Below, one piece after another: positions 1 to 64,000 of a stretch of DNA of 64,000 bases. The stretch's first letter is position 1, and every line of letters begins with the position of its first letter. The notes beneath the pieces were generated by a model that saw nothing but the letters and a program-made list of their open reading frames with translations, was not told the DNA's origin and searched no databases. The stretch comes from a virus. Location of the stretch: positions 32,001-96,000 of the IMG/VR virus record IMGVR_UViG_3300014613_000017. The stretch is one strand, 5' to 3'. The translations under genes were made by a program, and so were the position numbers.

Positions 1-662
1 ACCATAGTTATAGAATTAATATCTAAAGAGCTGTATTTAAGACCTTTGATTTTGCCATGTCCACTTGCATTATAGATTTTAATTTCACCTTCATACTCTA
101 ATGCGACTCTTATTTTCTCAAGATGAGAGGCATCGGACTCCTGAAGATTTATTTTTAAAAGGTGTTTCCTGTGCTTACCTCTTTCATCTATTATTGTGCT
201 AGTATAAATACAACCATCAGCAGCAATAAATCCTAGTATATAAGCCATTTCAGATGACCAAGTTTTAAAGTAATCTTCATTAAGATTGTGTTTTCTGTAA
301 ACAAAAGTTTCATCAATTAGCTCTTTTATTTCACTTCTACTTCTAGTTTTAATACCAAGCTCTTCAAGAACTCTTTTTACTGTTTGATCGTTGTAACCAA
401 ACTTTATAGCAATATCTTGAAGCGTTTGTCTCTGTTCAACATACATTTTAACTACTTCTTCTTCATGACTATCACGTAGTCTTTCCCATTTTTCCTGTCT
501 AGGAACTCCTAGTTTGCTTGACCAGTTTTGAATGGCTGAGTAACTACATCCTAATTCTTTGGCTACTTGACTGTTTGTTTTATCCTCAACTATTAGCATC
601 TGATATAGAATTTCTCTGTTTTGATACAAAGGGAGGTCTTCACTGAATTGCTCGATTGTCAC
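1..662 (-). CDS. LAGLIDADG-family homing endonuclease with N-terminal HTH repeats (partial, runs off the window)
   Basis: Manual translation from GTG at 662 (RBS AAAGGGG): VTIEQFSEDLPLY...QVAKELGCSYSAIQNW...NEDYFKTWSSEMAYILGFIAADGCI; not in the ORF track. Confidence 0.85.
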   Translation of the reverse strand, partial: MTIEQFSEDLPLYQNREILYQMLIVEDKTNSQVAKELGCSYSAIQNWSSKLGVPRQEKWERLRDSHEEEVVKMYVEQRQTLQDIAIKFGYNDQTVKRVLEELGIKTRSRSEIKELIDETFVYRKHNLNEDYFKTWSSEMAYILGFIAADGCIYTSTIIDERGKHRKHLLKINLQESDASHLEKIRVALEYEGEIKIYNASGHGKIKGLKYSSLDINSITM

Positions 663-734
663 TACCCCTTTCCAGAAGAAGAGATATCTCTTCCTCTGAT
701 TATTTTGATTATAATTTACTAATTAAACTATTTT

Positions 735-1715
735 TTAAAACAAATCTCCTAAGTCAACAGGAAGGTCAGTTTTCTTAGTTTCAGATTTAGCGTCGTCACC
801 AAATCCACCACGATTTTGATTAGTTGAATTATTGCTTTGTTGCTCTTTAGATTTAGTTTTAAGTTGCTCTAGGAATACTTCTCGTTTAACTAAAGCGTCT
901 TTGACTAAACTAATGTCGAATGCTTTGTTGCTGTCTTCGTCAATCAATGTAGCACCAGAAATCAAATACTCAAGAATGTAGTCATATGATTCAGTTTCAC
1001 GATTTTCACCAAAGCCCATTTCTTCTACTTTAACTGTGACTTTACGGAAGTTAACAATGTTACCGTATAGCTTAATTGATGATCCTTTTTGGAAATTTGA
1101 TTCAATATAGTCACGTCCACGTTCTGGAGCTACTAAATCAAATGGCATCACCGCCCCACTATAATTTGGAACAAGCACAGACATTTTCACGCGCCCTGTC
1201 TCTTCATCCCCACTCATTTCAGGCTTAACTGATTGTACAATTGCCTCTAGATCAAACTCAGCTTTAGGTTGGTAGTTCGCTACATCCTTAACTTCTGAGA
1301 TGAAATCAATGTTAATTTGGTTGTATTTCTTATGCTCGTCATTGTCATTGAAGAATTCATTTAGCGATAAATTACCTTTAACTTCTACTTTTGTAGGAGA
1401 TAATTCACCTTCTTTAGCTTCACCTTTATCAATTAAGTTAGCAATATCTGCAACTGATAAATAACGATTAGCAGCCGTTTGCATACCTGTAAATGATTTA
1501 GATACTGCACCAGCTTTAGTTAATTCTTTTTTAAAGAATCGAGCAGTGTGTACTTCATTTTCACCAGTACGTATAGAGAACGATCCAGTAGCTGCATTGT
1601 ATTTAGCACCTGTGTTTTTATCTGTGAACTCTTTTATCTCAAAATTCTTTTCTACTACTTCTCCTACTAATTTTACCTCGTTTAGTGCTTGGCGTAACTG
1701 AGTTGCGTTTGTCAT
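735..1715 (-). CDS. ssb: Single-stranded DNA-binding protein (tandem OB-fold type)
   Basis: N-terminal NEVKLVGEV OB-like start, second OB-like repeat, low-complexity linker, acidic-aromatic tail ...DLGDLF. Confidence 0.65.
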   Translation of the reverse strand: MTNATQLRQALNEVKLVGEVVEKNFEIKEFTDKNTGAKYNAATGSFSIRTGENEVHTARFFKKELTKAGAVSKSFTGMQTAANRYLSVADIANLIDKGEAKEGELSPTKVEVKGNLSLNEFFNDNDEHKKYNQINIDFISEVKDVANYQPKAEFDLEAIVQSVKPEMSGDEETGRVKMSVLVPNYSGAVMPFDLVAPERGRDYIESNFQKGSSIKLYGNIVNFRKVTVKVEEMGFGENRETESYDYILEYLISGATLIDEDSNKAFDISLVKDALVKREVFLEQLKTKSKEQQSNNSTNQNRGGFGDDAKSETKKTDLPVDLGDLF

Positions 1716-1791
1716 TGAATAATACTCCCCTTTTTCTCGATTGTTTTTTTGTTTTTTGTTAATGTAAGCGACTTAGAAAAAATCTCTTACA

Positions 1792-1829
1792 TTACTAACT
1801 ATATACATTAAATCCTTATTTATCAATAG
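1792..1829 (-). promoter_or_regulatory. Conserved sigmaA-like promoter (TTGATA-N17-TATAGT class) upstream of ssb
   Basis: CTATTGATAAATAAGGATTTAATGTATATAGTTAGTAA; near-identical to 42797-42834 and 38821-38858. Confidence 0.7.
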
Positions 1830-1850
1830 TAAAACTAATATAATTATAAT

Positions 1851-2465
1851 TTATTTATTTGACTTGTATTTTTCACAGATTGGCTCATTAATTGAACCTA
1901 TCTCTTCTCTAACTGTCCCGATTTGTGAATCCACAAGGATAGAACATCTTCCTTTAAGATACCTTGTACAGTCATTACACCTTAATTCAAATTGGTCGGC
2001 TTCTTCTTGATCCTTAAATATCCCTACAAAATCAACTGGTGTTAATGTTACTTCTACTCTAGGATTCTTTGAATCATATACAATCCTCTGAGTTCTAACT
2101 AATACTCGTGAATCATTGTCATAAGCAATACCTTCTAATGTATCATTAAGAAGTTTATAAATGTTATTATCGTCACTGCCACGTCTAGCAAAATGAATCA
2201 CAGCATCTTGATATACGTAATTCTCTTTTGTCCATTCATAATCCCATTCTTGGCTTTCCATCTGCTGTTTTGCAGCGTCTGCTATTTCTTGTTTTCTCTT
2301 CTCGCCTTGTTTAGATAATATCCTAGCTCCAGTCATCTCACGCTTCCTAGTTTTAGGATTGTAAGCGAACTGATTAATATACAATGCGTTTATTGATGTT
2401 GGAACAGGTAGGATTAATTCTAATCTCAATCTCTCACCTACTTTCGCTTTAGCTGTAGTTGCCAC
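1851..2465 (-). CDS. rusA: RusA-like Holliday junction resolvase with C-terminal Cys cluster
   Basis: PTSINALY start and SDDNNIYKLLNDTLEGIAYDNDSRV matching the RusA D-x-D-N-x-x-K...D-x-L...DD motif; CNDC...C...C tail. Confidence 0.75.
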   Translation of the reverse strand: MATTAKAKVGERLRLELILPVPTSINALYINQFAYNPKTRKREMTGARILSKQGEKRKQEIADAAKQQMESQEWDYEWTKENYVYQDAVIHFARRGSDDNNIYKLLNDTLEGIAYDNDSRVLVRTQRIVYDSKNPRVEVTLTPVDFVGIFKDQEEADQFELRCNDCTRYLKGRCSILVDSQIGTVREEIGSINEPICEKYKSNK

Positions 2466-2698
2466 TTATCTTGCGACAAATATTTCAATTCTCCATCCTT
2501 AATAAATAATCTAATATTATTAACTGCTTCTTCGAAACTTCCAAACTCCTCATAGAAGTCCTTTCCACAAAAGCTAACTAAGGCAATCTTAGGACGTTCC
2601 ACGAATAGAAAAAACGTATCTTCGTCAACATCTCTAAACATATCGCCATAATGGTAGTACGCCTCATTAATATCTTCTTCTTCAATTAGAATCTTCAC
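2438..2698 (-). CDS. Hypothetical phage protein
   Basis: ORF translationally coupled to its neighbours. Confidence 0.6.
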   Translation of the reverse strand: MKILIEEEDINEAYYHYGDMFRDVDEDTFFLFVERPKIALVSFCGKDFYEEFGSFEEAVNNIRLFIKDGELKYLSQDKWQLQLKRK

Positions 2699-3036
2699 TA
2701 TTCAATATTCACCTCAACTTTCTCTTTTAGCACACTAGCAATCTCTTCCTTCAATCTCTCAATACTCTCTCCCAAATGTTTTAATTCAGACACACCTTCA
2801 TCAGTAAACATCTCATGCTTAACCAGCCATTCAGCTAAATGATCTAATGTCCGAAAGTATCCTAAATCTCTCCACCCTATTTCTCCAGACAAGTCAGCAA
2901 ACTTCCCTTTATCTGTTCTCTTCTCATATCGTTCACGTAAAATAATATTAAGCTTGTCAGTATCAATCGCATACTTTTCACTTAGTCTTATCTTATAATC
3001 AGGCTTAGTTACTTTATCTTCAGCTACTTCTGTCAT
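2698..3036 (-). CDS. Hypothetical phage protein
   Basis: ORF with RBS, coupled in operon. Confidence 0.65.
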   Translation of the reverse strand: MTEVAEDKVTKPDYKIRLSEKYAIDTDKLNIILRERYEKRTDKGKFADLSGEIGWRDLGYFRTLDHLAEWLVKHEMFTDEGVSELKHLGESIERLKEEIASVLKEKVEVNIE

Positions 3037-3335
3037 AGGTTTAATCTCTCCTCCATTTCTGATGCATCAATTAATTCATCATACTTCTCTTGTAATTCCA
3101 TGTAGGCGAATTCTAATTGATGATATTTATTCTTAGTGAACATCATATGGGAATCAGCTTCATGTGCAAGTCGTATCAGCTTCTCCATCAATTCAACTAT
3201 CCTGTGCAACTGCAAGAAATCATATTCAGCTACTTTAATTTCTTTGCTACCTTGCTGTTCTTCAAGAAGATTATTCAAGTCGCTTTTTAAGATGATAATA
3301 ATTTCTTCTTCTAATCGAGTAATAAACTTACTCAC
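3033..3335 (-). CDS. Hypothetical coiled-coil protein
   Basis: ORF with GAGGTG RBS, overlapping stop/start. Confidence 0.6.
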   Translation of the reverse strand: MSKFITRLEEEIIIILKSDLNNLLEEQQGSKEIKVAEYDFLQLHRIVELMEKLIRLAHEADSHMMFTKNKYHQLEFAYMELQEKYDELIDASEMEERLNL

Positions 3336-3344
3336 TTTTACACC

Positions 3345-3596
3345 TCAATCCCAAAAGTTGTCAGCTAATTCTTTAAACTTAGTTTCCACTTCTTTAATTT
3401 CACTGTGTCGTTCAGCCCAATAAATCAGCTCAGTTGTCTTATCTAATGTTGAATACACAACTTCAAATGTAGTCAGATTTCCTTTAATCTTATCTACGCT
3501 GTTCATAAGACTAGTGCTCAGCGCCCCATGCTTCTCTTTCATAAAGCTAACAAACTTGTTTATTCGTCTAATCAGAATATCTTCATCGCATGTCAT
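3345..3596 (-). CDS. Hypothetical phage protein
   Basis: ORF in co-oriented array. Confidence 0.6.
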   Translation of the reverse strand: MTCDEDILIRRINKFVSFMKEKHGALSTSLMNSVDKIKGNLTTFEVVYSTLDKTTELIYWAERHSEIKEVETKFKELADNFWD

Positions 3597-3611
3597 TTAA
3601 TACTTCCACTC

Positions 3612-3869
3612 CTAGATAGGCTTATTGGCTTCAAACATTCGCATAGACTCACTGATTAATTGAGCTGCTAAAATACGCTCATTTAAATCATCTGTTTCTT
3701 CATCATCTAAATATGATCGTGTTAGATATAGCTCAAGTAGTAAATTCCGAATCGTTTTAATCGAGAAATTCATATCATCGAATTGCAATGTGCCGAAATA
3801 TACGTTCTTTTCCATTTCACCAAGTCTATTTAGAATTTCCGTCTCATCTGATAAGGCTAGTCTTGTCAT
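3612..3869 (-). CDS. Hypothetical phage protein
   Basis: ORF in co-oriented array, ATGA overlap. Confidence 0.6.
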   Translation of the reverse strand: MTRLALSDETEILNRLGEMEKNVYFGTLQFDDMNFSIKTIRNLLLELYLTRSYLDDEETDDLNERILAAQLISESMRMFEANKPI

Positions 3870-4060
3870 CGTTTGAAAACATCTCCCACTTTTAGTTTTT
3901 TGGCTTTGCTTAGTTTGTCGAATGTCACAATGGATTCAATAACATGACCATCACCCATCATCTCGACTTGTACGCCCCAGTAGACTATTGTTATAGAATC
4001 GAGTTTCAATTCCATCTGCTGAGGCTTCCCTTTGACTTTAGTGACGTAATACGGTTTCAT
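3866..4060 (-). CDS. Hypothetical phage protein
   Basis: AAGGAG RBS. Confidence 0.6.
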   Translation of the reverse strand: MKPYYVTKVKGKPQQMELKLDSITIVYWGVQVEMMGDGHVIESIVTFDKLSKAKKLKVGDVFKR

Positions 4061-4092
4061 ATGTTTCTCCTTAATTTAATGCTTATAATTTA

Positions 4093-4368
4093 TTAATTTG
4101 ATAATTCTTCAACATCGGCAAACATAACAGTATTAAATTGCTTGTTAGGCAGCTCCAAAAACTCAACTGTAGAGCTACTACGATCAACAAAGATTTCCTT
4201 TACTGTCAGTAGTTGATTTTCATAGAAGTATTTGTTTGCTACCTCTCTTTGTATGTCATAGCCATTTTTATTCAGATAGACTACTTTTCTTCCCAATGGT
4301 GGCTCTTCTGTTTTATATCTCTTTTTGTTGTTGATTTGATAGGTAGTAATTCCGCCATCCAATCTCAT
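4093..4368 (-). CDS. Hypothetical phage protein
   Basis: AGAAAGG RBS. Confidence 0.6.
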   Translation of the reverse strand: MRLDGGITTYQINNKKRYKTEEPPLGRKVVYLNKNGYDIQREVANKYFYENQLLTVKEIFVDRSSSTVEFLELPNKQFNTVMFADVEELSN

Positions 4369-4409
4369 TGATTCTCAACCTTTCTAAATAAAATTGAACT
4401 TTTAGCAGT

Positions 4410-4691
4410 TTAAATTTCTTCCCAAATTTCAGTCTTTAAAATTTTCACAAAGTCGCCATTGAGCATATCACGCATATCTTGAGCAGTGTCCACATTTTTT
4501 CCTGCCTTGTCATCCCACAAGTATTTTGGTGCTACACGTACTCCATCAATACGGTTAAATTGCTTAGCATGTGAAATTTGCTTTGTAAATGAGTAATTCT
4601 GTAAATCATCTCCGTGGCAATCCTCCCAAACATCCCATAAGTAGCCTTCCTCATTCTTGAAAACAAATGTTTGTCGTGTTTTAGCTTCCAA
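4410..4691 (-). CDS. Hypothetical phage protein (cassette-like unit)
   Basis: AGGAGG RBS; flanked by junction sites 4389 and 4707. Confidence 0.65.
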   Translation of the reverse strand: MEAKTRQTFVFKNEEGYLWDVWEDCHGDDLQNYSFTKQISHAKQFNRIDGVRVAPKYLWDDKAGKNVDTAQDMRDMLNGDFVKILKTEIWEEI

Positions 4692-4719
4692 TGATTACAC
4701 CTCCTATAAAACTCGTCTT

Positions 4720-4923
4720 TTATGTGTTACTGATATTTATAAAGTCTAAAACTTCAACTTTCTTTTTGTCGGCAATTGATTCAAAAAAATCTGCCTTTTC
4801 ATCACTAGCTAGACTGCTGAACAATTTGTTTTGGATCAAAAATAGTTCTCCAATAGCATTTACATAGTCACCATCATCAATTTCATACGTCACTTTTTCG
4901 TAAGAAATAACTTTCATTTTCAT
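4720..4923 (-). CDS. Hypothetical phage protein (cassette-like unit)
   Basis: RBS; stop codon lies in junction site 4707. Confidence 0.65.
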   Translation of the reverse strand: MKMKVISYEKVTYEIDDGDYVNAIGELFLIQNKLFSSLASDEKADFFESIADKKKVEVLDFINISNT

Positions 4924-4948
4924 CTCTCCTCCTTATAAAACCTCTATT

Positions 4949-5191
4949 TTACCCCTCATATGCTTTCAGTATGGCTGCCCTAGCTTTGTCTTGTTCTTCA
5001 TCAGAACTATCAATACTCTCAAACAAGTTACATCCAAAATCAGCTTCAGTTTCAATCCAATCGACTGATCCTCCATCCCAACCAAGATCAAGCTCTATGT
5101 CAATCTTATCTTGTATCTTGTAACACTTTCCGTAGCCATATCCGTTGTCGATATACTTCCAATGTTTGCAGACATCACATCTTTGTCTCAT
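4949..5191 (-). CDS. Hypothetical Cys-containing phage protein
   Basis: CDVCKHW...C motif; stop in site 4936. Confidence 0.65.
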   Translation of the reverse strand: MRQRCDVCKHWKYIDNGYGYGKCYKIQDKIDIELDLGWDGGSVDWIETEADFGCNLFESIDSSDEEQDKARAAILKAYEG

Positions 5192-5240
5192 TTCAATCCC
5201 CCTTGCTTAAAGCTAAATTTATTCATTAAAAAATCTGACT

Positions 5241-5639
5241 TTATTTTAAAGTTCCCAACATTGCGTCACGAATCTTATCTGCTTCTTGTTTTGCTACATC
5301 CTTGATTGCTTGGCTTACTTGGTTCATTGATTGCTTTGTGACAAGATTGCTGACTTCCTGAATAGACTGCTTGTGAAGTTTTTCAACTGCCTTATTGACA
5401 ATTCGATCTTGCATTCCTGTTGTATTTAGTTGCTCAGAGAGCGTACTTGTAATTTGATTGGCTACTGATTGTTTAATACTTTTGGCTGCTTCCTCAACTG
5501 TTGAATTCCAACCTCCCATATTTTGAAGGATTCTGCTGGTGACTTCATTTACAATTGACTGTCTTACTTCATTCTTGAAATCTTCTTCTGTGTAATACTC
5601 ATCGTACATGTCATATTCAACTTGCATATTAAATTTCAA
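5241..5639 (-). CDS. Hypothetical helical protein
   Basis: GGAGG RBS; upstream TTGACA-N18-TATAAT promoter at ~5671-5700. Confidence 0.65.
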   Translation of the reverse strand: MKFNMQVEYDMYDEYYTEEDFKNEVRQSIVNEVTSRILQNMGGWNSTVEEAAKSIKQSVANQITSTLSEQLNTTGMQDRIVNKAVEKLHKQSIQEVSNLVTKQSMNQVSQAIKDVAKQEADKIRDAMLGTLK

Positions 5640-5743
5640 ATTCTTACCTCCTCTTCCATATCTACTTTTGATTATAATTTACTATTATATAAGATGTCAA
5701 CAGTTATAATTTATTTATTTTCAATTCAAATAAAAATCCTCTT

Positions 5744-6061
5744 TTATCTTGATTGAGGGGTAATTAAATCGTCAGGATTGTGCAAATCCTCAAATCCAAT
5801 TCCTTCTTCAACCATCCGTTTCAACTTCGAATTTTCCTCTTTTAGAACATATATGTCATTTATTAGAGCTAGGAAGAACCTGTCTCCTTGTGGACTTCCC
5901 CAAACTTCACCATTTACTGTAATACCTATGGGACTGCTTCCGTATTTGCTATAAGACTTTTTATATTCAATTACTTTACCGTTGTGATAAGTTTTATAAT
6001 ACAAGTCTTCCAAGTTATTAACCTCCCAATAAAAACTGCCTTTTATTTCTGATCGAATCAA
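5744..6061 (-). CDS. Hypothetical phage protein
   Basis: ORF; stop in site 5731. Confidence 0.6.
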   Translation of the reverse strand: MIRSEIKGSFYWEVNNLEDLYYKTYHNGKVIEYKKSYSKYGSSPIGITVNGEVWGSPQGDRFFLALINDIYVLKEENSKLKRMVEEGIGFEDLHNPDDLITPQSR

Positions 6062-6462
6062 GGATTTACGAATACTGCGTCAATTTCTTTACGATACCGC
6101 TCGAAAATTGCTTCAGTAATAAATTCAATTTCAGCCTCTACTTCACGAAATTCGTCCGTATCAGTCAATCCTGCAATCTTCAACTGGTAATATTCTTCTA
6201 ATAATCGTTCCAGTTCTGCTTGCTCTTCTGCAATCTTTGGCTCTAATGCGGTTTTCATTTGACTTGTTATATCAGTATTTGCAATTAATTCATTCTTCTT
6301 ATCAAATCCTGTTCCACCAATGTCTCTACTTGCTTGGCTAATAACTTCAGTTGTCCATGAAGTTGTTGCTCCAATTTTACTTCCAATAAAGAATGTTCCA
6401 ATAAGGACTGCTACTGCTAGTAATGCGATCAATAATTTCTTTTTCATGTATGATTTCCCCAT
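6058..6462 (-). CDS. Secreted or membrane-anchored protein
   Basis: MKKKLLIALLAVAVLIGTFFIG signal/TM segment. Confidence 0.65.
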   Translation of the reverse strand: MGKSYMKKKLLIALLAVAVLIGTFFIGSKIGATTSWTTEVISQASRDIGGTGFDKKNELIANTDITSQMKTALEPKIAEEQAELERLLEEYYQLKIAGLTDTDEFREVEAEIEFITEAIFERYRKEIDAVFVNP

Positions 6463-6506
6463 TTTTAATTTATTTTTTTACCGCCCTATATGGTTGTACT
6501 GTGACG

Positions 6507-6704
6507 CTAAACATTTACTTTTTGAAGATACTTGGTTGCGAATGAGCCACTAAATCCTTTTAGCATTACTACTGTGTAATCGTGATTTGGGTGATGTTTA
6601 AACTCATTACTATCACAAGTCCAAACCTTCCCATCATTCACTTCTGCCTCAATGGAAGTGTGCATTACAACCTTATCTCCTTTATACAAAGGCTTTACGC
6701 TCAT
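6507..6704 (-). CDS. Small hypothetical phage protein
   Basis: GGAGG RBS. Confidence 0.65.
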   Translation of the reverse strand: MSVKPLYKGDKVVMHTSIEAEVNDGKVWTCDSNEFKHHPNHDYTVVMLKGFSGSFATKYLQKVNV

Positions 6705-6821
6705 TGACTTTCCTCCTTCGCTTTAAGTTCTCCACATAAACAATAAACCATATTTACATTCTCTTTATTCACTTTAGTTGACTCCTTTACATTGTTTATT
6801 AGAGTATTTTCGAACTGTTGA

Positions 6822-7055
6822 TTAGTCATTACACCACCAATCAGCAGATTCTGTTGGTGCGTATACTGTAATTTCATAACCTTTTTCTCGCATCACAGTT
6901 TCAAACTCTTTAGGAGTAAACTTACTCGTATCTGAATCAAAGTTCTTTCCACATTGAAATTTATGGCTTTCTGTGCTAAATGTCTCCCAATCCATATTCG
7001 TTACCGCAAACCCAACTGTACCGTTTTTCCCACTCCACCAATCAAAAACATTCAT
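6822..7055 (-). CDS. Hypothetical phage protein
   Basis: GAGGTG RBS. Confidence 0.6.
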   Translation of the reverse strand: MNVFDWWSGKNGTVGFAVTNMDWETFSTESHKFQCGKNFDSDTSKFTPKEFETVMREKGYEITVYAPTESADWWCND

Positions 7056-7115
7056 TATTTCACCTCTTTTTAGTTCACAGTTTAAGTCAACTGTGCGATA
7101 AAACTCAACTTTTAA

Positions 7116-7403
7116 TTACCAACCACTTTCTCGCATTGCGTTACCAATTGTATTCGAAAGTTGATAAGAAATGCTGTCAACAATCGCATCTTTCCAAGTG
7201 TCAGCGTCATATTGAATATGTGTTTTAATTTCAACCTCTAGTTCATTTTCTTTTGCTTTTAAATATTCCATTATTGCAGCATTCATTGAGCTTTTATATG
7301 CCTCTTTAATAGCATCTCTACCGAATGTCTTCAGCTTGTTTTCAACTTGAAGTTTTACTTCCTTCTGAATCAGCTCTTCAATTTTGTTTTCATCAATAAT
7401 CAT
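7116..7403 (-). CDS. Hypothetical helical protein (cassette-like unit)
   Basis: GGAGG RBS; between sites 7099 and 7419. Confidence 0.65.
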   Translation of the reverse strand: MIIDENKIEELIQKEVKLQVENKLKTFGRDAIKEAYKSSMNAAIMEYLKAKENELEVEIKTHIQYDADTWKDAIVDSISYQLSNTIGNAMRESGW

Positions 7404-7431
7404 GCCCTAACCTCCATTTAAAAGTTTGATT

Positions 7432-7824
7432 TTACTCTTCTTCATCGTCCTCACAATTTGCATATATGCTTCCACCTTGCTCTTCGATCTGCTCAGGTGT
7501 CATTCCAGCTTCTATATCAATTTCACCTGTTTCTTTCCATTTATCAAAGGTTACTTGGGGGTAGTAGGGATTATATCTGTCAGCAGACCACCCATCAGGA
7601 ACTAAAGCAAATGTTCTTACTATATCTGTTAGACAGTCCTCGCACAAATCAAATGACCAAGATTCCATATCATACCTGCTACCATATCCAAATGAACAAC
7701 CAAATTGTTGAAATAACACCTCACCCCACATTTCTTTGGAGGATTCTTTTTTACATTTATTGCACTTCACATTAACTATTTTAGTTTCATGGATTACTCT
7801 TTCTTTTGTTTCGTATTCTCTCAT
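7432..7824 (-). CDS. Zinc-binding hypothetical protein (cassette-like unit)
   Basis: CNKC...LCEDC; between sites 7419 and 7840. Confidence 0.7.
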   Translation of the reverse strand: MREYETKERVIHETKIVNVKCNKCKKESSKEMWGEVLFQQFGCSFGYGSRYDMESWSFDLCEDCLTDIVRTFALVPDGWSADRYNPYYPQVTFDKWKETGEIDIEAGMTPEQIEEQGGSIYANCEDDEEE

Positions 7825-7864
7825 GGATTCCCCTCCTATTAAAACGAGTGTTTTAAGTTATAAT

Positions 7865-8053
7865 TTATTGATAACTCCAACCTTCAAAATTACCTGTTAG
7901 AAAGTTATCTATGAAATGCTGCTCACAATCTTCACAGGTGTAAATATCTCCTGTATGCTGTCCGACACTTGCTCGGTAAGTTTCCATGTTGCTGTAGGTT
8001 GTATCTGTTATTTCCATTTCTTTATCACAGCTCAAGCAATTCATTTTGATCAC
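7865..8053 (-). CDS. Small zinc-ribbon protein
   Basis: CLSC...CEDC. Confidence 0.65.
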   Translation of the reverse strand: MIKMNCLSCDKEMEITDTTYSNMETYRASVGQHTGDIYTCEDCEQHFIDNFLTGNFEGWSYQ

Positions 8054-8064
8054 CTTTCTTCAAG

Positions 8065-8463
8065 TTATTTAAGCTTAACTCTAAGCTCCCAAATTTGATT
8101 CCACTCGACATTTTTCAGGTGTTCTGGAGTTTCTCCTTCATATAACTTAATGTCATTTGCATTAGTGCCGACATATTCGTTATTTTCAGAGTAATGTACT
8201 CGATACATATCTCTACCATCTTCATCTATTCCATCGCAATCATAGTGTCCGACTATTACACCAATATCTCCACCGTCTAGACCAAACCATGAGTCAGAAC
8301 GAGAAGCATCTTTTTTGAAAACTACATCTCCATAGTTAAAACTTTTCATAGACATCATAGCTGCATTTAGTTTTTGCTTCTCAACTCTTTTTAGATACTC
8401 AGTTAAAGCTTTGTCTATTACAGATAGCTCTTCATCTGACAGGTAATTATAATCCATATTCAC
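8065..8463 (-). CDS. Hypothetical phage protein
   Basis: ORF with RBS. Confidence 0.6.
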   Translation of the reverse strand: MNMDYNYLSDEELSVIDKALTEYLKRVEKQKLNAAMMSMKSFNYGDVVFKKDASRSDSWFGLDGGDIGVIVGHYDCDGIDEDGRDMYRVHYSENNEYVGTNANDIKLYEGETPEHLKNVEWNQIWELRVKLK

Positions 8464-8500
8464 TCCACATTCCTTTCTGTTTGTTGTTAAAAGAATAGTT

Positions 8501-8872
8501 TTAATTGCTATGTTTTAATAAAAATTCATCAACAGTCATGTACCATATATTCTCATCGTTTCCATCTGCAATGTCCTTATTGATCATTCTTAAGATTTCA
8601 CGTACATTTACATTTGATTTATTATTAACCTCTAAATCTCCCCAGTTAACTTTTGTTAGGTCTATTACATGATATGATCCTTCATCCTCAACAATATATG
8701 CTTCTTCGTCAACTTCAATTGTGAAATGGTTTTCTTGGCTATCCTTGTCTCCCCAAGCCCAAAACGAATCGCCTGATTTAAATAGGCTTCTTCCTGCTGA
8801 ACACGTAAACATTTTCACTGTATTTCCTCCCTTTAAAACAAGTAGTTTATTTGTTATTTTGCTTAACTTCAA
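8501..8872 (-). CDS. Hypothetical phage protein
   Basis: ORF; stop in site 8488. Confidence 0.6.
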   Translation of the reverse strand: MKLSKITNKLLVLKGGNTVKMFTCSAGRSLFKSGDSFWAWGDKDSQENHFTIEVDEEAYIVEDEGSYHVIDLTKVNWGDLEVNNKSNVNVREILRMINKDIADGNDENIWYMTVDEFLLKHSN

Positions 8873-9101
8873 TTAGTTTAAAGCGTGACAAACCTTCATC
8901 TCTAATTTGATTAAGTTTGTTGATTGTTTCTGTAATTTCTATAAGCCATTCACTGATCTCGTTCTCATCTGCTATCGAATCACTATTTTGGAAAGTACTT
9001 GCAATATGCTGAACATTTGTCTTTGTCGATACAATCTCATCAAAAAACTTTTGGTCGCTCAATACGTTATACAATTTCACTTTCATTTCCTCCATTTCCA
9101 T
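8847..9101 (-). CDS. Hypothetical phage protein
   Basis: ORF in array. Confidence 0.55.
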   Translation of the reverse strand: MEMEEMKVKLYNVLSDQKFFDEIVSTKTNVQHIASTFQNSDSIADENEISEWLIEITETINKLNQIRDEGLSRFKLIEVKQNNK

Positions 9102-9158
9102 TACTTAACTTCTTCTTATGATTATAATTGATTAATTAAAAGATTACAAGTGTTTTGT

Positions 9159-9383
9159 TTATTTATTTTTTAAAAGACTTCGCATAAATTCTACTTTGTC
9201 AGCTATATCTGCCATCTCTGCCACTTTAGCCTGTTTCCGTGCGTACTCAGGTGAAGCCATTTTAGTTATTAGTAGTAGCAATCCATCTATCATGTCTTGC
9301 TGTTTTTTAAATAAATCAGTTAACTGGCTGATCTGTTCAGTGTGCTGCTTAAGACTTCCATATATAAACTCTTGTTCGTTCAC
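9159..9383 (-). CDS. Hypothetical coiled-coil protein
   Basis: GGAGG RBS. Confidence 0.6.
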   Translation of the reverse strand: MNEQEFIYGSLKQHTEQISQLTDLFKKQQDMIDGLLLLITKMASPEYARKQAKVAEMADIADKVEFMRSLLKNK

Positions 9384-9409
9384 TCTATCCCTCCATTAAA
9401 ATTAGACAT

Positions 9410-10135
9410 TTATTGTATTGCTGACTCCGCTACTTTAAATCCTAAATCTTCAGCTTCTTTTTTAACAAATCCACCATCTAAATGCATGCAATAAACCCTA
9501 TCTCTTACGTCCGACTTCACCAATTCATCTAATTTTCTCAAGGAGAGATGTACATTCCCTTCGTAATCAGCCTTACAAGTGTCTTGATAGAAATAATCAA
9601 AGACTCCACTGTGCAGATTTCCAAGGATGGTTTTTGGAATATCATTAGAATCTCCACTGTAATATGCAACTTTACCTTCAAACTGAATAACATATCCATA
9701 GCAATCTAGCTCTTTTACATGTGTAACATCTACAGACTCCACTAGCATTTTTAAATTATCAATGATTACATTGTTATGAAACTGTACTAAGTTATATGAG
9801 TTTTGTTTTACTCCCACCATTTTTAACAAGCGACTGATTTCTAAGAAGTAAGGTGCGTAAACAGTAACATTAGGCTTCATCATTTCTCCCATTGCATAAT
9901 AGCCGTAGAATATTAAATCCCCTAATGAGCCAACATGATCTGGATGTGTATGAGTTAATAATACTGAAATATCTTCAATTCCTTCTAATAGCCCTGCCTC
10001 AATGATTCGATCAAAAGTGTTGCTACCACAATCAATTAGAAACAAGCTTTTGTCTTTTTTGATAAATGCTCCATTGTTGCCTAGTTTTGTATTGAATGCA
10101 CTTCCTGTGCCAATAAATTTCAACATGTTATTCAT
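9410..10135 (-). CDS. apyc1: Metallo-beta-lactamase-fold hydrolase, Apyc1-like anti-Pycsar cyclic nucleotide phosphodiesterase
   Basis: GTGSAFN, FLIDCG, THTHPDHVGSLGDLIFY, YYSGD, DTCKADYEGNVHLS, YCMHLD match the Apyc1 subfamily as recalled. Confidence 0.8.
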   Translation of the reverse strand: MNNMLKFIGTGSAFNTKLGNNGAFIKKDKSLFLIDCGSNTFDRIIEAGLLEGIEDISVLLTHTHPDHVGSLGDLIFYGYYAMGEMMKPNVTVYAPYFLEISRLLKMVGVKQNSYNLVQFHNNVIIDNLKMLVESVDVTHVKELDCYGYVIQFEGKVAYYSGDSNDIPKTILGNLHSGVFDYFYQDTCKADYEGNVHLSLRKLDELVKSDVRDRVYCMHLDGGFVKKEAEDLGFKVAESAIQ

Positions 10136-10149
10136 CCTTTCCTAATGTT

Positions 10150-10422
10150 TTATGATCTACTTCGAAACTCCATTGATTCCTTCATATCTTTATCAGATAG
10201 AGCTTTTAAAGCTTCTCCGTTTTGCTCAACACACTTTTCAAAACTTCTTTTAATTTTAAGTTTTATTCCACACTTGGGACAATAATTCACATCTAGCCTG
10301 TAAATTTCATTGCGAAAATACTCAATATAAAGATAATGACCACCTTTGTCTTCATCGTAACAAATCCCGTCACTTCCTCTAAGGGCTTCTTCTGTATTGT
10401 CCTTATTGCAGTAATCGCACAT
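10150..10422 (-). CDS. Zinc-ribbon hypothetical protein
   Basis: MCDYC...YCPKCG. Confidence 0.6.
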   Translation of the reverse strand: MCDYCNKDNTEEALRGSDGICYDEDKGGHYLYIEYFRNEIYRLDVNYCPKCGIKLKIKRSFEKCVEQNGEALKALSDKDMKESMEFRSRS

Positions 10423-10469
10423 TTCACCCTCTCCTTCCCTTGTAAAAACGTTATTTTATTTGGTATTAA

Positions 10470-10904
10470 TTATGGTATCACGGGCAACACTCTCACCATT
10501 TTCAAAGCATTACCTAAGAATACTCCAACACTTGCAGCACCAACTAACGCTGTATCAATTATGTCGAATCCTTTATTCTCATTATTCTTTGTATCTGAAT
10601 CAACAATTTCATCTTTATCAACTTCAGATGTGAGAACTACACTACTCACGTTCATCACTGTTGATCCTTGTAGCTCTCTGATTTCATTATGTTGGTTCAC
10701 ATTAATCTGCTGTAATGTGCTGTTTCTTGTTTCAAGTTGCTCAATCTTCATTTGTTGTTTTTGTAGCAACTTCGCATATAAATCAACCTTTGCATTTTGG
10801 TCTTTTATGTTCCCTATGAATGATAATAGTAGTACGATTAGAGTGGTTATAATGATGCAAATTAGGACAACACGACCTTTCTTAAGTCGTTTTAACATTG
10901 TCAT
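10470..10904 (-). CDS. Membrane-anchored coiled-coil protein
   Basis: N-terminal TM, coiled coil, hydrophobic C-terminus. Confidence 0.6.
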   Translation of the reverse strand: MTMLKRLKKGRVVLICIIITTLIVLLLSFIGNIKDQNAKVDLYAKLLQKQQMKIEQLETRNSTLQQINVNQHNEIRELQGSTVMNVSSVVLTSEVDKDEIVDSDTKNNENKGFDIIDTALVGAASVGVFLGNALKMVRVLPVIP

Positions 10905-10933
10905 CCTCCATATTTTTGATTATAGTTTATTAA

Positions 10934-11518
10934 TTAAGCGTTTTTTCTTTTCTTTCTAAGATGTGTAACTTTATTCTCACCTTGTTTTTCCAATGGGAAT
11001 GCCACTTCAATTGATCCTACACATTGTTTAGCTAGCTTCAATACATTGCTTAATCGTGTTCCTTGTAGTACTTTAAAATTCAAATCTACACAGCTAGAGC
11101 TTATATTTACTACACCATGTATGCTGAAATCTCCAACGGGAATCAACTTCTTACCAACACCTCTTCCAGCATGAAGACTTCCACTGTTAAATGAAATTTT
11201 CCCAATGCTATCTTCCCTGCCTAGACTTGCATCAATAGCTATAACAGTTTTTCCTTTTGGTATTTTTGCAACGCTTTCTTCTAAATTTAAGGCATGAACT
11301 GGCTCATCAATTGTGCCAAGTACATTTTCATATCCCAATTCTTTTAGGAAGCTGCCTACAAACGGAGCAAATGAATCTCCTGATGAACGATCTGTTCCTA
11401 TACATAGAAAGAATACATCTTTCGTCTTTACATGTTTATTGAAACTTGCAGACAGTGATTTCACATCCTCGAACACACCCAGTCTTACTCCTTCAAATAC
11501 ATCATCGTTTCCAGCCAT
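10934..11518 (-). CDS. yyaC: YyaC-like spore protease (GPR-related, DUF1256)
   Basis: FLCIGTDRSSGDS...LGTIDEPVHALNL...IAIDASLG...GVGKKL..VGD are family-typical motifs. Confidence 0.85.
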   Translation of the reverse strand: MAGNDDVFEGVRLGVFEDVKSLSASFNKHVKTKDVFFLCIGTDRSSGDSFAPFVGSFLKELGYENVLGTIDEPVHALNLEESVAKIPKGKTVIAIDASLGREDSIGKISFNSGSLHAGRGVGKKLIPVGDFSIHGVVNISSSCVDLNFKVLQGTRLSNVLKLAKQCVGSIEVAFPLEKQGENKVTHLRKKRKNA

Positions 11519-11759
11519 TATTTATGCCTCCTTATAGTTAATTAATTAGATAAGTTTTATAAATTGTATTTCTTTTTAATTTCCTCGTTTCTTCTTCCAC
11601 TGTCCTCAATATCCAGTTCAATCATTCTCGTCCATATCTTATTTAATACAAAATATGAAGTCAGATCTCTACTTTTCATCGCCTTTTCGCTTTCAGCATA
11701 TAATTCATCTTGTAGCGTCTTCCATTTATCCATAGTTTACCTCCATTAAAATAGAAGTT

Positions 11760-11966
11760 TTAATTAAACTCTTTTTTGTGTTTCTCAATAACTTTACGCA
11801 TCATTGTTTTACCACTTCTAGTTCCAATGAATACAGTCTTTGCTAATAGCCCTTCTGCATATAGTTTTAGATATGCCTTTTGCCATTCAAGCAACTCAAA
11901 ACCAAGATATTTTTCAGCGAAATAGGCAGGATCATTTTTACATTTTTGAAATTCTTGATTGTTCAC
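11760..11966 (-). CDS. 68-aa microprotein resembling the N-terminus of a large terminase ATPase
   Basis: KCKNDPAYFAEKYL...LLEWQK...TRSGKT (Q-motif plus Walker A-like). Confidence 0.65.
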   Translation of the reverse strand: MNNQEFQKCKNDPAYFAEKYLGFELLEWQKAYLKLYAEGLLAKTVFIGTRSGKTMMRKVIEKHKKEFN

Positions 11967-12011
11967 GACTTCTCCTCCTCCTAGCTAATATAAAATGGAA
12001 CTTTCGTTGGA

Positions 12012-12233
12012 CTATTCATACTGCTTTCTAAGCTTCTTCTTCACCAAATTTCGATCATATTTCTCAGCGTTGACACGCTTTTCCCTATTACACTTAGGAC
12101 AATACAGAATGTAATACGTTGCCATCTCATATCTTCCTGAATCATGATTTGCATACACACGATAGTCAGTATCAATATTTCGATAGTCATGTTCACACTT
12201 TAACTTTTTCAGAAGCGATTTAAAGAATTTCAT
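12012..12233 (-). CDS. Small zinc-binding protein
   Basis: CEHDY...CPKC. Confidence 0.65.
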   Translation of the reverse strand: MKFFKSLLKKLKCEHDYRNIDTDYRVYANHDSGRYEMATYYILYCPKCNREKRVNAEKYDRNLVKKKLRKQYE

Positions 12234-12400
12234 TAATATCTCTCCTTACGATGTCTAGCTCGATTATCACTCCATGCCTTCATTGCCAACTTTTTATTGT
12301 GTTTTTTCTCAACAATTGTTCCTATGACTGCTCCGATTATAAATGTAACTACTGTTGCTATAAGCATTTCCATTTAAATACCTCCTGTAAGTAATATGAT

Positions 12401-12628
12401 TTACTGTTGTAGATAATCTTCCAAATCTTCAATAGTGGAATCAGATTCGTTAATTTTCAAATCGTCTTCCCATTCAAATTCAGCAGATTCTTTCACATTT
12501 CCAATCTGCACCTCTACCCACATCTCGCTGCCAACTAAATCTTTAAATTCACCGACAAAATGTTCTGCATTTTCATACTCACTTGAATAATCTACAACAT
12601 AAACTTCCAACTTCATCACTCTTGCCAT
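12401..12628 (-). CDS. Acidic hypothetical protein
   Basis: ORF with RBS. Confidence 0.6.
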   Translation of the reverse strand: MARVMKLEVYVVDYSSEYENAEHFVGEFKDLVGSEMWVEVQIGNVKESAEFEWEDDLKINESDSTIEDLEDYLQQ

Positions 12629-13237
12629 TTTTACACTTCCTTTAGTTTAATAAATACAATATTTTAATTGTTTGTTTTGTTAGTTTTGTTAATCTTTTTT
12701 AAAAGTGACAGCTCCCAAGAGGTACAGTGCACAATTTTCCCATCTAAAATCCACCAAGAAGGCTTTTCCTTTAGTCTCTCAATAATAGACTCCAAGGTTT
12801 TATTGCTTACAAATCCACCTTTATGCACCTAAATCACCTCATTCTCCAATAATACTGATCGTATTTCCGCATATAAATCCTCAAGCAGCATTACTTGAAT
12901 ATCCAGCTTCCCACCATTCTCTAACTTATAATCCATTATCTCAATAAGTTTGAACATGCGATCATTTAGATTCTGTAGTCTTGTTATTTTGTCCACTCTT
13001 AGTCATCCCTTTCTTATTCCTTAATTCTTACTTCAACCGTGTCAAAATCTACCTCATATCTGTCTCCGCTAAATCCAGATATTCCTACAATAGAATCAAC
13101 ATATGAGGTGTCTCCAAGCTTCTTAAATAAGTATTCCTGAACTGCTTGTGTAAATTCTTTTTTAGTCAACTCAACTTTCATCGTTTTTCTCCTTCCCCCC
13201 TAAAATAACTCTTTTAATGAATAATGTTTTCATACTG

Positions 13238-13453
13238 TTACTTAACAGGTTCAAAATAACTACTGTGTACCCATCCAAACTCTTGTTTCCAATCCAAATA
13301 CATCAAGAAAAAGGTTTCCCCTTCTTCTTTATTAACACCGTATATAGCAACTTTTTCTCCTGTATCTCTATCCGATAATTTATAAAGCAGTTTGTACTCC
13401 ATGTGTTTCACTCCTTCTTGTTTAAGTTTTGCTTTGTAACATAATATGTTCAC
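13238..13453 (-). CDS. Hypothetical protein (start probably ~13402)
   Basis: AAGGAG RBS before internal ATG. Confidence 0.55.
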   Translation of the reverse strand: MNILCYKAKLKQEGVKHMEYKLLYKLSDRDTGEKVAIYGVNKEEGETFFLMYLDWKQEFGWVHSSYFEPVK

Positions 13454-13661
13454 TTAAATGCTGAAACACTTTTGATAAGTCATCACACAGCTCAGAAGTT
13501 AATTTCACTCCAAAATGGGAATCACAGCCTTCTATTAAATAAAAATCACCATCCGTAGAGTTGTGAACAAAGAAAAGTCTCTCATTGTCTATTTTTTTAA
13601 GAATGCCCTCTTCGTCATATACTTTAATGTCACCAAATATATCTACATTATTGAATTTCAT
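13422..13661 (-). CDS. Hypothetical phage protein
   Basis: AAGGAG RBS. Confidence 0.6.
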   Translation of the reverse strand: MKFNNVDIFGDIKVYDEEGILKKIDNERLFFVHNSTDGDFYLIEGCDSHFGVKLTSELCDDLSKVFQHLSEHIMLQSKT

Positions 13662-13711
13662 GTTTCTTCACTCCTTGAAATGTTTTTATGCTTCCAATTA
13701 AAACCAATCTT

Positions 13712-13939
13712 TTATTTGTTAATGTCCACACAAACCATTTTGCTACTAAATGAACTTATTACATTAAATCCACTGTTTTTTAGATATTCTGAGATACAAT
13801 ACCTAACTACATCATCAGGAATAGAAATCACATAGCAATCTTTTTCCCAATTTTTAATGTCATTATAAACTTTTTCTAGCAATGTATTTATTTCATTTAG
13901 TGTTTCCTCGAAATAATTACTCGCCTTCATATTCTTCAA
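13712..13939 (-). CDS. Hypothetical phage protein
   Basis: Stop in site 13699. Confidence 0.55.
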   Translation of the reverse strand: MKNMKASNYFEETLNEINTLLEKVYNDIKNWEKDCYVISIPDDVVRYCISEYLKNSGFNVISSFSSKMVCVDINK

Positions 13940-14108
13940 TATTTATGCTTGATAGATTTTCTAAGACCCTCTTCGCCATCTCAATCAGCTCATATACAGA
14001 CTCTGCGTCTTCCATATAAGCACATTCACGCTTTTCAGTGTGTCTAAGAGACTGGCTCAATCCTTGATAAATAACGTCATAATCACTAATAGTCAGTCTA
14101 TATCTCAT
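13917..14108 (-). CDS. Hypothetical phage protein
   Basis: AAGGAG RBS. Confidence 0.55.
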   Translation of the reverse strand: MRYRLTISDYDVIYQGLSQSLRHTEKRECAYMEDAESVYELIEMAKRVLENLSSINIEEYEGE

Positions 14109-14126
14109 AATTTCATCTCTCCTTAA

Positions 14127-14456
14127 TTATTGTGGTTTTGAATTAGCACCGTCATGAACTAGAAACATTTTATATTTTTTAATCTTACTTATTAATGATG
14201 ATTTCTTTGATTCCCCATACCAAGAGTGAGGATAGATACTATCTCTGCCTTTATATTTATCATCTATAAAACCTTGAAAAGCGTCACTGTCAGCTCTTTT
14301 CCAAAAGAAAATTTTTGCTCCTTCTGGTTGATTTTCAAATGGCAACGATTCATCACTAAAGCTATCAACAGTAGTGTCCACTATCCCACTGTAAATTTCA
14401 AAACTTTCATGTGGAAATTCTGAACTCCACCATATTTGACCGATTCCTAAATACAA
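14127..14456 (-). CDS. Hypothetical phage protein
   Basis: AGGAGAGG RBS directly after site 14477. Confidence 0.6.
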   Translation of the reverse strand: MYLGIGQIWWSSEFPHESFEIYSGIVDTTVDSFSDESLPFENQPEGAKIFFWKRADSDAFQGFIDDKYKGRDSIYPHSWYGESKKSSLISKIKKYKMFLVHDGANSKPQ

Positions 14457-14489
14457 ACTAGCAACCCCTCTCCTATTAAAATTTTCGTT

Positions 14490-14621
14490 TTATTCGATAA
14501 CGTCATTTTCTTCGTCTTTTTCGTCATCTAGCCAAACTATCCATCCTTGCCCTCTAATCCCTTGTGTATCAAGGGTTTCAGGCGACTCTATAACACTTCC
14601 GTTCTTAAACACGATTTTCAC
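14490..14621 (-). CDS. 43-aa microprotein resembling the terminase ATPase NGS/Walker B segment
   Basis: Manual translation (GTG start, GGAGG RBS): VKIVFKNGSVIESPETLDTQGIRGQGWIVWLDDEKDEENDVIE; flanked by sites 14477 and 14637. Confidence 0.65.
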   Translation of the reverse strand: MKIVFKNGSVIESPETLDTQGIRGQGWIVWLDDEKDEENDVIE

Positions 14622-14656
14622 CTTTTCAACCTCCGATAAAATGCACATTTTAGTCT

Positions 14657-15034
14657 TCAATAGATATTATTTCTGAAATTATCGAACAACTTATTTACCT
14701 TCTTTGTTACAGCACTGTCTCTATAAAAGCTCATCTCACTGTATTGTCTTGGATTTGGATTGTCAGGATCGCTTGATTGGCAACCTTCTCGATTTAATTG
14801 GTGCTGGAAATTTTCTTCTGAACACCATTTCAATCCACCCCAACCAACCCACTTATCATCGGATGCTGTTACTTCCAAATATCCATCAAGCTGATTTAAA
14901 CGTTTGAGCATAAGTAGATACTCGCTAAACTGATCTTCCCAATCCTTATAGCTACTTCCAAACATCATTGTTAGTTCATCTGTGAACTGAACACGGACTA
15001 TTTTATTTCTTTGCTTACCCATAGCACACCTCAA
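14657..15034 (-). CDS. Hypothetical phage protein
   Basis: GAGGTG RBS. Confidence 0.65.
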   Translation of the reverse strand: MRCAMGKQRNKIVRVQFTDELTMMFGSSYKDWEDQFSEYLLMLKRLNQLDGYLEVTASDDKWVGWGGLKWCSEENFQHQLNREGCQSSDPDNPNPRQYSEMSFYRDSAVTKKVNKLFDNFRNNIY

Positions 15035-15055
15035 TTATTGTATTATAGTTTACTA

Positions 15056-15460
15056 TTAAACTGTTTCTAAAACCTTCTTCTTCCAAGTGAATCGAGCTTT
15101 GTTAAATGCTTTCTTGATTGAATAGTAAGCATCTCGCTTAACTAAATCAAGATGAGTTACCTTCTCTTCTATCCCTAATTCTCTATTCAGCTTCAGATAC
15201 AATTGATTGTCACGTTTCCATCCTACAGGTGTTTTACAGTGATTCTTCATCCATACGATTGTTCCTTCAGCATTTACAATGAAATGTAATTTACCATATC
15301 TGTAATGTGTTCCAGCATGGTTAGCTCGTACACTTGAAACCGCCAATTGAGCATTGCGTGTCATTTTCAGTCTAGCTTGATGTAGTGAAAGCTCCTCATT
15401 ACCTTTAACTGATTTACAATACTCTCTGTAGATACCCTTTGCGAATTTTAAAGTTTGCAT
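15056..15460 (-). CDS. Basic hypothetical protein
   Basis: AAGGGG RBS. Confidence 0.65.
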   Translation of the reverse strand: MQTLKFAKGIYREYCKSVKGNEELSLHQARLKMTRNAQLAVSSVRANHAGTHYRYGKLHFIVNAEGTIVWMKNHCKTPVGWKRDNQLYLKLNRELGIEEKVTHLDLVKRDAYYSIKKAFNKARFTWKKKVLETV

Positions 15461-15493
15461 TTTAATTTCCCCTTTTCATTATGGATTTAGTTT

Positions 15494-15790
15494 TTAATTT
15501 AGGTTTCCGTTTTCATCTGCATCATCTTCACTTACAAATTCATCATCAAACATATGCTCAAACAGATCAGGATTGTTCTCGTATACTTCCTTCATGGCTT
15601 CCAGCATGTCAGTCTGTCCTTCTTGATAAGCTAACTGGAAATAAATTCTTAGAACTGAAAACACCTCGATTGGTAAGGCGAGTTTGTTCCCATTCGTCTC
15701 ATTCATAATCTTCTCCCATTTAGCTTGTACAATCTCAGTTAAATTGTTGTCTATCTTATCCCCTAAATTCAATCCGTTGCTCATTCTCAT
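15494..15790 (-). CDS. Hypothetical protein with acidic tail
   Basis: RBS; promoter at ~15826-15856. Confidence 0.6.
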   Translation of the reverse strand: MRMSNGLNLGDKIDNNLTEIVQAKWEKIMNETNGNKLALPIEVFSVLRIYFQLAYQEGQTDMLEAMKEVYENNPDLFEHMFDDEFVSEDDADENGNLN

Positions 15791-16094
15791 TTTCCCCGTT
15801 TCTATTAAAGTAGTTTACACTATTTACTATATACATATTTCCAATAATTATCAATACTTTATTTATAATTTATTAAATAAATAATTATTGAGCTGTTTAA
15901 TCGTTCATAATTGTTGCTCTTATAGTTAATTAAAAAATGGACATAATAACTTTTAAGGGCGGTGATCTTCTTGGAAGATGCATTCAAAGTTTTGTCCATT
16001 GCTGTAGTTGCTTCTGTAGTTGTGGTTTTTACTATTTATATGACTGTTAATATTTTTTGTTATCACTTAGGTATGTGCTATTAAAAGATGCTTT

Positions 16095-16466
16095 TTAATT
16101 GATGTTGCTTAACGCTTGTCGTGCAATTTTTCCTGCATCAATGCTAACTGTTGTATTCTCACCATCCACTAACAGATTGTTTTCTTCATCTGCATAAAAC
16201 TTCAACGCTTCACGTAGACGGTCAATTTCAGCATCTTTTCTTTCGAGGTTATCTTGATGTGCATTTGCTACTATTACACGTGTTTCTCGCAAAGTGTCAA
16301 CGTTTTTTTGTAACCCTTTTATGTTGCTTTGGAGATAATCAATGCCTATTTCCAACTCTTCCACACGTTCAGCTTGTTCGATAAGCCACCTAATATCTAG
16401 GTGAAGGTATTTCATTGTGCCAAAGCCTTGAGTTTTAATTTGTTCTAGACGTTCCTTATCTGTCAT
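16095..16466 (-). CDS. Coiled-coil phage protein (cassette-like unit)
   Basis: GGAGG RBS; LREALKFYA motif; between sites 16082 and 16492. Confidence 0.65.
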   Translation of the reverse strand: MTDKERLEQIKTQGFGTMKYLHLDIRWLIEQAERVEELEIGIDYLQSNIKGLQKNVDTLRETRVIVANAHQDNLERKDAEIDRLREALKFYADEENNLLVDGENTTVSIDAGKIARQALSNIN

Positions 16467-16504
16467 TTTTGATCCTCCATTTATAGTTCATTAAATGTAA
16501 CATT

Positions 16505-17152
16505 TTAATTGGCTTCACCCTCATCTTCGTCTTTCCACATTTGTAGCCAACTTGCTATAACATCGTATCTGATTTCATCGTAAACTTCTGAACTTATAAA
16601 CCATTCATCCCAATCTTTATTATGCTTGATAGAATTGCAACCTTTGCAAGCTAAAACACAGTTATCAATACCATCTGAGCCATTGTTATAAGCATGATCT
16701 TTGTGTAGATTGTTATTATATTTAGCTTTAGCCTCGGTTTCACTGATGCCACAATACATACAGGAACTGTTAGCGTAATCATATAATATAGCCAATTCTT
16801 CATTGGATATGTCATGATTTTTATGAGATTGTCTTTTTTCTCTGTATGTCTTAATCTTGTCTTTGTTGTTGCGTTGCCATTCTAAATACTTACCACTTTT
16901 TCTATCTTCTCTGTTTCTCTCAAGTCTTTTTGCTTTATAGTGCTCTCTAGCATCTCTTTCTTTGTAATATTCTCTCCATTTTGTCTCGTTTTCTTTTTTC
17001 CAATTAGCCGAATATTCTCTAGAACATTCCTTACATGAGGAAAATAACCCATCTCTACTGCTTTTATGCTTATAGAAAAACTCTGATGTTGATGGGAATG
17101 TTTCCAAACACTTCTTGCATTGCTTCTCCAAAACTTCACCTTCCTCTCCCAA
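16505..17152 (-). CDS. HNH endonuclease with N-terminal C4 zinc finger
   Basis: CKKC...FFY...DG...CKEC; CMYCG...LHKDHA...NCVLACKGCNSIKH. Confidence 0.85.
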   Translation of the reverse strand: MGEEGEVLEKQCKKCLETFPSTSEFFYKHKSSRDGLFSSCKECSREYSANWKKENETKWREYYKERDAREHYKAKRLERNREDRKSGKYLEWQRNNKDKIKTYREKRQSHKNHDISNEELAILYDYANSSCMYCGISETEAKAKYNNNLHKDHAYNNGSDGIDNCVLACKGCNSIKHNKDWDEWFISSEVYDEIRYDVIASWLQMWKDEDEGEAN

Positions 17153-17165
17153 TAAGTCGAGCCTT

Positions 17166-17426
17166 TTACTGTATATCTAGTTGCTCAATGTAGTCCAATA
17201 TCAATGAAGCAGTCCAAACCTTTCCTTTCTGAAATGAGATGTCCTTACATTCTTCATTGATGGTCATTCCATCACGAATCATAATCATAAGCTTATCTTT
17301 AACTTTCTCAACTTCACTCATTTTTTCATCTCCTAATGAAATCTTTATTTCATTATTATTTTGATTATAATTTATTAATATGCAAGAAGCAAGCATTATA
17401 TTACTCAATGTTGGCTTCTTTTCCAT
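17166..17426 (-). CDS. Hypothetical protein (true start probably MSEVEK at ~17321)
   Basis: AGGAG RBS before internal ATG. Confidence 0.5.
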   Translation of the reverse strand: MEKKPTLSNIMLASCILINYNQNNNEIKISLGDEKMSEVEKVKDKLMIMIRDGMTINEECKDISFQKGKVWTASLILDYIEQLDIQ

Positions 17427-17735
17427 TTTCTTTATTTAATTCTTCAGCAACTCGTTTAGCTTCTTCCTCTAAGGCTTTGATTTGATCGTCAGTCAATACT
17501 GTAATAGACTTCTTGTAATCATCCCAGCTCGAATTTGTCATTGCTGTTATACCTCTTTTCTATTTTTGAATATCATATCACATCCATTTCATTTGCTCAA
17601 ATTTCATTTTTAATAATTATTAAAAGTTTATTAATTTACTAAGATTTTGTTGGACAGCAGACACCTCTCTGTCCATACAACATCTCGCAACTATTGCAAA
17701 CAACACCTGTTATATGGAGCATGTCTATCATTCTG

Positions 17736-17927
17736 CTAAACTTCATCTAGCTCTTCTGCCGCAATAAGCTCAATCTCTTCCACTTCAACACAGCATGTCC
17801 CACCAAGTAAGTTTGATAAGACTAAGCTCATCTCACCTAACAACAATGGATCGTAGTCAGCAACCATTTCACTAAATGGTACATCTGATGTGCCTGTGAC
17901 AACATACTTCAACATGTATCGTGCCAT
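17736..17927 (-). CDS. Small acidic protein
   Basis: GGGGG RBS before MARYMLKY. Confidence 0.55.
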   Translation of the reverse strand: MARYMLKYVVTGTSDVPFSEMVADYDPLLLGEMSLVLSNLLGGTCCVEVEEIELIAAEELDEV

Positions 17928-18244
17928 TCTATTTCCCCCGTTTTTACGAACAACCGTTCGCATATTTTCTTTTATTCTATCTTGTCCAAACGTATCTGTC
18001 AACGAGTACATTTGCCAAATAATTCTATATGTTAATATTACAATTACATTACCAATTAACAATAATACTATTCTATTATTTGTGGTACTTTTTTATCCTC
18101 CAATGTATCCATTGTGTCGAATAAATAGGACTAGTTGCTACTACAAAAAATCCCAATTTTGTTGTTATAATTGCGATGTAGCAATCAACTAGCTACCGAT
18201 ATTGAGACTGTCTGACCAACTAAGAGGGGTTCTGGACAGTCTCA

Positions 18245-18388
18245 TTATTTTTTAGGTTCTTCCGACTCTTCCAAGTCTTTCTCGACTAATTCTGCCATAT
18301 AGACTTTGATGTGAACACCAATTGTTGCACACTTAATCTTTAACTTTAGGTGTGTCGCTTCCTTTAGTTCAAAAGACACATTCTTCAA
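18245..18388 (-). CDS. Ribbon-helix-helix DNA-binding microprotein
   Basis: Manual: MKNVSFELKEATHLKLKIKCATIGVHIKVYMAELVEKDLEESEEPKK; GGGGGAGG RBS. Confidence 0.6.
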   Translation of the reverse strand: MKNVSFELKEATHLKLKIKCATIGVHIKVYMAELVEKDLEESEEPKK

Positions 18389-18668
18389 ATTGCAATTCAC
18401 CCTCCCCCTGTCCTACAAGAAAATCTTACCATGTTCTGATTTTTCAGTCAACTCTTATTTCCAATACTTGTATCAAATGTAAGTAGAATGGTCTTTGTCT
18501 TATATATATACATTCTTTTTGTGATCTTGGACTCACTTTCTCGCACCTACCAAGATACCAAAAACAAGCTACATATACTTATACTTTATTTATTACTCTT
18601 AGTCAGCACATTTCCCAGCTCGAAAAATGAGTGACTGTTATATAGTTTTTTCTAAGATGATTATTTTT

Positions 18669-19667
18669 TTACTTAATCAAATCATATCCATATAAATTTT
18701 TAAATAACTCTGTCTTAAGTAGCAGCTTAATTACATTTGTATTTCTGTTTTCATATTTATCAACCTTCGTCATAGCTGTGTCAAACTGATCTCCAATGAT
18801 TTTTAAATGCTCTGGCTTAAATTCTCCATCTCTGTTATAGAGTTCATTAGCCATGTGCATCATACCTGATACTTGAATGTCTTTTGATTTCAAAAATTTA
18901 AGATCAAATACTTCTTTATAAATTACGAACTTTCGATTGATATAAAATAAGTCTAATTTTCCTTCTTGTTTTCCTCTTGTTGTTTTCTTGAATATAAATT
19001 CTGAATCTAATAGTTTGCTGGTACTTTGTCTGTCACTTACTGTATTTCCATTTTTATTAACATATTCAGTTTCTTTATCTGTTTTATGAAGTAAATCAAA
19101 TAGTGTTTCTGAAATCTCGATTGTGCGGAATGATCCATCTTTTTGATATAGCGTAGCTAAAAATTTTCCATCTTCCTCTTTTAAGTCCTGTGTGCGTAAG
19201 TTAAGGATTTCTGAAAACCCTTCTCCACTAATTCCCTCAAACAAAGCTAATAACACTGCTCTATCACCATAATTGATTAAATCCTCTAGTCTGTGTAAAA
19301 GCTGCTTTCTTGTAAATGCTGACTGCTTATATTTAGCTACAAACTGTTTAGACCACTCTAATTTATTAACGTTTGATAATGGATTCAGGTTGCTTTCTAC
19401 ATGCCCATTCTCATAAGCCCAATCAATATATTGTTCAAACTTAACTGCGTGATTATAAGCTGTATTAGCTGATGATACAGATAGTGATTTCATTACTTCT
19501 CCTAATTCATCAATCGACATATCGAACATATCTTTTCCAAATAGTTCTTCAGTTTTCTTAGCTGTTATAAAAGGATATGCATATAATTTACGTGTCTCAT
19601 TATGTTGGATTGTATTTAGATAATCAATTTTAATATCTCCATTATAAAAGTTTTCTTTATTTAACAT
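18669..19667 (-). CDS. yopR: YopR/MrpR(SroF)-like repressor with degenerate tyrosine-recombinase fold
   Basis: FYNGDIKIDYL..., QYIDWA, RAVLLALFEGISGEGFSEILNL parallel recalled SPbeta YopR; catalytic R and HxxR missing; synteny. Confidence 0.75.
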   Translation of the reverse strand: MLNKENFYNGDIKIDYLNTIQHNETRKLYAYPFITAKKTEELFGKDMFDMSIDELGEVMKSLSVSSANTAYNHAVKFEQYIDWAYENGHVESNLNPLSNVNKLEWSKQFVAKYKQSAFTRKQLLHRLEDLINYGDRAVLLALFEGISGEGFSEILNLRTQDLKEEDGKFLATLYQKDGSFRTIEISETLFDLLHKTDKETEYVNKNGNTVSDRQSTSKLLDSEFIFKKTTRGKQEGKLDLFYINRKFVIYKEVFDLKFLKSKDIQVSGMMHMANELYNRDGEFKPEHLKIIGDQFDTAMTKVDKYENRNTNVIKLLLKTELFKNLYGYDLIK

Positions 19668-19745
19668 TTTCTTTTCTTCTCCCCTATTATCTAATTTATA
19701 ATTTTTATTATATTTAATGTTATGTTTTAGGCTTCCCTTTTATTC

Positions 19746-21071
19746 TTAAATTAAACCTCTAAAGTATTTACTTATTCTTGATTCATCAATTTGATTATTA
19801 ATTTTACCATCTAATCTAATTATGCCTAGCTCTTTCCATAAAGGATTATCTATTTTAAAGTCTACTTTATCAAGGATTGATTTTAATTTTTCAAATTCTA
19901 AATTTTGTTTTTTCATTTCTGCTGCTAATCCAATATATCCTGCAAACAATTTGTTATAAGCCATAATTGATTCATTCTGATTTCTTGTTGATAAAAATTC
20001 GTCTGGATATAATCCAATCAGATACTCAAAGAATGTTGTTAGATACTGTCCAGTTTGTCTTGCTTCAAGTAATGACTTCATTGGAAACTCTCTGTCAATT
20101 GAATCTGCTAAAACTCTGTAGCTCACTAATTCTCCTGCTGTTATATTCATTCTTGAGCCTGTAGTTGTAACTCGATCACGCAACTCTGATTCTGATTTCA
20201 AAATTTGAACTACTGTATCTGCCAACCTGTTTTTTTCTAGCTCTTGAATACGTGCTGTAGGAATTGGTGTAGCCTTAGCTAACTGTGCTTGATACTGTTG
20301 AGCCTGTGCTGTAGTGTAGTTTGATATCATTACAACAAATCGGAAATCTAAGTCTGGATTTTCTGCATATGCTTGTTGAGATGCTAAACATCTATGGTAT
20401 CCATCAAGAATATCTAATCGTGTTCCTTCATTGATTGTAAGCACATTTTTCTTTCCATTGTATGATAGCTCTTCTCCATTGTCGCTAGTCTGTGTAGCAG
20501 CATTGAAGGCTAATGTCGTGTGTATTAACTGATCCTTTTTAAGCAACTCTTTAATTTCTTTTACGTTTTTCTTATAAATTGTTGGTTTAAATAACATTTT
20601 ATCCTTGCGAACAACTCTTGTTGCTTGTCGTTGAATCTCATAGTTATAATTTAGCTTTTTGGATTTCATTAACTGAGCAATCGTTTTGATGTCCAGTGAA
20701 GCAACATATAAGTTGTTTCCAATGTGGATCACGTTTTCAATTTCTAGTGGGAAAACAATATCATCTTCACCATGTACAAACATGTAATCGAATTGTCTTG
20801 CTTCTTTCATTTCAGCTTCAGTAAACCAATTATTAGGTGCAAATTCTTTTAATCCTGTTTTGACATAAAACTGTTCACTGAAGAGTGCTAACTCTCTTAT
20901 ATCTGCATCTTCTAATACTTCAGGCTGTGAAAAGTAATCCTCCACTCTTCCTTCTGTAATTCTATACTTTGATAACTCTTCCTTAATTTCTGATACTGCT
21001 TTTTTATTTGTAGAGATATATTGAATATTATCTTCAATTTTCTCTAAAAGTTCAGCTCGATTTTTGCTCAT
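19746..21071 (-). CDS. yopQ: YopQ(SroE)-like protein with DndB/DGQHR-type domain
   Basis: YNYEIQR, TLAFNA, GEELSY, LDILDGYHR; synteny with YopP/YopR. Confidence 0.75.
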   Translation of the reverse strand: MSKNRAELLEKIEDNIQYISTNKKAVSEIKEELSKYRITEGRVEDYFSQPEVLEDADIRELALFSEQFYVKTGLKEFAPNNWFTEAEMKEARQFDYMFVHGEDDIVFPLEIENVIHIGNNLYVASLDIKTIAQLMKSKKLNYNYEIQRQATRVVRKDKMLFKPTIYKKNVKEIKELLKKDQLIHTTLAFNAATQTSDNGEELSYNGKKNVLTINEGTRLDILDGYHRCLASQQAYAENPDLDFRFVVMISNYTTAQAQQYQAQLAKATPIPTARIQELEKNRLADTVVQILKSESELRDRVTTTGSRMNITAGELVSYRVLADSIDREFPMKSLLEARQTGQYLTTFFEYLIGLYPDEFLSTRNQNESIMAYNKLFAGYIGLAAEMKKQNLEFEKLKSILDKVDFKIDNPLWKELGIIRLDGKINNQIDESRISKYFRGLI

Positions 21072-21213
21072 CTGTTATGCTCCTTTTCCATTTTTTGTTT
21101 AATTTGATTATATAATAGCATTTTCTGTTTGTAAAAATCTAGTAGTAAAGTTTGTTGTCTTTACACTTACTTTATCATATTATGTCGTTTTATGTCGATA
21201 ACTTTATTTAATT

Positions 21214-22221
21214 TCATTCTTTATTATCTTGTAATTTTAGATTTAAAACGAACAACATCTCTTTAGACATACCCTTTAAAGCATCCAGTAAACATTCATG
21301 TGATACTTCTTTGTATAAATTATGATTTAAATTTCCTTCTAATGAATAATAACCTGTCATTTTCACTTCTTCTTCTTGTAGATATAGCTGCGTTGTAGCA
21401 AGATGCTTATGCTTACCTTTCTTCTGTGCATCTGTTATTGATCCTGTCAGTCTGTATGTGTTGGTTACTGCTGTCTTCTTAAATGAATGGAATGTGTAAT
21501 TTCTGTCCTCATGGTGTAGCTGTTTCTTAAGTCTCAACATCATGTCAGTCAGATTCTTTTTAGTTAATGTAAATACATTGCTTTGTCCTTCTACTTTAAG
21601 CTGCAATAATTCATTGTAGAAATCTCTACTGATTACCTCTAAATACTTTACATCTCCTTTACCAAACCCTGATACATAAACTTTTTCACCATCTGGTTTA
21701 AATTGCTTCCACTCTAATTCACGTAATTCTGATTCACGTAAACCTGTTTCAATGGCTGTTTTGATTATAAGTTGTTTTTCTAAATGCTTATTCTTTTCAA
21801 ATCTTATAGCTTCAAGATATTGTTCTACAACTTCCATTGGCATTGCTTCATAGCTGTTTGCATTGTTCTTTAGTGTGTCGATTAGTTCAAAGAAAGTTAA
21901 GTCTGATTTGATTGCCTTAGTAGCATTTAGATACTTATACATTGATTTAACACTACTTGCGTAACGATTGATGGTACTGTTAGATTGCTTGTCATAAAAG
22001 CTATTCAAGAAAGTCTTAAATGAATCATAGTCCAGCAACTCTAATTCTTCTGCTGTTATAGTGTTAATTGATTTATTATATACATCTGATAAGAAACGAG
22101 TAATGTCTCCTCTATATCCTTTAGTTGTATCTGCTGATCGCTTACCTTTTTCATAAAGAAAATCCTCAATTGCTTTTCCTGCTCTTGTTGTAAAGTCTGT
22201 TACTACTGCTAAATTCGTCAT
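21214..22221 (-). CDS. yopP: YopP(SroD)-like tyrosine recombinase family protein
   Basis: SAM-like N-domain, IETGLRESEL, KGD, FHSFKKTA, HKHLATTQLY. Confidence 0.8.
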   Translation of the reverse strand: MTNLAVVTDFTTRAGKAIEDFLYEKGKRSADTTKGYRGDITRFLSDVYNKSINTITAEELELLDYDSFKTFLNSFYDKQSNSTINRYASSVKSMYKYLNATKAIKSDLTFFELIDTLKNNANSYEAMPMEVVEQYLEAIRFEKNKHLEKQLIIKTAIETGLRESELRELEWKQFKPDGEKVYVSGFGKGDVKYLEVISRDFYNELLQLKVEGQSNVFTLTKKNLTDMMLRLKKQLHHEDRNYTFHSFKKTAVTNTYRLTGSITDAQKKGKHKHLATTQLYLQEEEVKMTGYYSLEGNLNHNLYKEVSHECLLDALKGMSKEMLFVLNLKLQDNKE

Positions 22222-22616
22222 CTTCCTCTTCCTTTCAGCGTTATTTTTCTTGTTCTGTTATACACTATATGCGTTTACCTTATTGTTTATTAATGGGGGT
22301 TCAAGATTAGAGATAAAAATACAATGGTTTATTTAAGTTATGGCTTGTATTCTTATCACCAAGCTCGAAAGGGACAGTCAATTGTTTATTCTTTCTAAAC
22401 ATTGTTCTTTCCTGTATTGCCTCTTTCCTTGTTGATAATAGTATAACCTTTTTGAGAAGTTTTAAACATATTAACTCTCCTTTTTTATAATTTATTATTT
22501 AAATTAGTTTTCATCTCCTTTTGAGTTGAGCTTCCTATCCGTCTTCTATTGCTATTATAACACTTATCTTTTCCTTTTGCACGTTTAAACCCTCCAATCT
22601 GATAATAATTTATAAT

Positions 22617-22808
22617 TCATTTGACAGCTAATTTAATGATGATCTTACGCATAACATCATGTGCATACTCTTCAGGCATGTTATGGTGTTCATGAAGGTA
22701 TTCATATACTTTAGATAGTTGTAAGTCATATACTGTTGCTGTTGGGTTTCCTTCTATATAATATGCAGCGTATGTCATAATTGTTTCTTCATATTCTGAT
22801 TCATTCAT
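22617..22808 (-). CDS. Hypothetical protein
   Basis: AAGGAG RBS. Confidence 0.55.
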   Translation of the reverse strand: MNESEYEETIMTYAAYYIEGNPTATVYDLQLSKVYEYLHEHHNMPEEYAHDVMRKIIIKLAVK

Positions 22809-23035
22809 TGTGACATCTCCTTTGAAATGTTATTTGATACTATTCCTTTTTGCTTCTTTTCTAATCTCATTCATTTTAAAGTGCATACAATCCTTATGTC
22901 CTCTGAATGTCTTGCCATACAAAGAAATGATTATAGGCTCTCTACATTTATAAATACATATGTCGCAACCATCATGTCTAAGTCCCCAATCAAATTTATC
23001 CATTTGATCCTCTCCTTCCTTTTAAAATACGCTTT

Positions 23036-23254
23036 TTATTGTGTCTTGTTTACCATTGTAGAAACAAGATTTCCAAACAAATTTTGAGTGCTTTGGAATT
23101 GATTATTGATTCTGTCTTCATGTGCTTGAAGTTTTTCTTTCAATGCTCTGTTTTCTCTTTCTAGCTTACGTTTCTTAGAAATTGTATCTGCGATAACCAA
23201 TGCCATTTCATAGACAGTATCTTCATCAATTATTAATTCATCATAATTTCTCAT
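23036..23254 (-). CDS. Coiled-coil hypothetical protein (cassette-like unit)
   Basis: Between sites 23023 and 23287. Confidence 0.6.
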   Translation of the reverse strand: MRNYDELIIDEDTVYEMALVIADTISKKRKLERENRALKEKLQAHEDRINNQFQSTQNLFGNLVSTMVNKTQ

Positions 23255-23505
23255 TTTTCAATCTCTCCATTTCATATTTTATTTACTAAAATCCTGATTT
23301 TAATTGAATAAATCCCAAACATATTTTTCCCCTTCTGTTTTGCAATCTTTGTTTCTTCTTTTGTTTCTTACTCTAACATTCCGATTCCTCTGCCACATAA
23401 AAAACAATATATTTATAACAACTACTACAACTGATCCTATAAGAAGTCCAATAACTATTCCAATTACCCATCCCAATTTAATTAGCTCCTCTCTTATAAC
23501 TTACC

Positions 23506-23703
23506 CTATGCAAAACGTATAAATAAATTAATTGCACCTAAAGTATAACAGCATAACATAATAGCTAGTGGTGTTTTAAGAGTTGAGACATTCTCTCTAA
23601 ATGAACGCTCTTTTCTTTCCATCCAAGACACCGCTAATATAATCCCTAACATTCCACTACCCACCTGAACAAGAATTCCAACCCACGGATTAAATAATTC
23701 CAT
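23506..23703 (-). CDS. Small two-TM membrane protein
   Basis: Two hydrophobic segments; AAGGAG RBS. Confidence 0.55.
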   Translation of the reverse strand: MELFNPWVGILVQVGSGMLGIILAVSWMERKERSFRENVSTLKTPLAIMLCCYTLGAINLFIRFA

Positions 23704-24051
23704 TTTTCATATCTCCTTTTTGTTTTATAATATATTATATGTTTAACTATTTAGATTATACCACTTGTTCAATTAAAAAGTAAAGAATTATTATAATTTA
23801 TTATTTAATAATGCTTAAATAGTTACTTCTAAAGAATCAGCTCAATTTTAGTTATCCTCAAAGGACTCAATCTTCCACTCTCTACCTCGTAATTCAGGGC
23901 TTTCTAAATTAAGCTTTAATACTGTTAAAATGTAATTAACGTCTCCTTTTGTACTTGTTTTCCATTCTAACTCGTCTTTTGTTTTTCTTGATAATAAATA
24001 CTCTTTCATTTTCTTTTCTCTCCTCTGTATTTTTTATATTTAATAAAGGGA

Positions 24052-24297
24052 CTAAATTACTTCAATACTCACTCTGTCTTTAGGAAAAATTTCTTGAATT
24101 TCAGCATGATCTGTCCAAAGTTTATTTTCTCTCTCCCATGTGAATAGCGAAGGGTAGACAAGTCGTTTTTGTACAGTGTCATACAAAGTGATGGATTGAT
24201 TTGTAATGTTTCTGATTTTTAAATCCGTTGCCACCACCAAGTATAGATTGTCATTCGTTTTAATTGCCATTCCTTCTTCTATAAATTCAAATTTCAT
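24052..24297 (-). CDS. Hypothetical protein
   Basis: GAGG RBS. Confidence 0.55.
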   Translation of the reverse strand: MKFEFIEEGMAIKTNDNLYLVVATDLKIRNITNQSITLYDTVQKRLVYPSLFTWERENKLWTDHAEIQEIFPKDRVSIEVI

Positions 24298-24311
24298 ATC
24301 CTCACTCCTTC

Positions 24312-24668
24312 CTATTTCATTTCTTTCTTAATCTCCATAACAATTTGTTTGACTGTTGATTCAACTTGATTCTTAACAAACTCATTCATACGCAATTCAA
24401 CTTTTTCTTTGAGTTTTTGCTCAAATTTGATGTCAATTAAATGTGAGCCTGTTTTATTAAATTCTCTTCCTAGTAGAAAGTCTGTGCTTACATTGAAGAA
24501 ATCTGCAATCCTGACTAGCATCTCTAGATTGGGTTCTCTGACACCATTTTCATAGCCAGAGATAGTGGATTCAGCAACCTTAAAATAAGTTGCCAGCTCT
24601 TTTTGTGTTAGTTTATTTCTTTTCCTCAAGTGAATCAAGGTCTCTGCTAGTTTTGTCATTTTTCTCAC
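24312..24668 (-). CDS. XRE-family HTH regulator
   Basis: LRKRNKLTQKELA...ISGYENGVREP...IADFFNVSTDFLLGR. Confidence 0.9.
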   Translation of the reverse strand: MRKMTKLAETLIHLRKRNKLTQKELATYFKVAESTISGYENGVREPNLEMLVRIADFFNVSTDFLLGREFNKTGSHLIDIKFEQKLKEKVELRMNEFVKNQVESTVKQIVMEIKKEMK

Positions 24669-24695
24669 CCCTATCCACAGTAGTTTATATAAATT

Positions 24696-25061
24696 CTATT
24701 TAACGGTGGTATTTTTATAAGCTTCTCTTATAATCGCTTCTGAAATCCTTTCTCTGTGATCCGAAATGAAACTTTCAATAACCTGCTCTGTAACCTTTTT
24801 AATGTTTAATTCAACTTGTTTTTCGTTCATAATTTTAAAAATATCTTTATTATCTATTGTCTTACTTCTTCCTACAAGATCATCAAGTGACACTTCAAAC
24901 AAATCAGCTAACTGAACTAATCTTGTTAACGTTGGCTCTGCATTGGACAATTCATACTTTGTGTATGCAGCTCTTGTTAAGCTTAGATAGTCAGCAACCT
25001 GTTCTTGACTAAGCTCTTTATGCTTTCTAAGTTGTTTTAAGTTTGTTGCAAAATTAATCAT
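24696..25061 (-). CDS. XRE-family HTH regulator
   Basis: LKQLRKHKELSQEQVA...YTKYELSNAEP...LADLFEVSLDDLVGR. Confidence 0.9.
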   Translation of the reverse strand: MINFATNLKQLRKHKELSQEQVADYLSLTRAAYTKYELSNAEPTLTRLVQLADLFEVSLDDLVGRSKTIDNKDIFKIMNEKQVELNIKKVTEQVIESFISDHRERISEAIIREAYKNTTVK

Positions 25062-25312
25062 GTCTGATACTCCTTTTGAAACATTTGGTTACAATTATTG
25101 TATCAGTTAGTGATGTAAATTCAAATTGATTTCATTGAACTATTCATTAAGTCGGTTCATCTGTTCATCAAATCTGCCTTGTTTGTAGCCATCATAATAA
25201 GCCTGTTCTTTTTCTTTTCTTAATTGTTTTATCATCTTCATATACTCTTTTAATTGTCCGCAAGCAAAATCATAATCACTTTTTAATAACTGATATTTGG
25301 TTGACTTCACTT

Positions 25313-25579
25313 TTAATCACCTTTTCCTTCACTACGTATTTTGTCTCCATTTTCAGTGTTTGTTATTAGCTTTCTAAGCTCTTCCATAAAATAAGAAACA
25401 AAAACATAATCCTCATTTTGATAAACGCACGATATGAGAAAGGCAAATTTCATGTCTCTTCCTCCATTCCAATGTTCAGCAACTTCGTTTGCTTTTTGCA
25501 CTGCTTTCCTCTTCTTCCAGTCCTGTTCATAATTATAAATTGTTGTTATTGCTTTCAATCCTTCTTTTAATGCTGACAT
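25313..25579 (-). CDS. Hypothetical protein
   Basis: RBS after site 25601. Confidence 0.55.
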   Translation of the reverse strand: MSALKEGLKAITTIYNYEQDWKKRKAVQKANEVAEHWNGGRDMKFAFLISCVYQNEDYVFVSYFMEELRKLITNTENGDKIRSEGKGD

Positions 25580-26004
25580 TAAGTTACCTCTCTCTCCTTA
25601 TAAAAACCTTGTTTTAGTTGATGTTATTTTTAAATTTAAAATTTCCTGCATATAAGGGTTTTCTTTTGTATATATTATTAAGGAATTCCCTTACCGGAGG
25701 GAATTCAACTGTCGTTTCTATGGAATGGGTTTATAGCCTATTCCATTTTTTGTGCCTTTGTTGTTTGAACGTGATTATAATTTACCTAATGAAACATTTA
25801 TTTTATTTGAGAATCCTTTCTGTCTTTTACAGAACAAACTAAAATTAATTCACTTTCTTTTACATGTTTAATCGTTTGTTATTAAATATTGGTAGATATG
25901 ATGGTTAAAAGTTGCAGATATTTCATATAAACCTTTCATAGCTCTAAATTTATGCCTTACAATATCTCCTTTTTCATAAGCCATGTGTATGTCTCCTTGT
26001 TCTA

Positions 26005-26271
26005 CTAGCTGATCCATTCATTAAGCTCATTCACTTTTTTAGTTGCTACATTTTCACTCTTAGCTGAATCCACCCATGTCTTACTTTCACCTTGCACTAA
26101 GTAGATATTAAATCCTCCGTGTGATAAGTAATCATCCTTGACATAAATGATTTCAATTGGAAGATTAGATTTCTTTATCATGTCTTTGGCTATAAATCTT
26201 GCCTTAATCCTTACAGGTTCAGAAACTGCATTTCTCTGTTGCTTATACGTTAATGTACTCAATCTAACCAC
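26005..26271 (-). CDS. Hypothetical protein
   Basis: GAGGAG RBS. Confidence 0.55.
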   Translation of the reverse strand: MVRLSTLTYKQQRNAVSEPVRIKARFIAKDMIKKSNLPIEIIYVKDDYLSHGGFNIYLVQGESKTWVDSAKSENVATKKVNELNEWIS

Positions 26272-26274
26272 TCC

Positions 26275-26487
26275 TCATTTTTTAAATCTTTCTAGTATCT
26301 CCTGTTGAAGACTGACTACGTATAATTCCGTGCTGTCTGAGTTTTTTCCTAGTTCACCTGATTTACATGTTAACCTCAATTTATACCAATACTCTAAAAG
26401 CTCTTCATTTGTAAATTCGTGAAAAGCTTTATTTCTCCACTCCTCAACTTTAAAACCAATTCTTAATGACATTTTCATCTTCTCCAT
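26275..26487 (-). CDS. Hypothetical protein
   Basis: ORF in array. Confidence 0.5.
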   Translation of the reverse strand: MEKMKMSLRIGFKVEEWRNKAFHEFTNEELLEYWYKLRLTCKSGELGKNSDSTELYVVSLQQEILERFKK

Positions 26488-26528
26488 TCATAATTTATTA
26501 TTTTGTCTTACCTTTTAAAAGATAGATT

Positions 26529-26789
26529 TTACTCGTTGTATTCTTTAAGCGTTTCAATTCCTTCTCTTATCATTTCTTGTGCATAGCTATCTGTTTTAGC
26601 ATCTTCATCTTTATATGTCACAGTAGTTTCATTAGAACTTAAATCAAGTTTGATTTCAGCGATTACTTTTCCTTCCTCATTCTCATCATTTGTGATCCAA
26701 GCATCAATTGACATTACTACATAGCCCTCTTCAAATCCACTTTCATCAATAAACTCATTTTGAATTGCCATCCATTTGTTGTTTTCCAT
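26529..26789 (-). CDS. Acidic hypothetical protein
   Basis: GAGGAG RBS; sigmaA promoter ~26838-26866; stop in site 26516. Confidence 0.65.
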   Translation of the reverse strand: MENNKWMAIQNEFIDESGFEEGYVVMSIDAWITNDENEEGKVIAEIKLDLSSNETTVTYKDEDAKTDSYAQEMIREGIETLKEYNE

Positions 26790-26912
26790 TTTCCATTCTC
26801 CTCTTGTTTTATAATTTGTATTTCCTTCTTATTTATTATTATAACACCGTTTAAACTAAAGTCAACAATTATATTATAATTTATTCATTTATTTTTTATA
26901 ATCATTTCAACT

Positions 26913-27449
26913 TCATTTTCTTACTACATTTACATCAATCAGCTTATTAATTTTACCATCCATTATTGTAGGCATTGGATTAATACTTACTCCACCTTTT
27001 CTCACTTCAAAATGGAGATGTGCGCCTGTTGACCTTCCTGTATTCCCACTCTCTGCTATGATTTCACCTACTTTTACCTTATCGCCTATATTCACATTAA
27101 ACTCGCTCAAATGACCGTATATGACCAATCTTCCATCAGGTGTACGTATCTGAACTGACTTGCCATAACCTACATCTCCTGTGTCTCTAACCTTTTCAAC
27201 TGTACCATCAACAACTGACTTTAATTCTGTTCCTTCTGGTATAACAAAATCGCAACCTGTATGTCCGTTTGGATGAATGTGAGATACATCTCCATAAGCT
27301 GCTGATATATCCCACAAATTATAAGCTGCAACTGGATCAGACATTAATGTGCATGAGATTGATATGATGATAGCTCCCATTAGGATAATTTTCATTAGAT
27401 ACTTTCCATACAATCTGTAAACCACTTTAATCTTATTTGTAAAACTCAT
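26913..27449 (-). CDS. M23-family peptidase with N-terminal TM/signal
   Basis: HTGCD (HxxxD), YGHL, GNTGRSTGAHLHFE. Confidence 0.9.
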   Translation of the reverse strand: MSFTNKIKVVYRLYGKYLMKIILMGAIIISISCTLMSDPVAAYNLWDISAAYGDVSHIHPNGHTGCDFVIPEGTELKSVVDGTVEKVRDTGDVGYGKSVQIRTPDGRLVIYGHLSEFNVNIGDKVKVGEIIAESGNTGRSTGAHLHFEVRKGGVSINPMPTIMDGKINKLIDVNVVRK

Positions 27450-27800
27450 TTCATCTTCCCTTCGTATTTCTTTATACTACATTATACGCTAGGACTGTAT
27501 ATTTGTTACTTATAATTTAGTAATTCAATGTGTTTAGTGTTATTCTGCTTTCAACAATTTAACTCGTAGCTGATCTTCTGTTGTTCCCAAGTCTTCTGCA
27601 TATACTTCTCTTGCTTCCTTTTCAGCTTCTTTCACAGTAAAAGCTTCAATTGTAATCCTAAACTTTTGTGGAAAGAAACCGTCTGATACTTCAAATGTGT
27701 ACTTTTTCATTTTGAATCGCTCCCTTGTTATTAGTTTATGTCTTGCTAGTTTTATTATACCACCTTAGTAGCTATACAAAACCTTTTATTTATAATTTAT

Positions 27801-28112
27801 TTAAAACTCTTGCATTACTAAGTTTCTATTAACAGTTATATTGCAATTCTCACACCATGTCATAACAGTTTCTAATAGTTTATTCCCTTCCTTAATTGCT
27901 TCTTCTTTCTCATCTGTCTCAAATGTATGTGTAACCTCATCTGAAATTAATGATCCATCTTTAGCGAATACCAATACAACTAAATCAAAATTGTCATCAT
28001 CTGAATAATGTTCTAATCGTACCATTACATTTAACTCGCATTGACTTTGAAGATAAGCGACTTGACGTAATACTGATTGTTTCACAAGTGGTAGCTCTTT
28101 GTAAGTTGTCAT
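27801..28112 (-). CDS. Hypothetical protein
   Basis: AAGGGG RBS and own promoter. Confidence 0.6.
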   Translation of the reverse strand: MTTYKELPLVKQSVLRQVAYLQSQCELNVMVRLEHYSDDDNFDLVVLVFAKDGSLISDEVTHTFETDEKEEAIKEGNKLLETVMTWCENCNITVNRNLVMQEF

Positions 28113-28286
28113 TTTAATATCCCCTTTATGGTTATAGTTTGTTATGACTGTTCATTATGTATGGAGTAGCATTTGCTACCCCTTTTGATTTTCGTGATGT
28201 GAGTTTCATCTAATTAAGTATTCTTTCCCACAATAGATGTAAAAGCTGCTGGAATTGTCCACGCTGATCTATTGCAGTCTAAACAC

Positions 28287-28517
28287 TCAATTTGTAGTGG
28301 CTAAAACGTTTCCTTTCATGTCAAACTTTAATTCCTTTGTTGCTAACTCAAACTGATCCATGTTGATTCCTAGTGATGCTTTTCTGTGAGCGTTTAGAAT
28401 ATGGTTGACTGTAGCAGTCGCTTTTAGTTGTGCCTTGCCTTGAAGCTGATTCACTTTGTACATGCTATCCCTCCCTTCTGTTATTGTTTCATTCTTTCTA
28501 ATACATTGTATGTTCAT
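28287..28517 (-). CDS. Hypothetical protein
   Basis: GGGAGG RBS before internal MYKV. Confidence 0.45.
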   Translation of the reverse strand: MNIQCIRKNETITEGRDSMYKVNQLQGKAQLKATATVNHILNAHRKASLGINMDQFELATKELKFDMKGNVLATTN

Positions 28518-28653
28518 GGTGTCACAAGTATTACATTATTATTTATTAATTCGCAAAAAGAAATGACTTCCCTGTGCTTAATTAATACTTTACAGTAAGA
28601 ATAAAAGGAAGTCAACAATAATGTTTATTTAATTTATAATTTATTATAACTAT

Positions 28654-28896
28654 TTAAGAAGTAATACGCTCATACACTTTTTGTCGCTGTTCTAACTTCT
28701 CAATTGTTACTTGAGGCTGTAACGCTTCTTTCTTCCATTGCTTAATTAAATGTAATGGAACTATTTCAAAACCTTGCTCTTTATTGAAGCGTTTAGCAAG
28801 AACAATTGCATTGAAAGGTATTTCATTAGAAAGCAAATCAATTAGTATTTTATGATAGTCTTTTGTTTTGTCCATTTCGCCACTTCCAATTACCAT
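28654..28896 (-). CDS. Small protein, paralog of 30655-30909
   Basis: LLSNEIPFNAIVLAKRFNKEQGF vs MLNKEHPFKAIRLAMEFNRENGF. Confidence 0.65.
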   Translation of the reverse strand: MVIGSGEMDKTKDYHKILIDLLSNEIPFNAIVLAKRFNKEQGFEIVPLHLIKQWKKEALQPQVTIEKLEQRQKVYERITS

Positions 28897-28908
28897 TATT
28901 TATAAACG

Positions 28909-30000
28909 TTAGAACATTAGTGATACATCTTCTACTGGCTCAACCTTTAATGGAATAGCTTCAACTTGCTCAACTTGTCTTCTTTGATACTCTTCCTTAT
29001 TAACCATTTCAATAAAGCGTAATTCAGCAATGTTCCACAAGTCGATAAATTCATTATTTTTTTCAAGCTGCTGTATTCTCTTTGTGGCTATATTCATAAA
29101 CTTTTCTTCCTGTTTGTTGGGCTTTCTGAATTCTAACGATGCTTTAGTTTGAATGTAAATAAAATAATCTTCTTCATTAGGATAGATATTGTAACCTTGC
29201 TGATCTTCATATGTTGAGAAAATTGTAATTGTGTCAGCTATTGTTTCACTATAGTCTTTCTTGTTCATTAGTTTACTTATATCAAAAGTATCATCTTTAG
29301 GAATATGCTTTCTAAATTGTATATTCGCTACTGACTCCTCATATTTCAATGTCTGTACAGTCTTTTCAATATCATCAAAAGGAACAACTCTGTATGAGTT
29401 AATTTCTTGTATCTTCTGGCTATCATCATCATTAGCTACGTAGTTACCTATATTTTTATAGATGATTCCCTTTTCTATTGCCTTCTTTATCCTACTTATA
29501 GCTGTTTGTGGAGAACATTTTAATAACCTTGCCCATCTAGCATAGCTTGTATTAAATGATCCTGCTCTATGCCACCTAGCAACATTAATAAATATTAAGA
29601 GTTCTAAAGGGTTTTCAAATTTATCAAGCGTTGTATGTTTCATTGTTGTATATCCTGAGTGAACGTAATCAACAAATGAAATACGGATGCTATCATTTGA
29701 CTTAAAGTTATTAACAACTTCACCTTCAAAATTTACAATGTGAATGATTTCTTTAGCCTGAAGTGAAATTAAATTTTCATTAATACATTTCATATTCTTA
29801 TCTCTCTTACTGAAAAATTTAACTTTTGAGTAGTCAGATAAGAGTGAAACAGTTGTATTGATTTCATTGGTGATGTTTTTATCTTTGTATAATGTAGCAT
29901 AAAGGTATAACTCTTCTGCTGTCAGATGTGTTTCCATATCTTCCTCTAATAAATAGTTAGGAAATAATACGAATGGTACTGCTGTCTCTTTGATTGTCAA
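28909..30000 (-). CDS. Putative replication initiator / winged-helix DNA-binding protein
   Basis: FVLFPN start, ELYLYATL, TTVSLLS; second wHTH-like SYARWARLLKCSPQTAISRI; repeats upstream. Confidence 0.45.
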   Translation of the reverse strand: MTIKETAVPFVLFPNYLLEEDMETHLTAEELYLYATLYKDKNITNEINTTVSLLSDYSKVKFFSKRDKNMKCINENLISLQAKEIIHIVNFEGEVVNNFKSNDSIRISFVDYVHSGYTTMKHTTLDKFENPLELLIFINVARWHRAGSFNTSYARWARLLKCSPQTAISRIKKAIEKGIIYKNIGNYVANDDDSQKIQEINSYRVVPFDDIEKTVQTLKYEESVANIQFRKHIPKDDTFDISKLMNKKDYSETIADTITIFSTYEDQQGYNIYPNEEDYFIYIQTKASLEFRKPNKQEEKFMNIATKRIQQLEKNNEFIDLWNIAELRFIEMVNKEEYQRRQVEQVEAIPLKVEPVEDVSLMF

Positions 30001-30106
30001 TGTGTGTAGCTCCTCTTTAAGTAATTTAATTTATTGTTCTGATTAATAGTTGCTTTATGTTTATAGTTTATATATTTATGTTTATATAATGTAAACTATC
30101 AAAAAA

Positions 30107-30200
30107 GAGGTGCAACTTACCCCTTGTTTTGTATACCCATATATAATTCGAGGTGTAAATTACCCCTCAGTTTAATTAATTCGAGGTGTGTTTCACCCCC
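30107..30200. repeat. Three 18-bp iteron-like direct repeats GAGGTGnnnnTnACCCCY
   Basis: 30107-30124, 30150-30167, 30183-30200. Confidence 0.7.
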
Positions 30201-30385
30201 TGTTTTAAATTAAATTCTTTTAAGTCTGCTCGTAATTCATCATTCATCTCAAATAAATAGAATAGCTTCATAGTATCTCTGTGAATAGCCTTAGTAATAT
30301 ATTTATGTCCTTTTAATATTAACTGAGTGGATAACTTCTTACTGTAGCAGAAAAAATACTTGCTTTCAGTTGATTCGATTATCAT
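30176..30385 (-). CDS. Small DUF5659-like protein
   Basis: FFCYSKKL..L..KG.KY...H..T.K.F.LF pattern; paralog at 54626. Confidence 0.6.
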   Translation of the reverse strand: MIIESTESKYFFCYSKKLSTQLILKGHKYITKAIHRDTMKLFYLFEMNDELRADLKEFNLKQGVKHTSN

Positions 30386-30654
30386 TGTTTTCTCTCCCTC
30401 ATTTGTATTCTAAAAAAATCTATTAGGGATTCAAAAAGCCCCTACATTATTAACTATATGCTTTTTTCTCTCTTTTATCAATAGCAAAGTAAAATAAATT
30501 ATAGTTTATTATTAAATGTTCACAATTTAGACACATATAAAGATTATTACTTATAATTTACTTTATATCAAGTTAATCTCAATCCCTTTAGGATTACAAC
30601 ATTTTACTCTCATAATTTTCCCTTTAGGAATTCTCAACTTTAATCTCAGATTTT

Positions 30655-30909
30655 TCATTTTTGATTTTTCAAAACTCGTTTCCATTTTTCAATCTCAAGC
30701 TCTGGAATTAGACTGAACCCGTTCTCCCTGTTAAACTCCATTGCTAACCTGATTGCTTTAAATGGATGCTCCTTATTCAGCATTTCTATCATTATATGAT
30801 GATACTCTTTAGTTAATGGTAGCTCAATGTAATCTGATTGATCGTTAGTCTGTTGTTGTTGCTGAATAGGTTGCTGGAAAGGTTGAAATTGTAAGATAGC
30901 TGCTGTCAT
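30655..30909 (-). CDS. Small protein, paralog of 28654-28896
   Basis: See paralog; AAAGGAG RBS. Confidence 0.65.
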   Translation of the reverse strand: MTAAILQFQPFQQPIQQQQQTNDQSDYIELPLTKEYHHIMIEMLNKEHPFKAIRLAMEFNRENGFSLIPELEIEKWKRVLKNQK

Positions 30910-30947
30910 TGTATTGTCTCCTTTAGTGGTTAGATTATGTAGTTAAT

Positions 30948-31295
30948 TTAGATTCTGCTGTCAGCATGATAGTCCACAAACAATTCTCCATCTAAGAATG
31001 AATTATTGATTGCAACTACTTCCACATAGCCACCTTTTGAGCATTCACCATACTTTTCAATCAATCCATCATTGATAAAGTCTAAGATGCTATTCACGTC
31101 TGCCCATGATGGTAATTCATTGTCAGTTACAATTTGAAAATCAATGTCGCTTGTATCTGGATTAAAATGTTCTGTTCCATAGCTTCCAACTAAATTAACA
31201 CTTGAAACGTTAAGACCACTAACTTCAGGATTGTATTTTCTTAGCTCATTGAAAAGCTTTCTAATTGTTTGCTTATAAGTATTAATCATTCTCAA
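30948..31295 (-). CDS. Minimal nucleotidyltransferase (pol-beta superfamily)
   Basis: LVGSYG...SDIDFQIV (GS...DxD) plus later VEVV strand. Confidence 0.75.
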   Translation of the reverse strand: MRMINTYKQTIRKLFNELRKYNPEVSGLNVSSVNLVGSYGTEHFNPDTSDIDFQIVTDNELPSWADVNSILDFINDGLIEKYGECSKGGYVEVVAINNSFLDGELFVDYHADSRI

Positions 31296-31834
31296 TTCCC
31301 TCTTTCTAATTGGTTTATGTATTGCTTACTTTTATAATACTAAATTATAACACAAGTGTCAACATCAAATAATAAAACTTTTTTGAATGGTTAGATATGT
31401 GATAAAACACTAGGAAAACATACTCTTTATAGCCCCTATTGTCGAATAAAATGGCTCTTTTAATTTGAGTGTGAATAGGCTGCTGGAATGTATCTGAGGC
31501 TTGTTAAAATGATGTTGTGAGTGAGTTAGTGTGTTATGTGAATGATTGATTGAATTATGTAATGAGTGGATATAATGAGGTTAGATGTTCTATTCGAGTT
31601 GTAGTTTAAACACTGAGATAGCTGCAACTTGAATTTTTCGTGGTTCTGTTTTTTGCGAACTGTTATTTTGATTTTGAAAATTTTCTTATAAGAATATCCC
31701 AGCATGAAATTTCGCTGCCTGTTATATGAAAAAGCCCAGCTCGAATTTTTGTTTGCTGTTATATGAGAATATGTAAAACCTCTATATATAAAACCCTAAA
31801 ATAAGCTCGATTTTGACCTATTTTGACCTCTAAT

Positions 31835-31872
31835 TGAGAATAATTATCACTACTAACTGATAATAATTATCA
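31835..31872. promoter_or_regulatory. Two tandem Fur-type 7-1-7 boxes
   Basis: TGAGAAT-A-ATTATCA (31835-31849) and TGATAAT-A-ATTATCA (31858-31872). Confidence 0.6.
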
Positions 31873-32294
31873 TTTAATGCTATTTTAATATAGATTTTTT
31901 CTTATATTTCCTCTAAACGTTGATATATAGCCATTCTATGGGCTTTTCATGCTATTCTATATGCTTTTTAATAATCGCTTTATTGATCGCTTATAATACC
32001 ATTGATTAATAGCCGTTTAATTAAGTAGCTTAATCATATGTATCAATGGATTAAATCGCTTTTCTATAATGCTGAAAACATGTTTTATTTTGAGTTTCTT
32101 CTATTATATAGCCGTTTTTTTGTATCGTTTTATATTGGTTATTTCATTTCTTGATCTGGTTACAATGAAATCAATAAACAGTATCATAATTAAAAGTAAA
32201 ATTAATTAATAAATTATGAAACAAAACACTTGCAATGTATTTCTTACATGGTATACTATGTATAGAAAGTAAATACGAAATGGAGATGGCATAA

Positions 32295-32510
32295 ATGAAT
32301 AACGTCACAAACAACTTACTTGAAATAATTGTAGAAGGATCATTAATCATTATAGGAATTCTAGTTGCAGGTTTTTCGGTTTTCATGGTAGCAGGTATTA
32401 CGGTTTTAATGTTAGGAGTAACGGTTGTAAGTTTTACAATATCAGTATTAATTGCATTGATCGCCATTACAATGTTAGTAGCCTTCTTTTACATGAGATA
32501 TTCATACTAA
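32295..32510 (+). CDS. Small hydrophobic membrane protein
   Basis: Almost entirely hydrophobic; GGAG RBS; sigmaA promoter ~32227-32254. Confidence 0.6.
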   Translation: MNNVTNNLLEIIVEGSLIIIGILVAGFSVFMVAGITVLMLGVTVVSFTISVLIALIAITMLVAFFYMRYSY

Positions 32511-32615
32511 AAATAAAGTTAAAAAAAAGTAAATTATAATAATAACAGTTGTATAATCTTGAGTTATCGCATATAATGAAGTATAACGAAAAACAAAAAG
32601 AAAGAAGGTTTTGAA

Positions 32616-32792
32616 ATGAGTAACTTCATTAAACATAGTGTAATAGTAGAATGTAAAGGAACAGGGAAAACGGTTTATATTAAACAGTTTGACACAAAAA
32701 AAGAAGCATGGGAAAACATGAAAGAAATAGATTTCAATGATCGTACACTATATAAAAAAGGAATTAATGAGGTTAACACGCTTTTTAATTAA
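32616..32792 (+). CDS. Small early protein (58 aa)
   Basis: Manual: MSNFIKHSVIVECKGTGKTVYIKQFDTKKEAWENM...; RBS AGAAGG. Confidence 0.55.
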   Translation: MSNFIKHSVIVECKGTGKTVYIKQFDTKKEAWENMKEIDFNDRTLYKKGINEVNTLFN

Positions 32793-32822
32793 AATAAACT
32801 ATAAGAAAGAAGGAATCGAAAA

Positions 32823-33035
32823 ATGAATCCTATTCAAGCTTTATACAGTATTGAAACTATGTCACATGAAGAGGTTTACAACTATTGTCACTATGTAAAT
32901 AAAGAAGTAGCGAAAAACATTGTAAAATACTTTGACGGAAAATTTCAAGATATTAAAATGTTATCAGATGAAATGATCCAACTTGAAAACAGTATTCAAG
33001 ATAAAATTAAAATTATGAAAGAATCGTTTGAATAA
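32823..33035 (+). CDS. Small early protein
   Basis: AAGGAA RBS. Confidence 0.6.
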   Translation: MNPIQALYSIETMSHEEVYNYCHYVNKEVAKNIVKYFDGKFQDIKMLSDEMIQLENSIQDKIKIMKESFE

Positions 33036-33075
33036 TAAATAATAAAAATACTATTTTAATGGAGGAATTATAAAA

Positions 33076-33228
33076 ATGAATTATTATGATATTGAAGTTA
33101 CTTTTAACAATGGACAAAAAGAAACGTATGTAGAACAAGCAGAAACATCTTTTGAGGCAATTAAAAACTTTCTAAACAGCTCAAAAGGTGCTATAAAAGA
33201 AAATATACAAGCTATTGAAATCATTTAA
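33076..33228 (+). CDS. Small early protein (50 aa, cassette-like unit)
   Basis: Manual: MNYYDIEVTFNNGQKETY...; GGAGG RBS; between sites 33043 and 33229. Confidence 0.6.
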   Translation: MNYYDIEVTFNNGQKETYVEQAETSFEAIKNFLNSSKGAIKENIQAIEII

Positions 33229-33372
33229 TAAAATACATCTTTTACAGTCTAAAAAATAAATCAAATTTAATTAATAAATTATGAATAAAACTCTTTACAT
33301 CTGAATATAATGGTATTATAATAAAGAGTATCAAGTAGTAAAAAAATTATAAACAAAAGGGAGATCGACAAA

Positions 33373-33912
33373 ATGACAAATCAACTTTACATTGCTAACC
33401 TAGGGAAATACAATGAAGGAATTTTACAAGGTGAATGGTTTACATTTCCAATTGATATGGATGAAGTAGCTGAAGTTATCGGATTAAATTCACAATATGA
33501 GGAATGGGCTATACATGATTATGAGTTTGATTTCCCTTTAAGTATTGGTGAAAATGTAAACATTGACAACTTAAATGAATTCATTGAAGAAATAGAAAAT
33601 AACCGTGGTTTATCTGAATTGTTTGAGGTTATGCAAAAGGATCAGTACAATACAGATCGCATAGCTGAAATTGCAATTAGTGTAATACCTGAACATGATA
33701 TAGTTCATGATGATTCAGTAAATGCAATGGTTAAAAATATGATTGATGATAGCGGTTATGAAAGTGTAAAAAACTTCTTATATAATGCTAATTCTAATAG
33801 TGTATACCATATTATTGACGGCTATGGAAATCTTGAAAGATTGACGGTTGAATATCTTGAAAACCTTGTAAGCGAATATATAGATGAATTGAAACAAGGC
33901 TATAGATTCTAA
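33373..33912 (+). CDS. ardA: ArdA-family antirestriction protein
   Basis: LYIANLGKYNEGILQGEWFTFP...EEWAIHDYE...IDNLNE is the ArdA signature; acidic. Confidence 0.85.
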   Translation: MTNQLYIANLGKYNEGILQGEWFTFPIDMDEVAEVIGLNSQYEEWAIHDYEFDFPLSIGENVNIDNLNEFIEEIENNRGLSELFEVMQKDQYNTDRIAEIAISVIPEHDIVHDDSVNAMVKNMIDDSGYESVKNFLYNANSNSVYHIIDGYGNLERLTVEYLENLVSEYIDELKQGYRF

Positions 33913-34000
33913 TTTTTAATTGATCGCTACACTAATAATAAATTATAAAATTAGTGTAGTATTGAATTAAAAATAAATCAACAAAAGGGGAAAAATAAAA

Positions 34001-34528
34001 ATGACAGCAAATACAGGTATTGAGGTAAAAGGCTATAACTTACTAAGTAATTTAGAAGATGAGGAAGACGCTTTAAATTCTTTTGTAAATGAGTATAGCG
34101 AATCAACCTATGTAGGTGACGCAATTTCAGAAATTGGAGATAGTTTCATTCCCATCTATACTAATGACGTATGGAAAGATGCAGAAAATATTCAAGAATA
34201 TATTGAAGAAGCAATATCAAGTGGATTAGCACCAACTGATGGAAATAATTTAGACTTAGTAAGAATATTTCAAGCAGGTTATTATCAGTATTATACACAA
34301 AGTCTATATGACAACTTAGATTCAATGGCATTTAATATTATAGCTAACAAAGTAAATGAATATTTAAACAGTGTAGAAGAAATTAATCTTGATGTATCAG
34401 CTATTGAAGAAGCAATAGAAAATTTAACTAATAACTATGATAATAATAATCGTTTTGATGATTTAGAAGACAAAGCAAATGAAATTATTGGAGCAATTAA
34501 AGAAGGTGAATACACGGAAAACGAATAA
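34001..34528 (+). CDS. Ocr (T7 gp0.3)-like acidic DNA mimic
   Basis: DAISEIGDSFIPIY..D...SGLAP...DLVRIFQAGYY aligns with recalled Ocr DAIHMAADNAVPHY..D...SGLMP..DVIRILQARIY; very acidic. Confidence 0.7.
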   Translation: MTANTGIEVKGYNLLSNLEDEEDALNSFVNEYSESTYVGDAISEIGDSFIPIYTNDVWKDAENIQEYIEEAISSGLAPTDGNNLDLVRIFQAGYYQYYTQSLYDNLDSMAFNIIANKVNEYLNSVEEINLDVSAIEEAIENLTNNYDNNNRFDDLEDKANEIIGAIKEGEYTENE

Positions 34529-34687
34529 AACTTTTTGAATCAAAACAAGGGAAATAATAAACTATAATATGTAGTCATTTCCCTTGTGATTGATTTAAAA
34601 ATTTCAAATAGCCAAAAAGCAGCATATTAATTGTGTGAATTTTTGACACAATTTAAACTAAACTAATCAGAAAAGGAATGATCTGAA

Positions 34688-34804
34688 ATGGATAAAATGA
34701 CATTAAAAGAAAGAATAAGACACGAATGGAATGATATTAAATGGCTTGTAATGATTATTATGAGCTTATACGCTTATATTCTTAAATTGCTGTATGTCGG
34801 TTGA
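34688..34804 (+). CDS. 38-aa membrane microprotein
   Basis: Manual: MDKMTLKERIRHEWNDIKWLVMIIMSLYAYILKLLYVG; AAAGGA RBS. Confidence 0.5.
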   Translation: MDKMTLKERIRHEWNDIKWLVMIIMSLYAYILKLLYVG

Positions 34805-34854
34805 TCTGATTAATTACAATAGAATACATACCATAAAGGAGATGAAATAATTAT

Positions 34855-35052
34855 ATGATAGTTGTATCAAGTGAAAAAAAGGAAATAATGAGTATATTGT
34901 GGATTGCTCGGAATAGTAGCGTAAAGAATGAAAGGGAAAAAATAGAGGATGAAAAAGGAATAGCCGATAAGGTAACTGTTAATGTAGAAGGCGATAGTTT
35001 GAAAATGGACTATTTGAATAGTGATGAAAGAATATATGTGATTAAGACGTAA
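34855..35052 (+). CDS. Small early protein
   Basis: AAGGAG RBS. Confidence 0.55.
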   Translation: MIVVSSEKKEIMSILWIARNSSVKNEREKIEDEKGIADKVTVNVEGDSLKMDYLNSDERIYVIKT

Positions 35053-35073
35053 GACTAAACTATAAGAAAAGGA

Positions 35074-35328
35074 ATGATAAAAATGACTTATAAACAATCA
35101 ACACCCATGCAATGGATTACATTCTATTATAATGGAAATGATCCTGATAAAGTGAAACAAACAAAAGAAAGAAATATACAAATGACTAAAAAGATCAGAT
35201 ATTCAAATGTAATTGAAGAAATACAAGAGGAACAACTTGAAGTATTGTCTGATACTGATAAGCATATTGTAGGAATGTCAAAAGATGGATTGATAATCAT
35301 GTTTGAGAATAATGTAAGTAAACTATAA
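35074..35328 (+). CDS. Small early protein
   Basis: Repeated leader with AAAGGAA RBS. Confidence 0.6.
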   Translation: MIKMTYKQSTPMQWITFYYNGNDPDKVKQTKERNIQMTKKIRYSNVIEEIQEEQLEVLSDTDKHIVGMSKDGLIIMFENNVSKL

Positions 35329-35348
35329 AAGAAAAGGAATGATAAACC

Positions 35349-35672
35349 ATGAATGATATTAAGCTACATTTTAATACAGATCAGAAAGTATACACTAATA
35401 AAGAATTGAATGAGTCACAAAAGAAACATTTTATAATGCTGAATGAACTGATACAACTTGATAAACTTAATGACAATCAGGTTGATACACTTATTAATGA
35501 TTATGACAATGTTCTTATTAAAACATTCATGCAAGATAGTTATTTCCATAATGGATACGCTATGTGTAAAGTATATATTGATTATTGCTATAGTAAGCCT
35601 ATTGATGTGTATGTAAGTGTAAAGAAGTTGCATGAGTTGATGAGTAATAAAGAAGTTGCCGTTTATGTGTAG
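35349..35672 (+). CDS. Early hypothetical protein
   Basis: Repeated leader with RBS. Confidence 0.6.
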   Translation: MNDIKLHFNTDQKVYTNKELNESQKKHFIMLNELIQLDKLNDNQVDTLINDYDNVLIKTFMQDSYFHNGYAMCKVYIDYCYSKPIDVYVSVKKLHELMSNKEVAVYV

Positions 35673-35736
35673 TATCTTAATGAATGGCATGTATGATCTG
35701 AATGAATGATACAATACATTATAAGAGGTGAAAGAG

Positions 35737-35907
35737 TTGGATAATGAACAATTGCAACTATTAATAGATAAGATTGACGCTGAACAAGATAGGCTCGTTG
35801 AAGTTGCAGAACAACAAGAATACAACAACAATGAAGAGTATAGAACGGCAGGAAAGATTGAAGGAATGGAACAAGTTAGAATATGGCTACAAGAATACTT
35901 GAAATGA
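35737..35907 (+). CDS. Small acidic protein (56 aa)
   Basis: Manual, TTG start after GAGGTG: LDNEQLQLLIDKIDAEQDRL... Confidence 0.5.
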   Translation: MDNEQLQLLIDKIDAEQDRLVEVAEQQEYNNNEEYRTAGKIEGMEQVRIWLQEYLK

Positions 35908-36255
35908 ATAATAATGAAACGTGTGCCATTTAATTATGGTATGCGTTTTTTGTTGTCTTGTATTGTGTGAATGAATGGATATGTATTGTATTAGAATGAA
36001 TGGGTATGAGTTGTAAGTATCGTATAGCGTATCGTATGTGATCCATTGTGAATGAGTTGGAATGATTAAAATTGAAATGGGCAAAAAGCTGCATATGTAG
36101 TATTGATAACTATGTGTAGTTTTGCTGATGTGGTATGATGTTATATATTATAGTTGATTATAGTTACGTTTAATCTGTTCTATTATAGGTATAACAGTTT
36201 AACTAGTATTGAGTATTGTATTGAGTATGATAATAAGTATGATAATAAATTATAA

Positions 36256-36271
36256 TGTTTCACGTGAAACA
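36256..36271. promoter_or_regulatory. parS (Spo0J/ParB binding site), perfect palindrome
   Basis: TGTTTCACGTGAAACA matches the Firmicute consensus TGTTNCACGTGAAACA. Confidence 0.85.
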
Positions 36272-37009
36272 ATTTTAATAATATGATTTTTGATGTATAG
36301 TATATATAGTTAACTTATTATATGTAAGTCAGTTACTAATAGTAATACGGTTACTAAAAGTAAGTAAGTCGTTGAGATTGATTTCCTTGTTATAAGACGA
36401 AAAAATTCCTCACGTATGAGAATATAGTCACATGATACAATTAAAAAATTTTTCCGATATGCTGATTATTATATAATGATCTGAACAATATAAGCTGATT
36501 AATTCTAATCGTATATCATAATAAAACGGGAACTTTATTGTCTTATATATGAGCATAGTATCATAATGAATATTATAATACCTTTTAAAATGCTTATATA
36601 TCAACGTTTATAGGATACGGGGGGTTGGTTTCAGATACATAGATTGCAGCATGGTGATGTGACGGGCTACCACCTTATATCACATACTCAACTTATTTTG
36701 AAATAGGACTATTTTATCCAATTAATACCAATTTAATTACATATAATACAATAGTCCTATTCGGCTTATTTCATGCTTCAATAATGTATTCGTAATCTGT
36801 CTCGGAACGTTGCGAGTGAGACCCCTATTTCCCTATCTTTTACTTGTCTCCAATTACCCATTTTCCTCTCTATAATCACAATATTCCACTCTGCACACTC
36901 ATTTAACTCCCAATTTTCCCACTTCCAACCGAGATAATCATTCCCAATAAAAATAGAGAGGCAACAAATCACCTCTCCAATCAGCTCATATTCCCCTATT
37001 ATCCATACT

Positions 37010-38743
37010 TCATCCATTAATAATCTTAATCTTATTCTTAACTCCCTCGAAGCCATTTTTCAAGTCACTCGGATACAAATATATAGTCGAGTAGGATTTC
37101 AGCTCTTCATACAATTTCATTTTCTCATGAGTAGATTCAATATAGCTGCTGATAATCTCATTGTTTTTCTGACTTTCTATATACATCCCCAAATATTCAA
37201 TAATCCACACTCCATTTTCACTCAATACAAACCAATCAGGTCTCTTTCCTTTTAGGCTCACAACTTGATCGCTATTATTATAATTATAAATCACATTCTT
37301 CAAGTTTTCACGCAGCACACCATCTACTTGTTCTTCTTCAATTGAATCAAAGTTGTTTCTATATCTACCTATCTCAAAGTCTGTTTCATCAAATTGGTCA
37401 GGATACAATTCATTAAACCACTCATATATATTTCCATTCTTATTGTTTACAATGTAATTCCATAAAGAAGGTGCAATGCTTCTTAATGATGATTTGGTTA
37501 CATATAGTGGTATCTTCTCTATCTGCACCTTCATATCATTTTCAACAAGGAATCTTAAATCACTCAATACATTATTCCTATTCCATTTATAGTAGTTGCC
37601 TATATTCCTGAATTGGTATCCAGCATACTTTCCATCCCAATAATAAACAAAGAAACCACAGAGTCCTCCTAGTTGTCTTTCAACAGACCTAATACCAGAT
37701 TTAACAATTATCTTTTGGTAGTCAAAATCAAACGGATTATTAATTACAATATTATATTCTCTCAGGTAATTATCAAAATTTATCTTGGCAATCTCTGGTG
37801 TAATGCTCTGTGATCCAATGGTATAACTAGGATACTTCCAGTTTTCATAAAAGAAGTTATCTCCGAAAAGAATCCTATACACGTCATCAATCTTACTCAC
37901 ACCATATTTCAAATAATCTAATCTTAATTTATTTTGCAGTAATTCATGATTCAGATTGCTCTCATTAACAGCCTTTCTAGCGTGAAGGTCTTTTATAATG
38001 AGAGTGAAATTTTCCATAGTATACATCCACTTAGGCAGACGTTTAAAGTCTTTCTTCAAATAGCCAATATACATTCCCAATACATCTTGTTTTAGATGGA
38101 ATTCTATATACTCTTCAGCGTCATTCCTGACTAAGTAATTAAAATAATCATCATTGCTTTTGAATTTATAATTCTTACCTTGTCTACATCTTATGCATTG
38201 TGTATCCATATTGTTATAGAAGAAAACATCTGTAAGAGGGTAATTTCTCATACATTTAGAACATCTTTTGCCTGATACTATTGGATTCTCTGTTAAAGCT
38301 TGATTAATTACCATTATAGTCGCTTTATCATAATTTACTATTTCATCTAACTTGAATTGTTTTGTGTCATATTCCACTTCATATAGCAGGGCTACGCCTA
38401 AGTATTCATGAAGCTTATTCTGTGATTGTCTCTGCTTTAAGCTTAGTCTAACTGCTTGGGTATTATTAGATAAAATTCTACCAAGCTCATTAGTCTCAAT
38501 ACAGTTAGAATTCTGCTTATTATTTCCACCAGTGATTCTTCCATAGTCTACATTTAGTTTCAGCAGAAATTTCTTATCTGCGTTTTTCATTATAGTGTCT
38601 GACGCTTGCTCTCTCAATAACAGCTTCTTTGCAACATAGCTAATAGGTAAATACTTATCTCCCTCAAAACATATCAATGGAATCTTAACTCCACCTATTT
38701 CAATGATCTCTTGATAATAATCCATAGTAGTACCTTTTTTCAT
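37010..38743 (-). CDS. Putative endonuclease: N-terminal DNA-binding region, C4 zinc finger, C-terminal PD-(D/E)XK-like domain
   Basis: CSKC...CIRC; FDSIEE...RPDWFV...IIEYLG...YLYPSDL. Confidence 0.65.
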   Translation of the reverse strand: MKKGTTMDYYQEIIEIGGVKIPLICFEGDKYLPISYVAKKLLLREQASDTIMKNADKKFLLKLNVDYGRITGGNNKQNSNCIETNELGRILSNNTQAVRLSLKQRQSQNKLHEYLGVALLYEVEYDTKQFKLDEIVNYDKATIMVINQALTENPIVSGKRCSKCMRNYPLTDVFFYNNMDTQCIRCRQGKNYKFKSNDDYFNYLVRNDAEEYIEFHLKQDVLGMYIGYLKKDFKRLPKWMYTMENFTLIIKDLHARKAVNESNLNHELLQNKLRLDYLKYGVSKIDDVYRILFGDNFFYENWKYPSYTIGSQSITPEIAKINFDNYLREYNIVINNPFDFDYQKIIVKSGIRSVERQLGGLCGFFVYYWDGKYAGYQFRNIGNYYKWNRNNVLSDLRFLVENDMKVQIEKIPLYVTKSSLRSIAPSLWNYIVNNKNGNIYEWFNELYPDQFDETDFEIGRYRNNFDSIEEEQVDGVLRENLKNVIYNYNNSDQVVSLKGKRPDWFVLSENGVWIIEYLGMYIESQKNNEIISSYIESTHEKMKLYEELKSYSTIYLYPSDLKNGFEGVKNKIKIING

Positions 38744-39548
38744 ATGGGAAACCTACTCCTCGTATTCAATTAATTTTTTGCATCCTCTTAATAAAACAGA
38801 GGAGCAAAATATCCCATATATTACTAACTATATACAGATTTTCAGTTTTTATCAATAGTAATTGTGAATAATTATAATTTATTTTTAATTCATTTCATTT
38901 TCAATCCACATCCAACCTAACCTCACATTCAATCATATTTAATTGCCAAATAGCTCCTCAGCGTTCCAAACTACCCTCTACCATACTAAACCATTACCTC
39001 ACCTTATCTCTCCTCTGAGAGCTTAATTCTAATTAAAACTAATTTCATTGTTCGCATCTCACATACAGGGGGGATATATTTCAGATAATCGAAAAAGGAT
39101 GTCACCATAGACACCCTATCCTCAATTTGACTATTCAATTTTCATTAGCTCAAGTTTCAGCTTCATCTCATCTGCACATCAACTTACCTCTTAGATAGCA
39201 TTCTCTAATTAGAATCAGTTGATTAAATCCATTCTAATATCACACATGACAATTTATACCTTAAATTTTAGAATCAGTTTTAGCAACGCTCTCGATTTAC
39301 ACAGAGGCATGTCAATAATTCTGATTTACCTATTCTCGTATTAGGTAGTAAAAAGTGTCAAAATTTAATCTCAATCCAATCCCAAATAATAAAAATCTCC
39401 AAAAGGTTACGTTTTCGTCACTCTATAATAAATCTATTTATTAATTATATATATTATTATTATAATTCATTTATTATAGTGGTACTAAAACGTAACCTGT
39501 TTAAAAGGTTACTATTTTGTACATACCCTAAAGTCCTATATAATTCAT

Positions 39549-40307
39549 CTAAGCAATGGAATACCAATTAACTTCACCTTGCTTCTTCACATTCTGACTC
39601 TTCTTCACTAGTCCTACATCAACTAACAATCCCACTGTATCATTAATCTTACGTCTATCCCATCCAGTCATTTCAACCAGTGTCTTAGTAGCACATTGGA
39701 ATGTATCTGCCTTACTATAGTATTTATTCTTCTCACTCAACATCAATAATAATCCATACATATAGACTGCTGCACAGTTCATCTTCTTATCAACTGTACA
39801 GGCTACGAGTATCTCACCACGCATCATATGGCTGTTACTTGGATTCCAAAACAGTCCATCTTCTTCTTCATTCCCAATTGACTTCAATGGAGCTTTCACT
39901 AATACGTTAACAGAATTAAACTTGTTCAACATTGCTCTACTCTCTTTATCATAATCAGCTAACATCGTATAGCTCATTTGCTTATCCTCATTCATGTGCC
40001 ACAGAATAGGATAGTCAGATACACTAGAGGAATACTCTTTCTGATCCATCAATCCATTCTTCTTGATAATGTAGTTCAGTCTTTTCTCTGCTGGGTTATA
40101 TCCTAACAACTTCTTAATATCACCTAGCGTATATCCATGCTCACCATACTTAGCATAATTCCACAAGTAAGCAATCATCCAATAGAAACAGTAAATAAAC
40201 TCTTGGTGATGGGGAGATTTTAACTCCCCTACCTCAAGCCAATTTTTCATGTCGCTAAATATTTCATTAGGCATAGCTACTGGTCTTTCATAATGTTTTT
40301 CGGTCAT
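39549..40307 (-). CDS. Putative wHTH replication/DNA-binding protein
   Basis: VAMPNEIF start; C-terminal TLVEMTGWDRRKINDTVGLLVDVGLV wHTH. Confidence 0.5.
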   Translation of the reverse strand: MTEKHYERPVAMPNEIFSDMKNWLEVGELKSPHHQEFIYCFYWMIAYLWNYAKYGEHGYTLGDIKKLLGYNPAEKRLNYIIKKNGLMDQKEYSSSVSDYPILWHMNEDKQMSYTMLADYDKESRAMLNKFNSVNVLVKAPLKSIGNEEEDGLFWNPSNSHMMRGEILVACTVDKKMNCAAVYMYGLLLMLSEKNKYYSKADTFQCATKTLVEMTGWDRRKINDTVGLLVDVGLVKKSQNVKKQGEVNWYSIA

Positions 40308-40334
40308 ATGGTAATTACCAACTTTCGATATCTA

Positions 40335-42638
40335 TTATAATTTATTATCAGAAACTTCAGCATTCATATCAGTATTCATCTCAGCATTAATCAGATCACG
40401 TAGGAAGGTTTTACGGACTGAGCTTGCATCTACTGTGATAGCCTTATGCAATGCATTTCCTTCTACCAATGCAACTCCTTTTTCAATTGCACGAGTAATT
40501 GCTGTATAAACTAACTGACGTGATAGCAATGTGAATGCACCATAGTCTAATGCAAATACGACATGCTTGATTCCACTTCCCTGTGAAGAATGAACAGTGA
40601 GAGCATATGCCAATTGAATCTTATCCAATTCCTTCTTCTCAATAAACACATCACCAACTTGCCCCTCGAATCGAACAAATACACCCTCCAAGTCACCTGA
40701 GATAAGCACATCACCTATGATTCCCATTGTGCCATTGTAGACAGTTGTTGTAGGAGTCTTCTCATCCTCTTTCACATATTGTATGAATTGGTCAAATGAA
40801 TAGAATACTGGAATGTCATATGAATTTCCTTTATGGATAACCTTATCATTCATCTTGAATGTCTGATTTCTATGAACAATCGAATCTGATTCAGCAGCAT
40901 TGAATATCTTCTGCATTTCAGTATTCAGATTTTCTACAGATAAAACTTTCTTGTCCTTGTTAGCAACAATAACTTGGAAATCAAATAAATCTTTCGGCTC
41001 TTTGATTTTCTCTTTATATGCGTTAGCAATATTTAAAATATCTCTTGCAATATTATCTTTAGTCTCACCACTGTAAGCAATAACCGTTTGATCTTGTAAT
41101 TCACCATACGTTTCTTTTGTAGTTGTTTTAACATTGTATTTCATAATCTGCTTACCATCTCGGATATCATTAGCTAGACTGAGTATGCCTGATTTAGAAG
41201 CTTGTCTATGAACTTGTGTTAGCTCATATGAAGGGAACAGATTAGTAGTTAGTAAATCACGCAATACATCACCATAGCCAATTGCAGGAAGCTGACCGCT
41301 ATCTCCTACTATGATTAACTTAGCACCATTTTTAATCGCTTCAAGCAGTTGTAGACTAAGGTTAACATCAACCATAGAGAACTCATCGGCAACAACCAAG
41401 TCATAGTCCATCTGCACTTTTTCATTAGGGTTCTGATTGCCACCAATAGCTCGGTGAATGGTAGATGATTCAATTCCTTTGAGTGCTAATACCTGTGCAG
41501 CTTTTCCACTCAATGCAACTGTAATGTAATTCTCTATCCCTAGTGTCTTGATGATTCCAGATACTAAAGTTGTTTTACCAACTCCACCTTTACCATTAAT
41601 GACCATTACACCATGTTTATAACCTTCTATTAGCACTTGATGCTGCTCTTCTGTAAATGTGAAACCTTGTTCAGCTTCAACTTGCTTAATTCTAAAGTTC
41701 ATATCATGCTCATTTTCAGTGAACTCATATGAATTAGCAATTCGTTTTAACTCTTGAAGCACTGATTGCTCTTGCTCATACACATAACGGAAAGTGATAC
41801 GGTTATCATTTGCATAGAAGTATTCATTCTTGCTAAGGTTGTTGACACTCTCAATTAATGAATCAAGTTGCAACTCCAATAGTTTAGCTAACTTATCTAA
41901 CAAGTCACCACGTTTAATCCAAGTGTGTCCACTATCTAATTCCTTTTGAATGACATAGCTGATAGCTGAATGGATGCGATTAGAATTGTAAGGGTCATCT
42001 CCTCTAGCCATAGCTACTTTATCTATCGTAAGGAATCCAAATGTATCAATCTTGCATAGTTCGTAAATGTTTGTAGTAATAATGTGCAATGCTTTTTTTG
42101 CATCGTTATAGTGGTCATTAATCTTCTTCAGTTGATTCGTTGTGAAACCCATTCCTTCTGATCCTGCAATAACTACAGACAATTCATCATTTGTTTGGAT
42201 TTTCTCTCTAATCTTATCTAGTGTCTTATCCTTGATGCCTTTTGTCTTTGTTGTATCAATTTGATTGGCAACAATTAAATCAACCAGCTTCTGATTAGGA
42301 TATGCTTTAGTAAGTGTATCGAATTGTGTCTCAGTTAAGATTGCTTTCAGGAAACGATTCTGTGATTCCATTGTGTCTAACTTTTCAGCTTCAACGTCCA
42401 ATATCTTATAGTAAGCTCCATATTGTTCATGCATGTAGTGTCCTTCAAACTTAACTAAATATGTTTCACCTTTAGTCAATTGTCTTGTATCACCTTGGAT
42501 AGCTACGTTATTGAATTTGTTTTTGATTAGTTCTTGGTTGTAATTAACAGGCAGGCATCCGTATATGCCACTTCCACTATCTTTATTGTAGAACACTTCT
42601 CTTATTATCCTTACTTCCATTTCATACGTCTTCGTCAT
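40335..42638 (-). CDS. recD2: RecD2-like SF1B helicase
   Basis: GKGGVGKTT, VVADEFSM, GDSGQLPAIG, VHRQ, YALTVHSSQGS, YTAITRA; N-terminal OB/HhH region. Confidence 0.92.
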   Translation of the reverse strand: MTKTYEMEVRIIREVFYNKDSGSGIYGCLPVNYNQELIKNKFNNVAIQGDTRQLTKGETYLVKFEGHYMHEQYGAYYKILDVEAEKLDTMESQNRFLKAILTETQFDTLTKAYPNQKLVDLIVANQIDTTKTKGIKDKTLDKIREKIQTNDELSVVIAGSEGMGFTTNQLKKINDHYNDAKKALHIITTNIYELCKIDTFGFLTIDKVAMARGDDPYNSNRIHSAISYVIQKELDSGHTWIKRGDLLDKLAKLLELQLDSLIESVNNLSKNEYFYANDNRITFRYVYEQEQSVLQELKRIANSYEFTENEHDMNFRIKQVEAEQGFTFTEEQHQVLIEGYKHGVMVINGKGGVGKTTLVSGIIKTLGIENYITVALSGKAAQVLALKGIESSTIHRAIGGNQNPNEKVQMDYDLVVADEFSMVDVNLSLQLLEAIKNGAKLIIVGDSGQLPAIGYGDVLRDLLTTNLFPSYELTQVHRQASKSGILSLANDIRDGKQIMKYNVKTTTKETYGELQDQTVIAYSGETKDNIARDILNIANAYKEKIKEPKDLFDFQVIVANKDKKVLSVENLNTEMQKIFNAAESDSIVHRNQTFKMNDKVIHKGNSYDIPVFYSFDQFIQYVKEDEKTPTTTVYNGTMGIIGDVLISGDLEGVFVRFEGQVGDVFIEKKELDKIQLAYALTVHSSQGSGIKHVVFALDYGAFTLLSRQLVYTAITRAIEKGVALVEGNALHKAITVDASSVRKTFLRDLINAEMNTDMNAEVSDNKL

Positions 42639-42725
42639 TCCTTCATCCTCTTTTCTATTATAATTTATTATTTATACATTCATTATCAAGATGTCACCCA
42701 CACTGGATAAACACCTACACTTTAT

Positions 42726-42834
42726 ACTATATACCATTGTTTGGAATTTATCAATAGATAAATAAATTATAATTAAAATAAGTTTATTTTCATATGCTAT
42801 TGATAAAATAGGATTTAATGTATATAGTTAGTAA
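42726..42834. promoter_or_regulatory. Divergent promoter pair with central AATAAATTATAAT motif
   Basis: Minus promoter 42726-42757, motif 42761-42773, plus promoter 42797-42834. Confidence 0.65.
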
Positions 42835-42943
42835 TGTAAGGACTTATCTTACATAGAGTATTACATTAATAGTAAATTATAATATAAATAAACAATATTG
42901 CAACCTCGAAAGGAGGGAGCATGACAGAGAGAGCATCGGGGGA

Positions 42944-43507
42944 ATGGATTTGGCAGATGTAAAAATTAGAGTAGATGATAGTAGTAATAGCTTATTCTTT
43001 AAGGACTTTACTCTTTCTGATATTAACGTAATAAAATTATTGATTCAATACAGATACAAATATGACAACTATCTTTATTCAGAGAAAAACTTCTTCTTTG
43101 GTGAAGCTGGTGAGATTCAATCAATGAATGAGGAGATTATACTTACTTATATATCTTTAGATCAGACCATTGTGGAATGCAACTTCTCACCTGAACAACT
43201 GAAACTAATTGGATTGTACGAGCATGGATTCACCATAAAGGAAATGGCTACAGAGATGGGATTAGGCACAGACAAGTATATTAGAAAGAAATTTAACACG
43301 ATATGCAATCAGATAGTTAAGCAAAACTTATGGAATTGGCGGAAAACGCACTATACACATTCGCTGAAACTCAAGAGCAAGAAATGCAGTAAGTGTAAGG
43401 AGTTCTTACCAGCTACAGATGAGTTTTTTAGCCCGTTACACCATACAAAAGATGGCTTCCACAGCCAGTGTAAGAAGTGTAAAGATTTAAATATCCGAAA
43501 AACATAG
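42944..43507 (+). CDS. Putative transcription factor: sigma region-4/LuxR-like HTH plus C4 zinc finger
   Basis: QLKLIGLYEHGFTIKEMATEMGL HTH; CSKC...FF...DGFHSQCKKC. Confidence 0.5.
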   Translation: MDLADVKIRVDDSSNSLFFKDFTLSDINVIKLLIQYRYKYDNYLYSEKNFFFGEAGEIQSMNEEIILTYISLDQTIVECNFSPEQLKLIGLYEHGFTIKEMATEMGLGTDKYIRKKFNTICNQIVKQNLWNWRKTHYTHSLKLKSKKCSKCKEFLPATDEFFSPLHHTKDGFHSQCKKCKDLNIRKT

Positions 43508-43515
43508 GCAAATAG

Positions 43516-43959
43516 GTGTTCAAGGACACGAACTATATTAGAGGGAGTTATTTTATGAAATTAAAATTTACGAATGGGAAGTCTTTTCTTCTTCCAGATA
43601 GCATTGAGCCATCAGAAAGATTGATTGAAATTAATAAAGTATTAGAATCAGAACTTATATTTGATGGTCGCAAGATGACTGTTGAAAGTTACTTTAGAGA
43701 AACTTGGAATAAGCCGACAACATTAACAGCACTAGATAGAATCAGTTACTACTTAAGCAAAATGCCAGAACAAAAAGGTCAGCACGACTCAGCTATCCTT
43801 TCTAAGAATGATGAAATGGAAATGAATCAAGGTGTTCGCTGGAAGACTCAAAAAGGCGAAAGAATTATTGTTAAAGCAAGATATTCAAACTTTGGGGACT
43901 TAAGCTTAGATTTAAAAGCTGAAATTGGACTAATAGATACAAGCGATTCTTACAATTAA
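43516..43959 (+). CDS. Conserved hypothetical phage protein
   Basis: GGGAG RBS before MKLKFTNG. Confidence 0.6.
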   Translation: MFKDTNYIRGSYFMKLKFTNGKSFLLPDSIEPSERLIEINKVLESELIFDGRKMTVESYFRETWNKPTTLTALDRISYYLSKMPEQKGQHDSAILSKNDEMEMNQGVRWKTQKGERIIVKARYSNFGDLSLDLKAEIGLIDTSDSYN

Positions 43960-44110
43960 ACTACTGTTTGGGAGTTAAAACCTCCCAAATTAATAAATTA
44001 TAACTTAATAATACACAGAAATGTACGAAAAAGCAACGAAAACTAAAGGTTTTTGCGTTATTTTCCCTAAAAAGCGTAAGAAAACACAGAGAAAAAGGAG
44101 ATTGAATTAA

Positions 44111-44413
44111 ATGACATTATTATCAAAAGGTGAATTCGTATCAGCATTAGCAGCACAACGAGAGGTTACTAAAAAGGAAGCGTCTGAATTATTGGATGAT
44201 GTATTTGCAGTAATTGATAGTGCGTTAATTGATGAATTGAAAGATGTAAAACTAGGCGACATTGGAACACTGAAAGTGGTTGAAGTTCCTGAGCGTACCC
44301 ATAAAAATCCTAAAACTGGTGAAGCAGTTATTAAACCTAAACATTATGCAGTGAAATTTAAAACTAATAAGAACTTCAAAGAAGACTTAGCTGAAGTTCC
44401 AGTAGAAGGGTAA
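44111..44413 (+). CDS. hup: HU-family DNA-binding protein (YonN-like)
   Basis: KGEFVSALA...VKLGDIGTLKV...RTHKNPKTGE...VKFK. Confidence 0.9.
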   Translation: MTLLSKGEFVSALAAQREVTKKEASELLDDVFAVIDSALIDELKDVKLGDIGTLKVVEVPERTHKNPKTGEAVIKPKHYAVKFKTNKNFKEDLAEVPVEG

Positions 44414-44503
44414 AAATAACTAATCATGGAGTGAAGAACTGCTGTCGATCATTATCACATACGTTCGGTAACTACTCACACCTTCATTCCATGGTTCTTA
44501 TTA

Positions 44504-45769
44504 ATGGGGATGCTTATGACAGAAAAACTTTGGATTGCTGACACTAATTTTTTATACAACGGAGTCGAAGAAGCGATTGAAAGCAAGAAAATTGTTCTCA
44601 TGTCTACTGTGCGTCAAGAGGCAGATAAACATAAGAATGCAACTGACGTTGACTTGCGATTCAAGGCTAGAAAGCTAAATAGATTTGTTTTTGAAAACTA
44701 CGATAAGTTTCATCACGATGTTGGTGAATACAATCCTGAAGTTATTTTGGGTGAAGATTATGATCGTGGAGTTATGGACAACCGAATCGTGGCTTGTGCA
44801 AAGGCAAATGGATATGGGATTCTCACAAATGATTTAAACCTCTTCTCTACTGCTAAAGCATTTGGAATTGAAGTTGACACACTTGATTCTGGATTATTGC
44901 TAAATAAAGGTGAATACACAGGTATCCTAAAAGTATATGTGACTAGAAACAGCACAGAAGAAGAGTTGTTTGCAAAAGTATATCAAGACCCAAGTGTTAA
45001 CTCATTTGGACTATTAACTAATCAATACATTGTTTTCTATGATAAAGATACGCCTATTGAATTTGACGAAGAGAAAAATCCAACAAAATATAAAGTACTA
45101 GATAAACTTAGATGGAACGGAAAAGAGCTAGTTAAACTTAAACTTCCTCATAAGAAAGTTGTACAGGCTAGGAATGAAGAACAAGAATGTGCAATTGATT
45201 TGCTTAATAATGATGATATTCCAATTAAATTTATTATTGGTGTAAGCGGATCAGGGAAAACTAAACTATCTGCAAAATTAGGTATCCACAAAGTAGTAGA
45301 TACTGGAGCACATGCAAAAATTCTTGCAATCAGAAATCCAATTGGTTCAGGAGAGAATATTGGTTTCTTGCCAGGAGATTTCTCCGAAAAGACAGATAAA
45401 TTCTTCGCACCAATCATTGATTGCTTAAAGGGTGGAGAACTGGAAGCTGCACTAATGGAACAGAAAGGTCAACTAGAGAAACAAATTCCTTACTTCTCAA
45501 AAGGGCTTACTTGGAACGATAGCTATGTACTTGTCGATGAAGCTGAGGATTTAAGCAGATCGAACGTCATCTTGCTTGGTTCTCGAATAGGCATACAGGC
45601 TACAATTGTCTTTGCTGGTGACTATAAACAAGTTGAAGATAAGTATTCTCGCAACAATGGTTTGATTCAAGCTATTGAAGAACTTAAAGGTAAATCATTA
45701 GTTGGTGTAGTATCACTAAGCGATGACATTCGTTCTGAAGCTTCTAAGTTATTTGCTGAAATGAATTAA
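44504..45769 (+). CDS. phoH: PIN domain-PhoH ATPase fusion
   Basis: IADTN...DNRI...TNDLNL (PIN); GVSGSGKT, IGFLPGD, LVDEAEDL, GDYKQ (PhoH). Confidence 0.9.
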   Translation: MGMLMTEKLWIADTNFLYNGVEEAIESKKIVLMSTVRQEADKHKNATDVDLRFKARKLNRFVFENYDKFHHDVGEYNPEVILGEDYDRGVMDNRIVACAKANGYGILTNDLNLFSTAKAFGIEVDTLDSGLLLNKGEYTGILKVYVTRNSTEEELFAKVYQDPSVNSFGLLTNQYIVFYDKDTPIEFDEEKNPTKYKVLDKLRWNGKELVKLKLPHKKVVQARNEEQECAIDLLNNDDIPIKFIIGVSGSGKTKLSAKLGIHKVVDTGAHAKILAIRNPIGSGENIGFLPGDFSEKTDKFFAPIIDCLKGGELEAALMEQKGQLEKQIPYFSKGLTWNDSYVLVDEAEDLSRSNVILLGSRIGIQATIVFAGDYKQVEDKYSRNNGLIQAIEELKGKSLVGVVSLSDDIRSEASKLFAEMN

Positions 45770-45799
45770 TAGTAAATTGTAATTAAAACTACACTTTTA

Positions 45800-46435
45800 A
45801 CTGGAAGAGCGTACTCCATAAACGCTACATGGTCGTAGTCGCCATGAGCCTTTCCTCAAGGAATACCGTTAGGCGGATGACAGATAAGGGCAAACTGCAA
45901 CCCGACTTCATAAGTCCTGAGCGTGGTCAAGCAAAGGGATTAACAATACCTTAACTAGACCAACTTAATTGTTGGTTCAGACAACCTTAAACAAACATTA
46001 AACTATGAGTGTGCGTAGCCTTAAATACTTTTGGCACATTCCATGACGCTTTTGCATTTGAAGTCTAAAAAGGGTGGCTCTCAGTAATAGCTTATGACTT
46101 TGGTGATTGGAGAGTAAATCACAAAAATGCAATCAACATCAAGTCTTAATTGGCTTAATCAAGAATTACTCAGCCCTTGCAGGAAACTGTAGTGCGGCAG
46201 TGGATGTCAGTAATGCTCCACATAAAAGTATTTTACACTCCATGTCCTACCTCCTAATCAGGGTTATTGAAAAAGGACGAAAAAACATCTCACGATTTCA
46301 TTATCGTTAAAATGAATAAGGCTGATTACCTGACACGAGCAGTCGTCCTTCCCATAGTCGTTGGACATTGAGATGCCAACTGTATTGGTTTTGCAGTTGG
46401 ATACATAGATAGGGTTCATCATATCCCTTCCCAAA
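45800..46435 (+). ncRNA. Large ornate structured ncRNA candidate (GOLLD/ROOL class)
   Basis: GC-elevated intergenic ~630 nt with many hairpins, a GAAA tetraloop and crossing long-range helices. Confidence 0.7.
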
Positions 46436-46483
46436 ATGATGACGAGTACAAAGAGACTATTGAGAAAAAGGAGAATGATATAT

Positions 46484-46684
46484 ATGGGGAAACAAACACT
46501 TAACTATTCATTTAAAAATGCTGAAATTTCACTAGAGGATAATACAATTACAGAGATTGGTAAGGAAGAAATTAAAACTTATGTATTGACTGACATCCTT
46601 CGCAAATTTGAAGGTGAAGGTAAAAAAGTAAATCTGACAATCCAAGAGTCATCTGAGCTTGAAACAGAATTGGATGGAGAGTGA
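46484..46684 (+). CDS. yonK: YonK-like small protein
   Basis: ITEIGKEEIKTYVLTDILRKFEG.KVNLTIQE resembles recalled YonK; synteny. Confidence 0.65.
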   Translation: MGKQTLNYSFKNAEISLEDNTITEIGKEEIKTYVLTDILRKFEGEGKKVNLTIQESSELETELDGE

Positions 46685-46688
46685 TTAG

Positions 46689-47876
46689 ATGATGAATCCT
46701 AAAAAGTATGATTCAGAATCAATTACTGACTACAAAATCCGTATCTGTGGAAACAAAGAGCTATTAAACCTCACATGGGTGCAAGTAAGTGAGCTGCTTA
46801 ATAAAGAGACTGGTCAAAATTTTGGTGAATCAGCTTATCGTAAGTGGTTTCAGAATTTTAACAATGGTATCGAATACGCCACTGAAAACAATGTGGAGTC
46901 AAATGAGATTCTTGAAGAACTAAAAGCTAAAACTAAAGAATTAGAAATCGCTAAAATACAATATGCAGATCAGAAGCGTGAATATAAACACTACTTACGT
47001 CACGAAGGTCGATTAGACCATCTTTTGAAAACAATGCTTGAGTCAATTAAAGAGGAAATGAATACTAAGAAGCCTCTTGAGTGGATTAAGCCAGTTGTCA
47101 AAAATGACAGTAACGGAGCTTTAGCTTTAATGCTTAGTGACTTACACAGAGGACAGAAATCAGATAACCACTGGAACAAATTTGATGAAACAATATTTGA
47201 TGAACGTATGAATCAAGTTGCAAACGAAACCGTTGAGTATCAGAAGCTAACAGGAACTAAAGAGCTTCATATTATGCAGCTAGGCGATCTTATTGAAGGA
47301 ACACTTCATCGACTTACTAAAATTGGTGAGACTGAAACAGCCGTTGAGCAAACGCAACGAGTATCAGAATCACTAAGTGAATTGGTTTCTTACTTTGCTA
47401 CTCATTTCGAGAAGGTTCACTTCTACAGCGTAAAAGGAAATCACGATAGAGTCTCTAGTCGTAAAGAAGAAGAGATTAAAACTGAAAGCTTCCATGACTT
47501 TGTTACATGGTACATGAAGGCTCGACTTGGCAAACATGAAAATGTTGTATTCCATGAGAATGAGTATGACAGTGAAATCATTGTAGCTGAAATTTGTGGC
47601 AAGAATTACTTTGGTGTACATGGTCATTTAGAATCTTATGGTAAAGTGATTCATGATTTAACTATGATGATTCAGAAGTTTCCTACTGCTGTATTGGCTG
47701 GACACATCCATCAAAACTTTGAAAAAGAAACTCATGGTGTTGATTTAATTGTTAACGGTGGATTTGCTGGAACGAATGGATACGCTAAAGATAAACGATT
47801 ACATTCTAAAGCACATCAGAAGCTATTGTGGCTTGATGAGAATGGACGTAGAGCTACATTTTATATTAAATTTTAA
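46689..47876 (+). CDS. yonJ: Calcineurin-like metallophosphoesterase with N-terminal HTH (YonJ-like)
   Basis: LSDLH, LGDLIEG, GNHDR, HGH, GHIH. Confidence 0.85.
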   Translation: MMNPKKYDSESITDYKIRICGNKELLNLTWVQVSELLNKETGQNFGESAYRKWFQNFNNGIEYATENNVESNEILEELKAKTKELEIAKIQYADQKREYKHYLRHEGRLDHLLKTMLESIKEEMNTKKPLEWIKPVVKNDSNGALALMLSDLHRGQKSDNHWNKFDETIFDERMNQVANETVEYQKLTGTKELHIMQLGDLIEGTLHRLTKIGETETAVEQTQRVSESLSELVSYFATHFEKVHFYSVKGNHDRVSSRKEEEIKTESFHDFVTWYMKARLGKHENVVFHENEYDSEIIVAEICGKNYFGVHGHLESYGKVIHDLTMMIQKFPTAVLAGHIHQNFEKETHGVDLIVNGGFAGTNGYAKDKRLHSKAHQKLLWLDENGRRATFYIKF

Positions 47877-47922
47877 ATAATAAATTATAATCATAAATCA
47901 ATCGAATAAAAGGAGAATACAC

Positions 47923-48348
47923 ATGAACAACGAAAATGAAGTAAATGAATGCACAGATGATAGTTGCTTACATTGCCAGTTAGTTGAAGAATTTCGTTTT
48001 CTTGTAGCTGAAGAGAATGCTTCTTGGGAAGATGCCTTGAGATACGTGCTACATGTTGCTTCTGAAGAGCAAGGAATAACTGAGCAAGAGCTGGGTGAGA
48101 TTTTGTCGGAGTCCTATACTGACGGATTCGAAGACGGGCTTCAAACAGCGACTCGCAAAGCTGCCAACCTATTGAATGAACTAGTTGATTACACAGATGA
48201 GCAAATTGCTGATTATCGTGCTGAACGTGAAGCTGAATTAAATGGTGAGTTTGATGACGCTGAAGCTGAAGAAGAGATTGAAGATATTTCGGATGAGGAG
48301 TTCGATAAAATTGCTAAGCTTATTCGTGAAAGTCAGGGACGTAATTAG
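47923..48348 (+). CDS. Highly acidic hypothetical protein
   Basis: AAGGAG RBS; CxxC; D/E-rich. Confidence 0.65.
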   Translation: MNNENEVNECTDDSCLHCQLVEEFRFLVAEENASWEDALRYVLHVASEEQGITEQELGEILSESYTDGFEDGLQTATRKAANLLNELVDYTDEQIADYRAEREAELNGEFDDAEAEEEIEDISDEEFDKIAKLIRESQGRN

Positions 48349-48493
48349 AGACATGATTCTGATGGGATATATTGTGTGGATGATTAAGAGTGAAGATTTG
48401 AGAAGTCGGATTGAGGATAAAGTGATGAAGATGGATATGAATATTAAGGATAGAGAAGGTAAATAGAGATTGAGACACAAGGAGGAAATGAGA

Positions 48494-49114
48494 ATGAGTG
48501 AGAAAAAGCCACATGTACTAGGACTAAACAGCGACTATTTAGATTTAGAGTTGCCATCTACAATGGGAGATTACCAAATGTGGGAGGCTTATCGAGATCG
48601 TAAGATTATCTTCAATGACACTGTGGACTCTCAGATTGTTAATACAATTGTTCATTGGATTATTAAGTGGAATGAAGAAGATGACAAGGCTGGACTTGTT
48701 GGAGATCAACGTAAAAAAATACAAATTTTCATTACCTCAAATGGTGGCGATGTCGTAAGTGGTTTTGCGGTTCTAGATGCTGTCAAAGCAAGTAAAACTC
48801 CTGTAGAAACAGTTGCATTGGGTTGTGCAGCTTCAATGGGAATACTCCTTCTTATGAGTGGGCATCGAAGATTAGCATATCCGAACACTGTACTATTAAT
48901 CCATGATGGATCGCTATCGGCTAGTGGCAGTAGCAACAAGGTGAAAAGCACAATGGCATTTTATGAGAAACTTGATGCACGAGTTAAGAAATTCATCTTA
49001 GGTAATACGAAAATTAGTGAAGAGTTGTATGACAAGAATAGTGATATTGAATGGTTTATGTTCGCAGATGAAGAAGGATTAGAACTAGGAATTATTGATG
49101 CAATTTTAGATTAG
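48494..49114 (+). CDS. clpP: ClpP-family serine protease
   Basis: ITSNGGDV, AASMG (catalytic Ser), LLIHDG (His), LGIIDAI. Confidence 0.88.
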   Translation: MSEKKPHVLGLNSDYLDLELPSTMGDYQMWEAYRDRKIIFNDTVDSQIVNTIVHWIIKWNEEDDKAGLVGDQRKKIQIFITSNGGDVVSGFAVLDAVKASKTPVETVALGCAASMGILLLMSGHRRLAYPNTVLLIHDGSLSASGSSNKVKSTMAFYEKLDARVKKFILGNTKISEELYDKNSDIEWFMFADEEGLELGIIDAILD

Positions 49115-49185
49115 ATGTTTTATTAGAGGCTTGAAATTCGAGCTTCTGAGTAAGGTATTTAATTAGTGAGTTATAAATTTAATTA

Positions 49186-49292
49186 AAACAAAAGGACAAG
49201 AGGAAGTCATGAGCCTCTTGAATGGTGTACCTTCGCACACCGTCCTTTTGTTTATTTGTGTTTAGCGAAGGAAATACAATGCGAAGGAAATG
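49186..49292 (+). promoter_or_regulatory. Structured 5' leader (three-way junction plus RBS-sequestering pseudoknot)
   Basis: AAACAAAAGGAC/GTCCTTTTGTTT stem; loop CCTTCGCA complementary to TGCGAAGG at 49280-49287. Confidence 0.6.
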
Positions 49293-50333
49293 ATAAGAAT
49301 GGCAGGAAGAAAGGCTCACACTTATAAGGAAGTAGAAGAGCATTTAAACAACTACGGTTATACATTAGTAAGCACACAATACGTTAATCATACTAACAAG
49401 TTGGATATGAAGTGCAACAATAATCATGAATGCTCTATTAGCTTTAAAAATTTTAAAAACGATAAAAGATGTAGACAGTGTTTCTATGATAGAAGTAGAG
49501 AGAAACAAAGAATGAGCTTTGATGAAATCATAGAAAGAATAGAAGAACATGGATTTGAACTTTTATCAGACGACTCAAATTACGTGAATTCCAAAAGTGA
49601 GATAATAGTAAAATGCCCTAATGGTCATGAATATGTCACATCAATTCAGAACATAAAATCTTCAAAATATAAATGCAAGCGATGTGCTGATGAGAAAAAG
49701 TCTATTGAAAAAAGAACAAGTGGGAATATAGTTATAGAGTCATTTATAAATAAAGGCTTAATCCCAAAATTTAATGTTGAGTTTTATAAAAATGCAAATC
49801 AGAAGCTACCATATATATGCAAGAAACACATCTCTGAAGGAGTAAAATACACTACTTACGATGGACTGAAAAGAGGATTTTTTGTTTGTAAAAGTTGTTA
49901 CATTGAACACAACAGAGCCGAGAACCACTGGAATTGGAGTAGTGGAGTAACATGCTTGTCAGACCATCTTAGGACTGTAATATTGGATTGGAAGAAAGAA
50001 AGTATTAAACAATCAAACTATAGATGCGTAATAACTGGGGATGATTTCAATGTCATTCATCACCTATATAGCTTCGACAATATACTGAAAGACACTTTAA
50101 AAAATACAGGTATAGATTTAAGAAGAGAAATCAGTGATTACACTGACTCAGAATTAAAAATAATAGAAAAAGAGTGTATAAGAATACACAGTGAAAAAAT
50201 AGGCGTTTGTTTAAGAAGTGATATCCACTTGTTATTTCATGATGTATTCGGCTACGGCAATAATACTCCTGAACAATTTGAGGAATATAAAAATAGATTT
50301 AATAATGGAGAATTTGATGGACAGCTAAAATAG
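49290..50333 (+). CDS. Putative homing endonuclease with repeated Zn-binding modules and HNH-like C-terminus
   Basis: Repeated C.NGH...C..C modules; CVITG...IHHLY...GVCL...H.LFH..FGYGNNT. Confidence 0.7.
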
Positions 50334-50376
50334 TGAATTATAAGTAAAAACGAAAGAAAGGAGATACTAAATATAG

Positions 50377-51261
50377 ATGACAACTAAGAAAGAATCAACT
50401 AAAAAACCTGCCGTAAAAAAGACTTGTCTCAAGTGTTCCAAAGAGCAGGTCTTTTCTAACTTCTATAGTACGACTGACACTGACTACTACGAAGACGGAA
50501 AATTACCTATTTGTAAAGGTTGTTGCCAAAGAAATATCGAGGCAAAAGGATTCGAAGGTTTTCAAGCATTGATGAGAATGATAAACAAACCAATTTATGA
50601 TGATTTGTTTAAGGGTGATTATTTTGAGTACGTAAAGAATATTAATTCGTTACCACAGTATCGCTCTAATACTTTTCTTGATAGTTCTTTATTTAAGGAT
50701 AACAAGTCCTTAGAGCTAACTAAGAGAGCTAAACCGAAAGACCTTACTGCTGATGAACTTCGAGAAGCTGAAGACTTTTTTGGTCTCGGTTTTAGCGAGC
50801 AGGAGTATATATGGTTGAATTCAGAGTTTGAAGACTATGGTTCACAATTCGATATATCTGCAAAACCAATGCAAAACTTAATACGTGAAATCTGTCTTAC
50901 TCAGCTAGACATTAGAAATAAGAGAACAGCTAAACAAGATGTAAAAAATGAATTAAAAACACTACAAGATTTGCTAGGCTCGTCAAATTTGAAGCCCATG
51001 CAAGAGACAGGAGCACCCTCAATAGATCAAGAAACATTCGGAACTTTAATTAAGAAGTGGGAAGATTCAACCCCTATACCCGATGATGAAATGTGGAAAG
51101 ACACTGATACAATTGGTAAATATTTAAAAGTGTGGTTCACAGGTCATCTAATGCGAATGTTCAGCATTGAGAATAAAGATGAAGAAGAGTATTATGCTGA
51201 AATAAATAAATACACTGTTGAAGCTTCTGAAGACGAAGGTGAAGAAGATGACAGGACATAA
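50377..51261 (+). CDS. Putative terminase small subunit (YonG-like)
   Basis: Directly upstream of terL; N-terminal CLKC...CKGC; TFGTLIKKWE. Confidence 0.5.
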   Translation: MTTKKESTKKPAVKKTCLKCSKEQVFSNFYSTTDTDYYEDGKLPICKGCCQRNIEAKGFEGFQALMRMINKPIYDDLFKGDYFEYVKNINSLPQYRSNTFLDSSLFKDNKSLELTKRAKPKDLTADELREAEDFFGLGFSEQEYIWLNSEFEDYGSQFDISAKPMQNLIREICLTQLDIRNKRTAKQDVKNELKTLQDLLGSSNLKPMQETGAPSIDQETFGTLIKKWEDSTPIPDDEMWKDTDTIGKYLKVWFTGHLMRMFSIENKDEEEYYAEINKYTVEASEDEGEEDDRT

Positions 51262-53035
51262 AAACTTTCAGGTTAATCGAAACAAAGCTACAAAAGGCGT
51301 AAATATTTTCAACTCTGGACGAAATCATAGAACCAAGCAATCTAAATCAGAGAAGATGATGAACGGGGTTGCAATATGGGCTTCATGGTATCGTTTTCGT
51401 ATGGATATTTTTGTAAAAGATTACTTAGGAATACAACTTAAACTGTTTCAGATTTTATTGATTTACGCAATGCAAAACAATCATTTCTTCATGTATCTCG
51501 CAAGTCGTGGACAAGGAAAATCGTTCTTATCTGCTGTTTATGCAGTGTCTCGTTGTATTCTTTATCCAAATACAATCGTCGTGATTGCCTCAGGAACAAA
51601 AGGTCAAGCCACCAGCGTCCTAAAGAAAATAGAAGAAATGATGCCCGACTCTCCTAATCTAAGGCGAGAAATATCAGATATAAAAACAGGAGCAAACAAC
51701 GCAGAGTGCTCATTTCATAATGGTTCTGTAATACGGGTCGTAACTTCAAATGACAATGCAAGATCGGCTCGTGCCCACATAATTCTAGTTGATGAATTCC
51801 GTATGGTTGACTTACAAGTAATTTCAAAAGTATTAAGAAAGTTTTTAACTACACCAAGACAAGCTGGTTATCATGCTAATCCTGAGTTTGCTCACCTACA
51901 AGAACGTAACAAGGAGATTTACTTAAGCTCATGTTTCTATAAATCACATTGGTCATGGGCAAGAGCACAAACCTACTTCAAGGCAATGGTAGAAGGCAAA
52001 AAGTATTTCATATGTAGCTTACCCTATCAGTTAGCCATCAAAGAAAATCTTCTTATGAGGGATCAAGTTTTAGATGAAATGTCTGAATCAGATTTCGACC
52101 CTATTGGTTGGGAGATGGAGATGCAAGCATTATGGTTTGGAGAGAATGAACGCTCTTACTTCAGTTTCGAAGACTTAAATGTAAACAGGAAAGTAGCAAA
52201 AGCATTTTATCCTTCTGAAATAGCTGAACATATAAATGATAAAAAAATAGCTATTAAGAAAGAAAAAGGCGAGATTAGAATAGTCTCAGCAGATATTGCA
52301 GCAAAAGGCGGTTCTGCCAATGATGCGACTGCACTGTTTTGTGTAAGACTTATTCCAATTAGTAATGGTTATGAGAGACAAGTGGTATATGCTGAAACTT
52401 TTGAAGGTGGAATTGTCACAGACCAAAGTTTGAGAATAAATCAGCTTTATCATGAATTCGCAGCAGATTATATTGTGCTTGATACGATGAACGCAGGTAT
52501 TTTCTTACTAGATATTCTTGGTCAAGGTCAAATAAACGTAAGAAATGGACAGGAATACCCTCCATTAAAATGTATGAACGATGATGATTTGGCGAAACGC
52601 TGTGTCTATTCGGATGCTCCGAAGGTTATTTACTCTATTCAAGGTAGTGCAAAATTAAATAGTAAAATTGCCGTTTCAATGAGAAACGCCTTAAGAAATA
52701 AAAAACTTAAACTCATGATTCATGAAAATGACGCAGAAGAGATATTAACAAGCATTAAGGGGTATAGCAATCTACCAGAAGACTTAAAGATTAAGTTTAA
52801 AATGCCATTTATACAAACAAGCTTACTTATTAACGAAACAATAAACCTTGAAGCAAGTTATAACGACCAAGGTGAAGTATCACTAAAAGAAGTGGGAAGT
52901 GCACGAAAAGATAGATACTCCTCACTAAGTTATTTAAACATGTTCGCTGATACACTTGAGATTAAAAATCGAAAGCAAAAAACAGATGTTGATATTTCAA
53001 AAATGTTTATGATTAAAAAAGGCAAGTCTTATTAA
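51248..53035 (+). CDS. terL: Terminase large subunit (YonF-like)
   Basis: ASRGQGKS Walker A, FHNGSVI, ILVDEF Walker B, SADIA nuclease Asp, KDRYSS. Confidence 0.92.
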   Translation: MTGHKNFQVNRNKATKGVNIFNSGRNHRTKQSKSEKMMNGVAIWASWYRFRMDIFVKDYLGIQLKLFQILLIYAMQNNHFFMYLASRGQGKSFLSAVYAVSRCILYPNTIVVIASGTKGQATSVLKKIEEMMPDSPNLRREISDIKTGANNAECSFHNGSVIRVVTSNDNARSARAHIILVDEFRMVDLQVISKVLRKFLTTPRQAGYHANPEFAHLQERNKEIYLSSCFYKSHWSWARAQTYFKAMVEGKKYFICSLPYQLAIKENLLMRDQVLDEMSESDFDPIGWEMEMQALWFGENERSYFSFEDLNVNRKVAKAFYPSEIAEHINDKKIAIKKEKGEIRIVSADIAAKGGSANDATALFCVRLIPISNGYERQVVYAETFEGGIVTDQSLRINQLYHEFAADYIVLDTMNAGIFLLDILGQGQINVRNGQEYPPLKCMNDDDLAKRCVYSDAPKVIYSIQGSAKLNSKIAVSMRNALRNKKLKLMIHENDAEEILTSIKGYSNLPEDLKIKFKMPFIQTSLLINETINLEASYNDQGEVSLKEVGSARKDRYSSLSYLNMFADTLEIKNRKQKTDVDISKMFMIKKGKSY

Positions 53036-53054
53036 TCAACTATAAACGAAAGGA

Positions 53055-54590
53055 GTGAAATTATTGAACAATAAACAAATTAACAAGCAATCATCGAAAC
53101 AGCAAACTTTCAGAGTAGCTAATAATCCAGCTTATAAAAAGCAGCAGTCTGAATTACAAGAGCAAGAACGCAGAATCAATCGACAGAAAATGTTCGCATC
53201 TGTTCAAAAAATGAAATACCTGTACAACAATAAATTTAATGGCAAAACATCTTTATCCAAGTTTGATGTTGAAACCATCTCACTATACTTACAAAATCCT
53301 GTGGCTAATGAGAAAAAAATTCGTGACTTATCCAGCTATTTATACAATGTGAATTCACAATACAAATTAATAATTAACTATCTTGCTTTAATGCCAATGT
53401 ACGCATACAAGCTAACACCAACAGGCAATCCTTTTGACAAGAAAGACAAGATTAAAAAACGTGACCATTTCATTAAGATGCTACAGTATATCGAAAAATT
53501 AAATCTTCGCCATGAAATGATTACTGTAATGAGAGTAGCTTTCAGAGAAGATACTTTTTATGGTTATGAACATGAGTCGAAAGATTCCTTCTTCATTCAG
53601 AAAATGGACGCTGATTATTGCCGTATCTCCTCTAAAGAGGATGGAGCTTTTAACTTTGCGTTTAACTTTTCATTCTTCGATGGACGAAAAGATTTGTTAC
53701 CTTTATATGCTCAAGAATTTGGTGAAAAATATCAACAATATCAAGCTACAAAAGAACCTTGGATTGAACTAGACTCTGACAAAACAATTGTCATTAAAGT
53801 GAATGAGGATATACAAGATTTTGCTTTGCCTCCATTAAACGGAATGTTCGAAGCGATATTTGACTATGACGAGTATAAAAAAATCAATAAAGCGAAATCA
53901 AAATTAGATGTATTCATGGCACTTATTCAAAAGATTCCACTTGATGAGAAAAATCCAGAAATGAACAAATTTTTGATTGATCTCGATTTAGCCGCAAGTT
54001 TTCACCAACAGGCAGAGGGAGGCTTGCCCGAGGGGGTCACGCTAATTACTAGTCCGATGTCGATGGAAGCTGTGAAAATGGAAAAAGGACGTTCTGACCA
54101 AGATGTTGTTGCTCAAGCATTGCGAGCTGTATACGACGCAGGTGGTGTTAGTCAATTTATTCACAACTCAGATAAAAACACTGGAGTGGGATTGGATAAG
54201 TCAATCCTTACTGATGAGGAATTGGTTATGGCTGTATTGCGTCAAATAGAACGTTGGGTTAATAGGAAGATAAAAAAGATGTCAGGAAACTTTAAATATA
54301 AATTTGAATTCCTTGATATGACTATCTTCAATAAAGAAACTTTCTATGAGAAATATTTAAAAGCAGCTCAATTTGGTGTTCCAGTCAAACTTGAAATTGG
54401 TGCATCTTTAGGGTTATCTCCTTTAGATGTAATTAACAAAGCTATATTAGAGAATGACATATTGGGATTAAGTGATATGTTTATCCCACTTACTTCTGCT
54501 CACACTCAGTCTTTAGACGATGGTGGTAGACCTAAAAAATCTGAAGATGATATTTCTGCGTCAACAGAGGTTAATAGAAATAACGAATAA
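53055..54590 (+). CDS. Portal protein (YonE-like)
   Basis: Position after terL, size, GGRPK tail. Confidence 0.8.
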   Translation: MKLLNNKQINKQSSKQQTFRVANNPAYKKQQSELQEQERRINRQKMFASVQKMKYLYNNKFNGKTSLSKFDVETISLYLQNPVANEKKIRDLSSYLYNVNSQYKLIINYLALMPMYAYKLTPTGNPFDKKDKIKKRDHFIKMLQYIEKLNLRHEMITVMRVAFREDTFYGYEHESKDSFFIQKMDADYCRISSKEDGAFNFAFNFSFFDGRKDLLPLYAQEFGEKYQQYQATKEPWIELDSDKTIVIKVNEDIQDFALPPLNGMFEAIFDYDEYKKINKAKSKLDVFMALIQKIPLDEKNPEMNKFLIDLDLAASFHQQAEGGLPEGVTLITSPMSMEAVKMEKGRSDQDVVAQALRAVYDAGGVSQFIHNSDKNTGVGLDKSILTDEELVMAVLRQIERWVNRKIKKMSGNFKYKFEFLDMTIFNKETFYEKYLKAAQFGVPVKLEIGASLGLSPLDVINKAILENDILGLSDMFIPLTSAHTQSLDDGGRPKKSEDDISASTEVNRNNE

Positions 54591-54625
54591 GTAAATTATA
54601 ATTATATTGTAAAGGGGATTATATT

Positions 54626-54790
54626 TTGAGGCTATTTTACTGTTACAGCAATTCTTTGAAAAGAGAGTTATTAGAAAAAGGATTTAAGTATTTACATTCA
54701 GGTGTCCACAACAAAACCAAAAAGACTTTTTGGGTGTATGAAGGATCAGAAGAATTTAACGCTTATTTAAGACTCAGAGAAAAATACTGA
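54626..54790 (+). CDS. Small DUF5659-like protein
   Basis: Manual (TTG start): MRLFYCYSNSLKRELLEKGFKYLHSGVHNKTKKTFWVYEG... Confidence 0.6.
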   Translation: MRLFYCYSNSLKRELLEKGFKYLHSGVHNKTKKTFWVYEGSEEFNAYLRLREKY

Positions 54791-54834
54791 GTCTTTTTAT
54801 ATTTTGAAAATTATATTTTGAAGGAGATTAAATT

Positions 54835-56190
54835 ATGGGTAAGCTATCGGTTTGGACAGAAGAGGAACTAGAAATTATCAAGAGTTGTGATGGTATGACT
54901 TACGATGCTATTCAAGTATTGATACCATCTAAAAGCAGAGACGCAATCGCTTACAAATGTAAAACGTTAGGAATAAAAGCACTAAAGAAAAACAATAGGT
55001 GGACTAAAGAAGAGGATGCGTTTTTAACTTCTTTTTCCAAAGGAAAGACGTATGAGGAGATTAAACGCACTTTTCCAAATAGGACTCCTCAAGCCGTTGA
55101 AATGAGATGTCAACAACTTAATATCACAGAGGGCATCATTTTGAACCCGACTAGTTGGTCTGTTGAAGAAACAGAAATCTTAAGAAGTTTATATCCTAGT
55201 ACTCATATTGATAAATTAGTAGCATTGTTTCCAAACAGAAGCAAAGAATCTATATGCACTCAAGCTATAAGAATGCGACTGTGTAAAAACAAATCTTATA
55301 CAGACGCAAAAAAGAAGTTAAACCCTTCATGTTTGCTAGCAGTATTCAGTAGATATAAAGAAGTTTTAGAAGGAAATCAATCATGTTACTTCTATGAAAA
55401 CAAAACACATATCTCAATTTTATTTAAATACTATTTAAAAAGAAACAATATCCCTAATACAAAAGAATACATTATAAACAATTTCCATTTTGGAACTCTG
55501 TTAGAAGACGCTAAATTAAAACCAATTGTAAAGAAGCTATTTAACGGATACTTTGACTTCATTAGTTTTTGCTTTCCTCTGTACAAATTTAAAATTTGGG
55601 AATTTAAGAAATTAGATGTTCCTAATGGATACTGGGATAATGACATTAACTGTTTTGAGTGCATAGAAGAATCTATATCGGATATGAAAAAAGACAATAT
55701 TATTGACAATGATTGTGAAATTCTCTCCTTATCTTTTGGGACGCTCAAACAATATATTAACAAAACTCTTATTTCTCTTCGCAATAAGGACATTCTAATA
55801 AAGTTTCTAGATTTTAATGGTGTAGCTTATAACCCCTCTGAATACAAAGTCTTTGATGGGGTTGTATTTGATAGCTTCGAAGAGATGGAAGTTTATAAAT
55901 TAATTAAATCGCTTGGATACGAAATTCAAAAGCTTTCTAAAAAAGACAAGTTGAACAACTTAGAAGAAAACGAGAGCTATATCCCTGATTTCCTATTAAA
56001 TCAAGAAGTGCTAGTTGAATATTATGGCTTGTGGGGCGCATCAGGAATCTTTGAAAGCTACAGCAAGAAAACACTAAGAAAAAACGACTTCTATAAAAAT
56101 AGCGGATATAAGCTTATCGCACTTTATCCTGATGATTTAAAAGAAAACTACAAAGGCATAAAGAGTAAATTGTCAAAGTATGTTAATTAA
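54835..56190 (+). CDS. Putative endonuclease with Myb/HTH-like repeats and PD-(D/E)XK-like C-terminus
   Basis: Three WT.EE repeats; VPNGYW; FDSFEE...IPDFLL...VEYYG...LYPDDL. Confidence 0.7.
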   Translation: MGKLSVWTEEELEIIKSCDGMTYDAIQVLIPSKSRDAIAYKCKTLGIKALKKNNRWTKEEDAFLTSFSKGKTYEEIKRTFPNRTPQAVEMRCQQLNITEGIILNPTSWSVEETEILRSLYPSTHIDKLVALFPNRSKESICTQAIRMRLCKNKSYTDAKKKLNPSCLLAVFSRYKEVLEGNQSCYFYENKTHISILFKYYLKRNNIPNTKEYIINNFHFGTLLEDAKLKPIVKKLFNGYFDFISFCFPLYKFKIWEFKKLDVPNGYWDNDINCFECIEESISDMKKDNIIDNDCEILSLSFGTLKQYINKTLISLRNKDILIKFLDFNGVAYNPSEYKVFDGVVFDSFEEMEVYKLIKSLGYEIQKLSKKDKLNNLEENESYIPDFLLNQEVLVEYYGLWGASGIFESYSKKTLRKNDFYKNSGYKLIALYPDDLKENYKGIKSKLSKYVN

Positions 56191-56217
56191 TCTCTCAACT
56201 TGAGAGGAGGTGAAAAA

Positions 56218-57732
56218 TTGAAAGTAAAAAACACTCTTAACTTTGATGGAAGTGTTGTAGAATCTGAAAACTTTAACAGTTCATTCTATAAGGTAAAAAT
56301 GAAAGTTTTCGCATTTGGAGATAACAGGAATGGATCGAATTTTTCACCATCTAGCTTCTCTGAGCAAACTCAGAAAAGTATCTCATTAATTCCTATTGTT
56401 GCTAAGTACAATGCAGAGGAAGACGATTTAGAAGGTCACAATGTCACTCTGAAAAAAGACAACAATGGTGAATATGAATTCTATTTTGATACTTACCCAA
56501 TTGGCGTTGTTTCAAATGACAACAATATTACTCTAGAAGAAGTTAATGAAGGCACAGAAGATACGCCAGACATTAAAACATACGTCATAGTAGATAACAT
56601 TTACCTGTGGAAACGCTATGAGGCTACTAAGAAGATTATTTCTTGGTTAGAGGAAGGCGTTTCACCAAAAATCAGCATGGAAATTGATAATGTTCAAGGT
56701 CAGTTTAGTGACAATGGATATTTCCAGATTGAATCGTTTGAGTTTCAAGCTATTACTGCTTTAGGAAGTGAAATTGAACCTTGTTTCCCTCGTGCAGAAA
56801 TTGAAACGTATGCGAAACAGGATTTCAAAGAAGAATTTAAAGCACTGGTTTATGAACTCAATGAAACACTTAAAATAAACCAGCAAGGAGGTACAGGAAT
56901 GGAAGACATCAAAGAAACAGAAGTAATCGAAGTGGCAGAAAATTTCGAGGAAACTCCAGTCGTTGAAACGGAAGTTGTTGAAGAAGTTGTTGCAGAACAA
57001 TTTGAAACTCCAGCAGAAGAAGAAACGATTGAAGTAGTTGCAGAAGAATTCGAAGCTGAAACAGTTGAATCAACTGAAGAAGTGACTACAGAAGAAGTTG
57101 TTGAAGTTGAGGAAGCTCAGCAAGAACAACCTGTTCAAGAATTCGCTTTAACAGCTCGTCAACTACAAGATCAACTTCGCAATGCATTAAGCAAAGAAAC
57201 ACACGTTGACCGTTGGGGAGACTCATGCCGTAACTATTGGTATGTAGACCACACAGATTCAGCAGTAATCTTTGAGAATGTTCAAGATGGCTATCAACTA
57301 TATGCGACAGATTACACATTAAACGGGGACAATGTTGAACTGCAACTTAATGACGCATACAAGGTGAAAGTTGAGTATGTAGCATTTGAGGGAGATTCAG
57401 TAGCATTCACAGCTAATCATGAGCGTTTCGAGTCTGAGCAATCAGCAACTCAAGCTAAGATTGATACTTTGAACTCTTACAAACGCACTCGTGAAGAAGA
57501 AGATTTACAAGCTAAATTTGCTGATAAACTATCAGCAGAAGAATTCACTCAGGTATTCACAGAAATGAAAGAATTAGAGTTGGATAAAGTTGAAGAGAAA
57601 TTATTCGCATTAATTGGCAAGAAAAACTTCACAGTTAGCAAACCAGCAACACAAGTTAATAAAGTATCATTCTCGTTGCCAAAGGAAGAGGACACAGTCC
57701 ATAATCCTTATGGCGATATTTTTGAAGATTAA
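56218..57732 (+). CDS. Prohead protease/scaffold (YonD-like)
   Basis: NRNGS, ISMEI, ITALG...PCF protease-like region; acidic linker; precedes capsid genes. Confidence 0.75.
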   Translation: MKVKNTLNFDGSVVESENFNSSFYKVKMKVFAFGDNRNGSNFSPSSFSEQTQKSISLIPIVAKYNAEEDDLEGHNVTLKKDNNGEYEFYFDTYPIGVVSNDNNITLEEVNEGTEDTPDIKTYVIVDNIYLWKRYEATKKIISWLEEGVSPKISMEIDNVQGQFSDNGYFQIESFEFQAITALGSEIEPCFPRAEIETYAKQDFKEEFKALVYELNETLKINQQGGTGMEDIKETEVIEVAENFEETPVVETEVVEEVVAEQFETPAEEETIEVVAEEFEAETVESTEEVTTEEVVEVEEAQQEQPVQEFALTARQLQDQLRNALSKETHVDRWGDSCRNYWYVDHTDSAVIFENVQDGYQLYATDYTLNGDNVELQLNDAYKVKVEYVAFEGDSVAFTANHERFESEQSATQAKIDTLNSYKRTREEEDLQAKFADKLSAEEFTQVFTEMKELELDKVEEKLFALIGKKNFTVSKPATQVNKVSFSLPKEEDTVHNPYGDIFED

Positions 57733-57762
57733 ATAATAAGAAAACAAATGGAGGAATAAATA

Positions 57763-58302
57763 ATGGTAGTTAAATCAGTAGTACGTTTAGATGATTCAAG
57801 ATTTCCAAATGGAGATGTGTTCAATGTTCGTGGAACAGTGGCACTTCAAAATGGTTATGTAGGTAAGTTAGGGGCAGTTGAGGCAGCTAATCGTGATATT
57901 CGTGCTTTAGTAGCACCAACTTCAGTAGATAAGATTGTTCTTGTCGCTAATCCAGCAATGATTTATGATAATGGTCGTTTAGGCTCAGGCTTAGAAAACC
58001 AATACGAAATGGAAGCAAATGAAGCTGTTCGTGCATATGGGTTACGTGAAACATATGAGCTAGGCATCTCTCGTGAAGGTATTACTTTAGTTGGTGCAGC
58101 GGCTGTTGCAGGAAACTATGTTGTTGTTGCTGACGGTTCTCATAAATTAAAAGAAATTACAGCAGCAGCTTATGACGCACTTGTTACTAAACCAGCTTTT
58201 GCAGGAAAAATCATCCGTGAAGATGCAGTTGGTGGAGCATTAGCTATTAACGTTTCACAAACACCAACTATTTATGTAGTTTTTGAAGTCGTATCTAACT
58301 AA
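57763..58302 (+). CDS. Head decoration/structural protein (YonC-like)
   Basis: Position before major capsid; synteny. Confidence 0.65.
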   Translation: MVVKSVVRLDDSRFPNGDVFNVRGTVALQNGYVGKLGAVEAANRDIRALVAPTSVDKIVLVANPAMIYDNGRLGSGLENQYEMEANEAVRAYGLRETYELGISREGITLVGAAAVAGNYVVVADGSHKLKEITAAAYDALVTKPAFAGKIIREDAVGGALAINVSQTPTIYVVFEVVSN

Positions 58303-58334
58303 AAATAAATTATAATTTAATGGAGGAATAAACA

Positions 58335-59348
58335 ATGGTAAATAAATTAGAATTAGTAGCGACATGTGTAGGTGTTGTAAACAACCCTGAGCATGTACAA
58401 CAGTTTTCGAAAGGCAAAAACCCTGACGCAGTAATCCGAGGAAAATTCTTCGAAATTATGGGTACAGAAAAGCCAACAATGAAAGATATCCGTCGTCATA
58501 AAGTTGAAATCTTCGAAATTATTGAAGAGGTTTTAACAGAAACATATCTTAAAGGCGTAGAAGAAGATGAGTTCTTCATGCGTTTCGCTGAGGTTCGTAA
58601 CCTTAAATTAGGGGATTCTCAAGAATTCTTTATTGAAGATGAAGGTATCGTTATTGTTTCTGAACACGCAGGGAATAACTGGAAAATTTCTCGTCAAAAA
58701 ATGGAAGGCGGAGCACCATTCTCTATTCGTACTAAAGCTTACGCTGCTGCAATTTACGGAGACTTCTTCCTATTTATTACAGGTCGTTTAACTTTCGGTA
58801 AACTAGTTGAAAAAGTTGCTAAAGGTATTCAAAACAAAATCTACGAAGAGGTTGCAGCATCATTCGCTTCAGGTTCAGCTAACTTGCCAACTGTATTCAA
58901 AGAAACTGGAACATACGCTCAAGACAAATTAATTTCTCTTGTATCTCACGTTGCGGCGGCTACAGGTACTGAGCCAATCGTTGTTGGTACTCGTGCAGGA
59001 ATTGCTACAGTAACTGCTGGTTTAAATGCAAATATGTATTCAGATGACATGAAGAATGAGCTTAACAACACAGGTCGTGTATCAAATGTAAATGGTATGA
59101 CTCTTGTTCAGTTACCTGCTGTTCATAAAGCTAACACTTTCGATTTTGCTTATGATGACAAACAATTGTTAGTTTTACCTGCTAACGATGATCGTTTTAT
59201 CAAAATCGTTTTCGAAGGCGAAGATTGGGTTAAAGAAACTACTGACAATACAGTTAATGAAGATATGTCTTTTGAGTATAAATTCATTACTAAGTTCGGT
59301 ACAGCTACTATCTTCTCAAGCCTTTTCGGAGTTTACACTTTATCTTAA
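58335..59348 (+). CDS. Major capsid protein (YonB-like)
   Basis: 337 aa, strong RBS, highly expressed codon usage, position. Confidence 0.8.
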   Translation: MVNKLELVATCVGVVNNPEHVQQFSKGKNPDAVIRGKFFEIMGTEKPTMKDIRRHKVEIFEIIEEVLTETYLKGVEEDEFFMRFAEVRNLKLGDSQEFFIEDEGIVIVSEHAGNNWKISRQKMEGGAPFSIRTKAYAAAIYGDFFLFITGRLTFGKLVEKVAKGIQNKIYEEVAASFASGSANLPTVFKETGTYAQDKLISLVSHVAAATGTEPIVVGTRAGIATVTAGLNANMYSDDMKNELNNTGRVSNVNGMTLVQLPAVHKANTFDFAYDDKQLLVLPANDDRFIKIVFEGEDWVKETTDNTVNEDMSFEYKFITKFGTATIFSSLFGVYTLS

Positions 59349-59445
59349 TTACCAAATTAATAAATTATAATTTAAACACTCTTAGTCTCTTATGACTTTG
59401 AGTGTTTTCTTACAAAAATCATCGAATAAAAGGAGAATGCTACAA

Positions 59446-60042
59446 ATGGCTAAACAAACAAATAAAACAACAGGTGCACCTCGTAAAACTACACCTAAAA
59501 AAGAGACAGCAAAAAAAGTTGAGACTGTTGAAACAGAAACTGCTGAAGTTGAAGCACCAGTAGTAGAAAAGGCTAAACCAGCTCGTGCCAAACGTGTTGA
59601 AATTGACCGTGACGAATTAATTGCTTGCCGAAATGCAGTAGATGGAAGTCTTATTTATATAAGCGACCAAACGAGACAAAAATACAATTGGGATTCATAT
59701 GGTCGAGTTCAGTATATTACAATGGGCGAACTAATGGTTATGCAAGGTTCTCAGCCTAGATTTCTAGATGATGTATGGTTAATCATTGACGATGAAGAAG
59801 CTGCTCAGTATCTTGGTTTAACTAAGCGATACGAGTCACTAGTTGGACTAGAAGATTTAGACGCTTTCTTTGATTTATCTTTAAAGGAAATTGAAGAAAT
59901 ACTCCCTAAACTTCCTAATGGACTTAAAACAACTGTAGCGACAAGAGCACGAAAACTTATCCAAGAGAAGAAGCTAGATAGCGGAAACAAAATTAGACTT
60001 CTTGAGGAAAAGTTAAATATCGAATTAAAGATGTTTGAATAG
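59446..60042 (+). CDS. Virion morphogenesis protein (YonA-like)
   Basis: Low-complexity N-terminus; synteny. Confidence 0.6.
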   Translation: MAKQTNKTTGAPRKTTPKKETAKKVETVETETAEVEAPVVEKAKPARAKRVEIDRDELIACRNAVDGSLIYISDQTRQKYNWDSYGRVQYITMGELMVMQGSQPRFLDDVWLIIDDEEAAQYLGLTKRYESLVGLEDLDAFFDLSLKEIEEILPKLPNGLKTTVATRARKLIQEKKLDSGNKIRLLEEKLNIELKMFE

Positions 60043-60058
60043 AAAGGTGTGCATGTAA

Positions 60059-60493
60059 ATGGCTACACCATTCGGTGATATATATACACTATTTCTTTCT
60101 CAAGTTACAGATTATGAACTAGCTGTAATGGATGAAACCTCATTAGATGAAAACTTACAATTTTGGTTAATGAGTGCAATTGGATTCTTTTCTAACTGTC
60201 GTCAAGATATATCTGAATTTGACTTAACAGCAAAACAATTCATTGCTGATCTAACAATAAATGAAAAACAAATCTTATCTAAATTTATGGTTGTTGTTTA
60301 TTTAGACACACACCTAATCAAAGAAGATTTAATGAAACAAACATTAAACTCCAAAGACTATCGAATGTACTCTCCAGCTAATCAAATCAAAGCACTAATT
60401 GAAATCAAATCCAAAATCAACTCAGAAGCAAACACACTCATGTCACGCTATTCCTACAGCCTCAAAAACCTAAAGGAATTGTTTAAACCATGA
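60059..60493 (+). CDS. Head-tail adaptor (YomZ-like)
   Basis: MATPFGDIY start; position. Confidence 0.6.
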   Translation: MATPFGDIYTLFLSQVTDYELAVMDETSLDENLQFWLMSAIGFFSNCRQDISEFDLTAKQFIADLTINEKQILSKFMVVVYLDTHLIKEDLMKQTLNSKDYRMYSPANQIKALIEIKSKINSEANTLMSRYSYSLKNLKELFKP

Positions 60494-60807
60494 CTCTACT
60501 TTCAAACTCGGATTATAGAAACTATCTAATCGACCTAAAGAACAGAGTATATAAAATCCTGCCTCTATATGAGGAAGAAAATGAGTGTTTAACAGAATAC
60601 ATTGACAGTGTATGCTTTGAGCTTTATGGACTAAGAAAATTAATTGCAGATTTGCCACATGGTATTTGGTACATTAAATCGTTAGCTACATTGGAACAAA
60701 TGAAAGTTGAAACATTAAATGTTGGACACAAGAAGAGAGTTAAAAAAGAAACGTTCAAAGTGTTAAAACTAATCGACAACCAAATAGATGTATTGAAAGG
60801 AGAATGA
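60490..60807 (+). CDS. Hypothetical protein in head-tail region
   Basis: ATGA overlap; position. Confidence 0.55.
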   Translation: MTLLSNSDYRNYLIDLKNRVYKILPLYEEENECLTEYIDSVCFELYGLRKLIADLPHGIWYIKSLATLEQMKVETLNVGHKKRVKKETFKVLKLIDNQIDVLKGE

Positions 60808-60811
60808 GAAC

Positions 60812-61474
60812 ATGAGTATTTATAAGTCTTATCGTGATCGAGTCACTGTTTCAGGAACTTCTATGCAAGATGCTGTACAGGGAACAACTAAAAGACAGCA
60901 ATTAAATTTCATCATGAACTCCCCTTCTCTTTCGTATGTCAAATTGAACAGCGGCATTGAAAACCTCCCTTGTATCGTATCTGATAAAGATTCGTTTAAT
61001 AAAAGGGAGTTTTTATTTCTACCTGACTCAATTATAAATGTTGGTGATTATATTCACTATGATACGTTTACTTACTTGGCTACCGACAGAAACAGAAATG
61101 ATATTTATCCTGAACTAACAGGCGAATTATGCAATGACACTTATAAACTGACTACAGGAACTATTAAAACGCTTGTTGGACACGATGACTTTGGTAAGCC
61201 TATTTATGATTACATGGATCAGACGGAGAATATTCCTTGCGTAATGACAACTAAATCATATAGCACAGCAGAAAATGCACCTATTCCTTTACCTGATGGA
61301 AGCATGATATTAAAACTTCCTTATACACAGGGAATGTATCCAAATATTAATGATGAGTTTATTCATAGAGAAATACAGTACCAAGTTACTGATGTCCTAT
61401 ATGAAAATGTCATCCAAGAAATCGGATACGTTGAAGTTAGGTTGAAGACTGAGGTGAACACTAGTGGCAATTAA
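60812..61474 (+). CDS. Head closure/neck protein (YomX-like)
   Basis: Position and beta-rich sequence. Confidence 0.55.
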   Translation: MSIYKSYRDRVTVSGTSMQDAVQGTTKRQQLNFIMNSPSLSYVKLNSGIENLPCIVSDKDSFNKREFLFLPDSIINVGDYIHYDTFTYLATDRNRNDIYPELTGELCNDTYKLTTGTIKTLVGHDDFGKPIYDYMDQTENIPCVMTTKSYSTAENAPIPLPDGSMILKLPYTQGMYPNINDEFIHREIQYQVTDVLYENVIQEIGYVEVRLKTEVNTSGN

Positions 61475-61973
61475 ACAAGGCTCAATGAGACAGGTTATAA
61501 ACAACATAAATCAGATACTAATCAATGATGAAGAGCTGCTAAGACTGTTGTATTACTCTCCTAGAGATGCTACTCACCTTGACCCATTAGATGAGACACT
61601 TCCCAATGTAAAAGACTTTGAAACTTATTGGGATGTCGTTGATGATCGCATTATGTTAGCTGAAAAAGATTCAGACTTAAGCACAAAAGCGATTTGTCGT
61701 ATTTATATATCAGCAGGAAGACGTAGACCAGTGTTTGATAACTACTACCTAGTTACTCAAGAAGTCATGATTAGTGTATACACACATGAAACATATGAGA
61801 AGGATATGCGTTCTGCATGGATATCAGATAGAGTTAGTGAGTTATTAGCATTGGAATACATTGAAGGCACATTGAGCCATAAGATGGAATACGTTGGTGG
61901 CAATCCTCGTGTTGCTCCTGTTCAATATAAGAAATACGAACATATTTATGAATATGTAACGAAGAAGAAGTGA
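61464..61973 (+). CDS. Tail terminator-like protein (YomW-like)
   Basis: NDEELLRLLYY motif; position. Confidence 0.55.
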   Translation: MAIKQGSMRQVINNINQILINDEELLRLLYYSPRDATHLDPLDETLPNVKDFETYWDVVDDRIMLAEKDSDLSTKAICRIYISAGRRRPVFDNYYLVTQEVMISVYTHETYEKDMRSAWISDRVSELLALEYIEGTLSHKMEYVGGNPRVAPVQYKKYEHIYEYVTKKK

Positions 61974-61979
61974 TGAATT

Positions 61980-62723
61980 ATGGATGATAAAGATTTTTAT
62001 ATCTTCGGATTACCTGTACAGACTGAATTTGGTGAAATAAGATTCTTAACTTACTTGGAGTATCTTCAAAATTTGTCAGAGCTGTCTGCCATGAGTCAGA
62101 ATGTATTGCATATTTATTATCAATACAAGAATCACTATGACAGAATGAAGTTAGATGAAGATACAAAGAAAGAAATTGAAGAGTCTTTAGACGCTCTAAA
62201 GAATGAGTCTTTATTAGATATTGTAATGAACAGAGATGATCTTGAAGTAGCATATAGAAAAATATTCAATTTAGTTATAGCTGACAAAAAAGTAGTAAAC
62301 ATGATACTCAGTGATGAAGACATGTTTATGACATATAGAAAACTAGTATTAGATATGAATATGATGACTGAAAGCTTAGTGTCTCCTAATCCAGAAATTC
62401 AAAAAGGATATGAAAGAAGTAAACGAGCTAAAGTGTCAGCCAATCAAGACAAGCAATCATTTGGTGATATTATATCAATAATTGTAGTTGGTGCAGGGAT
62501 ATTACCACAAGATGTTGCTCGTATGACAGTATTACAAGTTTACTCAACATACTTTAGAATTTCTAGATTTCAGAATTACACTACAACTACATTGTTTGCA
62601 ACAGTGTCTGAAAAGGTTCAAATCGAAAGCTGGGCAGCTCACGTTAATATGTGGGAACAAGATAGTCATGCAATTGAGTATAGCAAGTTCAAGAACACAA
62701 CAGGTAATATGCTTAATGATTAA
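61980..62723 (+). CDS. Tail assembly protein (YomV-like)
   Basis: Synteny before major tail gene. Confidence 0.5.
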   Translation: MDDKDFYIFGLPVQTEFGEIRFLTYLEYLQNLSELSAMSQNVLHIYYQYKNHYDRMKLDEDTKKEIEESLDALKNESLLDIVMNRDDLEVAYRKIFNLVIADKKVVNMILSDEDMFMTYRKLVLDMNMMTESLVSPNPEIQKGYERSKRAKVSANQDKQSFGDIISIIVVGAGILPQDVARMTVLQVYSTYFRISRFQNYTTTTLFATVSEKVQIESWAAHVNMWEQDSHAIEYSKFKNTTGNMLND

Positions 62724-62769
62724 TTTATTAAGCATAGATAAATTTTTAAAAATATTAGGAGGAAATTAA

Positions 62770-63504
62770 ATGAAATTATTAGTTACAGACACAGCAGACG
62801 TAGTTATGAAACGTAAATCAGATGGACATGTTTTCATTACTACTGAAGCTCAATTAACGTCTATTAGTCAGACATTAGGTATCAACGAAAAAATCTATGG
62901 TGGAATTGGTAACAAGCCACTTGCTATCATGAAGGGTCAAAAAGAGATTACATCTTCTTTGCGTAATGCATTCTATGATCAAGAGTTCTTGTCGTTAACT
63001 CAAGGTGTATCTATTACAGAAAACGGAACAGCTACAATCGCTCACACAGAAAAAGGTCTAAAAGTTGTGGACAATGTAGGTGTACTTGAAGTAACAATCA
63101 CTGGTACTCCAGTAGGTGCAACAGCTTATGTACGTAACGCAAAAGGTGAAACTGAGTCTGCTGCAATCACTTCTTCAAAAGTAACTGTTCCAGCAGGACA
63201 CGCTATTGTTGGCGAAACGGTTTCAGTAACATACGATATGTCGATAACTGGTAGCATTGTTGAGTTAGATGGGGAAAAATTTGCTGAAGCATATGAGCTT
63301 GAGTATCATACAATTGCTTATAACCCAGATACAAACAGAGTAGTAAAAGATATTTACATTCAATTAGACCACGTTATTCCGATTGATGAATTTGAGTTGA
63401 GCTTAGAAAATGGTACGGCAATCGCACCAGAAGTTAACTTCGAATGTTTAACTGCGCCAAACTCTACATCAATTGGACGTATTATCGAAGTTGATCGTGT
63501 ATAA
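62770..63504 (+). CDS. Major tail tube protein (YomU-like)
   Basis: YGGIGNKPL motif; FELSLENG..APEVNF; strong RBS. Confidence 0.7.
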   Translation: MKLLVTDTADVVMKRKSDGHVFITTEAQLTSISQTLGINEKIYGGIGNKPLAIMKGQKEITSSLRNAFYDQEFLSLTQGVSITENGTATIAHTEKGLKVVDNVGVLEVTITGTPVGATAYVRNAKGETESAAITSSKVTVPAGHAIVGETVSVTYDMSITGSIVELDGEKFAEAYELEYHTIAYNPDTNRVVKDIYIQLDHVIPIDEFELSLENGTAIAPEVNFECLTAPNSTSIGRIIEVDRV

Positions 63505-63526
63505 TTAATAAATTATAATTATTATT

Positions 63527-63557
63527 AGAGGGCAGATTTATCTGTTCCTCTTTTTAC
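63527..63557 (+). terminator. Rho-independent terminator
   Basis: AGAGGGCAGATTTATCTGTTCCTCT followed by a T run. Confidence 0.6.
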
Positions 63558-63610
63558 ATAGCAGCACAATTTAATTAGCGTGTTGCAAATGAAAACAAGG
63601 AGGAATCACA

Positions 63611-64000
63611 ATGACAACTAAAACAAAAAAAGCAAATCAACCTTCAACAAAAAATAAGCGTCAACGCAATATAAAGCTATCGGATATTCAAGCTAAACAA
63701 AAAGATATTAATAAGCTATCCACACATGTTTACGACAAAGAAAATAATATTGTAATTCGTTACAATGAAAAATTTAATCCAGCAACAACTGAGAAACTTT
63801 TAAATCTTACTTATGACAACTTAGTTTTTGCGGAAAAGAACAATATTAACTACTTCAAAAATGACACAGCTTTCTTGCAATATATTTACTTTTTAATAAT
63901 CAAGTTTTACAGCAATTTAGGTAAGGACATTCCTGACAAATTAGATGAGCAAATACCAGTATTCCATAGCATTATCGAAACAGGTCTATTTGAATTATTC
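63611..64000 (+). CDS. Tail assembly chaperone-like protein (partial)
   Basis: AGGAGG RBS; MTTKTKKANQ...; follows tail tube gene. Confidence 0.55.
   Translation, partial: MTTKTKKANQPSTKNKRQRNIKLSDIQAKQKDINKLSTHVYDKENNIVIRYNEKFNPATTEKLLNLTYDNLVFAEKNNINYFKNDTAFLQYIYFLIIKFYSNLGKDIPDKLDEQIPVFHSIIETGLFELF

Follow-up and report, generated by a model that had tools for sequence, protein, structure and literature searches.

What does an SPbeta-like phage do with a short palindrome repeated at the boundaries of its genes, and are these the places where its accessory genes are exchanged? We looked at a window of 64,000 nucleotides from the virus record IMGVR_UViG_3300014613_000017 (position 1 being the first letter of this stretch) and at the whole 127,183-bp phage genome. 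Both were scanned for the pattern TAAAA-N6-TTTTA, a 16-base palindrome which is its own reverse complement and in which the arms are fixed and the six centre bases, hereafter the core, are free. The window contained 25 perfect copies where 1.05 were expected (sd 0.93), none of 100 shuffles reaching the observed count, and the whole genome contained 44. The motif array described by a first-pass annotation was thereby confirmed, as was the outcome of the genome-wide count against shuffled sequence that it had proposed, here made in the window; its total of 22 perfect copies was too low, those at 6030, 31447 and 61000 having been missed. The copies are listed below with no strand assigned, where REL denotes a metagenomic relative of the window phage (core-gene proteins 76-90% identical) and X2 a sediment run.

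4389 to 4404: site, core GTTCAA in transcript orientation, common to REL
4707 to 4722: site, core GACGAG, junction of the order stop, site, RBS
4936 to 4951: site, core TAGAGG, common to REL
5731 to 5746: site, core GAGGAT, common to REL, promoter-like motif downstream
6030 to 6045: site absent from the first-pass list, homology to an X2 relative begins 4 nt before it
7099 to 7114: site, core GTTGAG, common to REL
7419 to 7434: site, junction of the order stop, site, RBS
7840 to 7855: site, core CACTCG, common to REL, -10-like box immediately upstream
8488 to 8503: site, perfect copy
9397 to 9412: decayed copy, one arm TAAAT, core GTCTAA equal to that of REL site 26594
10443 to 10458: site, adjoins a gene conserved in REL
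11747 to 11762: site, perfect copy
13201 to 13216: site, perfect copy
13699 to 13714: site, perfect copy
14477 to 14492: site, perfect copy
14637 to 14652: site, core TGTGCA, common to REL
16082 to 16097: site, core AGCATC, colinear REL site AGTATC
16492: one-mismatch copy beyond gene 16095
23023 to 23038: site, perfect copy
23287 to 23302: site, core TCAGGA, common to REL
25601 to 25616: site, adjoins a gene conserved in REL
26516 to 26531: site, promoter-like motif downstream
31447 to 31462: site absent from the first-pass list
33043 to 33058: site within a plus-strand block
33229 to 33244: site 5' of an ArdA-like gene
45784 to 45799: site 3' of a PhoH/PIN gene
61000 to 61015: copy absent from the first-pass list, inside the conserved late gene 60812-61474

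The motif is strict and all-or-none. Enrichment was found solely at a spacer of 6, the other spacers within 0-15 giving 0-3 copies; none of the other 5-mer palindromes tested with N6 exceeded 3 copies, and one-mismatch variants of the motif were not in excess (14 found against ~22 expected). Outside the five invariant bases of each arm there is a weak flank preference for A at -2 (77%) and W at -1. Of the 44 genomic copies, about 40 are intergenic; the placement of all copies at gene boundaries, as had been claimed, holds for these and fails for the copy at 61000. No sites had been noticed between the core head and tail genes; the copy at 61000 lies inside a conserved late gene and may be a chance occurrence, and the late region is otherwise sparse in the motif.

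The minus strand carries most of the genes flanking the sites, and also the genes in the first 32 kb of the window. The layout of a stop codon followed by a ribosome-binding site (RBS) is true in transcript orientation, and this only because the motif reads the same on both strands. The upstream stop, thought to form the first triplet of the site in about half of the copies, is overlapped in 10 of 25, and what had been taken for an RBS directly after the site is an RBS or a -35-like TTG beginning 3-4 nt past it (G at +19 in 32 of 44). Among the genes said to be bracketed, those at 4410, 4720, 7116, 7432, 14490, 23036 and 33076 do lie between two perfect sites, whereas 11760 and 16095 do not, the latter having the one-mismatch copy listed above. 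Relative to transcription the positions vary, the motif lying 5' of -35 boxes, directly after -10 boxes or within operons and, in SPbeta, also at convergent and divergent junctions, a varied placement that neither an operator nor an mRNA signal would fit.

To see how widely the motif occurs, its counts in other genomes were set against those of a reversed-pattern control. The motif/control counts were 34/2 in SPbeta, 17/2 in Perkons, 36/3 in phi6255, 30/7 in Geobacillus E3 and 28/1 in pW2, and there was no excess in three Bacillales chromosomes (20/28, 68/77 and 15/20). The motif is a signature of the SPbeta-like phage family. A gene resembling mrpR accompanies it in all five motif-bearing phages and the single phage without this gene is also without the motif; Lysinibacillus phage LC76P1 has a YopP-like gene and no motif.

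The sites at accessory-gene boundaries do have the layout of tyrosine-recombinase sites, inverted arms around a 6-bp core, as had been proposed, and the YopP-like tyrosine recombinase named as a possible partner is encoded in the window within the following module.

21214 to 22221, minus strand: YopP/SroD-like tyrosine recombinase (Pfam Phage_integrase), candidate enzyme for the sites
19746 to 21071, minus strand: YopQ/SroE-like DndB-family protein, neighbour of the recombinase
18669 to 19667, minus strand: MrpR/YopR/SroF-like repressor with recombinase fold (Pfam MrpR_N_CB and MrpR_C_cat)

The residues R162, K188, H245, K248 (Arg or Lys in relatives), H271 and Y280 of the YopP-like protein are conserved across nine phages, and the catalytic set R, K, H, R/K, H, Y is kept in homologues at 25-76% identity, the second catalytic Arg being Lys in the window phage and SPbeta and Arg in phi3T, E3 and Perkons. 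The gene lies mid-array, in the yopP-yopQ-yopR module, with the nearest site more than ~800 bp off. Brady and colleagues are said to have described SroD/YopP in 2023 as an auxiliary repressor.

The cores are position-specific and persist where the flanking DNA has been replaced. Seven of the 31 REL sites carry the same core as a site of the window (23287, 14637, 7840, 7099, 5731, 4936 and 4389) against 0.26 expected, and these seven are colinear and in one orientation. Identity between the two genomes at equal-core sites ends 0-2 nt past the 16 bp; the alignment scores of the 150-bp flanks were those of the null, and the genes flanking these sites in REL had no tblastn match in the window genome. 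The gene content between equal addresses differs between the two phages. Similarly, a site with the 4389 core in X2 adjoins different DNA and the gene at 4093-4368 is missing there, and on a second X2 contig homology begins 4 nt before site 6030. These comparisons support the view that the sites mark places of differing gene content among related phages.

Across the six genomes of the SPbeta clade we found 344 same-core pairs where ~4 were expected by chance. Neither 150-bp flank could be aligned in 105 of the 344, and 67 of these 105 had no tblastx match within 450 bp either. Homology blocks start at -2 to 0 and end at +15 to +17 of the site, and the common cores follow a perfect cyclic order in 15 of 15 genome pairs. 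The core repertoires of different clades are disjoint (0 shared cores against 1.2 expected), which rules out convergence on a limited set of cores. Palindromic cores, of which 4.4 were expected, are absent from the 199 distinct ones (P about 0.012), and in each of 11 genomes every core occurs just once. The earlier observation that all cores of the genome differ is hence correct, though with 0.46 within-genome duplicates expected, chance predicts the same. Asymmetric cores that are never duplicated are what a crossover site in need of direction, and without pairing in cis, would look like.

Junctions of the SPbeta early region that have a site were compared with matched controls of the same strand and similar gap length. 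Breakpoints occurred at 11 of 13 junctions with a site and at 16 of 29 without (P = 0.09), and the breakpoint excess is weakened under such controls. Only ~4 of the 26 edges of gene blocks conserved between the window phage and REL touch a site, and in X2 four of the six breakpoints fall at junctions that have none. In laboratory hybrids of phi3Ts and SPbeta the parent switches inside identical tracts of 1.4-18 kb, so ordinary homologous recombination suffices for them.

We consider it an even call that the sites are crossover joints which pair only with equal cores and would probably be cut by a tyrosine recombinase. Each copy would be a double-stranded DNA joint at a module boundary of SPbeta-like phages, in which both arms are invariant and an asymmetric 6-bp core, peculiar to that copy, serves as an address. 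When related genomes meet in one cell, by co-infection or by infection of a lysogen, strands would be exchanged within the 16 bp of a site, and only if the cores of the two copies match. A single exchange would swap all DNA on one side of the address, and two would swap a block of genes with order and orientation unchanged; the copies of one genome would not recombine together because their cores differ. The crossover would be made by a dimeric tyrosine recombinase seated on the arms and requiring core identity, for which the YopP-like protein is the candidate. Against this, the arms measure 5-7 bp where those bound by tyrosine recombinases usually span 9-13 bp, and the model gives no reason for their strictness. 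More tentatively, and with somewhat less than an even chance, the whole may form a natural cassette-exchange system of 30-45 heterospecific sites, in which YopP/SroD or a partner recombines only the equal-core copies of co-resident genomes. If true, accessory and anti-defence genes could be swapped in an ordered and frame-safe way throughout a whole phage lineage.

The first-pass annotation had instead likened the array to an integron, and its interpretation is only partly supported. Gene content does differ at the sites, but equal cores conserved by position in fixed order and orientation fit exchange between two genomes and not shuffling within one. An integron-like array, in which neighbouring sites recombine in cis and circles leave and re-enter at other sites, would account for the single genes bracketed by two sites, the tyrosine recombinase encoded nearby and the differing content between equal addresses of relatives. 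Insertion of a circle would, however, leave a duplicated core, none of which was seen in the 11 genomes; the asymmetric cores differ within each genome, the addresses are fixed between genomes, the 16-bp perfect palindromes are unlike attC structures and no attI/Pc arrangement was found beside the recombinase, leaving this reading very improbable. Similarly slight is the chance that the motif works at the RNA level, as a hairpin or protein-binding site that lies immediately 5' of the RBS and serves mRNA processing or translation. The RBS begins 3-4 nt past most copies and a stop codon often falls in the first arm, but the predicted hairpins (-0.7 to -3.3 kcal/mol) are often not the preferred fold, no Rfam family matched, no G-U or compensatory arm variants were found, copies also lie 5' of promoters and between convergent or divergent genes, and core conservation would go unexplained. 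Strict arms around a free centre are the layout of interrupted-palindrome endonuclease sites of the BstXI/SfiI style, and the 5-N6-5 pattern agrees with it. Cuts within N6 would give address-specific overhangs, and ligase, rejoining only matching ends, would yield ordered chimeras in mixed infections, which also explains address matching; the phage genome does carry HNH nuclease genes. Yet 44 sites at which it cuts its own DNA would be a burden to the phage, such sites are normally lost from phage genomes and do not build up there, and no candidate enzyme is common to all motif-bearing phages, so that we give this explanation little credence.

A stronger rival, though still an unlikely one, is a docking site for a dimeric DNA-binding protein with a regulatory or architectural role, such as a roadblock, insulator or silencer of early operons, the crossovers arising only incidentally, through 16-bp microhomology or breaks that the protein induces. 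The 5-N6-5 palindrome sets its half-sites one helical turn apart in the classic dimer layout, the strict upkeep of the sites suggests use in every infection, some sites abut promoters and the co-occurrence with the MrpR-like gene points the same way. A protein reading only the arms, however, gives no reason for cores that survive replacement of both flanks, nor for their asymmetry and constant order, and the sites have no set geometry with respect to promoters. ChAP-seq of MrpR in SPbeta gave 10 peaks, all at SPBRE, an asymmetric ~15-bp box at ~10 promoters (PMC10516654). This ACAAAWAATATGTATA-like box lies upstream of yorE, aimR, yonT and others; the palindrome, which sometimes lies close to it, is distinct from this box and was rejected as an SPBRE/MrpR operator on account of its different sequence. 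SroF recognises, as a monomer, an asymmetric box of 26 bp (bioRxiv 10.1101/2025.11.27.690993), and YopQ is missing from the motif-bearing pW2.

Several known systems resemble the proposed crossover joints in part. Integron attC sites likewise punctuate small accessory genes and can contain a stop codon, but they are imperfect palindromes of 57-141 bp with R''/L''-L'/R' boxes, act as folded single strands and recombine with each other and with attI to release circles, which the cores here do not fit. The stoperators of cluster A mycobacteriophages are asymmetric 13-bp repressor sites of one consensus, oriented with transcription; identity with them was rejected as the motif is symmetric, its centres are position-specific and its promoter geometry is not fixed. 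SPBRE is, like the palindrome, a repeated intergenic element of the same phage family and its binder has a tyrosine-recombinase fold, whereas it occurs at ~10 promoters with another sequence and the palindrome has 34 copies in SPbeta. The T4-type promoter-early stem-loop (PeSL) cassettes and the lambdoid boundary or linker sequences are also short conserved boundary sequences of hyperplastic regions; mosaic joints are found at them, and module shuffling is attributed to them. They are longer, their copies have one and the same sequence and homologous recombination is their presumed mode of action, while the SPbeta-like sites have their own core in each copy, identity ending at 16 bp and mostly no promoter.

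In the pdif/dif modules of Acinetobacter plasmids, too, many short recombinase-type sites with 6-bp centres flank accessory modules that vary among related replicons. Their two unlike 11-bp arms resemble chromosomal dif and serve the host XerC/XerD, whereas the arms here are symmetric, and TAAAA/TTTTA is unlike the dif of B. subtilis. Identity with pdif/dif was rejected, as the arms equal each other and the three Bacillales chromosomes had no excess. We know of no description of position-specific conserved centres in pdif. The lox, FRT and dif sites of tyrosine recombinases consist of inverted arms around an asymmetric core of 6-8 bp. The palindrome shares this plan, with an asymmetric 6-bp centre and a strict N6, and differs in having only five invariant bases per arm. 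There is a parallel with the heterospecific lox and FRT sites of recombinase-mediated cassette exchange, where recombination is likewise expected to require equal centres, so that copies that differ can stand inert on one molecule while blocks between two addresses are exchangeable. Those sets are man-made with arms of 11-13 bp, whereas the SPbeta-like sites would offer ~30-45 natural addresses across a phage genome.

The 16-bp motif TAAAA-N6-TTTTA, in which two 5-bp arms enclose a 6-bp core, was present in 25 copies in the window (bases 32001-96000 of a single virus contig of 127,183 bp) against 1.05 expected, and in 44 copies in the whole genome, which confirms the repeat observed in the first-pass annotation. 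The list of sites given there was essentially right, but missed three copies and left unmentioned that the flanking genes lie on the minus strand, the coding strand at 1-32 kb of the window as shown by the skews in GC and AT and by the listed ORFs. Among the listed sequencing runs only one, a groundwater metagenome and the probable source of the contig, contained the sequence in full, and no RNA run was listed as containing it. Spacers other than 6 between the same arms yielded 0-3 copies each, no other 5-mer palindrome with N6 exceeded three copies, and copies with one mismatch were not enriched (14 against ~22 expected), therefore the motif is all-or-none. In transcript orientation a stop codon precedes most copies, and in 10 of the 25 window copies the first-arm TAA serves as this stop. 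An RBS or -35-like TTG begins 3-4 nt downstream of the site. Of the 44 copies in the genome, ~4 are intragenic. The sequence logo showed three weak extra features: A at -2 in 77%, W at -1, and outer core positions that avoid A and T; among 203 cores pooled from six phages, T and A were preferred at these positions. The minimum Hamming distance among cores within one genome was no different from that in shuffles.

We compared the copy number in other genomes with that of the reversed pattern as a control for each genome.

Copies of TAAAA-N6-TTTTA / copies of the reversed pattern
SPbeta: 34 / 2
Psychrobacillus phage Perkons: 17 / 2
Mammaliicoccus phi6255: 36 / 3
Geobacillus E3: 30 / 7
Bacillus pW2: 28 / 1
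Staphylococcus SPbeta-like: 17 / 8
Lysinibacillus LC76P1: 4 / 1
Three Bacillales chromosomes: 20 / 28, 68 / 77, 15 / 20

As the counts in most of the phages were high over the control and the three Bacillales chromosomes had no excess, the motif is a signature of the SPbeta-like phage family and not of host DNA; a host factor as explanation is disfavoured on the same ground. The core sets of different clades did not overlap, and none was common to the window and the SPbeta clade (SPbeta, phi3T, Goe11, Goe12, Goe14 and SPbetaL1). Likewise, two more distant SPbeta-like relatives (~55% protein identity), a metagenome contig (L108) and a Bacillus sp. genome (L109), had no core in common with the window; they have one core in common with each other, GGAAAG, at L108:11345 and L109:12122 (0.01 expected). 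The addresses, i.e., the position-specific cores, seem to be conserved within sub-lineages only.

The window phage is a distant SPbeta-like phage, its large terminase having 53.6% protein identity to YonF of SPbeta. Neither a megablast of 20 kb of the window against the phage collection nor a search of IMG/VR with two window proteins returned a close relative or a match, respectively. The window genes of interest were as follows.

9410-10135, minus strand, Apyc1-like metallo-beta-lactamase-fold protein (of the anti-Pycsar family; its Pfam score barely exceeds the threshold)
16505-17152, minus strand, HNH endonuclease (annotated)
18669-19667, minus strand, MrpR-like protein of the yopP-yopQ-yopR module
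19746-21071, minus strand, DndB-like protein (YopQ-like) of the same module
21214-22221, minus strand, Phage_integrase protein (YopP-like) of the same module
26913-27449, minus strand, M23 peptidase (annotated)
33373-33912, plus strand, ArdA antirestriction protein (annotated)
40335-42638, minus strand, RecD2-like helicase (annotated)
44504-45769, plus strand, PIN-PhoH protein (annotated)

Both the Apyc1-like and the ArdA gene belong to the accessory genes flanked by sites. Homologues of the former (52-67% identity) were found in unrelated phages devoid of the motif, and the neighbourhoods of the Apyc1-like gene that we retrieved (L005-L023) belonged to other phages, with neither the motif nor any other enriched palindrome.

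The SPbeta clade, where SPbeta was compared with the other five genomes, offered a closer look at the sites. The six genomes cover one another to ~60% at 93-95% identity and carry 30-36 sites each, with only 57 distinct cores overall. Ends of blastn blocks lay ≤10 bp from a site in 10-18% of cases against ~1% at random, with the starts of blocks clustering at -2..0 from the site and their ends at +15..+17; homology thus takes in the whole site and ends at its outer edge. Equal cores were paired between genomes 344 times against ~4 by chance, and gapped local alignment of the 150-bp flanks of these pairs found both flanks alike in 119, only the left in 55, only the right in 65 and neither in 105, of which 67 also gave no tblastx match in the 450 bp to the left or right. 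Shared cores kept a constant orientation and a perfect cyclic order in 15/15 genome pairs. Pooled over the six genomes, breakpoints fell in 140 of 172 junctions with a site and in 319 of 937 without, an odds ratio of 8.5 that is to be read with caution, as the excess shrinks under matched controls (SPbeta early region only, same-strand junctions of similar gap length) to 11/13 against 16/29 (P = 0.09).

For the lineage of the window itself, a protein search with the gene adjoining site 6030 led to a protein of 69% identity, encoded on a metagenome contig of 293 kb along which 48.7 kb of a relative (REL, L071) were recovered by walking. Its YopP, YopQ, MrpR and DnaB proteins are 76%, 78%, 81% and 90% identical to those of the window phage, and most of its accessory genes are without counterpart in the window genome. 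Seven of its 31 sites have the exact core of a window site (23287, 14637, 7840, 7099, 5731, 4936 and 4389; 0.26 expected), in the same order and in one relative orientation. At all seven the identity is confined to the 16 bp: it extends by 0 nt to one side and by 0-2 nt to the opposite one, and alignments of 150 bp of flank scored like random sequence. The REL genes on both sides had no tblastn match in the window genome, except that the gene upstream of the 14637 counterpart has a window homologue, though not beside site 14637. Besides, window 9397, with one arm decayed, has the same core as REL 26594, and the cores of window 16082 and REL 16244 are one base apart. The cores GCAATA and ACAATA, also one base apart, belong to an intragenic copy kept in a conserved gene (74% protein identity) at genome position 29990, ~2 kb before the window start, and at REL 39003. 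REL also encodes an IS605 OrfB/TnpB (Cas12f-like) protein (L071:10482-11627) right after its homologue of window gene 6058-6462, with no counterpart in the window. At several REL sites (28051, 33496 and neighbours) a TATAAT-like box stands 5-7 nt upstream and a conserved TTGGRCAGTAGACAAYATAAAGC stretch comes next downstream; this arrangement, lacking in the window, looks like a promoter/5'-UTR cassette that is repeated around the site.

The sediment metagenome X2 contained relatives of the window phage at 85-95%. One of its contigs joins window 4103 directly to a site with the core of 4389, followed by unlike DNA, so the gene at 4093-4368 is missing; in a second, the match to the window begins 4 nt before site 6030. 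Three apparent joints in the contigs of another run, X1, were discounted as they had only 20-24 nt on one side and were repeat-like. Four other X2 breakpoints lay at site-free junctions, and of the 26 edges of blocks that window and REL have in common only ~4 touched a site, which is genuine counter-evidence in this lineage.

At seven addresses here and at dozens in the SPbeta clade, a 16-bp island has been kept despite replacement of both flanks, which implies that exchanges probably ended inside or exactly at the site; the sites would then be some, but not all, of the crossover points. A small functional repertoire of cores is ruled out as the cause of the window/REL matches, since the core sets of the clades do not overlap. 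In the 11 genomes no core occurred twice within one genome, palindromic cores were absent among 199 distinct ones (4.4 expected, P ~0.012), and order and orientation were constant; this is the pattern expected if recombination took place only between equal, asymmetric cores. Such exchange would be allelic, joining copies from two genomes and not copies in cis. Gene exchange at the sites, as proposed in the first-pass annotation, is therefore supported in substance by equal-core sites with both flanks replaced, but its integron analogy could not be established: integron-like excision and insertion would leave duplicated cores and is disfavoured. We consider it quite probable that the sites are joints preferred for crossover, with cores specific to each position.

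The main alternative is that a dimeric protein whose primary role is a different one docks at the sites. Identity of the motif with the MrpR operator of SPbeta (SPBRE) is ruled out: MrpR binds the promoters of ten SPbeta genes (PMC10516654), and the element common to the upstream regions that we extracted for these genes is ACAAAWAATATGTATA-like, a different sequence. The box of SroF of phi3T is ruled out as well, being 26 bp long, asymmetric and bound by a monomer (bioRxiv 10.1101/2025.11.27.690993). YopQ/SroE as binder is disfavoured by pW2, where the motif is present and YopQ absent. At the RNA level, no Rfam family matched and, in the folds in which the site is paired, the predicted hairpins were marginal at -0.7 to -3.3 kcal/mol. 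The only hit of a full-text literature search for the motif was an archaeal paper unrelated to it.

A second repeated element, ATAAT-N2-ATTAT, lies inside AATAATAAATTATAAT and has 19 copies in the genome (window 22487, 23727, 23793, 26490, 28636, 33935, 36242, 40337, 42660, 47877 and others), usually before an RBS and sometimes adjoining a TAAAA site. It resembles a -10 box preceded by an invariant part and could be an early promoter of the window phage together with the local counterpart of the SPBRE operator.

As to an enzyme for crossover at the sites, their layout is that of a core-type tyrosine-recombinase site, and in our judgement the case for a dedicated site-specific recombinase acting on them is evenly balanced. 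That YopP is this enzyme, as had been suggested, is not established and appears doubtful. The YopP family keeps the residues R, K, H, R-or-K, H and Y over nine phages at 25-76% identity, unlike MrpR, which is reported to have lost its catalytic residues (PMC10516654). Its link to the sites is weakened by the short arms, by Lys in place of the second catalytic Arg in the window phage, by pW2 without YopQ, and by LC76P1, which has a YopP-like gene (40% identity) yet lacks the motif, an MrpR homologue and a YopQ homologue. SroD/YopP is, moreover, reportedly an auxiliary repressor. In LC76P1 (OP172811.1), where no palindrome with any 5-mer arm and a spacer of 0-12 was enriched, the recombinase gene is split by the record start (164924-165295 and 25-651). 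The phi3Ts-SPbeta laboratory hybrids (Hyb1-3, MT366946-8) do not help this link either: they switch parent inside identical tracts of 1.4-18 kb, for which ordinary homologous recombination suffices, and are thus uninformative on the sites and the mechanism. Several of these tracts are bounded by sites (e.g., Hyb2 104630-106015, with sites at 104632 and 106012), so the blocks shared by the parents start and end at sites.

Ever since the modular theory of phage evolution, the origin of tailed-phage mosaics and of their gene-boundary joints has been under debate. A defined 16-bp element whose copies stay put through replacement of the genes to their left and right, in a phage model as tractable as SPbeta, makes this question testable. 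If a recombinase reads the arms and the cores serve as addresses, the system would be the natural equivalent of heterospecific lox sites. It would then account for the movement of anti-defence genes, among them the Apyc1-like and ArdA-like ones, between phages with operons left intact, and the sites would be ready-made landing sites for phage engineering.

What the first reader, a model, noticed from the sequence alone, without database searches (positions are those of the whole stretch)
11760..11966. Microprotein mimicking the terminase ATPase N-terminus (Q-motif plus Walker A)
Seen: 68 aa, KCKNDPAYFAEKYLGFELLEWQK...TRSGKT, then stop; good RBS; flanked by junction sites; 40 kb from the intact terL. 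Known: large terminases begin with a K(C)xxDPxYF-type helix, a W/YQ adenine-binding motif and RQxGKT, and Avs/STAND immune sensors recognise the terminase ATPase. Inference: a decoy or dominant-negative inhibitor of terminase-sensing immunity, or of competing phage packaging, rather than debris.
Basis: inference. Interest (0 to 1): 0.75.

Follow-up and report, generated by a model that had tools for sequence, protein, structure and literature searches.

The report
Conserved mini-protein derived from large terminase
An SPbeta-like Bacillaceae phage carries, 39 kb from its real DNA-packaging motor gene, a selectively maintained 68-residue gene that copies only the opening segment of a T4-type packaging ATPase; it cannot be an enzyme, and its job (probably molecular mimicry) is untested.

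Summary
The ORF is real: 11760-11966 on the minus strand, 68 aa, GTG start, strong RBS. It is homologous to the opening segment of gp17-type large terminase (TerL): three helices, the adenine-binding Q motif, strand 1, the P-loop and the next helix.

- **Homology:** the family profile hits T4 gp17 at E 2e-7. An AlphaFold model superposes on gp17 residues 105-181 at 1.8 A.
- **Not debris:** about 16 divergent clusters of 46-75 aa exist, all in SPbeta-like small-gene arrays, with no conserved neighbour. dN/dS against a close relative is 0.08.
- **Not an enzyme:** there is no Walker B. GK[ST] survives in only 2 of 18 members, and five short members lack the loop entirely.
- **What is conserved:**
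- **Origin:** it is nearer to gp17-type TerLs than to the phage's own YonF-type TerL.
- **Distribution:** it is patchy among close relatives and absent from SPbeta and phi3T. An Apyc1-like anti-defence gene lies 1.6 kb downstream.

A decoy or dominant-negative role is plausible but untested. This scan has already noted terminase-fragment mini-genes on other DNA, and I found no published description.

The parts
11760..11966 (-). CDS of the 68-aa terminase-lead-in mini-protein (GTG start, TAA stop)
   Evidence: Family of about 16 clusters. dN/dS 0.08 against L073.
11972..11982 (-). Shine-Dalgarno AGGAGGAGGAG, 5 nt before the GTG
   Evidence: Read directly from the sequence.
11856..11960 (-). Residues 3-37: three predicted helices (3-11, 13-21, 27-37). 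This is the conserved core of the family (motif KCKxDxxYFAEKYLGxELxxWQK).
   Evidence: AlphaFold model, block-mean pLDDT 88-95 over residues 1-40. Mean pairwise identity 51% here against 20% for residues 38-68. Aligns to gp17 108-150.
11880..11885 (-). W28-Q29, equivalent to the adenine-binding Y142-Q143 of T4 gp17. Q29 is invariant in the family.
11805..11825 (-). G48-T-R-S-G-K-T54, a Walker-A-like loop. It is intact here but not conserved in the family.
   Evidence: GK[ST] in 2 of 18 members, GxxxG[KR]x in 9 of 18. K to N in variant P0026, from the same 90%-identity cluster as P0005.
11766..11810 (-). Residues 53-67: basic C-terminal helix, equivalent to the helix after the P-loop in TerL
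51218..53035 (+). Comparator, not part of the element: the resident intact YonF-type large terminase
   Evidence: Pfam Terminase_6N. 53.6% identical to SPbeta YonF. Only 12.6 bits with the mini-protein family profile.

Best explanation
This is a domesticated, non-catalytic fragment of a gp17-type large terminase. It is a basic 68-aa stand-alone protein that keeps the helical part of the ATPase domain before the P-loop (the lead-in, including the Q motif) plus a vestigial strand-1/P-loop/helix.

**Shown here**
- It is homologous to TerL.
- It is under purifying selection.
- It occurs as an independent, mobile small gene in the accessory arrays of SPbeta-like phages of Bacillaceae.
- It lacks what ATP hydrolysis needs.

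**Inferred**
- It acts by binding rather than catalysis. It would work as a mimic of the TerL lead-in that competes with a full-length terminase for a partner docking on that region, either a small terminase or packaging component, or a host protein that recognises TerL.
- Because it sits inside a long co-directional array with no promoter of its own, it is probably made with the other genes of this array, which I take to be early or middle by analogy with the SPbeta yor/yop region (not shown here), and not from the prophage.

The partner is not identified.
For: - **Homology:**
- **Stand-alone family:** about 16 clusters at 50% identity, all 46-75 aa. An exhaustive single-sequence search gave no longer relative. 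Profile searches for longer proteins return only full-length TerLs of about 610 aa.
- **Selection:**
  - Window against L073: 12 synonymous-only and 7 non-synonymous codon changes, dN 0.044, dS 0.52, ratio 0.08.
  - The gene is 88.6% identical at DNA level, while the immediately flanking DNA does not align; the only other matches are two displaced ~290-nt stretches at 70-72% identity.
  - Deep pairs have saturated dS with ratios of 0.2-0.7.
- **No conserved neighbour** in 8 contexts, so it moves as a unit.
- **Contexts** carry SPbeta marker families YorE, YorF, YopE and AimR.
- **Not an enzyme:** the protein ends 14 aa after the loop, and the loop is degenerate or absent in most members.
- **Accessory behaviour:**
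  - Absent from SPbeta, phi3T and SPbetaL4.
  - Absent from the Lederbergia prophage whose TerL is 82% identical.
  - Present as a 49-aa short form in the Bacillus sp. FJAT-22090 prophage.
- **Counter-defence genes nearby:** an Apyc1-like gene 1.6 kb downstream on the same strand, and three DNA methyltransferases beside the L067 and L074 homologues.
- **Precedent:** N-terminal TerL segments are the small-terminase docking sites in P22 and lambda (review PMC9611059, for P22; lambda from my own knowledge).
Against: - No partner was found, and no binding was shown.
- The conserved residues are the same ones conserved in full TerLs. They may only hold up the small fold, so conservation alone does not prove a mimicry surface.
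- The homologous segment is not the extreme N-terminus that binds small terminase in P22 and lambda.
- Five large lytic Bacillus phages (SPO1, SP10, phiNIT1, AR9, Bastille) have no TerL matching the family profile, so no obvious competitor target exists among them.
Confidence: 0.5

Rival explanations
1. Immune decoy or inhibitor. The protein occupies or blunts host sensors that recognise the large terminase ATPase (Avs1-3, Upx). This is a special case of the binding-mimic reading.
For: - TerL is a known trigger of Avs1-3 and Upx.
- Upx is modelled to grip unfolded ATPase strands, including strand 1, which this protein carries (PMC13601566).
- It lies in an accessory array with an Apyc1-like anti-defence gene.
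- Its distribution is patchy.
- The PhiV-1 terminase chain of the Avs3 complex (8dgc_E) is a structural match: Z 3.9, rmsd 2.2 A over 65 residues.
Against: - Avs2 buries 2834 A2 of a folded, ATP-bound ATPase domain. A 68-aa piece without the sheet, Walker B or a conserved Walker A cannot present that.
- The family conserves the helices, not the loop.
- A fragment that did bind could just as well trigger the sensor. T4 vs.8, a TerL-like paralogue, is toxic with EcAvs2.
- No sensor was available to test.
Confidence: 0.15
2. Packaging interference or regulation. The free lead-in titrates a small terminase or caps a large terminase, either of a competing phage or satellite or of the phage itself before late genes come on.
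For: - It follows microprotein logic, being a fragment of a multi-subunit motor protein.
- TerL N-terminal segments dock small terminase in P22.
- It is nearer to gp17-type TerLs than to its own TerL, which would fit a foreign target.
Against: - Five Bacillus lytic phages have no matching TerL lead-in.
- The gene has no promoter of its own for prophage expression (weak evidence).
- The homologous segment is not the mapped docking site.
Confidence: 0.2
3. Exapted small basic helical domain whose present job has nothing to do with terminase, for example nucleic-acid binding or a minimal phosphate-loop nucleotide binder.
For: - All members are basic (pI 7.9-10) and have basic tails.
- The same lead-in module occurs twice in tandem, without any P-loop, in an unrelated 420-aa protein, P0027.
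- The G-x-R-x-G-K pattern persists in 8 of 18 members (one more, P0012, matches only the looser GxxxG[KR]x).
Against: - No DNA-binding fold stands out. Winged-helix and sigma-region-4 rows have Z 3.1-3.5, below gp17.
- The loop Lys and Thr are freely replaced.
Confidence: 0.2
4. Decaying debris: a left-over 5' piece of a once complete second terminase gene.
For: - It is a fragment of a larger protein family.
- Some members are shorter (46-56 aa).
Against: - dN/dS is 0.08.
- Start and stop are conserved in a close relative, and the family spans about 16 divergent clusters down to 31% identity.
- It has a strong RBS.
- It is the best-conserved piece of its neighbourhood.
- No remnant of the rest of a terminase lies downstream.
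Confidence: 0.03

Closest known systems
T4 gp17-type large terminase, N-terminal ATPase subdomain I (PDB 2o0h, 3cpe, 3ezk)
   Same: - Sequence and predicted fold match gp17 residues about 105-181: three lead-in helices, the Y/W-Q adenine motif, strand 1, the P-loop and the following helix.
- The KCxxDxxYFAExY signature is shared with environmental gp17-type TerLs.
   Different: - It is 68 aa rather than about 610 aa.
- It has no Walker B, catalytic Glu, coupling motif or nuclease domain.
- It lacks the roughly 10-residue insert between the FAEKY motif and the Q motif.
- The Arg is displaced by one position, and the loop is not conserved in the family.
T4 vs.8, a stand-alone protein homologous to the TerL ATPase domain (PMC13601566)
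   Same: It is a phage-encoded extra copy of terminase ATPase sequence outside the packaging gene. Its role is also unknown.
   Different: According to the paper, vs.8 keeps Walker A and Walker B and the whole ATPase-like fold, and it activates EcAvs2. This protein is only the first sixth of that domain.
Resident YonF-type terminase of SPbeta-like phages (window 51218-53035; SPbeta yonF)
   Same: It has the same general lead-in pattern (FVKDYLGIQLKLFQ ... SRGQGKS).
   Different: It is only distantly alike: 12.6 bits with the family profile, and the mini-protein scores E 0.47 with a YonF-type profile. The mini-protein is therefore not a recent copy of the phage's own gene.
MicroProteins of eukaryotes (Id, LITTLE ZIPPER) and the SaPI/PICI packaging-interference proteins Ppi and Rpp (recalled from general knowledge)
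   Same: These are small proteins that work by titrating partners of a larger machine. Ppi and Rpp target the terminase system.
   Different: - Ppi and Rpp are not terminase fragments, and they bind the small subunit.
- No binding has been shown for this protein.

Membership tests
Functional large terminase (TerL) ATPase, gp17 / Terminase_6N type | Lead-in helices with the adenine-binding Q motif | tested here: met
   Profile against gp17 gives E 2e-7, with W28-Q29 on Y142-Q143. Structural match rmsd 1.8 A.
Functional large terminase (TerL) ATPase, gp17 / Terminase_6N type | Walker A loop ending G-K-[ST] | tested here: met
   G-T-R-S-G-K-T is present in this protein. It survives in only 2 of 18 family members, and the Arg is shifted by one position.
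Functional large terminase (TerL) ATPase, gp17 / Terminase_6N type | Walker B with catalytic Glu, and the rest of the ASCE sheet | tested here: not met
   The protein ends 14 residues after the loop. The gp17-type profile matches only profile positions 31-92.
Functional large terminase (TerL) ATPase, gp17 / Terminase_6N type | C-terminal RNase-H-like nuclease domain | tested here: not met
   Absent, and no terminase remnant lies downstream.
Functional large terminase (TerL) ATPase, gp17 / Terminase_6N type | Passes the Pfam Terminase_6N or TerL_ATPase model | tested here: not met
   No Pfam family even at E 10.
Stand-alone terminase lead-in mini-protein family (alignment A1; undescribed) | 46-75 aa, KCKxDxxYFAEKYLGxELxxWQK core, basic tail, stand-alone gene in SPbeta-like small-gene arrays | tested here: met
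T4 vs.8-like stand-alone TerL ATPase paralogues | Whole ATPase-like fold with both Walker A and Walker B | tested here: not met
   Only the first strand and loop are present. The description of vs.8 comes from PMC13601566.
Anti-defence decoy or inhibitor of terminase sensors (Avs1-3, Upx) | Binds the sensor and blocks its activation by TerL | not testable with these tools
   No sensor sequence was at hand. The only hints are context and literature.
MicroProtein (dominant-negative fragment of a larger protein) | Derived from a domain of a larger protein | tested here: met
MicroProtein (dominant-negative fragment of a larger protein) | Binds the parent protein or its partner | not testable with these tools
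   No partner was identified. See Tried and rejected for the one co-fold attempt.

The most novel reading that the evidence does not exclude
Phages keep a class of microproteins cut from the opening segment of the large terminase. These act as mimics that jam either terminase-sensing immunity or the packaging initiation complex of rivals or satellites. That would be a first case of microprotein-type regulation aimed at a viral packaging motor, and it seems to recur in unrelated phage groups: this scan's notes report similar mini-genes in crAss-like, T4-like and huge phages.
Probability: 0.3. Interest if true: 0.8.

Novelty: new variant of a known kind. Interest (0 to 1): 0.55.

Why it matters
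The large terminase is both the engine of DNA packaging and one of the main molecular patterns that bacterial immune sensors detect. A selectively kept, non-catalytic copy of its opening segment, sitting among counter-defence genes, is a concrete and cheap-to-test candidate. It could be a new way of interfering with terminase recognition or with packaging.

The protein is 68 aa, so it is easy to synthesise, express and use as bait. If it binds a sensor or a small terminase, it would define which part of TerL that partner reads. If it does neither, it shows that the TerL lead-in is an independently folding module that evolution reuses, as in the 420-aa protein with two tandem copies.

I found no publication describing such a family.

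Tried and rejected
- **Co-fold:** mini-protein with residues 40-335 of the resident TerL. No verdict (score 0.00, controls not run), so it counts neither for nor against binding.
- **Foldseek against the PDB:** nothing at E <= 0.001. The Foldseek-independent aligner (VIA-align 2) was needed.
- **Pfam on the protein:** nothing.
- **Word-based search for longer relatives, single sequence:** nothing.
- **Genome-contig scan with the family:** 44 pattern matches, none a relative.
- **IMG/VR scans:** only full-length TerLs. No further mini-protein apart from the window's own record, which the tool leaves out.
- **megablast of the region against known phages:** no match.
- **Sequencing runs:** one DNA holder, a groundwater metagenome that is probably the source.
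- **'Junction sites':** TAAATTATAA is enriched (96 against 33 expected) and follows gene direction, but none lies next to the ORF.
- **Second claimed terminase fragment on this window (14490-14621, motif FKNGSVI...RG...LDDE):**
  - No PHROG, Pfam, PDB or phage tblastn hit.
  - No homologue in any fetched locus.
  - E 9.4 and 2.1 with the two TerL profiles, although at the right profile positions.
  - I do not count it as a terminase piece or as a partner.
- **Recent capture from the resident terL:** rejected.
- **Split or intron-interrupted terminase exon:** rejected, because the resident TerL is complete and nothing terminase-like follows the ORF.
- **P0003 and P0019:** repeat proteins whose scores add up by chance.

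Full report
**1. What is there**

On the minus strand, 11760-11966 encodes a 68-aa protein. It begins with GTG, 5 nt after AGGAGGAGGAG (11972-11982), and ends in TAA.

It sits in a long run of short, tightly spaced, co-directional minus-strand ORFs.
- The upstream neighbour is 12012-12233 (73 aa).
- The downstream neighbours are 11557-11733 (58 aa) and a YyaC-like spore protease homologue at 10934-11518.
- No promoter-like or terminator-like site stands out right next to it.

The window is bases 32001-96000 of a 127,183-bp IMG/VR virus record. Its only listed sequencing-run holder is a groundwater metagenome.

The phage is SPbeta-like.
- Its large terminase (51218-53035, Pfam Terminase_6N) is 53.6% identical to YonF of SPbeta and phi3T.
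- It is 82-85% identical to prophage genes in Lederbergia citrisecunda and Bacillus sp. FJAT-22090.
- The mini-gene lies 39.3 kb from that terL.

**2. Is the terminase likeness real?**

Yes.
- Alone, the protein hits only PHROG 5989 (terminase large subunit) at E 4.3e-5 and nothing in Pfam.
- A tblastn against 50,697 phage records gives 406 individually weak hits, and most of the 40 listed lie on annotated terminase genes of T4-like and other large phages.
- An exhaustive HMMER search of 1.84 billion representatives found 16 small relatives of 46-75 aa. It also found two false hits that are repeat proteins.
- The profile of the 18 small proteins (alignment A1) matches T4 gp17 in the PDB at E 2e-7 over gp17 108-173.
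  - W28-Q29 falls on Y142-Q143 of gp17, the adenine-binding motif (my own knowledge of gp17).
  - G52-K53-T54 falls on G165-K166-T167.
- 14 of 18 members hit the same terminase PHROG.
- The AlphaFold model has mean pLDDT 88 and pTM 0.71, with helices at 3-11, 13-21, 27-37 and 53-67.
- Its best match among 48,161 chains is T4 gp17 (Z 4.8, rmsd 1.8 A, 67 of 68 residues, gp17 105-181). The PhiV-1 terminase of the Avs3 complex ranks fifth.
- The Z values are modest, as expected for 68 residues. The low rmsd at full coverage agrees with the sequence result.
- Conversely, a profile of 12 full-length gp17-type TerLs run over all 1678 open frames of the genome puts this ORF first (E 1.7e-7), level with the true TerL.

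- Fourteen residues follow the GKT.
- The Arg lies one position later than in the terminase R-Q-x-G-K.
- I could not find the 'junction sites'.

**3. Debris or gene?**

It is a gene.
- Every relative is a complete small ORF. Those whose contigs I fetched lie in arrays of small same-strand genes, and the longer contigs carry SPbeta marker families (AimR, YorE, YorF, YopE-YndK).
- None shares a neighbour with the window within 4 kb, apart from a YorE-like gene on the opposite side.
- Against the closest relative (L073, 7 amino-acid changes) there are 12 synonymous-only and 7 non-synonymous codon differences. That gives dN 0.044, dS 0.52 and a ratio of 0.08.
- The 255 nt around the gene are 88.6% identical, while the flanks do not align.
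- Deeper pairs have saturated dS and ratios of 0.2-0.7.

The gene is patchily distributed.
- The family profile finds only YonF itself in SPbeta, phi3T and SPbetaL4 (E 1.2e-4, which also serves as a positive control).
- It finds nothing in a staphylococcal SPbeta-like phage or in C. difficile phage LIBA2945.
- It finds nothing in the Lederbergia genome.
- It finds a 49-aa short member next to an HNH gene in Bacillus sp. FJAT-22090, on the same contig as that prophage's terL and 70 kb away.

**4. What is conserved, and what it cannot do**

- Residues 4-37 average 51% pairwise identity. Residues 38-68 average 20%.
- F16, L25 and Q29 are invariant. K10, D12 and E18 are nearly so.
- The Walker-A-like loop is G-x-R-x-G-K-x in eight members.
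  - It keeps GK[ST] in only two.
  - It is missing in five short members.
  - It has lost its Lys in P0026, a variant from the same 90%-identity cluster as P0005.
- There is no Walker B, no catalytic Glu and no sheet. The protein therefore cannot be an ATPase, and the loop is not the selected feature.
- All members are basic (pI 7.9-10).

**5. Where it came from**

- The family profile scores 25-45 bits on gp17-type TerLs from IMG/VR. These were picked with a motif from the family, so the set is biased.
- The unbiased PDB search gave 33.9 bits for T4 gp17.
- It scores only 12.6-20 bits on YonF-type TerLs, including the resident one.
- A YonF-type profile gives the mini-protein E 0.47.
- It is therefore not a recent duplicate of the phage's own gene.
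- gp17-type TerLs carry a roughly 10-residue insert between the FAEKY motif and the Q motif that the family lacks.
- No full-length TerL came within E 1e-3 of the single sequence in the exhaustive search, so the split is old.
- Five large lytic Bacillus phages (SPO1, SP10, phiNIT1, AR9, Bastille) have nothing matching the profile.

**6. How it may work**

What is shown: a selected, mobile, non-catalytic terminase lead-in. What follows is inference.

The most economical mechanism is binding. A free copy of a surface that a full TerL presents could compete for whatever docks there. There are three candidate versions.

(a) A host terminase sensor.
- TerL is the trigger of Avs1-3 and Upx, and Upx is modelled to thread unfolded ATPase strands including strand 1 (PMC13601566).
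- The neighbourhood holds an Apyc1-like anti-Pycsar gene at 9410-10135 (51.6 bits against a cut-off of 50).
- The L067 and L074 homologues sit beside three DNA methyltransferases.
- Against this, Avs2 buries 2834 A2 of a folded ATP-bound domain, which this fragment cannot offer.
- The TerL-like T4 protein vs.8 activates rather than blocks EcAvs2.

(b) A small terminase or packaging partner.
- The TerS site on P22 TerL maps to its first 23 residues (PMC9611059).
- However, the segment copied here is not that extreme N-terminus.

(c) A reused basic helical module unrelated to terminase.
- The same module occurs twice in tandem, without a P-loop, in a 420-aa environmental protein.

My odds are as follows.
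- 0.9 that this is a real, selected, terminase-derived, non-catalytic gene.
- About 0.5 that it acts as a binding mimic at all. Within that, roughly 0.15 for a sensor and 0.2 for packaging.
- 0.2 for an unrelated role.
- 0.03 for debris.

**7. Comparison with what is known, and novelty**

- It is not a member of the functional TerL family. Walker B, the nuclease domain and the Pfam model all fail.
- It is not vs.8-like, because it lacks the whole fold.
- It works, at most, like a microprotein.
- A literature search for terminase-derived microproteins or truncated terminases returned nothing.
- This scan's own notes list similar terminase-fragment mini-genes in other genomes: an SPbeta-like prophage, a crAss-like phage, T4-like phages and huge phages. 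The phenomenon has therefore been seen before in this scan on other DNA.
- Those notes are unchecked by me. They are not sequence-similar to this family at the level the look-up detects.

**8. Verdict**

- Novelty: a new variant of a known kind (stand-alone terminase-derived phage protein, or microprotein).
- Interest: 0.55.

Noticed in passing
window 9410-10135 (-): A 241-aa metallo-beta-lactamase-fold protein passes the Pfam gathering score for Anti-Pycsar protein Apyc1 (51.6 bits against 50). It lies on the same strand, 1.6 kb downstream of the mini-gene.
   Followed up: partly
window, whole (e.g. 709, 1844, 4083 ... 63509): TAAATTATAA (up to 1 mismatch) occurs 96 times against 33 expected. 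It follows the direction of the genes: minus strand up to about 31 kb, then mostly plus strand. It may be a phage-specific promoter or -10-like element.
   Followed up: partly
window 14490-14621 (-): A 43-aa ORF (GTG start after GGAGG) reads FKNGSVI...RG...LDDE, like the strand before Walker B of terminases. It has no support from Pfam, PHROGs, PDB or tblastn, no homologue in related loci, and E 9.4 and 2.1 with the TerL profiles.
   Followed up: yes
window 10934-11518 (-): A YyaC-like spore protease homologue (phrog_8268, E 4.7e-34) is encoded by the phage two genes downstream of the mini-gene.
   Followed up: no
L075:160-1422 and L076:2822-4084 (protein P0027): A 420-aa environmental protein carries two tandem copies of the terminase lead-in/Q-motif module without any P-loop. 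It sits next to a DUF5754 gene and, in L076, near a resolvase and a TnpB-like gene.
   Followed up: partly
L085:1486-1635 (-), Bacillus sp. FJAT-22090 contig C22: A 49-aa short family member (lead-in only, basic tail) lies directly downstream of a 217-aa HNH-like ORF, 70 kb from the prophage's YonF-type terL on the same contig.
   Followed up: partly
window 18669-22221 (-): An MrpR-like recombinase, a DndB-like (DGQHR) protein and a tyrosine integrase lie in a row.
   Followed up: no
window 49290-50333 (+): An HNH endonuclease gene (phrog_559, E 6e-20) is inserted between the head-maturation protease (48470-49114) and the YonG-like gene that overlaps terL.
   Followed up: no
L009:4773-5129: In an IMG/VR contig (GC 0.29), a gp17-type terminase reading frame stays open for only 119 aa, ending shortly after the Walker A. 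It may be an intron- or intein-interrupted or broken terL.
   Followed up: no
L097 (Staphylococcus phage SPbeta-like, KT429160.1 32923-34720): The YonF-type terminase is annotated as two adjacent CDS (233 and 363 aa), and the tblastn match comes in two pieces.
   Followed up: no

Follow-up and report, generated by a model that had tools for sequence, protein, structure and literature searches.

Among phage proteins, the terminase is the one most widely used by bacterial immune sensors. Avs1–3 sense the large terminase (TerL), and Avs2 engages it through an interface of about 2,800 Å2 that comprises the folded ATPase domain with a bridging ATP (PMC13601566); both Avs2 and Avs3 read the folded surface. 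Upx, by comparison, has been modelled in a 2026 study as binding unfolded TerL core strands by beta-augmentation (PMC13601566). Two phage-encoded proteins are the nearest described relatives, by kind, of the gene considered here. T4 vs.8, a stand-alone paralogue of the TerL ATPase domain, activates EcAvs2 when the two are co-expressed (PMC13601566), while TerI, a small protein of Listeria prophages, blocks the packaging of invading-phage DNA via the terminase complex (10.1101/2025.02.27.640495). In the literature we found no account of a microprotein consisting of one strand segment of a terminase. Here we describe a gene for a 43-residue protein that may belong to this kind.

The gene occurs in a virus record from a groundwater metagenome, a 127-kb contig of which bases 32001–96000 form the window (the whole 64,000-nucleotide stretch analysed; positions below are window positions unless stated otherwise). 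Judged by its terminase and its yop-type genes, the source phage is a distant SPbeta-like temperate phage, and its own intact TerL is 53.6% identical to the SPbeta/phi3T terminase. The 43-aa gene lies 37 kb from this intact terL, as a small separate gene with its own ribosome-binding site (RBS) and stop (Table 1), within an extended series of small genes on the minus strand, the counterpart of the yop/yoq early region. Nearby are MrpR/YopR-, YopQ-, and YopP-like genes, an HNH gene, a DUF1256 gene, and an Apyc1-like gene. The last of these (9410–10135, minus strand) encodes a metallo-beta-lactamase-fold protein that matches the Pfam Anti-Pycsar Apyc1 family at 51.6 bits against a cut-off of 50. 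The HNH endonuclease gene (16505–17152, minus strand) is free-standing within the small-gene array, comparable to yoqL of SPbeta. The upstream neighbor (14657–15034, minus strand) belongs to PHROG 32581, a group of unknown function, and the sole match to its product in phage records is from Psychrobacillus phage PVJ1 (54% identity).

Table 1. Features of the locus and of the sequences compared with it (window positions; L003 and L004 are the metagenome contigs that carry relatives of the 43-aa gene).
Feature	Position	Strand	Description
43-aa microprotein CDS	14490..14621	(-)	GTG start, TAA stop; residues 2-29 TerL-like, residues 32-43 acidic tail
RBS GGAGG	14630..14634	(-)	8-nt spacer to GTG; identical in L003, GAGGTG at the equivalent place in L004
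Upstream TAAAA-N6-TTTTA site	14637..14652	(-)	Just upstream of the RBS; equivalent in L004 perfect, one mismatch in L003
Downstream TAAAA-N6-TTTTA site	14477..14492	(-)	First triplet (minus strand) is the stop codon; perfect in L003 and L004
68-aa mini-gene, T4 type	11760..11966	(-)	TerL N-terminus through Walker A loop; single-gene cassette ending in TAAAA-N6-TTTTA
Intact large terminase (YonF / Terminase_6N type)	51218..53035	(+)	Pfam Terminase_6N and TerL_ATPase; reference for comparison

The reading frame offers three candidate starts (TTG 14660, ATG 14648, and GTG 14621), and a Shine-Dalgarno sequence is found at the GTG only. On the minus strand this codon occupies 14621–14619 and the TAA stop 14492–14490. 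The L004 relative has an ATG at the exact residue encoded by GTG here, 7 nt behind its GAGGTG RBS, and this coincidence fixes the length of the product at 43 residues. The GGAGG RBS and the 43-aa ORF with a GTG start, as claimed in the first-pass annotation, are present in the sequence, the start being backed by L004. The additional remark that the ORF track had missed the gene is untrue for public gene callers, as a 52-aa version beginning at ATG 14648 is on record (P0004); that ATG sits inside the upstream junction site and is without an RBS.

The product is strongly acidic, with a pI of about 4.1 and a net charge of about -7.5 (-7.5 to -9.5 across its family). It contains no Walker A P-loop, adenine-binding Q motif, C-motif, or nuclease domain and ends 11 residues past its acidic pair; it cannot act as an ATPase. 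AlphaFold2, run on an alignment of the three family members, returned a pLDDT of 54, with low-confidence short strands flanking an NGS turn and a disordered tail.

The first-pass annotation had drawn a parallel between this protein and the phage's own TerL. In pairwise comparison the parallel shrinks to a heptapeptide: BLASTP aligned F-x-NGSVI alone (6/7 identical, E 0.21). There is no nucleotide similarity between the matching stretch and the resident terL (14 of 21 bases); the codons differ, and the 43-aa gene is therefore no recent copy. No terminase match to the protein appeared in Pfam, PHROGs, or NCBIfam even at E up to 10, a profile search of the PDB gave nothing usable, and phmmer, run exhaustively on 1.8 billion proteins, returned no terminase. 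The only library matches, Ubiquitin_5 (E 0.14) and FlgF (E 1.2), were dismissed. The phage's own TerL, when searched with phmmer against PDB sequences, also had no match.

A clade-matched profile and empirical controls are needed before a microprotein can be called a fragment: the likeness was first read as chance on a T4-type profile, and the YonF-type profile revised that reading. The T4-type HMM, built from 12 T4-type TerLs (relatives of the 11760–11966 ORF) plus the phage's own TerL, gave the 43-aa ORF 0.3 bits, rank 24 among 883 window ORFs. With hhalign, the T4-type alignment yielded a P of 0.008; of 420 random ORFs, 2 did equally well, and one of these two aligned to the same TerL position. 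The YonF-type alignment comprises 13 sequences, the phage's own TerL and 12 phage TerLs at 24–54% identity. Against it, hhalign placed residues 2–29 on residues 163–191 of the phage's own TerL with a score of 28.9 and a P of 2.5e-4 (to 3.5e-4). The two relatives scored 26.5 and 26.1 and the family profile 28.4, while none of 940 random six-frame ORFs and none of 434 shuffles (1,374 controls in total) scored above 22.2; the reversed sequence scored 9.5. The match falls at the same TerL place when the phage's own TerL is left out of the alignment and in close, middle, and far subsets of it (P 0.002–0.014).

By itself, HMMER left the 43-aa ORF short of significance against the YonF-type profile, ranking it 5th (E 0.079) among 1,678 six-frame ORFs of the 127-kb genome, with the 11760–11966 ORF 3rd. 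Two other small ORFs gave weak matches in the same scan, one at window positions 35349–35672 (plus strand) and one at genome positions 24236–24490 (minus strand), with E values of 0.007 and 0.042; hhalign lent them no support (P 0.09 and 0.012), and they are probably noise, although both are in accessory blocks. The YonF-type comparison supports a resemblance of residues 2–29 to the TerL core segment that appears modestly greater than chance. Corrected for the few hundred ORFs that might have been picked, this likeness would range from borderline (about 0.05–0.2) to moderately significant.

The TerL-like part takes in an NGS-turn hairpin, a loop with an Arg, and most of the hydrophobic strand ahead of Walker B. 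The acidic pair differs among members, reading WLDDE here, WLDIE in L003, and ILDE in L004, where it follows a 5-residue insertion. Across the family, the distance from RG to the acidic residues varies by 4–5 residues, the hydrophobic strand being present and the DE out of register. Given this lack of a conserved register and the variable spacing, "Walker B" is too strong a label. Of the description "NGS strand plus Walker B" in the first-pass annotation, the part that covers the NGS hairpin and the hydrophobic strand is supported, while for the acidic pair the wording is too strong; its parallel with the phage's own TerL stands at the level of profiles (residues 2–29) and fails pairwise. It had envisaged homologs with a conserved NGS..RG..hhDE pattern; two relatives were found, and across the family the DE is not conserved in register.

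We favor, with a probability of roughly 0.4, an explanation in which the 43-aa protein derives from TerL, is not catalytic, and acts as a strand mimic toward either a sensor of unfolded terminase or a terminase complex; descent of the gene from TerL, taken alone, is probable. In this reading the gene is an accessory cassette, translated independently, that an SPbeta-like temperate phage carries among its early yop/yoq-like small genes, and its product is most likely a diverged, non-catalytic offcut of a YonF-type TerL ATPase, composed of the NGS hairpin, RG loop, pre-Walker B strand, and an acidic tail. This mimic may pair by beta-augmentation with a protein that normally encounters the corresponding segment in nascent or unfolded terminase, where it is exposed. 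The partner might be a sensor with which the host detects unfolded terminase strands, for which the protein would serve as a decoy, or a component of a terminase complex, in which case it would interfere with packaging. The modelled strand binding by Upx and the packaging block by TerI would each offer a plausible setting for such a mimic.

In ASCE ATPases, the strands matched by residues 2–29 lie buried in the ATPase core. As these strands are buried in the intact terminase, a free 43-mer cannot imitate the surface of the folded enzyme. A sensor of unfolded strands resembling Upx is conceivable, and no other kind of sensor would fit a decoy. The Apyc1-like anti-defense gene in the same region and the two short strands beside the NGS turn in the low-confidence AlphaFold2 model were counted in favor of the strand mimic.

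The main rival to the strand mimic, and a serious possibility, is that the TerL likeness is a coincidence, or a convergence on a strand-turn-strand arrangement, in an ordinary small and very acidic early protein. Its acidic tail would then be the active part and might, for instance, inhibit a DNA-binding enzyme of the host. Small acidic phage inhibitors of DNA-binding enzymes include phi29 p56 and Ugi. The family-wide negative charge and a conserved EEN-x-x-IE tail are consistent with this type of protein, as is the location in an accessory region with an Apyc1-like gene. The similarity to TerL is short, lying mostly in F-x-NGS-x-I, and spans 7 residues in the pairwise match; no curated family or solved structure matches the protein; and with the T4-type profile, random ORFs scored as high, including the one that fell at the same TerL place. 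However, 3/3 members score 26–29 against the YonF-type alignment, always on the same TerL segment, where all 1,374 controls stay at or below 22.2, and a clear TerL-derived mini-gene is found 2.5 kb away in the same array. Should the likeness be coincidental, this gene would simply add to the orphan early genes.

The family has three members, namely this ORF and its relatives on two metagenome contigs, L003 (85% identity) and L004 (68% identity). A search of 5.8 billion clustered proteins returned the phage's own product (as the 52-aa call) and the 85% relative, and the third member came from the exhaustive phmmer search, which covered 1.8 billion representative proteins. Two other phmmer matches were rejected: P0006, a eukaryote-like protein with four MIB_HERC2 repeats in which each stretch reaches only 8–16 bits, and P0007, a repeat artifact. 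No further relatives of the locus were found in viral, genome, and metagenome collections. In phage records there was no match by megablast to the surrounding 2 kb and none by tblastn to the protein at E up to 10, and the ESM Atlas gave no usable match to the protein. A DNA pattern derived from the conserved PETLDTQ stretch retrieved unrelated matches only, from other organisms, of which at least two resemble hairpins beside tRNA genes.

Across protein divergence of about 30%, the start, RBS, and stop of the gene are kept; the RBS and start are conserved in all three contigs, with ATG as the start in one. Estimates of dN/dS are 0.19–0.21 in all three family pairs (Nei-Gojobori; small counts). 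The DNA homology to L003 begins near the upstream junction site and stops exactly at the end of the downstream site, and among the family contigs homology is confined to the ORF and its two junction sites, with neighboring genes that differ in all three. In an estuary metagenome from another study, a 151-nt contig covers 14475–14624, spanning from just past the downstream site of the ORF to its start codon, with one synonymous difference; the surrounding 2 kb was not found in the sequencing run that contains this contig. Among the sequencing runs listed for the sequence, none is of RNA. From the conserved start and RBS, the dN/dS values, the differing neighbors, and the estuary contig, we conclude that 14490–14621 is a real small gene equipped with translation signals of its own, that it is under purifying selection, and that it is a mobile, swappable single-gene cassette. 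Two other identities, a leader peptide of the neighboring gene and a decaying pseudogene, are very unlikely given the same data.

These data also bear on whether the gene is a leftover cassette that descends from TerL but in which the likeness is now irrelevant, the protein having acquired an unrelated role or being carried along as an almost neutral passenger when cassettes are shuffled. Members are very few and scattered (three contigs from searches of 5.8 and 1.8 billion proteins), and both the neighbors and the C-terminal half vary, as might be expected of such a passenger. We nevertheless consider this history quite unlikely, as dN/dS is about 0.2, the start, RBS, and stop have been retained, and the most conserved part of the protein is exactly the TerL-like N-terminal 25 residues, although conservation within a family of only three close members says little.

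Perfect junction sites on both sides of the ORF were part of the first-pass annotation, and both are present (Table 1). In the relatives, TAAAA-N6-TTTTA is found at L003 200–215 and at L004 259–274 and 438–453. The window contains 25 such sites (4389–61015), where 1.05 +/- 0.93 are expected, an enrichment of ~25-fold. SPbeta itself (NC_001884, 60001–110000) has 15 in 50 kb against 0.94 expected (~16-fold), often overlapping stop codons, and the sequence is enriched in another SPbeta-like contig (L030/L031) as well. Given this enrichment, the motif is a clade-wide junction motif of SPbeta-like phages and is not particular to terminase-like cassettes. It differs from the published SPBRE/MrpR operator, a 15-bp motif present in about ten promoter regions (PMC10516654).

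The mini-gene at 11760–11966 matches the TerL family PHROG 5989 (E 4.6e-5) and the T4-type TerL HMM (E 2.4e-8), and its hhalign P is 1.6e-13 against T4-type TerLs and 7.6e-6 against the YonF type. On these profiles it is clearly a true homolog of the TerL N-terminus. A 68-aa homolog (P0010, 54% identity) is encoded at 6629–6835 of L030, an SPbeta-like contig with AimR, YopX, and MrpR. The N-terminal part of the two proteins (KNDPAYFAEKY..WQKAYLKL) is invariant, and the Walker A Thr is replaced by Lys in P0010. According to the first-pass annotation, this cassette and the one at 14490–14621 copy the two catalytic segments of the terminase. The TerL homology of the 11760–11966 ORF holds, but the ORF is not a copy of the phage's own TerL, and its Walker A Thr is not shared by P0010.

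The proposed "split" pairing of the two cassettes is not supported. The 43-aa ORF has the opposite clade preference (hhalign P 0.012–0.03 against the T4 type versus 2e-4 against the YonF type), and the two cassettes therefore do not appear to be pieces of a single TerL. They lie 2.5 kb apart, and their order on the minus strand is wrong for pieces of one gene. The contig that encodes P0010 is the sole other contig with a homolog of the 11760–11966 ORF, and no relative of the 43-aa ORF was found in 26.7 kb of its 47 kb; L003 and L004 are too short to show co-occurrence. We see the two genes as separate TerL-like cassettes and not as halves of one design.

It is very improbable that they form a split epitope decoy that offers the two catalytic segments to Avs-type sensors. 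Both mini-genes resemble segments of the TerL ATPase, and TerL is what Avs1–3 sense (PMC13601566), but Avs2 binds the folded ATPase domain together with ATP over a large shape-complementary surface, and known non-terminase ligands are folded and ATPase-like (PMC13601566). This requirement for a folded domain and ATP makes the Avs-decoy reading unlikely. In addition, the two match different TerL clades and were not found together on the P0010 contig, neither the Walker A Thr nor the Walker B DE is kept in homologs, and known anti-Avs proteins act by other means (10.1101/2025.06.06.658234). Hardly any weight attaches to the idea that 14490–14621 is not protein-coding in practice and serves as a leader or regulatory ORF, or as a structured RNA, for the downstream gene: the ORF is very short and contains an imperfect hairpin, but no two of the three contigs have the same downstream gene, a non-synonymous change in L003 disrupts the hairpin, and per site the changes are predominantly synonymous.

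If phages do answer terminase sensing with free terminase strands, as the strand-mimic explanation would have it, this would be a new class of counter-defense that could be tested simply with a 43-residue peptide. A more general version is unlikely on present comparisons: in it, SPbeta-like phages would maintain a set of very small genes whose products offer individual buried TerL strand segments as free peptides, either to block an Upx-like groove or to enter a rival's folding terminase. Mimicry of this sort, at the level of peptides, would be new for phages. The gene itself is real and its proposed function inexpensive to test, though the homology is short and the family numbers three.

Compared with known proteins, residues 2–29 align to the NGS hairpin, Arg loop, and pre-Walker B strand of the YonF / Terminase_6N type of TerL (SPbeta YonF, with T4 gp17 as the studied relative), and the RG-to-DE spacing of 8 in the phage's own TerL equals that in this copy of the 43-aa ORF. 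However, a large terminase has about 600 residues versus 43 here, and the match to the family profile is local, covering 28 columns (P about 3e-4). The 11760–11966 gene and its homolog P0010 are likewise TerL-segment-like microproteins encoded by a single-gene cassette with TAAAA-N6-TTTTA in the same type of array, but their TerL homology is clear, is of T4 and not YonF type, and involves the N-terminus and Walker A in place of the NGS/Walker B region.

The gene resembles vs.8 in being a phage accessory gene, apparently derived from TerL, that is separate from the working terminase; in contrast, vs.8 has the full ATPase-like fold, both Walker motifs (A and B) included (PMC13601566), whereas the 43-aa ORF is a fifth of the size and contains one strand region. 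TerI, compared here by its description, is similarly a small temperate-phage protein whose business, as is proposed for the 43-aa protein, is with the terminase; unlike the latter it is not described as a terminase fragment, and its function was shown experimentally, while that of the 43-aa protein is a proposal. Thus placed among these systems, the 43-aa gene would encode a kind of TerL-derived accessory protein that is neither a terminase nor a vs.8-type paralogue.
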